Positions 1 to 64,000 of a stretch of DNA of 64,000 nt are shown here, piece after piece. The stretch lies in the NCBI GenBank assembly GCA_963924565.1, contig OZ004608.1, positions 25,854,001 through 25,918,000 of the forward strand, in the 5' to 3' direction. The stretch's first letter is position 1. Each line of letters opens with the position of its first letter. The translations under genes were made by a program, and so were the position numbers. Below the pieces are notes generated by a model. That model saw only the letters and a program-made list of their open reading frames with translations. It did not search any database and was not told the origin of the DNA. This stretch comes from Ascidiella aspersa (lineage: Eukaryota).

Positions 1-43
1 ATGCAACAAAATTTGTTTAATATTGTAACTATGGTTTCTGCAG

Positions 44-3000
44 AGAATATTCGTGATCGATTGGGAAGAGTAAGTTTAATTCGTCAAGGAGTAGCAAAAT
101 TGTCAGAAACTATTGAAAAGTCGTTCAACCAGATCGATAGTCGGATGAAACCAAGGCTTGTTTTTTTTCTATTAAACGGTTTGTTATGATCTTTATATGG
201 ACTGTGGTTGTACATTGTTTGTTATATATTACTATCGTAGATTTTACCAGTCTTGTATATGTTTTATATTATACCAGAGCAAACCAGAGTTGACGAAACA
301 ACATTGGGCTATATGACAAAAATGCATTCTATTTTCCGTGCAAACATTCCTACGGTAAATATTACATCTTCGTCAAGTATTTTAAGAAAACTTGTAAGAC
401 AATAATTCTGTTCCTCTTAGTTTTTTGTTCACTTTACATGCGACGGATGCAAGCTCCTTTTGAGAAGGCTTAAACGTGGCTTCCTTAAACTACTTTCCTC
501 TGTAAGCCACTTGAGTATCTCTCAACCTCCGTTTGGATTGGATGATGAAGAGTCTTCGCTAATTCCAAAACGCAAAGGTAATAAACCTTCAATGCGCACC
601 GTGCATTTCCATCACAGTGTACAAAATACTTAAATGCAAGTCGCGAAATACGTACAACTATTAACATTTTACAACACAATATATAATGTATTTGCTTCAA
701 TGCGCACCGTGCATTTCCATCACAGTGTACAAAATACTTAAATGCAAGTCGCGAAATACGTACAACTATTAACATTTTACAACACAATATATAATGTATT
801 TGACCTAGCTAATCTAATACAATTAAGCGCAGTGTATGATATTCTTCATTAGGCCTATGACATCATGTATAGATGTAACGTTACGTCTCCCCTAAATACC
901 CCCAAAAATAAACTCGCCCCTGGTCATCATATTATGTTTGGCTGATATGAAACTAATTGTTTTGCAGAACCTTCGCTAAACATATCTAGTTGTGGAAAGG
1001 CTGGCAACCTGCAAAAACTTAAAAAAAGTTTGTCATCAGTTGCAAAAATTTATTCGGGTTCGGAAGCTAAAAAAGGAGCTTGGCCCTGGCACGTTTTGAT
1101 TTCCAAAAACAACTCTTCTCCGAATGTAAGTTTTGTTTTTGTTTAATTTGTTTAAAATCTGCAACGGCGTGATTTTACAGCAGACGCCACGGTGCAAGAA
1201 TTATTGCGCAGAAGAGAAAGTTTGATATAGCTACTCTAATCATTTAAAATTGTGCATTGAGAATATAGCTAATGCGACGAAAATATAATGTGCACAAATG
1301 TGTAACAAAATTAACTCACTTGTCTATCTCAAATCAACGAAGTGTAGTAATTAAGAAAACTGCTGTTTAATCTGTCCTGCAAATGTTTATGGTTTTTAAA
1401 ATTTGTTTAAATTCTATTGGTCGCGACTGAATTTTACACAATCATTAACACCAAATTGCACGAACAACCCATTTAATTGATTTTGAAACCAAGGTTTATT
1501 ATAATTCGAGATGCAGAAGTTTTACAATATTATTACCACGTTCGCCACCTGAACTATAAGGATTGTGGAGAACAAAGTTACCAATCTTTTCGTCATTTTC
1601 GGAGAGGTGGTATCATCACCACTTAGTGTAAGAAGCATATGGTTTAAGTCAGTCCATGAGCAATTTGATAACATCTTCCGTTATGGACTGTTTATCACGA
1701 TTTAGGATCCATACTAAAAATGTATCTTCCCATTCAAGAAGTTTATGCGTAAATTTATTCTACAAAATCCAAAAAATAAAAAAATACATTGAATGAGCTA
1801 TTCTAGGATTCTGCTGCCTTGTTCTATGTAGTGGACATAAATTTCTTCTTTCGCTATTGTTTTGCTTGTGCTAATCATGTAATTATCTTGCTGTGTGTGG
1901 TGTCATATTCTTACGTGGTGAAACATTTACACACTAAAAGTTAAATTAAAAAATGTTTTTTTTAATATGGAGATTCTAAACGGATATATCGGAGGAGGTT
2001 CGCTAGTCAATCATCAGTGGGTTATCACAGCAGCGCCCATCTTTAACGACTTCGTCGGTAGAAATAAAATTCCCAGTCACTGGTTGGTAATGGGTGAGTA
2101 AGAAGAAAACATAATAAAACTAAATTCCAGGGTTGATTAGGTGTGTGATCAACTTAACGTACACTATATATATTTTGTCCAAACTATTTTCTAATAGTTT
2201 GTTGGACAAAAGAAAAGTAGCCTTGAACAATATTATTAAAAAAATCGCAAGATAAAATTAAGTTTACTAAAGTTTTTTTTCTAAAATTCATTTTACAAAT
2301 GTTCGCAAAAGAAATCGATACAATCAAATATTTCGTGAAAAACAATGCAAGATCTAATTCATTTTTCTTGGATTTATTAGGTTTTATTAACTAAATTACT
2401 TTCATTTGTTTAAATTTCAAACAGCAAGCGCACAGCTCTTTATCGTTAGTTTTACAGTAGAGCGACAAAAAACTAACAAATTCCACACCAGGGCGCTTTT
2501 TTGCAGAAAATTGTCTCAAGTGCACTGCCGAAATAAATATATAACGAAAATTTAGTTTAAAACTACAAACAATATCATTCACTTTTGAAATATTAACCAA
2601 TGTTTTTTTCAAACTGCGAAAAAAGCTTTTACCTACGTAGCGTGAAACTCCATTTATAATCCCTATTTACCATAAAGTGATTTTGTTTTTCAGGGACCAA
2701 TAAAAGAAACTTGGAGAATGAAAAGCCAAAGGCGTTTTTAGCCGAAAGGATTGTTCTTCATCCTGAATACAAGCAATTTAACAGTTCTTACATAATCTTA
2801 GACTTCGATGTTGCTCTGGTAAGTTAGCTGACTTCCAAGCTATTATTAAACGTTTCATGTTTTTACTACGATTACATCGTTTTTACGCACATGCAGATAA
2901 GAATTGGAAGGGAATATATCAGGCACGGAGAGGTGTTTCAACCACTGCAAAATGTAGGTTGGGTGGATTACGGAGAGTTCGTTAAACCAGTTTGTCTTCC

Positions 3001-5215
3001 ATGTTCGCCTAATAACTGCTTAAGCAAGCTTGTGTTATCACCTAACACCCGGGAGCACGATAGATGCCGGATGGAAGGTAAACTTTGTTTAGTGGCTCTT
3101 ACAGAAACAATATCAGTGTAAATGGAATAAAAAAACAATAAATACTGTAGATGAAAATGAAGTTGTTTGTACTAACGGATTGAGCAAGCATTGGCGTATG
3201 GTTGTTTCTCGACTCGTTCCTTTCTGAGCCCGTATATTTCAATTGGTAGAGCGAGGGTCCCGGCTTGACCGGAGGTCGTGAGTTCGAACCTCACTGCAGG
3301 CTAGTTATTTTCTAGCTTGTCCTGCTTGCATCATAGATCAACAGATTCGGTGAGTCTGTAATGACTTTCGCTGTATAAATTATACGTAAGCCGTAATCGT
3401 TGGTCAAAAAGCAGCTTCAGAAGGGCTAGATCTCAGTTATTAACACATTGTGTCTGAATGTTTCATACTTTAGATAAATGAAAAGTCTCCTTATTTCCCG
3501 GCAACCTTCACCAGCTCATTGCTCAAACAAAATAGATTTTATCCCGAATCGTAGTTTTAATACTAATGATTGGGATTCCTAAATTTCGAGCTACTAAACC
3601 TGTGTTTGTTTGAGGTGCCTACATGTCCAGCATTCGAAATCGCAGTTTGGACATCGTCACTGGGTTCGGAGTGACGAGCGATGATAATTGGTTTAATTCT
3701 GACGTTCTTCGTCAAGGAGCAATCCGGGTGAAATCAAAGGAGAAGTAAGCAATTTAAGGGATGCGTTTATTGTAACTAATTTCAAACAATTGGAAAATCA
3801 ATCAAAACCATTGGACGATAATAATTAATCAACTTCCTGAAGTTCGCTTAACGCAAAATTTTATTTGAGTTATATATTATTTTATATATAACTACACCAT
3901 GGATAATTATTTGAAGTGTGATTCCATTTAATATAGCCTACTTCTTAACATTGCTCTACAATTTTAACTTTGTAACGATAATACGATAGACTTAACACTA
4001 TTAAACAACAATTCAAACTGTATTAAGAAAGAAAATATTGTAAGTGTTTGTCATCATTGTAATACAATTTAGTATATAACGGTAGCACCTGATTTCCATA
4101 TTTTGAGTTCGACTATTAAAACGATACTTTATAACTATTCAGTTATATTTTCCGTCGTTTACACCAAAACTAAATTATTGTTTTCCTCTTCGTTTATACC
4201 GCAATTACGTAACGTTTGGTCGCAGGTGTAAACTGGCAGTCTCGTCAATGAGCAATGAGCGCAAACAAACTTTTAAGTTCACAGAACGTATGTTGTGTGC
4301 ACTTGGAGGGTCAAGGCACAACCCTGTCGACGCTTGCAAAGGGGATAGTGGAGGTCCATTAGTAAGAGAGGTGAAGATTTTTATTTCTTCTTAAAATCCG
4401 GACAACCTATCTCCATAAGGTTACGAACTTATAAATCGAAGTTGAGTATTTTTAACGCACCTGGTGAAATGATTTATGATACTGCTTTCCTAACTTTTAC
4501 GACGTACTTTTAATGTAATTTTTGACACACAATCAGATACTATTATATTATAAAAGAACAAAATAGTGTATATACATGTAATTTACTATCAATGTAAATA
4601 TTAGCTTGTATATAAGAAAATATCACTCATGTCTCACATAATTATGTTTTTTTGAATATTAAAAAAGCATTTCTGACGGTTCACCATTCACCAGATTAAG
4701 AAACACTGCCCTATACCCCTGCTGGTTTGAAAGCATCGATTAACGCATTCGTTAAAAGAAGAAGCATGCATTATTTTAATATATTTTTTGTTACAAACGT
4801 CTCTTTTTTAATAACTATAAGGGCCAGTAGTGAATATTTAATCCTGGTCATGCAGTTCGCCACTTGATCCACTCTTGCAGGCTGCTTTTCATTGTTGGTT
4901 TTATGTAGTATATATTTTGTAAATGAAAGGTACTACAAACAACAAAAAGGGTTTAAGTGCAATATGGCGGTGGGATCTGCTATTTGTTCGTAATAACATA
5001 GCCGTCATTTTAAAATATTGCAGATTGTTAATCGATTCACACATGAAAGCTGCTGGGTACAATACGGCATCGTCAGTTGGGGAGCACCTTGTGGAACTAC
5101 AGATTATCCTGGTTTTTACACCAATATATTTACTGTTTTACCTTGGATTAAGAAAACCATGTTCAAGTCGACCGGAAATACTGTTGCAAGTACTAACGAC
5201 GGTAATGTTCGTTAA
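44..5215 (+). CDS. 3' part of factor B/C2-like module A (end of vWA plus protease SP1); catalytic His->Pro in this copy
   Basis: Exons 44-178, 278-354, 421-577, 968-1125, 1973-2093, 2694-2818, 2897-3077, 3615-3744, 4226-4370, 5024-5215 (or to 5201), with consistent phases. Motifs: [48 protein letters not shown]. Confidence 0.88.
587..802 (+). repeat. 108-bp x2 tandem duplication in an intron (second copy 36532-36747)
   Basis: cttcaatgcgcacc...aatgtatttg begins at 587 and again at 695. Confidence 0.95.
3226..3301 (+). mobile_element. tRNA-derived SINE head (second copy 39171-39246)
   Basis: A-box-like tttcaattggtagagc and B-box gagttcgaacc; no clean cloverleaf; intronic. Confidence 0.6.
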
Positions 5216-5218
5216 AAA

Positions 5219-5229
5219 AATAAAATAAA
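5219..5229 (+). terminator. Candidate poly(A) signals for the short isoform (second copy 41164-41174)
   Basis: Two overlapping AATAAA hexamers starting 4 nt after TAA; AT-rich background weakens the call. Confidence 0.4.
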
Positions 5230-5577
5230 GCTTGAATTTATTTTGAAAGTTCGATAGGTGGTTTACTTTATTGGTATAAAACAATGAGAAAATATATCTT
5301 CTATCTCAGAAGCGTATTCTGTGAGGTATTCACATACCTTTGTCGTATGCTCAAAACAACTGTTGCGTAGAAAACAGTTTTTTAACTCATATCAGTTGGT
5401 TAAGCATCACAAAAACATAAAGCCAAGCTAGGTGACACAGCGGGTTAGAAATGATTGTTAGGTTTAATTTACAACAAGAGTTTCCAATCATCTGTTAAGT
5501 CTGATGGAGAATTAATGACTTTCATTGTAGGATCGTTGACTTCTACTTAATTTCTTATGCAGTGAATCTTTTTCCAG

Positions 5578-8500
5578 AAATTTGTTTTTCAAATCCAGAA
5601 GCAATAGAACCGGGCCGCAAATGCCGCAAGCCTTGTCAAACTAATGCTGATTGCAAAGGTCAGCTGAAACGGTGTTTGTGCGATGGCTTATGCGGAAAAT
5701 CCTGCTACAATCCAGGTAGGAAACGACACCGTTTCGTTCCTTACTAGTTTATTCATATTTAATTTATACATCCATAAAGAAGTGAACTATTTCACAGCAT
5801 TGGAATATTATTTAATTGTAATTAAATATTTGTTATCGGTTTTGCACTGTAGTTGCGATCTGTTCTGACTTACCTCCGTTTCCAAACGGCCATATTAAGG
5901 GCGATCGCACTTACAACAAATCGGTAACGTACACTTGTTCTAATGGATACTTCCTCGTTGGAAATAGCACCAGACAATGCAGATCAGATAAGCAATGGAG
6001 TGGAAAGCCACCTAAGTGTGAAAGTAAATTTGGTTTGTACTTATCACCAATGCTTGTAATTCTACTGTTCATAATCACGCATTCTGTATTGTATTATCTA
6101 CGTTTCGTAACCCCAACGTATCTTGATTTTTTTTTAGCACTTAAATTGTTCAAACTTGACGTAGGCGAACAGAATAAAAAGGTATAGATTACTTTCCAAT
6201 AGAAAACATTTACTGAAAAAATAACTTCAAGTATGTTTTAATTTTCTGATAGAAAAATAACCAGCCAATGTGTGGCTCTGAATTTACAAAAAGAAGTAAA
6301 TATTACACAAATTTTACCATAATTTTAGACTTGATACCCATAGTGTGTTTATTATATCCAACGTTAGGATTTTTTTGCAGAGTCTCGATGCAATAACATT
6401 CAAAGTTTACCGAACGGATTAGTTGAAACAGATAGAGATGTTGGCGGTATTACAATCTTCTTATGCAATTCAGGATACCAATTGGTTGGTTTACGGTATA
6501 TTACCTGCCAAACAAACGCCAGTTGGAGCAATCAACCACCCACATGCCACCGTAAGCCTATAGATTTTGCGTAAATGTAATAGTGGAAAAATTACATATA
6601 GACTGATCTTTTTGATTTAAAGCAATTGTTATTTCATCAAAAGGGCACAATAACGAAGCTTATCACAGCAACTCTATAAATGTTTTTTTTTAATTTAGAT
6701 TAAAATGCAATAAAATGCTCAACTTGTGATTTTAGCGATTTCATGTTTTAACCTGCCACCAATCAAGCACGGTTACATAAAGGGAAACAATACTTTTAAC
6801 GAAACGGTTACTTATCATTGCAACGATGGATATGAAATTATGGGACGCTTTCACAATAGAACTTGCAACTCGGACGGTACATGGAGCGACGAGGCTCCGC
6901 GTTGTCAAAGTAAGAGAAAACGGTGTTACTTTCATTTACTAAAAGATACTAAAGTAAAGACCGACGTTTTTTGCCAAAATTAAAACCGATTTTTTGTCAA
7001 TCGTTTTTCGATCATTGTTTTCATACAATAGTGAGTTTTTCCGACTTGAAAACAAGTCTGACTTACAACCAATGTGTGCAGAACGTCTTTGCAGTGAGCT
7101 GCAATCAATTCAAAACGGCAAAATAGAGTACTCGACTAGTATTGGCAGCATAGCAATCTACGTTTGTAACATTGGTTATACACTCAACGGAGCACGATAT
7201 CAAACCTGCGGCCTGAATGCATTGTGGAGTGGTTCTGTTCCGACTTGCAATCGTGAGTATGGTTAAAAAATTATTCTTAGTAGCCTTAAAATATCGTTCT
7301 TGGGCTGTGCTCCGCAATCTTTGTTACTTGAGGCACCCCAACAAAACTGAAACAATCCGGCGCAAACCTACGAAATATATTTCGATTGGCTTTGGACACC
7401 ACATCAGCAAATGGAGCGATTTATGACTAAATATGCCGCAGGCGCTAAAAAGTTTTCTTGTTACATTCCTTTTTCTTCTGATTTTGCGGTTTTACGGTTA
7501 TTCTAAAGCCTTTTAAGTGCTGAAAATTCGACCCCTTGCAATAGCGGATCAAAGAACATTGAAGACTGGTATTAACATATTCAAACAATTAAACCTGACA
7601 CATGTGCTTTTTACATTTTTGCCTAATTTATTTTTCTCGGAACTGCAGCCAAGATTAATTTATACAACCACAAAATTCCACTTCCTTTGAAAATGATATT
7701 TCATTGGTTTGATTTTTTTATCGGATAGATACTATTTTCCTTTCAATAAGGTATAAAGTTTGAAAACCATTGTTGAATATTTTTACTCCTGATATAGTTG
7801 AGTTAGTTCAAAAATTATTTTGAAATTCACATCCTGGCGATTAAACGTGACATGGGTTTCAAAAAAAGTTATAAATAAGATGGAAAAGTTTATATAACAG
7901 GAAAAGTTCATACACCTATACTGGATTATTTCACAAAAAAACATATTCTATAGTAGTTTGGTGTTTTTGTCAACTTTACGCGTTGTTTGGTGTCGGTTCA
8001 AATATGCAGTAATGCCTAATATTATATGACTAAGGATTTGTCTTCATAAACGAACTCCAAAATATAAATTAAAAGTAACGGTGCTTCAATATATGTTTTT
8101 AATCATGCATGTTTATAGCAATCACATGTGTGATTCCTTCGATTCGAAATGGAAAATTTACCGGGAAGCGAACCTATGGTCAAACTATTAAATATACTTG
8201 CAATGTTGGGTACACCCTTCAAGGTCGTAAAACAAGAACATGTAGATCAGATCGACGTTGGAGCGGGGTTTCTCCGATTTGCCAAGGCTAGTAAATGTAT
8301 CTTTTGTATTTTTCATATAACTGAAATACTTCAACCGTTTAATCGATGTAAACTTGGATTTGTAGTTGTGACATGTCAGTTTCCTTCTCCCATATTAAAC
8401 GGGCAAGTATATGGAGCGACAAACTACCGCGATACAGTACGCTATGTGTGCAATCCGGACTTTACTTTAAACGGAACAAGTAGTAGAACTTGCAGATCGG

Positions 8501-11500
8501 ATGGAACCTGGAGTGGAGAGCAACCTTTTTGTCAAGGTACGGGTTTTTATTACAGATGGCCAATGTTACAATTAAATTATGCTGAGGTGTTCCACTTTGT
8601 CGACTCTTCAGAACCGTCAAGCAAAGCAAGCTTTGTTCTTTCCGGTTTTATGGAAAACACTATTTATGTATAAGTTGCTAGACGAAATATTCGCATATAT
8701 AAGTGCAAAATATTATTTGACCAATAAAATTGTTACTAATTTTATTCAGGTTAGTACTTACCGACGTTGTACATAAGCTTTTGCACCGAACGTTTAGAAA
8801 CTATAGGGGGTAAATTTACCATAAAACTTTTCATCTTTAGCCTATCATTGAAATAATTTAAAACGGAAAACTTTTCATATTTTAGAATCTATAACTTTCT
8901 AAACGAGTGGTTCCTAATAGTTGTATATTGCGGTACATTAGGAAATATAAATCGCGGCACATTTTCTAAAACAACTAAACCGTGATCCTAACCCTTACAA
9001 GACGGATAGGCGTTAGGTAAATACTTTAATATTATAATTTTTTAATAGATAGTGGGCATTCATGTCTCGCATACGTCGATATGTTTATTTCTGATACGAA
9101 TAGTTTATTTTTCCGACTTACAAAACGTTTCTCTACATTACATTTGCCTGGCATAATAGAGAAAAATATTTAAAGAAAGCGATCACATACAGATACTGTT
9201 ATAAAAATAAATAGAGATGATTCAACGCATAACTTAAATATTAGCCATCCTCCTAACGACGCACCTGAAGTAGGCCTACTCTGAAAACTAAAATAAAAGT
9301 TAAAAAAAAGGATAAAAATGTCGCTTATAAAGGGTTAATAAATTCTATGAATTTATTTGGCTATGCCTTAGGGTGGATTGACTTTGAGATATTAGTCCTG
9401 TAATTAGGAATGATTTCGGCTTTTTAGTGCTGACAACGATGGTTATAACTAGGGCCATTTTTATTTGAACCTAAAAAAACAATTTTTTAACTTTATTTTT
9501 ATCAAATTTTAACTTTATTTTAACCTAACGGAATTGCTCGTTTGTAGAGGCCACAGTTCTTCCTTGAATTGATGCCAGTTACCCAAACATAATATTTTGT
9601 CGATTTCAGATCCAAACGTGATATTTTGTCGCAAAGTCAAGGTGTTTTATGGATTATAAAAAGTGCATCGGGTTTTTTTGGCGATAGTTTTAGCTTGCTT
9701 AGGAATTTTTGTATTACAGAAGTAGGCTATTTCTAAAATCCAAATTGTTGATCTTCGAAAAGACCACGTTTATGAAGATAAAGTATTTTATAAAAAAATT
9801 TTAAATACGTAACAATAAAGAAAAAAATGGACAATTTGCGATAAAAGTTACTGCTAATCCAAGTGGGCATTGTGCCATATTTCCTGCTTTTATGGGTTAA
9901 TATGGTTTAATTGTGTCGCAGTTCCTGATTTACAATGCTTCCACGACGATTTTTACAAAAACTACTCTCAAGAAACACAAAAACTTAGTCAAAGGCTATA
10001 ATTTGACAAATTTTGACTTTATTAATAAATTTTAACTTTATTGTAAATTTTAACTTTATTTTAACCTATAAATTCTTAAAAACGACTTTATTATTTGATT
10101 CCTGGACAGATGAGCTCCTTCAAAAATTTTAACTTTATTGACTTTTGCGGGACCTAGTTATAACTTAGAAATGCAAGATTTTTAATATAGCTTAATGTGC
10201 TTAGGCTTTAGGCTAAAATCTATAATACAGTTAATGCATTGTGCAAGGTTTGACATTGCACACATCAAAAATCTCAAAACATCTCGTGACCACTGATTTA
10301 GTGTCATATTTTAATTGAAAATGCACAACACAGAAACGGACTACAGTTTGTGCGGGCAATCCGTTTCCGATGAAAAGAAATATTTGGGTAGAATAATTAG
10401 CGGAAAACCATCAAAAGAACGCTCCTGGCCGTGGCATACTCTAATCTCTCTTGAGCGCGGCAACCAATATAGAGTGAGTAATGCCTTACAGCTCTAATTC
10501 AGTTTTGTTTATAAATATAACATATAGTAAACGAACGATTCTTCAGCAGATAAAATACAACGCTAAGAACAAAACTTGGAATATACAGTAGAAACAGTTT
10601 GTTGTTTCCTATATTTTGCAGACATATAACGGTTGGCTATTGGGTGCTGGATCTCTTATAAACAACAACTTTGTACTTACGACAGCTCATTTGTTTGGAT
10701 TCAGCAAAAACGTAGTGGATCTACTTCTAACCTTTGGTAAGTAGTGTTATATTATACAATGCAAAATAGAAATATGTGCTGTGACAAACAGTCTATATTT
10801 GTAATGTGCCGATTTGTATTGTACGTCTATTTAGACCTAATTGTATGCGATAGGTTTAATTTAAACAACACGTGAATATGACTGTCAAACAATTTTTTAA
10901 TCGACTATTACCAGCGATATTAACATATATTTTGTTACACCATTATTTCACCAAACTATTTGTGAACATTAGGAATGTTACGCCGCCCATTAAACAATTC
11001 GGACACTTTAGCCTCTTCGGTCAGGTTATTCGGAGGATCTAGAATATTTATTCACCCATCATATGTTAGAAACGAATATGACAACGATGTAGCTCTGGTA
11101 AGTTAATTTGTGTAGTTTGCTTAACTATAGCAATCTTGGTGTTGTCGATAGTTGAATCAGTGCGAAATCTTTGTTAATATGTCATACTAATCAAGTTATT
11201 GTACTTAAAAAATACAGTATTTTAGGCCTACATGTCTAAGTTATCTAATACCCTGTAGTCCATCGCTCAAATTTTGCTGGCTACATGCCCTCTTTTTTTC
11301 TGTTGAAAAGACGTAATAAAAATCACGACTATTTTTCTCATTTCTTTTTAAGGACAATGACTCAAGTGTGTTCTATAGGTAAGAATTGGTGAGGAATTTA
11401 GTTTCGTCAACGGAAGTTGGAAAGTTGTTTCTCCAGGGGGTCGGGTAGAGTATACAGCTTACATACGACCAGTATGTCTGCCTTGCATGGAAAACACTTG

Positions 11501-14500
11501 TGTTGGGAAACATCTGCGCAAGATATCAACTGGTGTAAGTTTGTTGAATGGTAGCGAATCAAATGAAGAAAAATGTAAGATTGAAGGTAAATATTAGTGT
11601 TATAAACAGTTACAATCTACTAAGACGAACAAATAAACAGCCCGTAACTACTTAATGCAGCATTTTATGTCAGGCTTCTAGGGACATTCTGGGCTTGGAA
11701 GCAAAATTTTATTAAAAACCTTTTAATAGACCCAGTTAGGCTTAGTTCAAGATATTCAGTTGCTCTGAAGAAATGCTATGTTTACCTATTAACATAGCAT
11801 TTCGATGCTATGTTTACCTATTATAAAAACACACAATGAATTCATGCAAAGTGCCCCCAAAATGGAAAAAGATTCTCTCAAATCGCAAACATGCTATACC
11901 AAATGTATAAATGAGATTCGGATTTGCGTTTTGTATCCAGTTTGTAAAAGAGGTGGTTGACCGGATGATTTACATTGGAATGTCAGATCCGTGCCGCGGG
12001 CCGAAGGTTTTGATTTTCAGTTTAAAACAATCCACACTGTTACGTGAGAATACATTATTTTCATAACCTGGTCAACAAATTCAGTACGAAGTTTTTAGCC
12101 TAATAGTCAAAATGTACAAAATGTTTAAAAAACATTTTTAGATCACTAAAAAATGAACACGTTTCTCAGAAAGAAGCATATTAAAATATTCTAAGACATT
12201 ACTCATGATAACCACAAATCTTAGGAATATGGACATTTCCAGGTTTTAAACATGAGTGAAGTCATGACCTACTGTAGTTTTAGCCCAAGACACTATAGTC
12301 TCCAATGACTTACATCCAAGTCAATGCATTTATCCGAAAGACAGAATTCCCTACAACACTGCAAATACAAGTATGGTTGTTCTGGAAAACCAACATAATA
12401 ACAGGAAATGCAACGATAAAATAGTTCTTAGATTTTTGCTTCCATTTGTTTTATTTTGGAATAGTTGCATGACGTAGTCAATTAACTTGTTTAGAAGTTC
12501 ATATTTTTTTAACGCCTAAATTGTAATGTTTCAGGGGATTGGTTATTAAAAGACGAACAATCTAACAGCAGTTCACCACTTTTTACAATCATTGGCTTTG
12601 GCTATACCAGCATTAAGAAAAGACCCAACCGGTTGCAAGAAGGATTGGTGGAGATTAGGAAAGAAAAATAGTAAATTGTTATAAGACAATAATTCTGTGT
12701 AGGCCTATTGGTTTCTAGACAAAAACAAGAATATAGAATATATAAGAAGAAATTCCCAAATGATAGGATGAAATATTTTTTTTACTTACTATTTTAAACA
12801 TGTTTATGCCCACTTGAGCTTCCCTCTTAATATTGTAGATTCGTTAGGTCTTCACTGACAAAGTACACACAGGCCGCAAGAAGATAATAATTATCGTTTT
12901 GGGTATAACTAGTACCAGTTGAATATAATACGGTGTCTTATAGGCTACCTCAGTGGTCGGCAACCGCAGGGTATGCAGATTAAAATTTTGATTTAAACCC
13001 AAACCGTAGGCTTCGTATAAGCCGTAAAAAGTCAAAAACAATTAAATGTATATTTACCTTCAAAACACATTGTCTTTCGTTTAAATATAATCCATGGTTA
13101 ATTGCTATAATAAAAAATCACTATTAACCAGGCACTCGTGAAGTTCAAAACAAACCAATGTGATGTGGCTATATTAGGCTACATAGCACGTTCACAACAT
13201 CCTAAAATGCATTTTTTTGTAAAATCTAACTACACGTATTTACAATATATCAAAAACGCCCATAATAATGTTTTTTCTGGGAAAGTTTTCGACAACGTGT
13301 GCATTTTATTAGTTCATTGAAAAAGTTGCATTAAATTTCCTTTATTGAGCATTTGTTAAATTTCAGTTTTAAACCGGTCCGCAGTGCAAAAAAGGTTGCC
13401 GACCCCTGTTATACCCCACGGACCACGGCACATCTGGCATAGTCTCACGGTACACCAGTGTGCAGCGGCCCACTGGTTGTGCGGCATTGGTTTTAAGAGA
13501 GTCGAGTAAGAGATATTTCCGAGTTAGTAAAAACGAAATAATTACCTACCGATACATGATCAAGTCAGCGTTTTTATAAAACCAAGGTGATAACCGTTTG
13601 TTGTTGTACTGTGTAGCGTGTAGCCCTGTTGTATTGTAGTGGCAAGCTTGTATTCGGTCAGCGTGTTCTGATGAATGTAAGTAGTTGCCACGTGCGCGAC
13701 ACGCAAACACAAAACACACGAAAAAGGCAAATGCGAACACGTACATAAAAAGGCATAAGACACGCTTCGCTTAACATGCTGCAGGGGCTACATTACTCCC
13801 CCCCAGAAGCGGGTTAAAATTTTTACGTGGCCGACCTCGTCTTCTGGGAACGTGCAGTTGCACTGGTTGCGTTGGGTCTACATAAGCAGGTTTAAGGCGA
13901 TCAACAGAGATAGTTTGTCGCTGTCCCGCAATGTCTACAACAAAATACTTAGCGTGGCGTTCGAAAACTTTATAAGGGCCCTCATAAGGAGGATTTAAAG
14001 GGGGGCGGTAACCATCTTTGCGAACAAAAACATATGCACAACTTAACAAGACACGCGGAACATCAATGATAACATTACGATGCTTTGACATTGGCGTGGG
14101 GAGAAAGTTACCAATTGAGTTTCGAAGCGTTTGAAGAAACTCTGTCGGCTCACCCAAGTTAGTTGCGTGAGGGATAAAATCCCCAGGCAGGGAAATAGTT
14201 GTTCCATAGACTAACTCCGCGCTTGATGCTTTTAAATCTTTTTTTGGCGTAGCCCGAATTCCTAATAGAACCCAGGGCAATTCGTCTATCCAGTTTGCTG
14301 CCTGCATTCGTGCCATTAAAACGCTTTTCAAATGCCGATGAAAGCGTTCCACGAGACCATTGGCTTGGGGATGGTAAGCTGTAGTGCATCTATGCTTAAT
14401 TCCAATAAGCTGAGTGACTTTAGCCCACAGCTGCGACGTAAATTGTGGCCCTCTATCGGAGGACATTTCCGAAGGAACGCCAAAGCGGGCAATCCAATGA

Positions 14501-17500
14501 AATGCAAATGCACGTGCACACGTTTCTGTTGTAGCGTCAGGCATTGGGACTGCTTCCGGCCACCTGGAAAATCGATCTACAATTGTTAGCAAATACCTGT
14601 TGCCTTTCGATGTGGGTAGAGGTCCAACGATATCCACGTTGATATGTTGAAATCGAGCTGTTGGAATGGGATAGGTCTCCAATGGTGAATGAACATGGCG
14701 TTGCACTTTTGCTGTTTGACACTTGATGCATTGTCGGCTCCATTCCTGTATTTCTTTGTTTAAGCCATGCCAAACAAACTTAGATGCTATGAGCTTTTGA
14801 GTTGCACGAATAGACGGATGGGCTAGACCGTGAACTGCGTCAAAAACTTTTTTCCGCCAAGTTTTTGGTATAATAGGCCGTGGACTACCTGTTGAAATGT
14901 CACACAAAATAGTTACACTGGACGATCCAATACAAATATCTTCGAGTTTTAATTTTGAAATAGCGGTACGGTAGGCTTGCACTTCCGGATCCTGCTGTGC
15001 TGCTGCTAACTGAAAGTAATCAATGTCAATTAGGTCCTGCTGAACCGAATTAAGAAATACACGAGAAAGTGCATCTGCGACCACATTTTGCTTACCTTCT
15101 ACATGTCTGACGTCTGTAGTATATTCGGAGATCGCAGTAAGGTGGCGTTGTTGTCTCGCAGACCAAGGATCAGCAACTTTTTTGAAAGCAAAGGTGAGAG
15201 GCTTATGATCGGTGTACGCTGTAAATGCTCTTCCTTCGAGAAAGTAGCGAAAATGTCTGACGGACAGGTGCAACGCAAGGAGTTCGCGATCGAACGCACT
15301 GAATCGAGTTTCGGCTGGTCGTAAATGCCTGCTAAAAAATGCAAGTGGCATCCACGTATTGTGAATGTATTGTTCGAGAACTGCCCCGACAGCTGTTTCG
15401 GATGCGTCGACTGTCAAGGCGGTTGGAGCCTGGTGCTGCGGATGAACCAGCGTAGTGGCATGCTCCAGTGCTGCTTTTGCTTTGTTGAAAGCACTCTGTA
15501 GTTCATCAGTCCAAACTAGTGTCTTGCTTTTTGTAGACAATGCTTTGTATATCGGGGACATTATTCGTGCGGCAGCTGGAATAAATCTGTGGTAAAAATT
15601 GACCATACCTGCAAATTCTTGTAGTGCTCTAAGTGTTGTTGGTTTTGGAAAGCGACGGATTGTTAAAACTTTGTCTGGAAGTGGTCTTGCTCCATTGCAG
15701 TCGACGCGATGACCAAGGAAATCAATTGTAGACTTTCCAAACGAGCACTTGTTTAGGTTAATAACAAGTCCGTTATCTGCAAGTCTTTGAAAAATTTGTT
15801 TGAGGTGTACGAGGTGCTGCTTTATTGACTTACTGGCAACTAGAATGTCGTCTAGATAAACGAATGCAAAATCAAGCGTTTGACAAACTGTATCCATAAG
15901 GCGTTGGAACGCTTGTGCGGCGTTTTTTAACCCAAACGGCATACGTAGAAATTCAAACAAACCAAAAGGTGTGATCACCGCAGTTTTTGCTATATCTGCT
16001 TTGGCAACCGGTACTTGATGATAACCTCTTACCAAATCAATTTTAGAAAATACTTTTGCTCCCGCTAAACGTGCGGAGAAATCCTGAATATGCGGTATAG
16101 CATACCTGTCAGGTTGAGTAGCTGCATTCAATCGCCTGTAATCGCCGCAAGGTCTCCAGTCGCCAGATGACTTTGGAACCATATGAAGTGGTGACGACCA
16201 TGGACTAGATGATCTCCTGATTATTCCTAATTCCATCATTTTCCGAAATTCGTCCTTTGCTATTTGCAACTTTTCCGGAGATAACCGTCTTGCTCTTGCG
16301 TGCACTGGCGGGCCTGTTGTTGGAATGAAGTGTTCCACTTGGTGCTTTGGAGCCACGCTGAATAGTGTTGGCGTTGTGATGTTTGGAAACTTTTCCAAAA
16401 GCTTTCTGTACACGTTGTTGCCCGAAACCAGCGTGTTTAACTGCGGCGCGCTTTGCTTTGCGTTGCTGATTGGAATGCTGGAAAATGATTTAGCATTCAG
16501 CAGGCAATTGTGCCGGAGGTCTACTAAGAGAGAATGCGCTCTAAAGAAATCTGCGCCTAAAAGAGGCTTTGCTACAGCGGCTACAGTAAAGCGCCAGCAA
16601 AATTTACCAGATGCCAGATCTAAACATATGTTTCTCGTGCCATATGTATTTATGTTACTTCCGTTGGCTGCGATAAGTTTGGGGCCGCTGGATTGCTTCC
16701 GTTTTTGAAGAGATGAGGCAGGGTAAACGCTGATTTCCGCTCCTGTGTCGATCAAAAAGTTTCTTGCGGATATTTTGTCCCATACGTAAAACAAATTCCC
16801 TCTTTTGCCGACCGCTGAAGCATTTAGTAGCGGCCGGCTGTGTCGTTTCCCTGAAACGAACAAGGTTGCTGACATTTCCTCGCTTTGTCTTTAAACCTTT
16901 CGTGGAAGAAACACAAACCACCGGATTCGTTCCTTTGTATTTTTGTCGTTGAAAACGTTGGCTTCTTCTTGATTTTTGCGATAGTAAACTGCTGATCATC
17001 ATTTCGCGCTTGCCACAACATGTCAGCACGTTGAGCCAGAAAGCGAGGATCTTCGAAACTTTCTTTTATCAAAACAACAGGAATGTCTTCTGGCATAGTT
17101 TGCAGAAAGAGGTATCCGAAAAGAAAGCATGGCACATGGCCAGCCATAAGCGAGAGCATTTCGTCCATAAGCTGCGACGGCTTGCGATCTCCAAGCTCAG
17201 TTATGTGCAAAAGCTTTGCTGCTCGTTCATACTCGGAGAGGCTGAATGTGCTCAGTAATCGCTCCTTTATTGCGTTGTACTTGTTCCTTTCTGGTGGATC
17301 TTCCAATAAATCGATCAGTCTACTTGCGGTATGCTGGTCCAAGGCAAATATGACGTGGAAGTACTTAGTTTCATCGCACGTAATTTTTCTTAAGTGAAAT
17401 TGCGCTTCAGACTGTTGAAACCATACTCGAGGTTGCTCGACCCAAAACGTCGGAAGCTTCAGAGAAACGGCGCTTTGCATGCTTGAATCTTGAATTTTCA

Positions 17501-18464
17501 ACCATTAAACTCGTCTATAGCCAAGAAATTTCGTTTCTTGGACCGGGGTCACCAAATGTAGTGGCAAGCTTGTATTCGGTCAGCGTGTTCTGATGAATGT
17601 AAGTAGTTGCCACGTGCGCGACACGCAAACACAAAACACACGAAAAAGGCAAATGCGAACACGTACATAAAAAGGCATAAGACACGCTTCGCTTAACATG
17701 CTGCAGGGGCTACAGTATAGATGATAAACTGAACCAGTTTAGTATCAATAACAAGATTATTACGAAAACATACAATCAGTTTTCTAAAATTCCAAAAAAA
17801 CACAAATATTTACTTTGGTCCATTAGTCGGACTCTTGTGGGTTGCGAAAATAATGAGAATATTCGAACTCATCTTGATCGTGTCTACTAATATCATAACA
17901 GGAACCTGAACAGTACACACATACTATTTTTTTATTTAATCCAGTTGCCGTGATGCTGCCAAACATGCAAGCTGGGTACTGCGTACTACTCTCTATTATT
18001 CAAAATCGATGTTGTGTGCCATTGGTAGGAATGTCAAACATCGTGTGAATGCCTGTAAAGGCGATAGCGGAGGAATGATGGCACGACAGGTAGCATTACA
18101 GCAGTCTCCAATACACAGTTTGCCAACTTTAAGAACAAATATAACTTTTTTGTTTTAAATATAGTTCAACCATTTTATCATTATTGAATTTGCTTAATTT
18201 GTAGTGGCTATTGCCTACGTATATATTTTGAAAATTGGTTCAAATTCATCATCGTAATTTTACAATCAACTTAATTTCTTCCAGATCGTCGACACCGAAA
18301 CAAAACAGTCTTGTTGGGTTCAAGTGGGCATTGTAAGCTGGGGCATGCAGTGTAACAGCACCATGGAAGTAAACGGTATAAAACTTCCCATGCCAGGATT
18401 CTACACAAAAGTGTCCGTCGTCATGAGTTGGATAAAAAGCACGTTGAAGTCGAATGTCCCTTAA
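5578..18464 (+). CDS. Module B: WAP-like, 6 CCP/sushi and protease SP2 (probably spliced to module A)
   Basis: Exons 5578-5715, 5853-6023, 6381-6551, 6736-6909, 7082-7252, 8119-8286 (GC donor), 8366-8536, 10334-10473, 10622-10736, 10973-11097, 11379-11586, 12535-12670, 17945-18089, 18285-18464. Motifs: [16 protein letters not shown] sushi repeats, [30 protein letters not shown]. Confidence 0.88.
9450..10156. mobile_element. hAT-like non-autonomous element (second copy 45558-46263)
   Basis: TAGGGCC...GG(A/C)CCTA termini, perfect 8-bp TSD gttataac, subterminal aaattttaactttatt repeats. Confidence 0.8.
12951..13408. mobile_element. hAT MITE of the same family as 18467-19351, inverted
   Basis: cagtggtcggcaacc...ggttgccgacccctg; both ends are reverse-complement similar to the 18467 element. 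TSD not recognisable. Confidence 0.65.
13771..16875 (-). CDS. pol: Pol polyprotein (PR-RT-RNase H-IN), probably reached by -1 frameshift
   Basis: LIDTGA, YLDD, DAS/TDHKPL, H..H..C..C, SDRGPQF..NGLVER and GPY motifs in an uninterrupted 1034 codons. The stop lies inside the 3' LTR. Confidence 0.96.
16813..16851 (-). promoter_or_regulatory. Putative -1 ribosomal frameshift signal (slippery site; stimulatory hairpin runs to ~16807)
   Basis: Minus strand G GGA AAC, 6-nt spacer, then gccggccgct/agcggtcggc 10-bp stem, within the gag/pol overlap. Confidence 0.75.
16824..17480 (-). CDS. gag: Gag with CHCC zinc knuckle
   Basis: [20 protein letters not shown] and [18 protein letters not shown] (C-x2-H-x9-C-x3-C). 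First in-frame ATG is at 17480. Confidence 0.9.
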
Positions 18465-18466
18465 AT

Positions 18467-19351
18467 CAGGGCTCGGCAAACTTTTTTGCACTGCGGGTCG
18501 GTTTTAAAACGGAAATTTTGTCGCGGGCCGGTTTTAAAAATCAACAAATGTTCGGTAAAGGAAGTTATTACTACTTTTTTCAATCACTTATTAAAATGCA
18601 TACGTTATTTTCGAAAACTTTCATGCCTGAACACCAAAATAATAAATCATTTTATACGCTTGAACATCAAAGAAACATGATATTTTAGCCCATTTTTCGA
18701 TATATTGTACATACGAGGTGTTATATTTTACAATAAGAACTGCATTTTTGGATGTTGCAAACGTGCTATGTAACTTATGTGGTCACAGCACACTATTGTT
18801 TTGAACCTCACGATAGCTTTATACTAATTGTGATGTTTTATCATACAAAATCAACCATGAAATATATCTTTAAATCAGTGATTCCCAAACTGTGTGCCTC
18901 GAGAGATTGCCAAGCGTGCCGCAAAACTTTTTGTAATTTCAGAAAAAAAGTATTTGTATTAACAATAGGCGTACACGCAAGCATTTTAGACTTAAATACG
19001 CACTATTCATTACATATTATTAATTTTGAGACATTTGCATACCTATAGTTTGTCGTGTGTTAACGGAGATTGTAAAATGACTCTATTGTTATTCTGTTAA
19101 AAGTTGCCGCGAAATAGTTAAGATTTTTTTCGCGTGCAGTGAGCCAAAAAAGTTTGGGAACCACTTAACTGCTTTAAACCAAAGTCAATATGTTTCCAAT
19201 AAAAAATACATTGAATTTTTTTCGACTTTTACCCCCTTTCACGTACCGTACAGTTTGGGTTTACATACAAAATACCTAATCTAGAAACCCTGCTACGGAC
19301 CGGTAACGAACTCCTCGCACCGGTCCGCGGACCGGCGGTTGCCGACCACTG
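18467..19351. mobile_element. hAT/Charlie-type MITE at the SP2 stop codon with a nested MITE at 18876-19171 (second copy 54384-55268)
   Basis: cagggctcggcaaac...ggttgccgaccactg with TSD ccttaaat/ccttagat. Nested cagtgattcccaaac...gtttgggaaccac with TSD ctttaaat/ctttaaac. Confidence 0.75.
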
Positions 19352-19605
19352 CCTTAGATCACGACACCGAACATTTCCTTGTTGAACAAAATATTTTAAT
19401 TGATCTGTCTGTTGGGTTAGTTGAAGCAAAACCAATCAATACCAACCATTCAGGAACGTGTTTTATTTTTTTTATTTTTAGTTTGAGTTAATTTACTTAT
19501 CTACAAATCTAGCTAACAAAATAAATCATTTTTTGTTGTTGTTTTAACGACAATCAGGTGGTAGTCTTACGACGGAAGAAAACCTTTTACAGTGACACCA
19601 ATTAT

Positions 19606-19696
19606 AACACGTTACAAACGGTTTTAAGGAAGAACACGTAACAAACGGTTTTAAGGAAGAACACGTAACAAACGGTTTTAAGGAAGAACACGTAAT
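19606..19696 (+). repeat. 27-bp minisatellite, ~3.3 copies here and ~2.3 at ~55523-55586
   Basis: Unit acacgtaacaaacggttttaaggaaga. Confidence 0.9.
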
Positions 19697-20129
19697 AACT
19701 CAATATTGGACACTGGGAAGAATTTACAGCAAAATATACGAGAAGCTAACATAAAGTCATGCACAGCGTTAAAGTGAGAGATTCAGCCAAAATTAAATCA
19801 GGATTTCCGAACAAAATGTAATTCAACAAAGCAGCACGAGACAAAGAAAACAGCTTCAATTGTGACATTACAGAATTTCGACAAACAGAGAAACAAATTG
19901 CGCTAATAAAAACGGACCTTTAGGTGGTTAAAAGTGGACACTCAAAAACAAATGTATTGGAGTTTCAGAAGTTCCGCAAAAACAAGTACGGCACAAAATG
20001 TATTAGTTATATTCAGTTGACTGTGACCTAATCTCAACATACAAAGAACAGCAGTTATTTTAGGATTTTTTCCGTATACGTATTGGCCAAATTATAGAAA
20101 AAATGACTTTAATATATATATATTTTTTA

Positions 20130-20975
20130 ATATTGAAACCGGTGATGCAGCCCGTCATTTCACCGGGAGACTATTCCACAGTCGAATTGACTTGCAAACA
20201 AACGAGTCATTTGGATTTTCGAGCGGATAACGGGCATTGTTAATGGGTAGCGAAACTAGTGGCTATAGGAATGTCTTTAATAAATTTAGGTATGTATGAT
20301 TGTAAGTAAGATGGTCCAATGTGATAAATTAACTTAAAGAATAGTGACAAAGCATGAACATTTCGTCTTAAATGAAGACGAGTTAGACCAAGGTCAAGTA
20401 TAGGATCTTACTGTGTGATGTGGTTCTCTTACACCCTAGAATTAGCTTAGCTGAATCGTATTAAACACTTTCAAGTAAGTCACTGTCGGTATTACTACAA
20501 TTGTTATCAATTATTTCGGCGTGTTCCAGTATTGGAAGAATATGGGCTTTGTAGAAAACAAGGAGTATGTGGCGCGAAACAGTTGTTAAAATTTTACGCA
20601 GAATTTTTAAGGCGGGTACGTGCTTTATGACAAGTATATAAGATATGTTTATGCCAGGATAACGAAGGAGTAAATATAATACCTCATAGGTATTTGTGAC
20701 TGTCATCTTCAGGTTATATTGAACCTTTGAAAGTGATTTTTGGATGGCCAGGTCGGTTTTTAGATATTGTGAGCACAGATGTTTTTATTGAATTAAAATT
20801 TACTGCCCAGATGGATGCCAATTTTTTTTAAGAACTTTTAGAACGTTTGTTAAAGTTTTGTGTGGTACACGGACATTTAAAAGAATAGTATAAAGCTGTG
20901 TCATCTGCAAAAAGTGATACATCTGAAGTTAGATTAGCCGTAATATCATAAACTAGAAATAACAAAGGACCGAAT
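20130..20975 (-). pseudogene. Non-LTR (CR1/L2-like) RT C-terminal remnant (second copy ~56020-56865)
   Basis: Minus strand GPLLFLVY, VSLFADDTALY, WASIWAVNFN..KT and FYKAHILPILE, with stops and frameshifts. Confidence 0.75.
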
Positions 20976-21766
20976 CTGTAGTAATCCTAATCGGAATAAG
21001 GAAATCCGTAGCATATCTTTATACAAATAATATTTTCATCAGTCATTTAATGCAAGTGTTGCTGATGTTGAATTTGTTAAGTCAGTTGTGCGAACCGAGG
21101 CAGTAGTTTTGTTTCGAGTGCTCCTATCATAAGCAGATAAACATCCTTGATAAAAACTTTTTTGGTTTCAATTTCAACAAGAGCAAAAAATCTTTGCTCG
21201 CAAAGGTATGTCGTGGGCATGTGATAAGGATGGAACTCCCGGCATAGATAAATTGAAAAAAATGAAAGTGTTTACAAAAGATAAGAAAATATGAGATAGA
21301 ATTAATAATACTTGACCTACCTTAACTTAAACGCTATAACATTTAATAATTATAATTATTAGAACGCTGGGGGAAAAGCCCAAACTCTGGGGCAGAAGAT
21401 GTCACACATTAATGTATTGGGACCTAAAGCGTTTATGTAACTATTAAATCAACGCACAATATTTGAGTTAGGGGGCTGGTTATCGTTTGGGTTCGGGTGG
21501 GTCAAGTATTATTAAATTTCATCTTTTTATTCAGATTTTGTTAAGTTAAATTAGTGAATTTTTTTAAGACAAAGTCTAAAAGTCAGACTTTTTTGATCCT
21601 TTGGACAGACCTTTGGCTTAGCACTAATGTCACTGATCGAGTGAAAATTAAGTATAGTTTTTAAATGTTTTGAACTCTGCATTTCCAAATATGATGATAG
21701 TTTAATAAGTTTACTGGTTAAGTATCTCAAGATACTCTTCGAAATGTGGCTCGCGGAACCAAAATA

Positions 21767-24700
21767 CACTGTTAAAAATATTGGGTACTTCATTGAAAAA
21801 GTTTTGGGTAGTGCAACAGTTTACCCCGAAACAGGGCCAAAATATTTGGGTACCCTTAAAACCTACCCAAGTAGAATTGGGTAGCGTGTTTTTCATAAGA
21901 AATTTCCCTTTTTTGTTGGGTAAAAAAACGTGCTACCCAATTGGAAGAAAATGTTTTTTTGGGTAGTAAGATTTCATACCCAATTATTCATGGAACGTTT
22001 CTACCCAAAACAGGAAAATTGGGTATTAATCACAAGTACCCAATTCCAATTTCTCGAATTGGGTAATCATAACACCCTAAAAGAATTAGGTATGAGCTTT
22101 TATACCCAAAACGCATGTACCCAAAATCGGTGAATTGGGTAAGGTTAACAAATACCTAATTAACAAAATGGGTACTCTTAACTTTCTAAAAACAGTGGTT
22201 TCAGCTTAGCATTAAACAAGACTCCAAAGCAAATTTTAAAACGTACAGTTTGGTTTATTTACAAAATCAAGTCAACTTAAATACACAAAAATCGGTGAAT
22301 TGGGTAAAGTTAACAAATACCTAATTAACAAATTGGGTACTTATGACTTCCTAAAAATTAAATACACCCAAGCAGACTGTTTCAAGGATTCTAACCTAAA
22401 TTTTGGACAAACAAATTCCTCAAATGAATCAAATGGGGATACTATACATAAAGGGCGAGGAAAAAAATAATGGTTACTTCATTCAGTTTGGGTAGTGCAT
22501 GAGTTTACCCCGAAAAACGGCAAAATAATTTGGGTACCCTAAAAAACAACCCAAGTAGAATTACTCAATATAATTTTGATTTTTTCTTGTGTAAAAAAAC
22601 ATAATATATTATTGGGTAGTAGGATTTTATACCCAAATTCAGAGCCGAGATTTGTACCCAAAATAAATAGATTGGGTATAGTCAACATGTACCCAAATAA
22701 TATCGGTAGAATGTTGGGTAAGGAATGTTCACATAATTGGGTTTGGGAACTTTGGGTATTCATAGATTTAACCCAAAACAAACTTGGGTAAAGTTTAGCA
22801 CCGGGTATAAAAAACAAATTAATGGATCATACATTTTATTGTTCATCGTAATGATCAACACAAAACTTGTTCGATAGTGGTTATGTTAGAAATATAACTA
22901 GTTATGACAGTGATTAATGCGACTGTTTTAAGATGAAAAATCGGCGGACCATAACGTCCTATTTCACTTATTAATCTATTAGGCATACCGTTATGAGTTA
23001 GTTCAGTAGCTTAGAGCCTAACATACATTAAATCCTCCAGTTTGTTATAACGCTTATTAGGTGTACAAATATTTAAATAACGGCAAATTGGTGCGTCGAT
23101 TTTAATTTTGAAATTCGGCGCGAGACGTCACACTCCGTTAAGCGAGAGGGATTCTTTCGCCAAGCGCGCGTCTAAAAACGCATTTGTCTCGCCAAGCGCG
23201 CGTCTAAAAGTTAGTTTGTGAACCACATAAGTTATGTGTATGTAAGAAGTGTGATAAACATCAGCCAGTTGCAGTTATCGTGTTCTCAACTTTAAAAAGA
23301 TTGGGATAAAAAAGAAAAGGAAGGTGGATATGTCTAGGTCAAGCCTTTTATGGTAAGTTAAAACATTACTGTTTTTTATTTAATTTATATGTCAACACTT
23401 TTTTTGAAAAAGAAACAAGAAAATATACCCCACTGATATTTACTACTTTACCGTTTTTGGTGATCTTATTGTTGGACCCAGTCAAGTTCACACCAAAAAC
23501 TTGTAGGTTAAGCAATGTTAATAAATAATTAATATAATACTATTTGACCCACCCTTATCCGAATAAAAAGACAATTTCTCTTTTGTTAAATCATTTATTT
23601 TAGTTTTTATTTTCATCTTTCAGCAATCCCAAACTGCAAAAAATGAAGTTGTCTCAGTGGATAAGAGTTACAAAAAGCCATTAGAGGTACAAAATTAATA
23701 TTTGCAATATTTTGCTATTTTATATGGTAATAATTGTCAATGTTGTTTTTAGATATTACCTTTATTTGTACAAGTGTGCTTTATATAGTAAAATGCTTTA
23801 CATGAGGCAATTTTGTTTACCTAAATAGTTTTGTAACATTAATTATTGCACTTATTGGAACTATAGGTTACTGATAAACCAAATTCCATTAGTTTCGGTA
23901 CTTCTCATCATGTTAATTTATGCACTTTGCCATGTTTTTCGATCCACTGTAGTGTTTTCTAATTTGAAGTTAAATTTCTGAGAAAATTTTACATTAAAAA
24001 TCACTAAAGAGTCTTTCCTGTAAATGCACTTATAAATTTGTTTTGCTCATTTTAATATAGTAATGACGTAATTTGGTATTGGATCAGATCCCGGTACATT
24101 TTGCCTAAATTTTCTTGTATTAGACATTCCTAATTTTAAGTATAAAAACACAAATATGCATGTAGTAAGTGATATTATTTTAAACTATAGGCACATACAG
24201 ACTACGGCACTATAATTTCTTTTTAACTTCATGTGTTTTTTTACAGACAAGCAAGGATTATTATCAGCAGTGTCCACTATGCTTAACAATGGACCTTATC
24301 TGGTCAGGTGAAGCAAATTAACCAAACGCCATTGAAAAACAAAGAACTATTCTCCTGGTAAGAAATATGTTTATAGCTCCTGTTAAGTGATAATATACAA
24401 TAAAATAACTCCAAACAATAAAGACTAATGTTGCCTAAAATTGATACTGTTAACATTACTTATTTTATAATTCATATATGTTTAGATTAGTAGAATATAT
24501 TTGTCTAATGGCTTTTGAGAAGGATCACAAAACTTAATTTGCATTAAGTGAAGGACATATTTTGTTTTTGTAGAAAAAGACAACCACATATCATGTTACG
24601 AGGGCTGTCCAGGACTCCCAAATAACCATTTATAGCAGTGTTTGTCAGTGCAGAAAAAAACTACTGTTGTAAAAATCTAACCCCACTTATGCATATACCA

Positions 24701-25453
24701 TTGTGTGTTTAATATGAGTGATGTCCCCACATGTACGTTTAGCCCTTCATTTTTTATAGTCTTTTTGGTGAAACGTTCTTAAATGTTATTAGTGATACGT
24801 TGATTATAATTATTGTTTGCAAAATTATGCTATTTTCATTGTAATTTTAAAGTATTTTTCCTTATGTTGTTTTTTCTTTTGTATTTTTATTTGTCAAGTT
24901 CCATTTGTTACAACAGTGTTCTTTCTAATACACTTTCTTATTTGCTTCTTAGAAATTGTGGTGAACGCAAAATTATTTGGGTGAATTCTTTTTCTACCCA
25001 ACAATGTTGAATTTCTCGACAAATGTACCTTGAATATTTTGTATGGCACGAACTAAAATTACCCAATATAGCAATTGGGTGCAACAAAGCGATACCAAAA
25101 AATATTTATTGGGAATCCCCACGAGCGTACCCAGAAAAGTGAAGTGGGTACAACCTAATATTACCTAAGAATACCATTTGGGTGGAACAATGCGATACCC
25201 AAAAATATTTATTGGGAATCCCCACGAGCGTACCCAGGAAATTAAATTAGGTACAGGCTTATGTTACCCATGTAATTTAGGTAAAATAATGTGATACCCA
25301 ATAATTTAGATTAGGTAGATATCAGTGGTACCCAAGGTATTTTGGGTATTAATTACCCAAAAATATTTATTGGGAATCCCCACGAGCGTACCCTGTTTGA
25401 CAAAAAAGTACCCAATGATTTTGGGTATTGAATACCCAATTTTGCTAACAGTG
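21767..25453. mobile_element. Non-autonomous CACTG-ended DNA transposon (EnSpm/CMC-like), 3687 bp
   Basis: Ends CACTGTTA...TAACAGTG, TA TSD, dense subterminal TACCCAA/TTGGGTA repeats. Empty site aaaaTAtgtgg at 57828-57838 in the other unit. Confidence 0.92.
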
Positions 25454-25560
25454 TATGTGGCCCACGGTGTGCTTTGGTTTTTGACCCGCAGCACAAATAT
25501 TCAGTTGCAGGCTTTTGAAATTGCATCAGGGCATCATGACAACCATATTTTGCTCTAATC

Positions 25561-25980
25561 CTGGGGTGGACAATTATTTGTAGCCGCGGGCCGCATGAGA
25601 AACTTGAAATGTTATGGCGGACTTGGTCAAAATTGGATCTAATATACACGCAATATGACGTCAGAAAGCTAACGAATTTGTTATATCACGTTTGGAGTAA
25701 TGCGAAGATCTGCAATTTAAGTCGAATTTAAAGAAGGGAACATCGCATTAACTAAATTAGGTTAGAGTTTAGAAAACGTTTGGTATCTCGCTCATCTTTT
25801 AAAGACGGAATACTTTCAATGCGCTAAAAATATTTAGTTTAAGTTTGTTCAAATTTTGTTGGGAGAGTGTCACAGCAGAGGACGCAATTTGTCTGTAAGT
25901 TGCCAAAGATAGAAGAGATTCGCGCAAAACTGCTTGGCGGGACGGGATCAGGCCCGTGGGCCGTATGTTGCCCAAGTCTG
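25561..25980. mobile_element. Degenerate hAT MITE
   Basis: ctggggtggacaa...gcgggccgc and gggccgtatgttgcccaagtctg Charlie-like termini; TSD weak. Confidence 0.45.
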
Positions 25981-26893
25981 CTCTGGTGTGTCACAAACTT
26001 TTAATTGAGATATCCTTAAGTTACTATTTTGTGCTGACAAACACTAATCGTGTACAGCGAAAACTGCAGATGCTTACTTTAACATCGTTTACGTCGTTTA
26101 TATCGAATGCCACAAAGTCACGTCGAAAACAACAGGTTACTACAGGTCAACTGGTTGCACGATAATATAATATAATAGGAATATTACCTCACAATGGTCA
26201 AGGGAAGGCGGCAAAGTAACGCAACTGCTATCAGACAGCTAGTCATCGGCCTATTGTCACGCGTTTTCTGGTACACCCTGTAAACATTCTGGTGCACACT
26301 GGGGTGCACGAAACACCCGGTTGACAAGCACGGGTCTAGATGACGCAACACATTAAAACGTCGAAAGGGGTAATCTCTTGTCAGTGTTTTACTTGTATGA
26401 CAAACAAAACTATAGGAGGTGAAAGTGATAACACATTTTTTGAGAGCGTAGAAATAGAGGAGAAATGCTTATTAAATAGATTTGCTCTCTCGTAATCATC
26501 GGCTATATGTTCGCCAATATAAAAAAGTTTGATGACAAATTATTGCTGCTGTAATTATCACAATAAATCAAACGTTGCGTGGCGGACCAAAAAGCTTCAC
26601 TCGAGATTTGTTCATTACATACTTGGTTAGCAAGATGTGATTAATAATAGCAGTGCTGTTTGAAATTATCTTTATGTAAACTGTTTACAAAATTCCGCGC
26701 CAAGCTATTTTACGCACCCCTTAAGTGCGTTCAGCGCCCCCCTAATTATGAAAAGAAAATATACCCTTGAACCTCGCCAACTCCCACAAGGGGGCGGTAT
26801 CGCCCACGTTGGAAACCTCTGGTCAAAAATGAATGTATTAGTGGTTCAATCTCCGAACTTGAAGAAAATACGTGGTTATTATGTAAAAACATT

Positions 26894-27305
26894 GTCAAGG
26901 GATTTCTTGGAAATACACGTGCAGAGAATTATATCGAAATTGTTCAGAAGCTATTGTAAAGCTACAAATAACTTGGCTGCAACATGAGAATCAAGGCGCG
27001 TTTTTGCATAGCCATCTTTCCAGGTCCTAGAAAACGCAATATCTGTTTTAAGGATCAGATAGAGCTGTACAAATGTTTATTTAAAAAACATTGAGTTACT
27101 TTCGGTTGCTCCCATTCTTAAAACTTTTTATACAATAAACGCATATGTCTTGAATGTTGAACTATTTTGTTGATTCTGAAACAATGTAGTAGGTGCCTAC
27201 AGTTCAAACAACGTAACGTGATAGAGAAAACTAATGTCATTTTTAGATTCGGCTCCAAAAGTTAGTCAAACACAATTGCTAGATCAAAAACTGTGTCCCC
27301 CTGTG
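26894..27305 (+). pseudogene. Chapaev-3-like (CMC) transposase C-terminal remnant and terminus (second copy ~59280-59691)
   Basis: VKGFLGNTRAENYIEIVQKLL*SYK*LGCNMRIK..FLHSHL; ends at ...tccccctgtg. Confidence 0.65.
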
Positions 27306-27727
27306 TAATTGTTTAATAAACTTGTTCTTTTACAATTTTCATAATTTCAACAATTTTTCAAATAACATAGGTAAAACTATACGACTAAGGTAGACTATAC
27401 TTAAATTGTTACGATATGTCTTTATTGGTCTTTAGTTATTTACCTTGCTTTGTTATATATTTAATCACCCATAATATACTTAATAATCCATAATCATCAT
27501 CAACACTAAAATACAGGACATTATGCACCTTTAAAAAAATATTTTTGCCAATTTAGGCCTAATCCGCATAACCTTTTGCTTCGTGCTAGTCTTGTTATAG
27601 TAGCATTGTTTTGGTTCCCTTTAATTTTTAAATTTGTTTTATCGTGTTTTTTATTTTAAATGTTGGATGAATTAAGAAGATAAAATGTTTGGTTAGTTAA
27701 ACTAGCTTTTATTTTCTTTCTTTAGGC

Positions 27728-28017
27728 CAGTAGTTCTTAAACTGGGGGGCGTATGAGGTTCACAAGGGGCGCGAGAAATTGACAAACTCTGTACGAATTA
27801 TGACTAAACATTAAAGCGAAATGATATTTCCCTCCTACTACTACTCAAATTAAACATTTGGTAAACCAAAAAACAGTTACATCCTTCGCATTTATGCAAC
27901 TTACCTGGAAATAAATTGCTGTTTTGCTTTATGTATTTGATTTTATAACAAGGTGGGGCGCGAGTTTTGTTAAAACTGTAAAAGGGGTGCGTGTCTCAAA
28001 AAGTTTAAGAACCACTG
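27728..28017. mobile_element. hAT MITE (second copy 60114-60403)
   Basis: cagtagttcttaaact...agtttaagaaccactg TIR; TSD ctttaggc/gtttaggc in the second copy. Confidence 0.7.
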
Positions 28018-29473
28018 GTTTTGGCCTTTCCGACATCAATAGAATTTATTTGAAGTCGATTTAAGTTACCTGTTTTATGGCGTGATTTTCAAACTTTATA
28101 TTTTAAAGTTGTTATTCCGCGTCCCACTCAAATATTTGAAATTCATCCCCGGGTTTGTTGTAACATGGGGTCGTTTAAAGAATCTGTCGAGTTTGTCTTA
28201 ACCATAACCAAACCGAAACCATGTTTTGTAAGATTGTAAGGAGTCGAACCGTAACTTAATCTAATATGTTGAAAAAACCCAAACCTTAACCCAGCCTAAA
28301 ATTGTCAGAAAAACGGGTTACTCAAGCATGGCGTCACAAATTGTATTTTACAGGGTAAAGCTATGCCATGTTCGAAACTTTTTTAAATAAATGAATATTC
28401 ATTAAAACTAAACAAATCGTTCATTTTTTATCAGAAATAATTAAATTAGCTGATTATTCTATAATACGTCACGAAACTTAGATTAAATACGAGTTATGAT
28501 TCATTAATTATTCTCTTACGTTTGTTGACTCTTATTTTTAGGTTTAACGCAACTTACATGGTACCCGAACCGAAACTTTATAAATCGGTTTGAAAATAAA
28601 TTTAGTCTGACCAAGATGAATCGGATTCCAAAAGAATCTTGAACCCGAACCGAACCTGAATTGAAAAGGAAAACGGGTTGACTCTCTTTTTTTGTGTGTT
28701 TTTACCTTTTGCTTTGTCATGTTTATTGTTAAACTTCTATTGTTACAGTAGCTGAATTAGCAAGCTAAATTTGCCATACGCTTATTCTGGTGGTACTTCG
28801 TATTTTCGTGTAGTTGACACCTTAAACGGAGTACTGTATATTAAGATGATAAAGCTTAAAACTTTTGCGCAGCTTAGCACCCTAAAATGCTTTGTATAGC
28901 AGTATAACAAAACCTTTCCAAGTGATTCGAAAAGGGCAAAATGCCTGTCCGTTTATATTAGAGATCAATGTGTATGAGTTACCAACAAAAGTTCCAGCGA
29001 TTACTCCACATATTCTTTAAAAAATTATTGAAAACATTAAACAGAGTATTCCAGTTAAATTCATCAGAAAGATTTTGCTATGAAAAATGATCTACCCATG
29101 GGTGATTTTTGTAGCCTATCTGAAGTAAGTATAGTTATACAAATGCCGAATATAACATTACATTTTCAGGGCCGCCTCTATAGAAGCGTAATTCTGCACG
29201 AAATAAAAATCCCAGAAACACGCTAATTTATACTTTTTCTGTTAGTGTAAAGTTAAATAATTTATTGTTAAAAATGCAGTAATGTTTTACTTTAACAAAA
29301 CATGACAAAACAAGGCCGCTGATATTTGCTTGCCTATTTTAACCAGCAACTAATTCCGAAACAATAATCAAATGCGCCGCGGGGCTATTTGTTCAGTAAG
29401 GTTAAGTGTACTTAAGGACCATAGTCGCATAATCAAAATTTTTGTCTAGTAGCGCGTTGGTGAGGAACTCGTA

Positions 29474-32400
29474 ATGCATCTTCAAGTAATTTCTCTTGTG
29501 TTTGTGTTGTTGTTTGACGCTAGTCACTCTACAAGTCAAAGTAATTCTGGTAAGTAGTTAAATAGCTAATACAAAACAATTGTGTTGACGTTGGTTTGAT
29601 ATTTAAAGGTAAGTGTCTGCCACGAAGCAAAAGTAAAGCTGACGCTGTGGGAAGACCTTGTCGCAAGTTGTGCTACGGACAAGGAGACAAAAGGTGTAAA
29701 GGGTCAAAGATTTGCATTTGTGATCATGAATGTGGGCTTTCGTGCATTAATGAAGGTAATGCTTGTTTTGTAAAGATAAATAGCGAATACATCAAGCTTT
29801 CGGATGTTGCCATAGAGTTCTTAATTTTGAGTATGCGTCTACAGTAAATAGGTTACATAGCCTATAATTCTCAGCAAAGTACAACTTTTCTTTAGACGAG
29901 GGTCAAATTACCTTTATATTCTTACATAGAAAATTTTTGTTCGTTGCCCCCGGCAATTCCGCATATGAGTCAAATTCGAATTCACCGCGAAACAAATCAA
30001 GGTCTGTTATCTATTATCAAAAATCCCCCGTATCGCTACAACGATTTAGCAGTCTACGAATGTCTACCGGGTTTCCATCTTCACAACCCCGTGAAGCATA
30101 TGTGTCATGGAAAGAGAAACTGGACTAACCTTCGACAATCCCGATGCGTCCGTGAGTATAAATATCGTAGTTTTGAACCGTGTAGTTAGGTTTGAAACAA
30201 AACACGAAATACAAGACCAATTCCTGCTATACAGAGTTGTTATAGTGGTAGTACATGTACTTGACATTACAGGTTCTTGCAAGTCTCGTAACATTTGGAA
30301 AGTAATTTCACTCGGCATAGCTTGTGGTGTGGAGTGTTTGGTAGATCAAGACTGCTCACAAAGCGAGCAATGCTTGTGCGATGGGCACTGTGGGAGATCC
30401 TGCACTAATCCAAGTAAATATATTTTTAGAACCTATACAATAGGTTAAAACAATTCGAAATTGAGAAATAAAATATGTTTTTGGTGCCATTTAATTGTTA
30501 CTAATCATTATGACTGTACTAAACTGAAAAAAAATCTTGAAAAAGTAATAATATTTCGACTGATCATTTTCACTATCTTTCCTGTTTTTGTTTACTTTTA
30601 TTTTTGTAGACGTGGATTGCGGATCGGCGGGCATCGTTGCAAATGCCACCATCCGATACACAGGTTCGGGATTGAAAAAAATGGCCCACTACTTCTGTGA
30701 CAGAGGATTCTACTTGTACTATGGTTCGCCCTCGCGAAAGTGCACCGGGTCAGGTATCTACGACGGAAATCTGCCGGTTTGTCGAGGTTAGTGTAATTCG
30801 CTAATACGGATGCAAGGGCAAAAGAGCGGCTTTCGTGCACATGTAGTTTCGCTAGATCTATGACTTTCAAGTCAAAAATCGTTTACAAAATGCATAAAAT
30901 TTGTTAAAATTACTCAAACTGTAATGAGCGTTGCTAAGTTGTCATTCATTTAAAAAGATTATTAAAATTTAGTTTTGAATTGCATCGAACAACATTTTAA
31001 CTGTATTATGTCTTCAATAGAGCAACGTGAGTTATACGCGTGTCGGCAGATATTGAAATTATTCTATTTGCTATTTTGATAATATACTGCTTGTTATTTT
31101 TTTGCAATTATTTTCTTGATACTACAGTGCTGTTTAAATTACTGTATTCCTTGTAATACGTCAAAATAACTCATATTTTAAGTCAAACAATATTCGCCGT
31201 TGACTAATGTGTATAGAATTCTTGATCATTTCGTCCCAATGTGCTTTTAGGATAAACAATATTCGCCGTAGGCCACTTAGTTATGACTAATGTGTAGAAT
31301 TCCTTTGTCTTGTTTATCATTTCGTTCCAATGCGCTATGTGTGATCTCTGTTATTAACTTCCACGGTATAATACGTCAAAATTACTCACATTTTAGGAGA
31401 AACAATATTCGCCGTAGGCTACTTAGTTATGACTAATGTGTAGAATTCCTTTGTCTTGTTTATCATTTCGTCCCAATGCGCTATATATGCTCTCTGTTAT
31501 TTACTTCCGCAACACATAAAGGTTGTATTGAAACATTAACCGGCAAAGTAATAATAATCAAAAACAGGTTATTTGGTAAGTGTTACCACAGGAGCCGGTA
31601 GAGTAATTACAAGAGGTGCTGCTTTTCATTATTATTCAGCAAAGTTGATTCCATAACTTTGGTCTCATGACCAGCTTAAAAGCTTGCCCTTTTAATGAGG
31701 TTATTATCAAAACAATTTGTTTTCCGTTTATTGTACAAGCGTTCAGTGTCATTCACCTTGACGAAGGCGGCTTGAATAGCTTGCCGAAACGTTGGTCGAA
31801 AATTCAAATTACCAGAGGAGCTGTTTTTTCATTTGTATTACTATGCCTGGTAGCAACAGTTTATATGTTGGGAGCCACTAGTTTAAATCCCAAAAAAAAC
31901 GATAAGTGCTGCAACAAAAAATATTACAGAAACGTTTCAACTTCTTGGCCTTGGTTTAAACTTGAATTATTTGCTATACACTAAATTTGAAAACTAAATT
32001 TTTTTTCGTTCTACCTTAAAAAAGTGGATTTAAGCAGAACTCTTTAGTAAAAAAGCGTTGGTAAACATCTCGTTTAATTGCATTTTCTATAATATTCCTT
32101 GCAGAAATTGAATGCAGTGACCCTCTGCCATCTATGGTAAGCATGGGTGGAGGAATCAAAGACTATTTTCCCGGTCCTTTTTACGTCGGACAAACCTTTA
32201 CCTTCACCTGTCCTCCAACCCACAACCTGTTGGGTGATCCGAATAGAACTTGCGAAGAGGATGGAACCTGGAGCGGAAAACCCACTGTTTGCTCGTTAAA
32301 AGGTGTCGTTTAACAGCTAAACAAAAATAAAATATTAAATTACAATTCCTTAAAATAATAAAGATGTAACTTGAACAAAGCTAAATCTCAAACGTTTACC

Positions 32401-35400
32401 AAAAGCTATAGCTACTTTTATGGGCTTTGTAATTTGTTCTACGTTTGATTACAAACTTCAGAGTTTCTTCGCCAATGTGAAATCAATCAAATTAATTAAA
32501 GAGAAAATTTAGGTTTAACTAACTTTTTCTCCTATATAAATACTCTCTCTTAAATTTAAACACAATTTTTAAAAATATTGTACTTTTGTTTTTAAGTGTG
32601 TCTTTTAGCACAGGGCTTCGCAATATCGCCAAAACTTCTCTTCTAGCGTCATTTTTTGGCTTGTCTTATACTTATTTTGATACTTAGATTCTGGCAACAT
32701 GAACAACGCGGCAAATTGTCCACATCCGGGAGTCCCTATAAACGGCCGTATAAAGTCGCAGGCCAACTTCAGTGTAAAAAGCCTTGTTCAGTTTGAGTGC
32801 GATGACAGTTACTTGATGGTGGGAGATCAAACGCAGGAGTGCTTGTATTTTCTTCAGTGGAGTGGAGGCGCCGCTCCCAAGTGCATTAGTGAGTTCAGTT
32901 TGATGGACGAGAAGCTTTTTCTTTTAAAGTTACGCAAAACGTCCGATAGCGCTTGCTGTTAAATAATTTTGTTATTTCTACTTCTGGGTAGCAAAAAATT
33001 TCGACAAAAAAATTTTCGTAAATTTTTTAGTTGGTAGGCTATATTCCTTAGTTGTTTTGCAACGTGAATGGAAAATATATAGGATAATAAATTACAGTAA
33101 CTATACTAAAAGACCATATGTAAATTATATAGCGGTGATATTTAGACGGTTTATAAAAACAGGTATTAAACAAAACAAATGCTTTATGTTTATAAAAATA
33201 TATATTCAAAGTTTACATAAATCAATATTTCCGTATGAATACAGGTATTATCAGTTGTACCAAATGTGGGAAATGCAATCTTAGTGGCATTTTTTACAAA
33301 CACCAAACGATGGTGCCACACGCTTTACTCTTTTAACAACACCTATAGGTAGTGTGCAGCTAGGCTAAAATTAAAAATGCAGCAATTATGGCATTTATGT
33401 TGCCACCTGCAAAAAGTGGAACAAGCGGTATGTCGGTCAAACAAAAAACAAGGTTTTCTCACGTTGAAAGGTCCATCGCTCAACTCGGTTTAATTGTTAA
33501 TAGCCAACAACGACAGAGCTACGCCTTTGTGGCGCTGTGAGATCAACGTATTGCCGTACCGCATTTAGACTATTGCTTTAATGTTGTTTTCGTACAAATT
33601 ACACCAGCCAAGCTTCTGGATATCTTTAAAGATAAAATGCCCAACCGCGAGGAGTTCGTTACCGGTCCGCTTACTACGTAAAATACCATTTTTAAGGACA
33701 GTCCGTGATATAATGTCAGTTTTAATCCGGTCCGCAATGCAAAAAGCATAGCTGATTCCAGCGCAACCACACTGGATGATAAAATTCTAATCAGTTGCGT
33801 GCTTATCTCTTTTTTTTGAGTTGATGGACTTCTTTTTTTTGAGTTGATGGACTCTACACTCTACAGGTGTTTGAGAATTTCACAGGCGGTTTTACATAAT
33901 ATTTACATTTTAGCCACCTTTTTGTCGTTTTATACATGTTTGTTTGTTTTGTTTTTTCTGTACAGTAACTGATGTGTACGGCAAATAAAAAGTAAAAATT
34001 TACGAAATTATTTAATGCCTTATACCTGTTTATTTAAACATTCTAAATATCATCAGATCCGTAAGAAAGAATATTTCTTCTACATTTTCTTGACTGCGTG
34101 AGATTCCATAGGTTCGAAAGTCTTTCAGCGTATACCTACAGCAGATTCTATATCTCGTAATCGATTAAAATACCACAACCACAACATTTACTAGTTTTTT
34201 TTATTGTTCTTCTTGCCCCAGATCCAGATTACAGATCACAGTCACGCAACGGAATTGAAAGGATCCAATCCGACGTGGAAACATTTTTTCGAAAATCTTA
34301 CGACCAAAGTCCTGATCGTTCATCGGGAGGCTCAGGCTCAACAGAGCTGTACTTTGTTATTGACGCTTCGTCGGGAGATGAAAACGATTACCTGATGGAC
34401 AACCTTCCAATTATTGTAAAAAGCTTTCTACAAAAGGTGATATCAAACCGCGTTGAAATAGATTTAAATATATTTGTCTTTTGGAGACTTTTCAGTTCCG
34501 CAGGACTAGACATTATTATATCCTTACAGTTTGTTTATCATAAGGTGGTCCTTACGGTCAACCTGGTGCCCTCACCTGCTGGAACTCTATTGGGGAACCC
34601 TGCTCTTAAAAACTAAAAATGAAAAATACAAATGTCTATTACAATTACCAAACCAGATAAACACACTCGATATGGAAAATAGAGCAAACCTCCTGTTGAA
34701 TAACTGTATATATGTCCTTCATTACATTTACTGTATCATCGGAATATCATGCATGGTTTGTTTAACAGGTATTAAACGAGTCGATCAGTGAGCACCGTGT
34801 AGGAATTATTATGTTTGCTGCAAAAAGCGTAGTGCTGCAAGAAATCAAAGAGAAAGTCTATTCAACAACACAAATTGTCAATACGATGTCTCGAATTTCT
34901 AAAGATAAAGGTACCAAAAAATGAATATAAGAGTTTCCCTTCCGTATCTAAGCTTATACCTATAAGGATCTAGTAAAAGCCAACCAACCGATATTTATTA
35001 ACGACTCGAAGTTGTATCGTGCTTTATCAAAGGCCTAAAGCAGGGGTTCTCAAACGTGGCCCTCGGCGCCCCCCGAAGGTCACGGAGCGGTCATTGGGTG
35101 GCCACGGGCATAACACTCATGGATGTTAACCTTTTTTGTAACGCTTTCTAACACATTTTTCTGACACACTTTTAGACTCGTCAGTAGGGATGTTTAAAGT
35201 AGAGTATTCGATCCATTTATTTGTGCTGTTAGCCGAGCAACTAACGTGTAATGCAAGGTACAGAGGTTTTGAAATTTCTCTAAAGGGCGGTAAGTTGAAA
35301 ATGATATATTCAATCGTATAACGCATTACGTACGCTACAGCTGCAGGGTCAATTTTTCTCAAGGTCAATTTTAGGTTAATTTTAGGCCAATTTTCAGCGA

Positions 35401-38400
35401 GGTTAAGTACACTACAGGTCATTCGTCAAGTAATAGAAATACATTAATAAAACGAAAATCGAGAAATCATTGACGAATGTTGTGAATATAAAAATACTTT
35501 GGCGGAGTCCAAGAACAAGCTTTGTAATGACTAACTAAGTTAATTTAAGTTCAATTTACTAATTGACTGATTTATTAATTTTTTAGAAAGTAAGCGCATT
35601 TATTTGTTAGTTAATGGCTATATTTTTTACATACATGAAGAAGTCAAACAAGTGAAAACACGTTAAATAGTATGCTAGGTTTTTTTTACAAGCAGGTGGG
35701 CATGGGGGTTGAGAGCCTTTCAAAGGGAGCCACGAGGGTTGAGAGCCTTTAAAAGGGGGCCACGAAGCATAAAAGGTTGAGAACCACTGGCCTAAAGAAT
35801 ACAATAGCGCCAAAAGACACAAAACAATGTAAAATAATAAACAAACATCCCAGAAAGGTAATAGACGCCTTTCGTTGAGTGTTAGTTGTTAAAACAAAAA
35901 TAAACGCTTATTGTTGTAATTTCCTGGTCATCCTTGCCACACGTAATGCAACAAAATTTGTTTAATATTGTAACTATGGTTTCTGCAGAGAATATTCGTG
36001 ATCGATTGGGAAGAGTAAGTTTAATTCGTCAAGGAGTAGCAAAATTGTCAGAAACTATTGAAAAGTCGTTCAACCAGATCGATAGTCGGATGAAACCAAG
36101 GCTTGTTTTTTTTCTATTAAACGGTTTGTTATGATCTTTATATGGACTGTGGTTGTACATTGTTTGTTATATATTACTATCGTAGATTTTACCAGTCTTG
36201 TATATGTTTTATATTATACCAGAGCAAACCAGAGTTGACGAAACAACATTGGGCTATATGACAAAAATGCATTCTATTTTCCGTGCAAACATTCCTACGG
36301 TAAATATTACATCTTCGTCAAGTATTTTAAGAAAACTTGTAAGACAATAATTCTGTTCCTCTTAGTTTTTTGTTCACTTTACATGCGACGGATGCAAGCT
36401 CCTTTTGAGAAGGCTTAAACGTGGCTTCCTTAAACTACTTTCCTCTGTAAGCCACTTGAGTATCTCTCAACCTCCGTTTGGATTGGATGATGAAGAGTCT
36501 TCGCTAATTCCAAAACGCAAAGGTAATAAACCTTCAATGCGCACCGTGCATTTCTATCACAGTGTACAAAATACTTAAATGCAAGTCGCGAAATACGTAC
36601 AACTATTAACATTTTACAACACAATATATAATGTATTTGCTTCAATGCGCACCGTGCATTTCCATCACAGTGTACAAAATACTTAAATGCAAGTCGCGAA
36701 ATACGTACAACTATTAACATTTTACAACACAATATATAATGTATTTGACCTAGCTAATCTAATACAATTAAGCGCAGTGTATGATATTCTTCATTAGGCC
36801 TATGACATCATGTATAGATGTAACGTTACGTCTCCCCTAAATACCCCCAAAAATAAACTCGCCCCTGGTCATCATATTATGTTTGGCTGATATGAAACTA
36901 ATTGTTTTGCAGAACCTTCGCTAAACATATCTAGTTGTGGAAAGGCTGGCAACCTGCAAAAACTTAAAAAAAGTTTGTCATCAGTTGCAAAAATTTATTC
37001 GGGTTCGGAAGCTAAAAAAGGAGCTTGGCCCTGGCACGTTTTGATTTCCAAAAACAACTCTTCTCCGAATGTAAGTTTTGTTTTTGTTTAATTTGTTTAA
37101 AATCTGCAACGGCGTGATTTTACAGCAGACGCCACGGTGCAAGAATTATTGCGCAGAAGAGAAAGTTTGATATAGCTACTCTAATCATTTAAAATTGTGC
37201 ATTGAGAATATAGCTAATGCGACGAAAATATAATGTGCACAAATGTGTAACAAAATTAACTCACTTGTCTATCTCAAATCAACGAAGTGTAGTAATTAAG
37301 AAAACTGCTGTTTAATCTGTCCTGCAAATGTTTATGGTTTTTAAAATTTGTTTAAATTCTATTGGTCGCGACTGAATTTTACACAATCATTAACACCAAA
37401 TTGCACGAACAACCCATTTAATTGATTTTGAAACCAAGGTTTATTATAATTCGAGATGCAGAAGTTTTACAATATTATTACCACGTTCGCCACCTGAACT
37501 ATAAGGATTGTGGAGAACAAAGTTACCAATCTTTTCGTCATTTTCGGAGAGGTGGTATCATCACCACTTAGTGTAAGAAGCATATGGTTTAAGTCAGTCC
37601 ATGAGCAATTTGATAACATCTTCCGTTATGGACTGTTTATCACGATTTAGGATCCATACTAAAAATGTATCTTCCCATTCAAGAAGTTTATGCGTAAATT
37701 TATTCTACAAAATCCAAAAAATAAAAAAATACATTGAATGAGCTATTCTAGGATTCTGCTGCCTTGTTCTATGTAGTGGACATAAATTTCTTCTTTCGCT
37801 ATTGTTTTGCTTGTGCTAATCATGTAATTATCTTGCTGTGTGTGGTGTCATATTCTTACGTGGTGAAACATTTACACACTAAAAGTTAAATTAAAAAATG
37901 TTTTTTTTAATATGGAGATTCTAAACGGATATATCGGAGGAGGTTCGCTAGTCAATCATCAGTGGGTTATCACAGCAGCGCACATCTTTAACGACTTCGT
38001 CGGTAGAAATAAAATTCCCAGTCACTGGTTGGTAATGGGTGAGTAAGAAGAAAACATAATAAAACTAAATTCCAGGGTTGATTAGGTGTGTGATCAACTT
38101 AACGTACACTATATATATTTTGTCCAAACTATTTTCTAATAGTTTGTTGGACAAAAGAAAAGTAGCCTTGAACAATATTATTAAAAAAATCGCAAGATAA
38201 AATTAAGTTTACTAAAGTTTTTTTTCTAAAATTCATTTTACAAATGTTCGCAAAAGAAATCGATACAATCAAATATTTCGTGAAAAACAATGCAAGATCT
38301 AATTCATTTTTCTTGGATTTATTAGGTTTTATTAACTAAATTACTTTCATTTGTTTAAATTTCAAACAGCAAGCGCACAGCTCTTTATCGTTAGTTTTAC

Positions 38401-41160
38401 AGTAGAGCGACAAAAAACTAACAAATTCCACACCAGGGCGCTTTTTTGCAGAAAATTGTCTCAAGTGCACTGCCGAAATAAATATATAACGAAAATTTAG
38501 TTTAAAACTACAAACAATATCATTCACTTTTGAAATATTAACCAATGTTTTTTTCAAACTGCGAAAAAAGCTTTTACCTACGTAGCGTGAAACTCCATTT
38601 ATAATCCCTATTTACCATAAAGTGATTTTGTTTTTCAGGGACCAATAAAAGAAACTTGGAGAATGAAAAGCCAAAGGCGTTTTTAGCCGAAAGGATTGTT
38701 CTTCATCCTGAATACAAGCAATTTAACAGTTCTTACATAATCTTAGACTTCGATGTTGCTCTGGTAAGTTAGCTGACTTCCAAGCTATTATTAAACGTTT
38801 CATGTTTTTACTACGATTACATCGTTTTTACGCACATGCAGATAAGAATTGGAAGGGAATATATCAGGCACGGAGAGGTGTTTCAACCACTGCAAAATGT
38901 AGGTTGGGTGGATTACGGAGAGTTCGTTAAACCAGTTTGTCTTCCATGTTCGCCTAATAACTGCTTAAGCAAGCTTGTGTTATCACCTAACACCCGGGAG
39001 CACGATAGATGCCGGATGGAAGGTAAACTTTGTTTAGTGGCTCTTACAGAAACAATATCAGTGTAAATGGAATAAAAAAACAATAAATACTGTAGATGAA
39101 AATGAAGTTGTTTGTACTAACGGATTGAGCAAGCATTGGCGTATGGTTGTTTCTCGACTCGTTCCTTTCTGAGCCCGTATATTTCAATTGGTAGAGCGAG
39201 GGTCCCGGCTTGACCGGAGGTCGTGAGTTCGAACCTCACTGCAGGCTAGTTATTTTCTAGCTTGTCCTGCTTGCATCATAGATCAACAGATTCGGTGAGT
39301 CTGTAATGACTTTCGCTGTATAAATTATACGTAAGCCGTAATCGTTGGTCAAAAAGCAGCTTCAGAAGGGCTAGATCTCAGTTATTAACACATTGTGTCT
39401 GAATGTTTCATACTTTAGATAAATGAAAAGTCTCCTTATTTCCCGGCAACCTTCACCAGCTCATTGCTCAAACAAAATAGATTTTATCCCGAATCGTAGT
39501 TTTAATACTAATGATTGGGATTCCTAAATTTCGAGCTACTAAACCTGTGTTTGTTTGAGGTGCCTACATGTCCAGCATTCGAAATCGCAGTTTGGACATC
39601 GTCACTGGGTTCGGAGTGACGAGCGATGATAATTGGTTTAATTCTGACGTTCTTCGTCAAGGAGCAATCCGGGTGAAATCAAAGGAGAAGTAAGCAATTT
39701 AAGGGATGCGTTTATTGTAACTAATTTCAAACAATTGGAAAATCAATCAAAACCATTGGACGATAATAATTAATCAACTTCCTGAAGTTCGCTTAACGCA
39801 AAATTTTATTTGAGTTATATATTATTTTATATATAACTACACCATGGATAATTATTTGAAGTGTGATTCCATTTAATATAGCCTACTTCTTAACATTGCT
39901 CTACAATTTTAACTTTGTAACGATAATACGATAGACTTAACACTATTAAACAACAATTCAAACTGTATTAAGAAAGAAAATATTGTAAGTGTTTGTCATC
40001 ATTGTAATACAATTTAGTATATAACGGTAGCACCTGATTTCCATATTTTGAGTTCGACTATTAAAACGATACTTTATAACTATTCAGTTATATTTTCCGT
40101 CGTTTACACCAAAACTAAATTATTGTTTTCCTCTTCGTTTATACCGCAATTACGTAACGTTTGGTCGCAGGTGTAAACTGGCAGTCTCGTCAATGAGCAA
40201 TGAGCGCAAACAAACTTTTAAGTTCACAGAACGTATGTTGTGTGCACTTGGAGGGTCAAGGCACAACCCTGTCGACGCTTGCAAAGGGGATAGTGGAGGT
40301 CCATTAGTAAGAGAGGTGAAGATTTTTATTTCTTCTTAAAATCCGGACAACCTATCTCCATAAGGTTACGAACTTATAAATCGAAGTTGAGTATTTTTAA
40401 CGCACCTGGTGAAATGATTTATGATACTGCTTTCCTAACTTTTACGACGTACTTTTAATGTAATTTTTGACACACAATCAGATACTATTATATTATAAAA
40501 GAACAAAATAGTGTATATACATGTAATTTACTATCAATGTAAATATTAGCTTGTATATAAGAAAATATCACTCATGTCTCACATAATTATGTTTTTTTGA
40601 ATATTAAAAAAGCATTTCTGACGGTTCACCATTCACCAGATTAAGAAACACTGCCCTATACCCCTGCTGGTTTGAAAGCATCGATTAACGCATTCGTTAA
40701 AAGAAGAAGCATGCATTATTTTAATATATTTTTTGTTACAAACGTCTCTTTTTTAATAACTATAAGGGCCAGTAGTGAATATTTAATCCTGGTCATGCAG
40801 TTCGCCACTTGATCCACTCTTGCAGGCTGCTTTTCATTGTTGGTTTTATGTAGTATATATTTTGTAAATGAAAGGTACTACAAACAACAAAAAGGGTTTA
40901 AGTGCAATATGGCGGTGGGATCTGCTATTTGTTCGTAATAACATAGCCGTCATTTTAAAATATTGCAGATTGTTAATCGATTCACACATGAAAGCTGCTG
41001 GGTACAATACGGCATCGTCAGTTGGGGAGCACCTTGTGGAACTACAGATTATCCTGGTTTTTACACCAATATATTTACTGTTTTACCTTGGATTAAGAAA
41101 ACCATGTTCAAGTCGACCGGAAATACTGTTGCAAGTACTAACGACGGTAATGTTCGTTAA
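29474..41160 (+). CDS. Complete module A: secreted factor B/C2-like protease (signal-WAP-CCP-WAP-CCPx3-vWA-SP1), ~979 aa
   Basis: Exons 29474-29549 (MHLQVISLVFVLLFDASHS), 29609-29755, 29930-30151, 30273-30413, 30610-30786, 32105-32302, 32688-32888, 34222-34436, 34769-34910, 35989-36123, 36223-36299, 36366-36522, 36913-37070, 37918-38038, 38639-38763, 38842-39022, 39560-39689, 40171-40315, 40969-41160. Sum 2940 nt, open frame, intact His (TAAH, 37981)/Asp/Ser triad. Confidence 0.87.
31153..31510 (+). repeat. Degenerate ~145-bp tandem repeat, ~2.5 copies (also ~63540-63897)
   Basis: aaacaatattcgccgt..tgactaatgtgta..tcatttcgt.ccaatg recurs three times. Confidence 0.85.
31600..31845 (+). mobile_element. 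Penelope pseudo-LTR-like remnant with a hammerhead-like core
   Basis: Direct repeat aattac(a/c)agagg(t/a)gctg at ~31606 and ~31807, flanking caccTTGACGAaggc..gccGAAACGTTggt. Confidence 0.45.
33244..33640 (+). pseudogene. Penelope-like element remnant: Cys linker plus GIY-YIG endonuclease
   Basis: CTKCGKCNL, then KCSNYGIYVATCKKWNKRYVGQTKNKVFSR*KVHR. Confidence 0.7.
35041..35789. mobile_element. hAT MITE in a vWA intron
   Basis: caggggttctcaaac...ggttgagaaccactg TIR with perfect 8-bp TSD gcctaaag. Confidence 0.85.
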
Positions 41161-41522
41161 AAAAATAAAATAAAGCTTGAATTTATTTTGAAAGTTCGAT
41201 AGGTGGTTTACTTTATTGGTATAAAACAATGAGAAAATATATCTTCTATCTCAGAAGCGTATTCTGTGAGGTATTCACATACCTTTGTCGTATGCTCAAA
41301 ACAACTGTTGCGTAGAAAACAGTTTTTTAACTCATATCAGTTGGTTAAGCATCACAAAAACATAAAGCCAAGCTAGGTGACACAGCGGGTTAGAAATGAT
41401 TGTTAGGTTTAATTTACAACAAGAGTTTCCAATCATCTGTTAAGTCTGATGGAGAATTAATGACTTTCATTGTAGGATCGTTGACTTCTACTTAATTTCT
41501 TATGCAGTGAATCTTTTTCCAG

Positions 41523-44500
41523 AAATTTGTTTTTCAAATCCAGAAGCAATAGAACCGGGCCGCAAATGCCGCAAGCCTTGTCAAACTAATGCTGATTGCA
41601 AAGGTCAGCTGAAACGGTGTTTGTGCGATGGCTTATGCGGAAAATCCTGCTACAATCCAGGTAGGAAACGACACCGTTTCGTTCCTTACTAGTTTATTCA
41701 TATTTAATTTATACATCCATAAAGAAGTGAACTATTTCACAGCATTGGAATATTATTTAATTGTAATTAAATATTTGTTATCGGTTTTGCACTGTAGTTG
41801 CGATCTGTTCTGACTTACCTCCGTTTCCAAACGGCCATATTAAGGGCGATCGCACTTACAACAAATCGGTAACGTACACTTGTTCTAATGGATACTTCCT
41901 CGTTGGAAATAGCACCAGACAATGCAGATCAGATAAGCAATGGAGTGGAAAGCCACCTAAGTGTGAAAGTAAATTTGGTTTGTACTTATCACCAATGCTT
42001 GTAATTCTACTGTTCATAATCACGCATTCTGTATTGTATTATCTACGTTTCGTAACCCCAACGTATCTTGATTTCTTTTTAGCACTTAAATTGTTCAAAC
42101 TTGACGTAGGCGAACAGAATAAAAAGGTATAGATTACTTTCCAATAGAAAACATTTACTGAAAAAATAACTTCAAGTATGTTTTAATTTTCTGATAGAAA
42201 AATAACCAGCCAATGTGTGGCTCTGAATTTACAAAAAGAAGTAAATATTACACAAATTTTACCATAATTTTAGACTTGATACCCATAGTGTGTTTATTAT
42301 ATCCAACGTTAGGATTTTTTTGCAGAGTCTCGATGCAATAACATTCAAAGTTTACCGAACGGATTAGTTGAAACAGATAGAGATGTTGGCGGTATTACAA
42401 TCTTCTTATGCAATTCAGGATACCAATTGGTTGGTTTACGGTATATTACCTGCCAAACAAACGCCAGTTGGAGCAATCAACCACCCACATGCCACCGTAA
42501 GCCTATAGATTTTGCGTAAATGTAATAGTGGAAAAATTACATATAGACTGATCTTTTTGATTTAAAGCAATTGTTATTTCATCAAAAGGGCACAATAACG
42601 AAGCTTATCACAGCAACTCTATAAATGTTTTTTTTTAATTTAGATTAAAATGCAATAAAATGCTCAACTTGTGATTTTAGCGATTTCATGTTTTAACCTG
42701 CCACCAATCAAGCACGGTTACATAAAGGGAAACAATACTTTTAACGAAACGGTTACTTATCATTGCAACGATGGATATGAAATTATGGGACGCTTTCACA
42801 ATAGAACTTGCAACTCGGACGGTACATGGAGCGACGAGGCTCCGCGTTGTCAAAGTAAGAGAAAACGGTGTTACTTTCATTTACTAAAAGATACTAAAGT
42901 AAAGACCGACGTTTTTTGCCAAAATTAAAACCGATTTTTTGTCAATCGTTTTTCGATCATTGTTTTCATACAATAGTGAGTTTTTCCGACTTGAAAACAA
43001 GTCTGACTTACAACCAATGTGTGCAGAACGTCTTTGCAGTGAGCTGCAATCAATTCAAAACGGCAAAATAGAGTACTCGACTAGTATTGGCAGCATAGCA
43101 ATCTACGTTTGTAACATTGGTTATACACTCAACGGAGCACGATATCAAACCTGCGGCCTGAATGCATTGTGGAGTGGTTCTGTTCCGACTTGCAATCGTG
43201 AGTATGGTTAAAAAATTATTCTTAGTAGCCTTAAAATATCGTTCTTGGGCTGTGCTCCGCAATCTTTGTTACTTGAGGCACCCCAACAAAACTGAAACAA
43301 TCCGGCGCAAACCTACGAAATATATTTCGATTGGCTTTGGACACCACATCAGCAAATGGAGCGATTTATGACTAAATATGCCGCAGGCGCTAAAAAGTTT
43401 TCTTGTTACATTCCTTTTTCTTCTGATTTTGCGGTTTTACGGTTATTCTAAAGCCTTTTAAGTGCTGAAAATTCGACCCCTTGCAATAGCGGATCAAAGA
43501 ACATTGAAGACTGGTATTAACATATTCAAACAATTAAACCTGACACATGTGCTTTTTACATTTTTGCCTAATTTATTTTTCTCGGAACTGCAGCCAAGAT
43601 TAATTTATACAATCACAAAATTCCACTTCCTTTGAAAATGATATTTCATTGGTTTGATTTTTTTATCGGATAGATACTATTTTCCTTTCAATAAGGTATA
43701 AAGTTTGAAAACCATTGTTGAATATTTTTACTCCTGATATAGTTGAGTTAGTTCAAAAATTATTTTGAAATTCACATCCTGGCGATTAAACGTGACATGG
43801 GTTTCAAAAAAAGTTATAAATAAGATGGAAAAGTTTATATAACAGGAAAAGTTCATACACCTATACTGGATTATTTCACAAAAAATGCAAATTTTTCGTG
43901 TTAATTCTACTGATTTTACCCTGAAAAACTTAAGTAAAAACCCTCAGGAACTGCGCGGTACACCTGCTGACATGGTGTCGACATACCGGTTGCGCAGCGC
44001 TGTTCGATACCCGATATCATATCACTAAAACGTTATATCTAAAGTGAAACATATTCTATAGTTGTTTGGTGTTTTTGTCAACTTTACGCGTTGTTTGGTG
44101 TCGGTTCAAATATGCAGTAATGCCTAATATTATATGACTAAGGATTTGTCTTCATAAACGAACTCCAAAATATAAATTAAAAGTAACGGTGCTTCAATAT
44201 ATGTTTTTAATCATGCATGTTTATAGCAATCACATGTGTGATTCCTTCGATTCGAAATGGAAAATTTACCGGGAAGCGAACCTATGGTCAAACTATTAAA
44301 TATACTTGCAATGTTGGGTACACCCTTCAAGGTCGTAAAACAAGAACATGTAGATCAGATCGACGTTGGAGCGGGGTTTCTCCGATTTGCCAAGGCTAGT
44401 AAATGTATCTTTTGTATTTTTCATACAACTGTAATACTTCAACCGTTTAATCGATGTAAACTTGGATTTGTAGTTGTGACATGTCAGTTTCCTTCTCCCA

Positions 44501-47500
44501 TATTAAACGGGCAAGTATATGGAGCGACAAACTACCGCGATACAGTACGCTATGTGTGCAATCCGGACTTTACTTTAAACGGAACAAGTAGTAGAACTTG
44601 CAGATCGGATGGAACCTGGAGTGGAGAGCAACCTTTTTGTCAAGGTACGGGTTTTTATTACAGATGGCCAATGTTACAATTAAATTATGCTGAGGTGTTC
44701 CACTTTGTCGACTCTTCAGAACCGTCAAGCAAAGCAAGCTTTGTTCTTTCCGGTTTTATGGAAAACACTATTTATGTATAAGTTGCTAGACGAAATATTC
44801 GCATATATAAGTGCAAAATATTATTTGACCAATAAAATTGTTACTAATTTTATTCAGGTTAGTACTTACCGACGTTGTACATAAGCTTTTGCACCGAACG
44901 TTTAGAAACTATAGGGGGTAAATTTACCATAAAACTTTTCATCTTTAGCCTATCATTGAAATAATTTAAAACGGAAAACTTTTCATATTTTAGAATCTAT
45001 AACTTTCTAAACGAGTGGTTCCTAATAGTTGTATATTGCGGTACATTAGGAAATATAAATCGCGGCACATTTTCTAAAACAACTAAACCGTGATCCTAAC
45101 CCTTACAAGACGGATAGGCGTTAGGTAAATACTTTAATATTATAATTTTTTAATAGATAGTGGGCATTCATGTCTCGCATACGTCGATATGTTTATTTCT
45201 GATACGAATAGTTTATTTTTCCGACTTACAAAACGTTTCTCTACATTACATTTGCCTGGCATAATAGAGAAAAATATTTAAAGAAAGCGATCACATACAG
45301 ATACTGTTATAAAAATAAATAGAGATGATTCAACGCATAACTTAAATATTAGCCATCCTCCTAACGACGCACCTGAAGTAGGCCTACTCTGAAAACTAAA
45401 ATAAAAGTTAAAAAAAAGGATAAAAATGTCGCTTATAAAGGGTTAATAAATTCTATGAATTTATTTGGCTATGCCTTAGGGTGGATTGACTTTGAGATAT
45501 TAGTCCTGTAATTAGGAATGATTTCGGCTTTTTAGTGCTGACAACGATGGTTATAACTAGGGCCATTTTTATTTGAACCTAAAAAAACAATTTTTTAACT
45601 TTATTTTTATCAAATTTTAACTTTATTTTAACCTAACGGAATTGCTCGTTTGTAGAGGCCACAGTTCTTCCTTGAATTGATGCCAGTTACCCAAACATAA
45701 TATTTTGTCGATTTCAGATCCAAACGTGATATTTTGTCGCAAAGTCAAGGTGTTTTATGGATTATAAAAAGTGCATCGGGTTTTTTTGGCGATAGTTTTA
45801 GCTTGCTTAGGAATTTTTGTATTACAGAAGTAGGCTATTTCTAAAATCCAAATTGTTGATCTTCGAAAAGACCACGTTTATGAAGATAAAGTATTTTATA
45901 AAAAAATTTTAAATACGTAACAATAAAGAAAAAAATGGACAATTTGCGATAAAAGTTACTGCTAATCCAAGTGGGCATTGTGCCATATTTCCTGCTTTTA
46001 TGGGTTAATATGGTTTAATTGTGTCGCAGTTCCTGATTTACAATGCTTCCACGACGATTTTTACAAAAACTACTCTCAAGAAACACAAAAACTTTGTCAA
46101 AGGCTATAATTTGACAAATTTTGACTTTATTAATAAATTTTAACTTTATTGTAAATTTTAACTTTATTTTAACCTATAAATCCTAAAAACGACTTTATTA
46201 TTTGATTCCTGGACAGATGAGCTCCTTAAAAAATTTTAACTTTATTGACTTTTGCGGGCCCTAGTTATAACTTAGAAATGCAAGATTTTTAATATAGCTT
46301 AATGTGCTTAGGCTTTAGGCTAAAATCTATAATACAGTTAATGCATTGTGCAAGGTTTGACATTGCACACATCAAAAATCTCAAAACATCTCGTGACCAC
46401 TGATTTAGTGTCATATTTTAATTGAAAATGCACAACACAGAAACGGACTACAGTTTGTGCGGGCAATCCGTTTCCGATGAAAAGAAATATTTGGGTAGAA
46501 TAATTAGCGGAAAACCATCAAAAGAACGCTCCTGGCCGTGGCATACTCTAATCTCTCTTGAGCGCGGCAACCAATATAGAGTGTGTAATGCCTTACAGCT
46601 CTAATTCAGTTTTGTTTATAAATATAACATATAGTAAACGAACGATTCTTCAGCAGATAAAATACAACGCTAAGAACAAAACTTGGAATATACAGTAGAA
46701 ACAGTTTGTCCTTTCCTATATTTTGCAGACATATAACGGTTGGCTATTGGGTGCTGGATCTCTTATAAACAACAACTTTGTACTTACGACAGCTCATTTG
46801 GTTGAATTCAGCAAAAACGTAGTGGATCTACTTCTAACCTTTGGTAAGTAGTGTTATATTATACAATGCAAAATAGAAATATGTGCTGTGACAAACAGTC
46901 TATATTTGTAATGTGCCGATTTGTATTGTACGTCTATTTAGACCTAATTGTATGCGATAGGTTTAATTTAAACAACACGTGAATATGACTGTCACACAAT
47001 TTTTTAATCGACTATTACCAGCGATATTAACATATATTTTGTTACACCATTATTTTACCAAACTATTTGTGAACATTAGGAATGTTACGCCGCCCATTAA
47101 ACAATTCGGACACTTTAGCCTCTTCGGTCAGGTTATTCGGAGGATCTAGAATATTTATTCACCCATCATATGTTAGAAACGAATATGACAACGATGTAGC
47201 TCTGGTAAGTTAATTTGTGTAGTTTGCTTAACTATAGCAATCTTGGTGTTGTCGATAGTTGAATCAGTGCGAAATCTTTGTTAATATGTCATACTAATCA
47301 AGTTATTGTACTTAAAAAATACAGTATTTTAGGCCTACATGTCTAAGTTATCTAATACCCGTTAGTCCATCGCTCAAATTTTGCTGGCTACATGCCCTCT
47401 TTTTTTCTGTTGAAAAGACGTAATAAAAATCACGACTATTTTTCTCATTTCTTTTTAAGGACAATGACTCAAGTGTGTTCTATAGGTAAGAATTGGTGAG

Positions 47501-50500
47501 GAATTTAGTTTCGTCAACGGAAGTTGGAAAGTTGTTTCTCCAGGGGGTCGGGTAGAGTATACAGCTTACATACGACCAGTATGTCTGCCTTGCATGGAAA
47601 ACACTTGTGTTGGGAAACATCTGCGCAAGATATCAACTGGTGTAAGTTTGTTGAATGGTAGCGAATCAAATGAAGAAAAATGTAAGATTGAAGGTAAATA
47701 TTAGTGTTATAAACAGTTACAATCTACTAAGACGAACAAATAAACAGCCCGTAACTACTTAATGCAGCATTTTATGTCAGGCTTCTAGGGACATTCTGGG
47801 CTTGGAAGCAAAATTTTATTAAAAATCTTTTAATAGACCCAGTTAGGCTTAGTTCAAGATATTCAGTTGCTCTGAAGAAATGCTATGTTTACCTATTAAC
47901 ATAGCATTTCGATGCTATGTTTACCTATTATAAAAACACACAATGAATTCATGCAAAGTGCCCCCAAAATGGAAAAAGATTCTCTCAAATCGCAAACATG
48001 CTATACCAAATGTATAAATGAGATTCGGATTTGCGTTTTGTATCCAGTTTGTAAAAGAGGTGGTTGACCGGATGATTTACATTGGAATGTCAGATCCGTG
48101 CCGCGGGCCGAAGGTTTTGATTTTCAGTTTAAAACAATCCACACTGTTACGTGAGAATACATTATTTTCATAACCTGGTCAACAAATTCAGTACGAAGTT
48201 TTTAGCCTAATAGTCAAAATGTACAAAATGTTTAAAAAACATTTTTAGATCACTAAAAAACGAACACATTTCTCAGAAAGAAGCATATTAAAATATTCTA
48301 AGACATTACTCATGATAACCACAAATCTTAGGAATATGGACATTTCCAGGTTTTAAACATGAGTGAAGTCATGACCTACTGTAGTTTTAGCCCAAGACAC
48401 TATAGTCTCCAATGACTTACATCCAAGTCAATGCATTTATCCGAAAGACAGAATTCCCTACAACACTGCAAATACAAGTATGGTTGTTCTGGAAAACCAA
48501 CATAATAACAGGAAATGCAACGATAAAATAGTTCTTAGATTTTTGCTTCCATTTGTTTTATTTTGGAATAGTTGCATGACGTAGTCAATTAACTTGTTTA
48601 GAAGTTCATATTTTTTTAACGCCTAAATTGTAATGTTTCAGGGGATTGGTTATTAAAAGACGAACAATCTAACAGCAGTTCACCACTTTTTACAATCATT
48701 GGCTTTGGCTATACCAGCATTAAGAAAAGACCCAACCGGTTGCAAGAAGGATTGGTGGAGATTAGGAAAGAAAAATAGTAAATTGTTATAAGACAATAAT
48801 TCTGTGTAGGCCTATTGGTTTCTAGACAAAAACAAGAATATAGAATATATAAGAAGAAATTCCCAAATGATAGGATGAAATATTTTTTTTACTTACTATT
48901 TTAAACATGTTTATGCCCACTTGAGCTTCCCTCTTAATATTGTAGATTCGTTAGGTCTTCACTGACAAAGTACACACAGGCCGCAAGAAGATAATAATTA
49001 TCGTTTTGGGTATAACTAGTACCAGTTGAATATAATACGGTGTCTTATAGGCTACCTCAGTGGTCGGCAACCGCCGGTCCGCAGCAGGGTATGCAGATTA
49101 AATTTTGATTTAAACCCAAACCGTAGGCTTCGTATAAGCCGTAAAAAGTCAAAAACAATTAAATGTATATTTACCTTCAAAACACATTGTCTTTCGTTTA
49201 AATATAATCCATGGTTAATTGCTATAATAAAAAATCACTATTAACCAGGCACTCGTGAAGTTCAAAACAAACCAATGTGATGTGGCTATATTAGGCTACA
49301 TAGCACGTTCACAACATCCTAAAATGCATTTTTTTGTAAAATCTAACTACACGTATTTACAATATATCAAAAACGCCCATAATAATGTTTTTTCTGGGAA
49401 AGTTTTCGACAACGTGTGCATTTTATTAGTTCATTGAAAAAGTTGCATTAAATTTCCTTTATTGAGCATTTGTTAAATTTCAGTTTTAAACCGGTCCGCA
49501 GTGCAAAAAAGGTTGCCGACCCCTGTTATACCCCACGGACCACGGCACATCTGGCATAGTCTCACGGTACACCAGTGTGCAGCGGCCCACTGGTTGTGCG
49601 GCATTGGTTTTAAGAGAGTCGAGTAAGAGATATTTCCGAGTTAGTAAAAACGAAATAATTACCTACCGATACATGATCAAGTCAGCGTTTTTATAAAACC
49701 AAGGTGATAACCGTTTGTTGTTGTACTGTGTAGCGTGTAGCCCTGTTGTATTGTAGTGGCAAGCTTGTATTCGGTCAGCGTGTTCTGATGAATGTAAGTA
49801 GTTGCCACGTGCGCGACACGCAAACACAAAACACACGAAAAAGGCAAATGCGAACACGTACATAAAAAGGCATAAGACACGCTTCGCTTAACATGCTGCA
49901 GGGGCTACATTACTCCCCCCCAGAAGCGGGTTAAAATTTTTACGTGGCCGACCTCGTCTTCTGGGAACGTGCAGTTGCACTGGTTGCGTTGGGTCTACAT
50001 AAGCAGGTTTAAGGCGATCAACAGAGATAGTTTGTCGCTGTCCCGCAATGTCTACAACAAAATACTTAGCGTGGCGTTCGAAAACTTTATAAGGGCCCTC
50101 ATAAGGAGGATTTAAAGGGGGGCGGTAACCATCTTTGCGAACAAAAACATATGCACAACTTAACAAGACACGCGGAACATCAATGATAACATTACGATGC
50201 TTTGACATTGGCGTGGGGAGAAAGTTACCAATTGAGTTTCGAAGCGTTTGAAGAAACTCTGTCGGCTCACCCAAGTTAGTTGCGTGCGGGATAAAATCCC
50301 CAGGCAGGGAAATAGTTGTTCCATAGACTAACTCCGCGCTTGATGCTTTTAAATCTTTTTTTGGCGTAGCCCGAATTCCTAATAGAACCCAGGGCAATTC
50401 GTCTATCCAGTTTGCTGCCTGCATTCGTGCCATTAAAACGCTTTTCAAATGCCGATGAAAGCGTTCCACGAGACCATTGGCTTGGGGATGGTAAGCTGTA

Positions 50501-53500
50501 GTGCATCTATGCTTAATTCCAATAAGCTGAGTGACTTTAGCCCACAGCTGCGACGTAAATTGTGGCCCTCTATCGGAGGACATTTCCGAAGGAACGCCAA
50601 AGCGGGCAATCCAATGAAATGCAAATGCACGTGCACACGTTTCTGTTGTAGCGTCAGGCATTGGGACTGCTTCCGGCCACCTGGAAAATCGATCTACAAT
50701 TGTTAGCAAATACCTGTTGCCTTTCGATGTGGGTAGAGGTCCAACGATATCCACGTTGATATGTTGAAATCGAGCTGTTGGAATGGGATAGGTCTTCAAT
50801 GGTGAATGAACATGGCGTTGCACTTTTGCTGTTTGACACTTGATGCATTGTCGGCTCCATTCCTGTATTTCTTTGTTTAAGCCATGCCAAACAAACTTAG
50901 ATGCTATGAGCTTTTGAGTTGCACGAATAGACGGATGGGCTAGACCGTGAACTGCGTCAAAAACTTTTTTCCGCCAAGTTTTTGGTATAATAGGCCGTGG
51001 ACTATCTGTTGAAATGTCACACAAAATAGTTACACTGGACGATCCAATACAAATATCTTCGAGTTTTAATTTTGAAATAGCGGTACGGTAGGCTTGCACT
51101 TCCGGATCCTGCTGTGCTGCTGCTAACTGAAAGTAATCAATGTCAATTAGGTCCTGCTGAACCGAATTAAGAAATACACGAGAAAGTGCATCTGCGACCA
51201 CATTTTGCTTACCTTCTACATGTCTGACGTCTGTAGTATATTCGGAGATCGCAGTAAGGTGGCGTTGTTGTCTCGCAGACCAAGGATCAGCAACTTTTTT
51301 GAAAGCAAAGGTGAGAGGCTTATGATCGGTGTACGCTGTAAATGCTCTTCCTTCGAGAAAGTAGCGAAAATGTCTGACGGACAGGTGCAACGCAAGGAGT
51401 TCGCGATCGAACGCACTGAATCGAGTTTCGGCTGGTCGTAAATGCCTGCTAAAAAATGCAAGTGGCATCCACGTATTGTGAATGTATTGTTCGAGAACTG
51501 CCCCGACAGCTGTTTCGGATGCGTCGACTGTCAAGGCGGTTGGAGCCTGGTGCTGCGGATGAACCAGCGTAGTGGCATGCTCCAGTGCTGCTTTTGCTTT
51601 GTTGAAAGCACTCTGTAGTTCATCAGTCCAAACTATTGTCTTGCTTTTTGTAGACAATGCTTTGTATATCGGGGACATTATTCGTGCGGCAGCTGGAATA
51701 AATCTGTGGTAAAAATTGACCATACCTGCAAATTCTTGTAGTGCTCTAAGTGTTGTTGGTTTTGGAAAGCGACGGATTGTTAAAACTTTGTCTGGAAGTG
51801 GTCTTGCTCCATTGCAGTCGACGCGATGACCAAGGAAATCAATTGTAGACTTTCCAAACGAGCACTTGTTTAGGTTAATAACAAGTCCGTTATCTGCAAG
51901 TCTTTGAAAAATTTGTTTGAGGTGTACGAGGTGCTGCTTTATTGACTTACTGGCAACTAGAATGTCGTCTAGATAAACGAATGCAAAATCAAGCGTTTGA
52001 CAAACTGTATCCATAAGGCGTTGGAACGCTTGTGCGGCGTTTTTTAACCCAAACGGCATACGTAGAAATTCAAACAAACCAAAAGGTGTGATCACCGCAG
52101 TTTTTGCTATATCTGCTTTGGCAACCGGTACTTGATGATAACCTCTTACCAAATCAATTTTAGAAAATACTTTTGCTCCCGCTAAACGTGCGGAGAAATC
52201 CTGAATATGCGGTATAGCATACCTGTCAGGTTGAGTAGCTGCATTCAATCGCCTGTAATCGCCGCAAGGTCTCCAGTCGCCAGATGACTTTGGAACCATA
52301 TGAAGTGGTGACGACCATGGACTAGATGATCTCCTGATTATTCCTAATTCCATCATTTTGCGGCGCGCTTTGCTTTGCGTTGCTGATTGGAATGCTGGCA
52401 AATGATTTAGCATTCAGCAGGCAATTGTGCCGGAGGTCTACTAAGAGAGAATGCGCTCTAAAGAAATCTGCGCCTAAAAGAGGCTTTGCTACAGCGGCTA
52501 CAGTAAAGCGCCAGCAAAATTTACCAGATGCCAGATCTAAACATATGTTTCTCGTTCCATATGTATTTATGTTACTTCCGTTGGCTGCGATAAGTTTGGG
52601 GCCGCTGGATTGCTTCCGTTTTTGAAGAGATGAGGCAGGGTAAACGCTGATTTCCGCTCCTGTGTCGATCAAAAAGTTTCTTGCGGATATTTTGTCCCAT
52701 ACGTAAAACAAATTCCCTCTTTTGCCGACCGCTGAAGTATTTAGTAGCGGCCGGCTGTGTCGTTTCCCTGAAACGAACAAGGTTGCTGACATTTCCTCGC
52801 TTTGTCTTTAAACCTTTCGTGGAAGAAACACAAACCACCGGATTCGTTCCTTTGTATTTTTGTCGTTGAAAACGTTGGCTTCTTCTTGATTTTTGCGATA
52901 GTAAACTGCTGATCATCATTTCGCGCTTGCCACAACATGTCAGCACGTTGAGCCAGAAAGCGAGGATCTTCGAAACTTTCTTTTACCAAAACAACAGGAA
53001 TGTCTTCTGGCATAGTTTGCAGAAAGAGGTATCCGAAAAGAAAGCATGGCACATGGCCAGCCATAAGCGAGAGCATTTCGTCCATAAGCTGCGACGGCTT
53101 GCGATCTCCAAGCTCAGTTATGTGCAAAAGCTTTGCTGCTCGTTCATACTCGGAGAGGCTGAATGTGCTCAGTAATCGCTCCTTTATTGCGTTGTACTTG
53201 TTCCTTTCTGGTGGATCTTCCAATAAATCGATCAGTCTACTTGCGGTATGCTGGTCCAAGGCAAATATGACGTGGAAGTACTTAGTTTCATCGCACGTAA
53301 TTTTTCTTAAGTGAAATTGCGCTTCAGACTGTTGAAACCATACTCGAGGTTGCTCGACCCAAAACGTCGGAAGCTTCAGAGAAACGGCGCTTTGCATGCT
53401 TGAATCTTGAATTTTCAACCATTAAACTCGTCTATAGCCAAGAAATTTCGTTTCTTGGACCGGGGTCACCAAATGTAGTGGCAAGCTTGTATTCGGTCAG

Positions 53501-54381
53501 CGTGTTCTGATGAATGTAAGTAGTTGCCACGTGCGCGACACGCAAACACAAAACACACGAAAAAGGCAAATGCGAACACGTACATAAAAAGGCATAAGAC
53601 ACGCTTCGCTTAACATGCTGCAGGGGCTACAGTATAGATGATAAACTGAACCAGTTTAGTATCAATAACAAGATTATTACGAAAACATACAATCAGTTTT
53701 CTAAAATTCCAAAAAAACACAAATATTTACTTTGGTCCATTAGTCGGACTCTTGTGGGTTGCGAAAATAATGAGAATATTCGAACTCATCTTGATCGTGT
53801 CTACTAATATCATAACAGGAACCTGAACAGTACACACATCTTATTTTTTTATTTAATCCAGTTGCCGTGATGCTGCCAAACATGCAAGCTGGGTACTGCG
53901 TACTACTCTCTATTATTCAAAATCGATGTTGTGTGCCATTGGTAGGAATGTCAAACATCGTGTGAATGCCTGTAAAGGCGATAGCGGAGGAATGATGGCA
54001 CGACAGGTAGCATTACAGCAGTCTCCAATACACAGTTTGCCAACTTTAAGAACAAATATAACTTTTTTGTTTTAAATATAGTTCAACCATTTTATCATTA
54101 TTGAATTTGCTTAATTTGTAGTGGCTATTGCCTACGTATATATTTTGAAAATTGGTTCAAATTCATCATCGTAATTTTACAATCAACTTAATTTCTTCCA
54201 GATCGTCGACACCGAAACAAAACAGTCTTGTTGGGTTCAAGTGGGCATTGTAAGCTGGGGCATGCAGTGTAACAGCACCATGGAAGTAAACGGTATAAAA
54301 CTTCCCATGCCAGGATTCTACACAAAAGTGTCCGTCGTCATGAGTTGGATAAAAAGCACGTTGAAGTCGAATGTCCCTTAA
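41523..54381 (+). CDS. Module B, second copy (WAP-like, 6 CCP, SP2)
   Basis: Exons 41523-41660, 41798-41968, 42326-42496, 42681-42854, 43027-43197, 44227-44394, 44474-44644, 46441-46580, 46729-46843, 47080-47204, 47486-47693, 48642-48777, 53862-54006, 54202-54381. Confidence 0.87.
49888..52792 (-). pseudogene. pol: Frameshifted pol
   Basis: Split into ORFs 52322-52792 and 49888-52413 by loss of the equivalent of 16243-16442. Confidence 0.92.
52741..53397 (-). CDS. gag: Gag, second copy
   Basis: Same as the first copy except I->V. Confidence 0.88.
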   Translation of the reverse strand: MQSAVSLKLPTFWVEQPRVWFQQSEAQFHLRKITCDETKYFHVIFALDQHTASRLIDLLEDPPERNKYNAIKERLLSTFSLSEYERAAKLLHITELGDRKPSQLMDEMLSLMAGHVPCFLFGYLFLQTMPEDIPVVLVKESFEDPRFLAQRADMLWQARNDDQQFTIAKIKKKPTFSTTKIQRNESGGLCFFHERFKDKARKCQQPCSFQGNDTAGRY

Positions 54382-56974
54382 ATCAGGGCTCGGCAAACTT
54401 TTTTGCACTGCGGGTCGGTTTTAAAACGGAAATTTTGTCGCGGGCCGGTTTTAAAAATCAACAAATGTTCGGTAAAGGAAGTTATTACTACTTTTTTCAA
54501 TCACTTATTAAAATGCATACGTTATTTTCGAAAACTTTCATGCCTGAACACCAAAATAATAAATCATTTTATACGCTTGAACATCAAAGAAACATGATAT
54601 TTTAGCCCATTTTTCGATATATTGTACATACGAGGTGTTATATTTTACAATAAGAACTGCATTTTTGGATGTTGCAAACGTGCTATGTAACTTATGTGGT
54701 CACAGCACACTATTGTTTTGAACCTCACGATAGCTTTATACTAATTGTGATGTTTTATCATACAAAATCAACCATGAAATATATCTTTAAATCAGTGATT
54801 CCCAAACTGTGTGCCTCGAGAGATTGCCAAGCGTGCCGCAAAACTTTTTGTAATTTCAGAAAAAAAGTATTTGTATTAACAATAGGCGTACACGCAAGCA
54901 TTTTAGACTTAAATACGCACTATTCATTACATATTATTAATTTTGAGACATTTGCATACCTATAGTTTGTCGTGTGTTAACGGAGATTGTAAAATGACTC
55001 TATTGTTATTCTGTTAAAAGTTGCCGCGAAATAGTTAAGATTTTTTTCGCGTGCAGTGAGCCAAAAAAGTTTGGGAACCACTTAACTGCTTTAAACCAAA
55101 GTCAATATGTTTCCAATAAAAAATACATTGAATTTTTTTCGACTTTTACCCCCTTTCACGTACCGTACAGTTTGGGTTTACATACAAAATACCTAATCTA
55201 GAAACCCTGCTACGGACCGGTAACGAACTCCTCGCACCGGTCCGCGGACCGGCGGTTGCCGACCACTGCCTTAGATCACGACACCGAACATTTCCTTGTT
55301 GAACAAAATATTTTAATTGATCTGTCTGTTGGGTTAGTTGAAGCAAAACCAATCAATACCAACCATTCAGGAACGTGTTTTATTTTTTTTATTTTTAGTT
55401 TGAGTTAATTTACTTATCTACAAATCTAGCTAACAAAATAAATCATTTTTTGTTGTTGTTTTAACGACAATCAGGTGGTAGTCTTACGACGGAAGAAAAC
55501 CTTTTACAGTGACACCAATTATAACACGTTACAAACGGTTTTAAGGAAGAACACGTAACAAACGGTTTTAAGGAAGAACACGTAATAACTCAATATTGGA
55601 CACTGGGAAGAATTTACAGCAAAATATACGAGAAGCTAACATAAAGTCATGCACAGCGTTAAAGTGAGAGATTCAGCCAAAATTAAATCAGGATTTCCGA
55701 ACAAAATGTAATTCAACAAAGCAGCACGAGGCAAAGAAAACAGCTTCAATTGTGACATTACAGAATTTCGACAAACAGAGAAACAAATTGCGCTAATAAA
55801 AACGGACCTTTAGGTGGTTAAAAGTGGACACTCAAAAACAAATGTATTGGAGTTTCAGAAGTTCCGCAAAAACAAGTACGGCACAAAATGTATTAGTTAT
55901 ATTCAGTTGACTGTGACCTAATCTCAACATACAAAGAACAGCAGTTATTTTAGGATTTTTTCCGTATACGTATTGGCCAAATTATAGAAAAAATGACTTT
56001 AATATATATATATTTTTTAATATTGAAACCGGTGATGCAGCCCGTCATTTCACCGGGAGACTATTCCACAGTCGAATTGACTTGCAAACAAACGAGTCAT
56101 TTGGATTTTCGAGCGGATAACGGGCATTGTTAATGGGTAGCGAAACTAGTGGCTATAGGAATGTCTTTAATAAATTTAGGTATGTATGATTGTAAGTAAG
56201 ATGGTCCAATGTGATAAATTAACTTAAAGAATAGTGACAAAGCATGAACATTTCGTCTTAAATGAAGACGAGTTAGACCAAGGTCAAGTATAGGATCTTA
56301 CTGTGTGATGTGGTTCTCTTACACCCTAGAATTAGCTTAGCTGAATCGTATTAAACACTTTCAAGTAAGTCACTGTCGGTATTACTACAATTGTTATCAA
56401 TTATTTCGGCGTGTTCCAGTATTGGAAGAATATGGGCTTTGTAGAAAACAAGGAGTATGTGGCGCGAAACAGTTGTTAAAATTTTACGCAGAATTTTTAA
56501 GGCGGGTACGTGCTTTATGACAAGTATATAAGATATGTTTATGCCAGGATAACGAAGGAGTAAATATAATACCTCATAGGTATTTGTGACTGTCAGCTTC
56601 AGGTTATATTGAACCTTTGAAAGTGATTTTTGGATGGCCAGGACGGTTTTTAGATATTGTGAGCACAGATGTTTTTATTGAATTAAAATTTACTGCCCAG
56701 ATGGATGCCAATTTTTTTTAAGAACTTTTAGAACGTTTGTTAAAGTTTTGTGTGGTACACGGACATTTAAAAGAATAGTATAAAGCTGTGTCATCTGCAA
56801 AAAGTGATACATCTGAAGTTAGATTAGCCGTAATATCATAAACTAGAAATAACAAAGGACCGAATCTGTAGTAATCCTAATCGGAATAAGGAAATCCGTA
56901 GCATATCTTTATACAAATAATATTTTCATCAGTCATTTAATGCAAGTGTTGCTGATGTTGAATTTGTTAAGTCA

Positions 56975-57215
56975 GTTGTGCGAACCGAGGCAGTAGTTTT
57001 GTTTCGAGTGCTCCTATCATAAGCAGATAAACATCCTTGATAAAAACTTTTTTGGTTTCAATTTCAACAAGAGCAAAAAATCTTTGCTCGCAAAGGTATG
57101 TCGTGGGCATGTGATAAGGATGGAAATCGCCTTTTCACTGAGATTTCGGTATTTAGGATTGTTCCAAAAAATAATTTCAGTCAATCTGTTAGAAATTAGT
57201 GCAGTTTCAAGCATA
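56975..57215 (-). pseudogene. hAT (Charlie/Buster) transposase dimerisation-domain remnant; truncated by a 183-bp deletion at ~21235 in the first unit
   Basis: FW...Y..LSEKAISIL then TTYLCEQRFFALVEIETKK after a frameshift. Confidence 0.7.
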
Positions 57216-60200
57216 AAGGTCTACGACAATTAAAGTATCCAAGGGCAGAAAAGTCTGACTTTCAGACCTTGAGGTCGTGGCAATGCACTAATTAGACATT
57301 TAGGTAAACTCCCGGCATAGATAAATTGAAAAAAATGAAAGTGTTTACAAAAGATAAGAAAATATGAGATAGAATTAATAATACTTGACCTACCTTAACT
57401 TAAACGCTATAACATTTAATAATTATTAGAACGCTGGGGGAAAAGCCCAAACTCTGGGGCAGAAGATGTCACACATTAATGTATTGGGACCTAAAGCGTT
57501 TATGTAACTATTAAATCAACGCACAATATTTGAGTTAGGGGGCTGGTTATCGTTTGGGTTCGGGTGGGTCAAGTATTATTAAATTTCATCTTTTTATTCA
57601 GATTTTGTTAAGTTAAATTAGTGAATTTTTTTAAGACAAAGTCTAAAAGTCAGACTTTTTTGATCCTTTGGACAGACCTTTGGCTTAGCACTAATGTCAC
57701 TGATCGAGTGAAAATTAAGTATAGTTTTTAAATGTTTTGAACTCTGCATTTCCAAATATGATGATAGTTTAATAAGTTTACTGGTTAAGTATCTCAAGAT
57801 ACTCTTCGAAATGTGGCTCGCGGAACCAAAATATGTGGCCCACGGTGTGCTTTGGTTTTTGACCCGCAGCACAAATATTCAGTTGCAGGCTTTTGAAATT
57901 GCATCAGGGCATCATGACAACCATATTTTGCTCTAATCCTGGGGTGGACAATTATTTGTAGCCGCGGGCCGCATGAGAAACTTGAAATGTTATGGCGGAC
58001 TTGGTCAAAATTGGATCTAATATACACGCAATATGACGTCAGAAAGCTAACGAATTTGTTATATCACGTTTGGAGTAATGCGAAGATCTGCAATTTAAGT
58101 CGAATTTAAAGAAGGGAACATCGCATTAACTAAATTAGGTTAGAGTTTAGAAAACGTTTGGTATCTCGCTCATCTTTTAAAGACGGAATACTTTCAATGC
58201 GCTAAAAATATTTAGTTTAAGTTTGTTCAAATTTTGTTGGGAGAGTGTCACAGCAGAGGACGCAATTTGTCTGTAAGTTGCCAAAGATAGAAGAGATTCG
58301 CGCAAAACTGCTTGGCGGGACGGGATCAGGCCCGTGGGCCGTATGTTGCCCAAGTCTGCTCTGGTGTGTCACAAACTTTTAATTGAGATATCCTTAAGTT
58401 ACTATTTTGTGCTGACAAACACTAATCGTGTACAGCGAAAACTGCAGATGCTTACTTTAACATCGTTTACGTCGTTTATATCGAATGCCACAAAGTCACG
58501 TCGAAAACAACAGGTTACTACAGGTCAACTGGTTGCACGATAATATAATATAATAGGAATATTACCTCACAATGGTCAAGGGAAGGCGGCAAAGTAACGC
58601 AACTGCTATCAGACAGCTAGTCATCGGCCTATTGTCACGCGTTTTCTGGTACACCCTGTAAACATTCTGGTGCACACTGGGGTGCACGAAACACCCGGTT
58701 GACAAGCACGGGTCTAGATGACGCAACACATTAAAACGTCGAAAGGGGTAATCTCTTGTCAGTGTTTTACTTGTATGACAAACAAAACTATAGGAGGTGA
58801 AAGTGATAACACATTTTTTGAGAGCGTAGAAATAGAGGAGAAATGCTTATTAAATAGATTTGCTCTCTCGTAATCATCGGCTATATGTTCGCCAATATAA
58901 AAAAGTTTGATGACAAATTATTGCTGCTGTAATTATCACAATAAATCAAACGTTGCGTGGCGGACCAAAAAGCTTCACTCGAGATTTGTTCATTACATAC
59001 TTGGTTAGCAAGATGTGATTAATAATAGCAGTGCTGTTTGAAATTATCTTTATGTAAACTGTTTACAAAATTCCGCGCCAAGCTATTTTACGCACCCCTT
59101 AAGTGCGTTCAGCGCCCCCCTAATTATGAAAAGACCCAAAATATACCCTTGAACCTCGCCAACTCCCACAAGGGGGCGGTATCGCCCACGTTGGAAACCT
59201 CTGGTCAAAAATGAATTAATGTATTAGTGGTTCAATCTCCGAACTTGAAGAAAATACGTGGTTATTATGTAAAAACATTGTCAAGGGATTTCTTGGAAAT
59301 ACACGTGCAGAGAATTATATCGAAATTGTTCAGAAGCTATTGTAAAGCTACAAATAACTTGGCTGCAACATGAGAATCAAGGCGCGTTTTTGCATAGCCA
59401 TCTTTCCAGGTCCTAGAAAACGCAATATCTGTTTTAAGGATCAGATAGAGCTGTACAAATGTTTATTTAAAAAACATTGAGTTACTTTCGGTTGCTCCCA
59501 TTCTTAAAACTTTTTATACAATAAACGCATATGTCTTGAATGTTGAACTATTTTGTTGATTCTGAAACAATGTAGTAGGTGCCTACAGTTCAAACAACGT
59601 AACGTGATAGAGAAAACTAATGTCATTTTTAGATTCGGCTCCAAAAGTTAGTCAAACACAATTGCTAGATCAAAAACTGTGTCCCCCTGTGTAATTGTTT
59701 AATAAACTTGTTCTTTTACAATTTTCATAATTTCAACAATTTTTCAAATAACATAGGTAAAACTATACGACTAAGGTAGACTATACTTAAATTGTTACGA
59801 TATGTCTTTATTGGTCTTTAGTTATTTACCTTGCTTTGTTATATATTTAATCACCCATAATATACTTAATAATCCATAATCATCATCAACACTAAAATAC
59901 AGGACATTATGCACCTTTAAAAAAATATTTTTGCCAATTTAGGCCTAATCCGCATAACCTTTTGCTTCGTGCTAGTCTTGTTATAGTAGCATTGTTTTGG
60001 TTCCCTTTAATTTTTAAATTTGTTTTATCGTGTTTTTTATTTTAAATGTTGGATGAATTAAGAAGGTAAAATGTTTGGTTAATTAAACTAGCTTTTATTT
60101 TCTTTCTTTAGGCCAGTAGTTCTTAAACTGGGGGGCGTATGAGGTTCACAAGGGGCGCGAGAAATTGACAAACTCTGTACGAATTATGACTAAACATTAA

Positions 60201-61860
60201 AGCGAAGTGATATTTCCCTCCTACTACTACTCAAATTAAACATTTGGTAAACCAAAAAACAGTTACATCCTTCGCATTTATGCAACTTACCTGGAAATAA
60301 ATTGCTGTTTTGCTTTATGTATTTGATTTTATAACAAGGTGGGGCGCGAGTTTTGTTAAAACTGTAAAAGGGGTGCGTGTCTCAAAAAGTTTAAGAACCA
60401 CTGGTTTAGGCCTTTTCGACATCAATAGAATTTATTTGAAGTCGATTTAAGTTACCTGTTTTATGGCGTGATTTTCAAACTTTATATTTTAAAGTTGTTA
60501 TTCCGCGTCCCACTCAAATATTTGAAATTCATCCCCGGGTTTGTTGTAACATGGGGTCGTTTAAAGAATCTGTCGAGTTTGTCTTAACCATAACCAAACC
60601 GAAACCATGTTTTGTAAGATTGTAAGGAGTCGAACCGTAACTTAATCTAATATGTTGAAAAAACCCAAACCTTAACCCAGCCTAAAATTGTCAGAAAAAC
60701 GGGTTACTCAAGCATGGCGTCACAAATTGTATTTTACAGGGTAAAGCTATGCCATGTTCGAAACTTTTTTAAATAAATGAATATTCATTAAAACTAAACA
60801 AATCGTTCATTTTTTATCAGAAATAATTAAATTAGCTGATTATTCTATAATACGTCACGAAACTTAGATTAAATACGAGTTATGATTCATTAATTATTCT
60901 CTTACGTTTGTTGACTCTTATTTTTAGGTTTAACGCAACTTACATGGTACCCGAACCGAAACTTTATAAATCGGTTTGAAAATAAATTTAGTCTGACCAA
61001 GATGAATCGGATTCCAAAAGAATCTTGAACCCGAACCGAACCTGAATTGAAAAGGAAAACGGGTTGACTCTCTTTTTTTGTGTGTTTTTACCTTTTGCTT
61101 TGTCATGTTTATTGTTAAACTTCTATTGTTACAGTAGCTGAATTAGCAAGCTAAATTTGCCATACGCTTATTCTGGTGGTACTTCGTATTTTCGTGTAGT
61201 TGACACCTTAAACGGAGTACTGTATATTAAGATGATAAAGCTTAAACCTTTTGCGTAGCTTAGCACCCTAAAATGCTTTGTATAGCAGTATAACAAAACC
61301 TTTCCAAGTGATTCGAAAAGGGCAAAATGCCTGTCCGTTTATATTAGAGATCAATGTGTATGAGTTACCAACAAAAGTTTCCAGCGATTACTCCACATAT
61401 TCTTTAAAAAATTATTGAAAACATTAAACAGAGTATTCCAGTTAAATTCATCAGAAAGATTTTGCTATGAAAAATGATCTACCCATGGGTGATTTTTGTA
61501 GCCTATCTGAAGTAAGTATAGTTATACAAATGCCGAATATAACATTACATTTTCAGGGCCGCCTCTATAGAAGCGTAATTCTGCACGAAATAAAAATCCC
61601 AGAAACACGCTAATTTATACTTTTTCTGTTAGTGTAAAGTTAAATAATTTATTGTTAAAAATGCAGTAATGTTTTACTTTAACAAAACATGACAAAACAA
61701 GGCCGCTGAAATTTGCTTGCCTATTTTAACCAGCAACTAATTCCGAAACAATAATCAAATGCGCCGCGGGGCTATTTGTTCAGTAAGGTTAAGTGTACTT
61801 AAGGACCATAGTCGCATAATCAAAATTTTTGTCTAGTAGCGCGTTGGTGAGGAACTCGTA

Positions 61861-63173
61861 ATGCATCTTCAAGTAATTTCTCTTGTGTTTGTGTTGTTGT
61901 TTGACGCTAGTCACTCTACAAGTCAAAGTAATTCTGGTAAGTAGTTAAATAGCTAATACAAAACAATTGTGTTGACGTTGGTTTGATATTTAAAGGTAAG
62001 TGTCTGCCACGAAGCAAAAGTAAAGCTGACGCTGCGGGAAGACCTTGTCGCAAGTTGTGCTACGGACAAGGAGACAAAAGGTGTAAAGGGTCAAAGATTT
62101 GCATTTGTGATCATGAATGTGGGCTTTCGTGCATTAATGAAGGTAATGCTTGTTTTGTAAAGATAAATAGCGAATACATCAAGCTTTCGGATGTTGCCAT
62201 AGAGTTCTTAATTTTGAGTATGCGTCTACAGTAAATAGGTTACATAGCCTATAATTCTCAGCAAAGTACAACTTTTCTTTAGACGAGGGTCAAATTACCT
62301 TTATATTCTTACATAGAAAATTTTTGTTCGTTGCCCCCGGCAATTCCGCATATGAGTCAAATTCGAATTCACCGCGAAACAAATCAAGGTCTGTTATCTA
62401 TTATCAAAAATCCCCCGTATCGCTACAACGATTTAGCAGTCTACGAATGTCTACCGGGTTTCCATCTTCACAACCCCGTGAAGCATATGTGTCATGGAAA
62501 GAGAAACTGGACTAACCTTCGACAATCCCGATGCGTCCGTGAGTATAAATATCGTAGTTTTGAACCGTGTAGTTAGGTTTGAAACAAAACACGAAATACA
62601 AGACCAATTCCTGCTATACAGAGTTGTTATAGTGGTAGTACATGTACTTGACATTACAGGTTCTTGCAAGTCTCGTAACATTTGGAAAGTAATTTCACTC
62701 GGCATAGCTTGTGGTGTGGAGTGTTTGGTAGATCAAGACTGCTCACAAAGCGAGCAATGCTTGTGCGATGGGCACTGTGGGAGATCCTGCACTAATCCAA
62801 GTAAATATATTTTTAGAACCTATACAATAGGTTAAAACAATTCGAAATTGAGAAATAAAATATGTTTTTGGTGCCATTTAATTGTTACTAATCATTATGA
62901 CTGTACTAAACTGAAAAAAAATCTTGAAAAAGTAATAATATTTCGACTGATCATTTTCACTATCTTTCCTGTTTTTGTTTACTTTTATTTTTGTAGACGT
63001 GGATTGCGGATCGGCGGGCATCGTTGCAAATGCCACCATCCGATACACAGGTTCGGGATTGAAAAAAATGGCCCACTACTTCTGTGACAGAGGATTCTAC
63101 TTGTACTATGGTTCGCCCTCGCGAAAGTGCACCGGGTCAGGTATCTACGACGGAAATCTGCCGGTTTGTCGAG
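61861..63173 (+). CDS. 5' part of a third module A copy (signal, WAP, CCP, WAP, CCP); continues beyond the window
   Basis: Exons 61861-61936, 61996-62142, 62317-62538, 62660-62800, 62997-63173. One V->A difference (DAVGR/DAAGR) relative to the 29474 copy. Confidence 0.87.
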
Positions 63174-64000
63174 GTTAGTGTAATTCGCTAATACGGATGC
63201 AAGGGCAAAAGAGCGGCTTTCGTGCACATGTAGTTTCGCTAGATCTATGACTTTCAAGTCAAAAATCGTTTACAAAATGCATAAAAATTGTTAAAATTAC
63301 TCAAACTGTAATGAGCGTTGCTAAGTTGTCATTCATTTAAAAAGATTATTAAAATTTAGTTTTGAATTGCATCGAACAACATTTTAACTGTATTATGTCT
63401 TCAATAGAGCAACGTGAGTTATACGCGTGTCGGCAGATATTGAAATTATTCTATTTGCTATTTTGATAATATACTGCTTGTTATTTTTTTGCAATTATTT
63501 TCTTGATACTACAGTGCTGTTTAAATTACTGTATTCCTTGTAATACGTCAAAATAACTCATATTTTAAGTCAAACAATATTCGCCGTTGACTAATGTGTA
63601 TAGAATTCTTGATCATTTCGTCCCAATGTGCTTTTAGGATAAACAATATTCGCCGTAGGCCACTTAGTTATGACTAATGTGTAGAATTCCTTTGTCTTGT
63701 TTATCATTTCGTTCCAATGCGCTATGTGTGATCTCTGTTATTAACTTCCACGGTATAATACGTCAAAATTACTCACATTTTAGGAGAAACAATATTCGCC
63801 GTAGGCTACTTAGTTATGACTAATGTGTAGAATTCCTTTGTCTTGTTTATCATTTCGTCCCAATGCGCTATATATGCTCTCTGTTATTTACTTCCGCAAC
63901 ACATAAAGGTTGTATTGAAACATTAACCGGCAAAGTAATAATAATCAAAAACAGGTTATTTGGTAAGTGTTACCACAGGAGCCGGTAGAGTAATTACAAG

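Follow-up and report, generated by a model that had tools for sequence, protein, structure and literature searches.

A single 33-exon gene in the ascidian Ascidiella aspersa appears to encode a secreted mosaic protein of 1712 amino acids in which two serine proteases of the complement factor B type (SP1 and SP2) lie on one polypeptide chain. The gene occupies positions 29474-54381 of the forward strand of the window, the 64,000-nucleotide stretch of contig OZ004608.1 that was analysed. An earlier note on this DNA had proposed that two modules, A (signal peptide to SP1) and B (third WAP-like domain to SP2), belong to one gene. This is the favoured reading, with a probability of roughly 85%, and it draws on the contents of the gap between the modules, RNA depth, the corresponding introns of Clavelina and four diverged paralogues. 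The 376-nt stretch that separates SP1 from the third WAP exon would then be an ordinary phase-1 intron rather than an intergenic spacer, probably inherited from an ancestor common to other ascidians, and the gene would be a member of an ascidian-specific expansion of factor-B-like proteases, in which WAP and CCP modules stand behind the protease domain.

The model put forward earlier was reproduced exactly from independently picked exons, which join to give 5139 nt with the sole stop at the end and the domain order signal peptide, WAP-like, CCP, WAP, three CCPs, vWA, SP1, WAP-like, six CCPs and SP2. Exon 1 (29474-29549) carries the ATG and a signal peptide with a hydrophobic core of 3.3 (10-residue Kyte-Doolittle mean), and ends in a phase-1 donor, GTAAGT. 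It is followed by WAP-like domain 1, with eight cysteines (exon 2, 29609-29755, donor GTAATG), CCP1 (exon 3, 29930-30151, Pfam Sushi E 2.8e-8) and WAP2 (exon 4, 30273-30413), and then by three phase 1-1 exons that encode CCP2 (exon 5, 30610-30786, Sushi E 1.5e-4), CCP3 (exon 6, 32105-32302, E 5e-10) and CCP4 (exon 7, 32688-32888, E 3e-10). A diverged vWA domain, placed in part with an ascidian factor-B vWA profile, is spread over exons 8-12 (34222-34436, 34769-34910, 35989-36123, 36223-36299 and 36366-36522). SP1 is encoded by exons 13-19 (36913-37070, 37918-38038, 38639-38763, 38842-39022, 39560-39689, 40171-40315 and 40969-41146), the last of which matches Pfam Trypsin. Behind the phase-1 GT..AG junction intron (41147-41522), module B begins with WAP-like domain 3 (exon 20, 41523-41660, phase 1-1) and continues with CCP5-CCP7 (exons 21-23, 41798-41968, 42326-42496 and 42681-42854) and CCP8-CCP10 (exons 24-26, 43027-43197, 44227-44394 and 44474-44644), each of these six with a Pfam Sushi match at E 1e-10 to 3e-13. 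SP2 is encoded by exons 27-33 (46441-46580, 46729-46843, 47080-47204, 47486-47693, 48642-48777, 53862-54006 and 54202-54381), the stop being TAA at 54379-54381. The intron at 44395-44473, behind the CCP9 exon, requires a GC donor (AAG/GCTAGT); a phase-2 GT donor at 44398 was rejected, as no acceptor fits it. The fifth SP2 intron contains an LTR retrotransposon on the reverse strand (49752-53631), non-coding for the gene, with 158-nt identical direct repeats and an 841-aa ORF that carries RT, RNase H and integrase domains.

Domain searches were run exon by exon, whilst the joined 1712-aa translation was used for the frame check and for comparison with homologues. All ten CCP exons match Pfam Sushi (E 1e-4 to 3e-13). 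Measured against the Pfam WAP cut-off of 20.8 bits, WAP2 lies above it (25.1 bits, E 2e-5), WAP3 just below it (19.7 bits, E 0.0011) and WAP1 gives no hit; all three domains have C-x-C at the CC position of WAP. The WAP1 exon is ~53% identical to residues 9-70, at the N-terminus, of the Clavelina protein XP_076821631.1, and the WAP3 exon shares 57-59% identity with the WAP behind SP1 in two Clavelina homologues (LOC143468357 and LOC143468237). Searched singly, the vWA exons gave no Pfam hits; three of them match the home-made ascidian profile in the correct order (E 4e-6, 8e-5 and 1e-3), and the same profile found no vWA domain in module B.

At the junction of the two modules, the last SP1 exon ends in STND plus one base, followed at 41146/41147 by a phase-1 donor, GTAATG, identical to the donor of exon 2 (29755/29756), and tttttccag stands directly before the WAP-like exon at 41523 as a phase-1 acceptor, all as previously described. 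Phase compatibility alone is expected by chance in about one case in three, and thus the sequence by itself is no proof of one gene. If left unspliced, SP1 would terminate in GNVR-TAA, with the TAA (41158-41160) four codons past the donor and an AATAAA at 41164. A stop and a polyadenylation signal directly behind the donor would suit two adjacent genes, module A being polyadenylated behind the AATAAA and module B having its own 5' exon or being trans-spliced at 41523; spliced-leader trans-splicing and operons do occur in tunicates, and an ATG exon candidate that the earlier note had not mentioned (41229-41289) is phase-compatible. However, this candidate, the only one in the gap, has a charge-interrupted core that scores 1.7, compared with 3.3 for the real signal peptide, a weak donor and a position in a bin of zero RNA depth, and it was rejected as a signal exon; the statement that the 376-nt gap holds no credible ATG plus signal exon thereby stands. 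In addition, there is no in-frame ATG in the WAP3 exon, and an mRNA of module B trans-spliced there would thus be left without a start and a signal.

RNA from one low-depth run (X4) covers SP1 as well as the exons of module B, with the strand in common and a similar depth (~2-4x), and the reads lie on the exons, not the introns, of both modules. Approximately three reads reach the end of the last SP1 exon, depth is 0 at 41161-41357, and the depth of 0.52 at 41358-41554 is the value expected from three reads starting at 41523. This depth pattern would fit splicing across the junction. The read joints listed are all from contigs of an intronic high-copy repeat, and none among them runs from 41146 to 41523. 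Depth dips over SP1 exons 5 and 6; conserved stretches were filtered in read placement.

A junction conserved in related species, which the earlier note had named as a check on its model, is present as a phase-1 SP1-WAP intron in two genes of Clavelina lepadiformis. In LOC143468357 the 19 exons through the end of SP1 correspond to those of the model, and an intron of 60 nt follows (13147/13208 in piece L031), with the phase-1 donor GAAG/GTAATA and neither an in-frame stop nor AATAAA. In LOC143468237, a 67%-identical paralogue, the phase-1 intron measures 73 nt (8317/8391 in piece L039) and contains a stop and no AATAAA. The donors at the window junction and at both Clavelina junctions are all of the type G/GTAA in phase 1; the window intron is longer, at 376 nt. 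Introns of 60 and 73 nt are too short to hold a terminator, a promoter and a first exon, which argues against two genes. With the stop-free stretch 12979-13353 of L031 as query, no transcript-derived fragment spanning the junction in Clavelina was found. The proteins of these relatives are automatic predictions, in which over-merging is possible and would favour two genes; in one such prediction, CAK8674528.1, the Clavelina gene is run together with the tubulin-chaperone gene next to it. Four diverged paralogues in the A. aspersa genome, with a last protease exon 44-53% identical to the one described here, also speak against two genes: in each, a phase-1 donor closely follows the protease and, 350-750 nt downstream, a WAP exon begins behind a phase-1 acceptor, no signal exon common to their gaps was found, and a CCP exon follows the WAP exon in all three loci inspected further downstream. 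Two adjacent genes are consequently regarded as very improbable, and for annotation the warning is that protease-then-WAP junctions in these genomes are probably introns, not gene ends.

The stop and AATAAA behind the donor could also serve a single gene with two outputs, a possibility compatible with the one-gene explanation, in which the transcript is mostly spliced from 41146 to 41523 and some intronic polyadenylation yields a one-protease isoform ending in GNVR. Both elements are retained in all six copies of the array to which the gene belongs, but these copies are too young for identity to signal constraint. Moreover, RNA depth is zero at 41161-41357 (though no more than about three reads reach the exon end), stop and AATAAA are not conserved together in the Clavelina introns, and in the four paralogues the read-through frame stays open for 5 to 37 codons beyond the donor selected, rather than for four. 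Such an isoform is considered unlikely.

The array comprises six near-identical copies of the unit on contig OZ004608.1, of which the window holds one in full, another in part and the beginning of a third. The preceding copy, cut by the window start, runs from vWA exon 3 onward (1-18464, forward strand) and has the same junction (5201/5578), whilst the next begins at 61861-64000 (forward strand), at the window end, with its signal, WAP1, CCP1, WAP2 and CCP2. Donor, acceptor and frame at the SP1-WAP junction are kept in six of six copies; their sequences agree to at least 97% over this region and provide no evolutionary signal. Copies are 99.6-99.95% alike, His57 of SP1 is replaced by Pro in one copy within the window (His and Asp exons having been read for two of the six), and one of the SP2 exons of the sixth copy contains gaps. 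These three features would be in keeping with a decaying or mis-assembled array whose long frame is unused, the 1712-aa protein never being made. Against this, the 33 exons are open and have good splice sites, RNA reads mark the exons of both modules, contigs from two further runs with the same species label span the stretch with small differences, and Clavelina has orthologous full-length genes. An unused frame is highly unlikely.

Module A has the CCP, vWA, protease order of complement factor B and C2 (CCP2-4, vWA, SP1), and the proteases are of the factor B type with its CLPC insertion. Over alignments of more than 300 residues they are 30-37% identical to the factor B proteases of Ciona, SP2 is 34% identical to SP1 and has the same seven-exon phase pattern, and the SP1 CLPC exon matches, among solved chains (PDB), human factor B only, and weakly (E 0.19). 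Factor B and C2, however, have one C-terminal protease, whereas here SP1 is followed in one frame by a WAP domain, six CCPs and SP2; its two proteases, three WAP-like domains and ten CCPs set the protein apart from them. An Arg/Lys-Ile-x-x-Gly activation site and Asp189 are shared with Ciona Bf and are common to all ascidian factor B proteases compared, cloned Ciona Bf included, unlike human factor B, which has neither. The Ciona Bf entries compared were P0169-P0173, P0172 being named complement factor B-1 (for Ciona Bf, see Yoshizaki et al. 2005, as cited in PMC5465252). In the alignment these sequences retain all five MIDAS residues (DxSxS, T, D), whereas the MIDAS of the module A vWA is degenerate, reading D-A-S-S-G with the Thr position lost and Asp changed to Asn. 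Factor B requires an intact MIDAS to bind C3b in the presence of Mg and, once cut by a factor-D-like enzyme, makes up a C3 convertase together with C3b. With three MIDAS residues replaced, canonical Mg-dependent C3b binding and a C3 convertase role appear unlikely for this protein. A conserved ascidian lineage of factor-B-like proteins marked by an additional protease, by WAP-like domains and by the loss of the metal site would show that the factor B scaffold was reused for a purpose other than the C3 convertase.

The earlier note knew of no described protein with this architecture. RefSeq does contain two from Clavelina, XP_076821631.1 and XP_076821428.1, both automatic predictions and uncharacterized, whilst a literature search found no paper describing the two-protease architecture or the predicted proteins of Clavelina and Styela. 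It is most likely that the architecture is real and undescribed yet not unique, with nameless examples amongst the proteins predicted for other sea squirts. XP_076821631.1 (LOC143468357, 1704 aa) is collinear with the model from signal peptide to SP2, and tblastn of both Clavelina proteins on the window gave ordered matches, excepting the vWA stretches of both modules. LOC143468357 and LOC143468237 (XP_076821428.1/XP_076821429.1, 1719/1717 aa) share the order signal, WAP, CCP, WAP, three CCPs, vWA, SP1, WAP, CCPs and SP2, and in both the MIDAS of the first vWA is degenerate, as here. However, identity to the model is only ~35-55% per exon, and their second module has a vWA and two CCPs where the A. 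aspersa protein has six CCPs and no vWA. A further predicted protein, XP_077969388.1 of Styela clava (1433 aa), likewise has a pair of factor-B-type proteases in a single chain that also carries WAP, CCP and vWA domains, but in a different order (CCP, WAP, CCP, SP, CCPs, WAP, CCP, vWA, SP), with the vWA in the second unit and a CCP after the first protease, where a WAP stands here. In a tree of protease domains, SP1 and SP2 fall on very long branches at an unresolved fork, which leaves no decision on their one-to-one orthology with Clavelina or on a duplication that predates the Clavelina split.

Polypeptides with more than one chymotrypsin-fold protease, some of them inactive, are also found amongst the polyserases and ovochymases, which score highly with the same query exon. 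They resemble the present protein in principle only, as their protease domains are of the ordinary trypsin type and are accompanied by CUB, LDLa or membrane anchors, and they lack both the CCP-vWA core and a protease of the factor B type; exon-by-exon Pfam searches found no CUB, LDLa or membrane segments here. As multi-protease chains are known and the databases already contain predicted proteins of the two-protease type, no new principle is involved.

The protein is presumably synthesized as a single-chain zymogen. In SP1 the His/Asp/Ser triad is present together with Asp189 and a K/IYSG site at model residues 656/657; SP2 also has its triad, with Asn189 and R/IISG at 1383/1384. Each protease pairs a Cys-Gly...(K/R)/I-x-S-G activation site with the cysteine of a VCLPC motif, which would normally provide the disulfide tether of the cut chain, and after activation the chains would probably still be disulfide-held. 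SP1 (Asp189, Gly216, Gly226) would be expected to cleave after Lys or Arg, Asn189 of SP2 in the 29474-54381 copy probably alters its specificity, and the CCP arrays and WAP-like domains could serve humoral defence as modules for binding or regulation. From such features the earlier note had envisaged a cascade on one chain, in which SP1 might cut both itself and SP2. This idea is weakened, because the activation site is not special to this protein and because loss of catalytic residues has left the second protease dead in Clavelina XP_076821631.1 (H57Q, S195G), in contrast to the full triad here, and in the Styela homologue (S195N); the His57 to Pro change of SP1 in one copy also counts against it. 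It is an improbable extension that a self-contained two-step unit, with trypsin-like SP1 activating itself and SP2, might through the six-copy array furnish a small set of immune proteases in varying combinations. That suggestion draws on differences between copies in which protease is live and in residue 189 of SP2, which is Asn in three copies and Asp in two. The dead SP2 of Clavelina and Styela and the dead SP1 of one copy here provide natural cases of the passage from protease to pseudoprotease.

Exons were picked independently of the earlier note, from open frames and splice-site context with two small vWA exons added by frame and phase, and this reproduced exactly its 33-exon model (29474-54381, forward strand): 5139 nt encoding 1712 aa, with one stop at 54379-54381. 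The sites at which the note had joined module A (signal peptide to the first protease, SP1) to module B (WAP3, CCPs and the second protease, SP2) are also as described. After its last complete codon, the final SP1 exon (40969-41146) contributes a single base before GTAATG, and the WAP3 exon begins at 41523 behind the phase-1 acceptor tttttccag, confirming overall both the model and the phase-1 junction. Pfam Sushi matches all ten CCP exons, and the Pfam WAP profile matches WAP2 above the cut-off, falls one bit short for WAP3 and gives no match for WAP1. Taken one at a time, the vWA exons have no Pfam match; three match an ascidian factor B vWA profile in the correct order (E 4e-6, 8e-5 and 1e-3), and with this profile no vWA remnant was detected in module B. 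The CCP9 exon has a GC donor (AAG|GCTAGT, 44394|44395; 8286|8287 in the preceding array copy, copy 0). A GC-AG intron was accepted here because it is the only way to keep the frame, no GT donor fitting the strong acceptor at 44474.

Modules A and B are very probably one gene (roughly 85%), the 376 nt between them being an intron and not an intergenic spacer. The alternative is that module B is a separate gene, with its own start or a trans-spliced message. Reading through the SP1 donor gives GNVR and a stop, an AATAAA lies at 41164, and a single ATG exon candidate of compatible phase (41229-41289) is present in the gap. This candidate was rejected as a signal exon: its hydrophobic core is broken by Arg and Glu (1.7, versus 3.3 for the true signal) and its donor is weak. 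Nor does the WAP3 exon offer an ATG in frame; a module B mRNA, whether started separately or made by trans-splicing, would have neither a start nor a signal peptide. Transcript reads came from an RNA run with the same species label (X4), of which ~6% was read. They cover the SP1 and module B exons at only 2-4x, with the first mate always on the minus strand. Depth is 0 at 41161-41357 and 0.52 at 41358-41554, the latter matching three reads that begin at 41523. All three carry a variant at 41548; they thus reach the 5′ end of the WAP3 exon, and their upstream parts are not in the gap. This depth pattern is supportive of 41146 to 41523 splicing, if not decisive; the joints listed from the mapping were those of contigs from an intronic repeat.

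Comparison with other ascidians also bears on the junction. The model's closest counterparts in public protein collections all come from ascidians (Clavelina, Styela, Ciona), and none among 1.84 billion representatives is near-identical to the last SP1 exon. A search with this exon retrieved, with two matched stretches (best at residues 916-966), Clavelina lepadiformis XP_076821631.1, a protein of 1704 aa named "uncharacterized protein LOC143468357". Its Pfam content is WAP, Sushi, VWA, Trypsin, Sushi and a second protease, and tblastn on the window places its segments, the vWA stretches apart, in the order of the model, starting at WAP1 and finishing with the SP2 end (SP1 end, residues 907-966; WAP3, 962-1014; then CCP). 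At its own locus it has 19 exons to the SP1 end, the same number as the Ascidiella gene, and the junction is conserved as a 60-nt phase-1 intron that opens with the donor GAAG|GTAATA and contains no stop in frame. In a second Clavelina gene (P0159/P0186), 67% identical to the first over its whole length, the intron at this position is likewise in phase 1 and measures 73 nt. Neither intron is long enough to accommodate a terminator, a promoter and a first exon. The argument is read from the DNA and not from automatic gene models, a distinction of importance because such models can over-merge: in another annotation, CAK8674528.1 (2903 aa), the two-protease Clavelina gene is fused with the adjacent tubulin-specific chaperone D gene. 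Styela clava XP_077969388.1 likewise has two proteases, although its domain order differs from that of the Ascidiella gene.

A search of the whole genome (308.6 Mb, 75 contigs) for copies and paralogs found four diverged paralogs on contigs C8 and C9, with last protease exons 44-53% identical. In all four, a WAP exon lies 350-750 nt downstream on the same strand, with a phase-1 donor a few codons past the protease-ending PW(I/L)(K/R) motif and a phase-1 acceptor before the WAP exon; no ATG exon is common to the four gaps. A CCP exon follows the WAP exon in three paralogs (L007, L011, L008), and none was seen in the units at 9.28 Mb on C8. In the C9 paralogs near 15277459 and 16676092 (L007, L008, L034-L037), the protease is followed by WAP and, within 10 kb, by nine to eleven CCP exons; no second protease lies within reach, and the arrangement resembles Clavelina XP_076821299.1 (protease, WAP, CCPs, WAP, CCP). 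At C8:9283701-9305543 (L019-L023, L038), a unit of factor-B-type protease exons and a WAP exon is repeated at least four times with a 7.2-kb period, and the first protease exon of the following unit comes 1.75 kb after the WAP exon. The units are either tandemly arrayed genes or parts of one longer poly-protease chain.

Both proteases are of factor B type, 30-37% identical to Ciona Bf proteases (P0169-P0173), and both contain the CLPC insertion. Among solved structures, the SP1 CLPC exon matches human factor B chains only, and weakly (E 0.19-0.67), while the SP2 CLPC exon matches prophenoloxidase-activating enzyme first (E 0.032), with factor B below. The 34% identity of SP1 and SP2, together with their common seven-exon phase pattern, points to a putative old duplication; in a protease-domain tree both sit on long branches in an unresolved fork. 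Nearly all of 26 aligned ascidian factor-B-type protease domains are preceded by K/R|(I/V)-x-x-G, carry Asp189 and lack a Cys behind the catalytic His, so the K/IYSG and R/IISG sites singled out earlier are family traits. In the full copy (copy 1), His, Asp and Ser are present in both proteases; the specificity residues are Asp189, Gly216 and Gly226 in SP1 and Asn189 in SP2. SP2 carries H57Q, S195G and D189S in Clavelina XP_076821631.1 and S195N in Styela, and is intact in Clavelina P0159. The vWA metal site is degenerate (D-A-S-S-G, Thr lost, Asp to Asn), as it also is in XP_076821631.1, whereas it is kept in Ciona Bf.

The single open chain and the domain order are read directly from the sequence; the remaining mechanism draws on established chymotrypsin-fold zymogen behaviour. 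The protein would be secreted as one chain, and each protease would be activated by the new N-terminus that cleavage releases, after K656 for SP1 and after R1383 for SP2. The pieces would stay disulfide-linked through the Cys ahead of the cleavage site and the first VCLPC Cys. SP1 is predicted to cut after basic residues, and in principle could cut both activation sites. The on-chain cascade envisaged in the earlier note is nevertheless improbable and was not supported, since two relatives do without the enzymatic activity of the second protease. With the MIDAS lost, the protein is unlikely to act in a canonical C3 convertase, and a part in humoral defence is guesswork from the family and the array diversity.

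Factor B and C2 have one protease each. Multi-protease chains are known, namely polyserases and ovochymases, which the last-SP1-exon search also found; these differ in carrying CUB, LDLa or other non-CCP/vWA modules (Pfam, source names) in place of a CCP-vWA core. No publication on a two-protease or WAP-containing factor-B-like protein came up in the literature search, and the Clavelina genome paper does not discuss the two-protease form. The statement that no such protein is described appears to hold for publications but not for databases, which contain unnamed predictions such as XP_076821631.1; the kind therefore appears to be undescribed in the literature. Ascidian Bf itself was cloned from Halocynthia and Ciona (references 106 and 107 in PMC5465252).

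Self-comparison of the window (C2:25854001-25918000) showed that it is tandemly repeated every ~32-36 kb. Between positions 1-7940 and 35946-43885 the identity is 99.95%, and in later blocks it is 99.6-99.8%. The unit offset is 35945 before and 32378 after a ~3.6-kb spacer stretch (21766-25454) that has no counterpart in the following unit. A whole-genome search with the last SP1 exon found six unit copies on this contig, each with 9.1-13.3 kb from SP1 end to SP2 end. The SP1 catalytic His57 of copy 1 (37981-37983) is Pro in copy 0 (2036-2038), this codon being the sole nucleotide difference in that exon. The SP2 exon at 10622-10736 differs from 46729-46843 by adjacent nonsynonymous changes just after the catalytic His (V25F and E26G, exon numbering). 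The window copies are otherwise identical in 24 shared exons, and all four coding differences seen change an amino acid. Residue 189, which forms the base of the SP2 specificity pocket, is Asn in three array copies (L009, L010, L014) and Asp in two (L012, L018); SP2 exon 6 of the sixth (L013) aligns only with gaps.

An LTR retrotransposon (49752-53631, minus strand; also 13635-17714) with 158-nt identical repeats lies inside SP2 intron 5. One of its ORFs, of 841 aa, combines reverse transcriptase, RNase H and integrase domains, and another is a DUF7041 ORF. The SP1-to-SP2 spacing of 9.1-9.8 kb in the other four array copies, versus 13.2 kb here, suggests that they lack it. A very high-copy repeat in SP1 intron 4 (39100-39400; contig depth ~1e5, versus ~200 elsewhere) is probably a tRNA-derived SINE, given its tRNA-like core with a gagttcgaacc box; ARAGORN called no tRNA in it. 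Finally, a 108-nt segment is directly duplicated at 36532-36747 (also 587-802), in the intron that separates the vWA exons from those of SP1.
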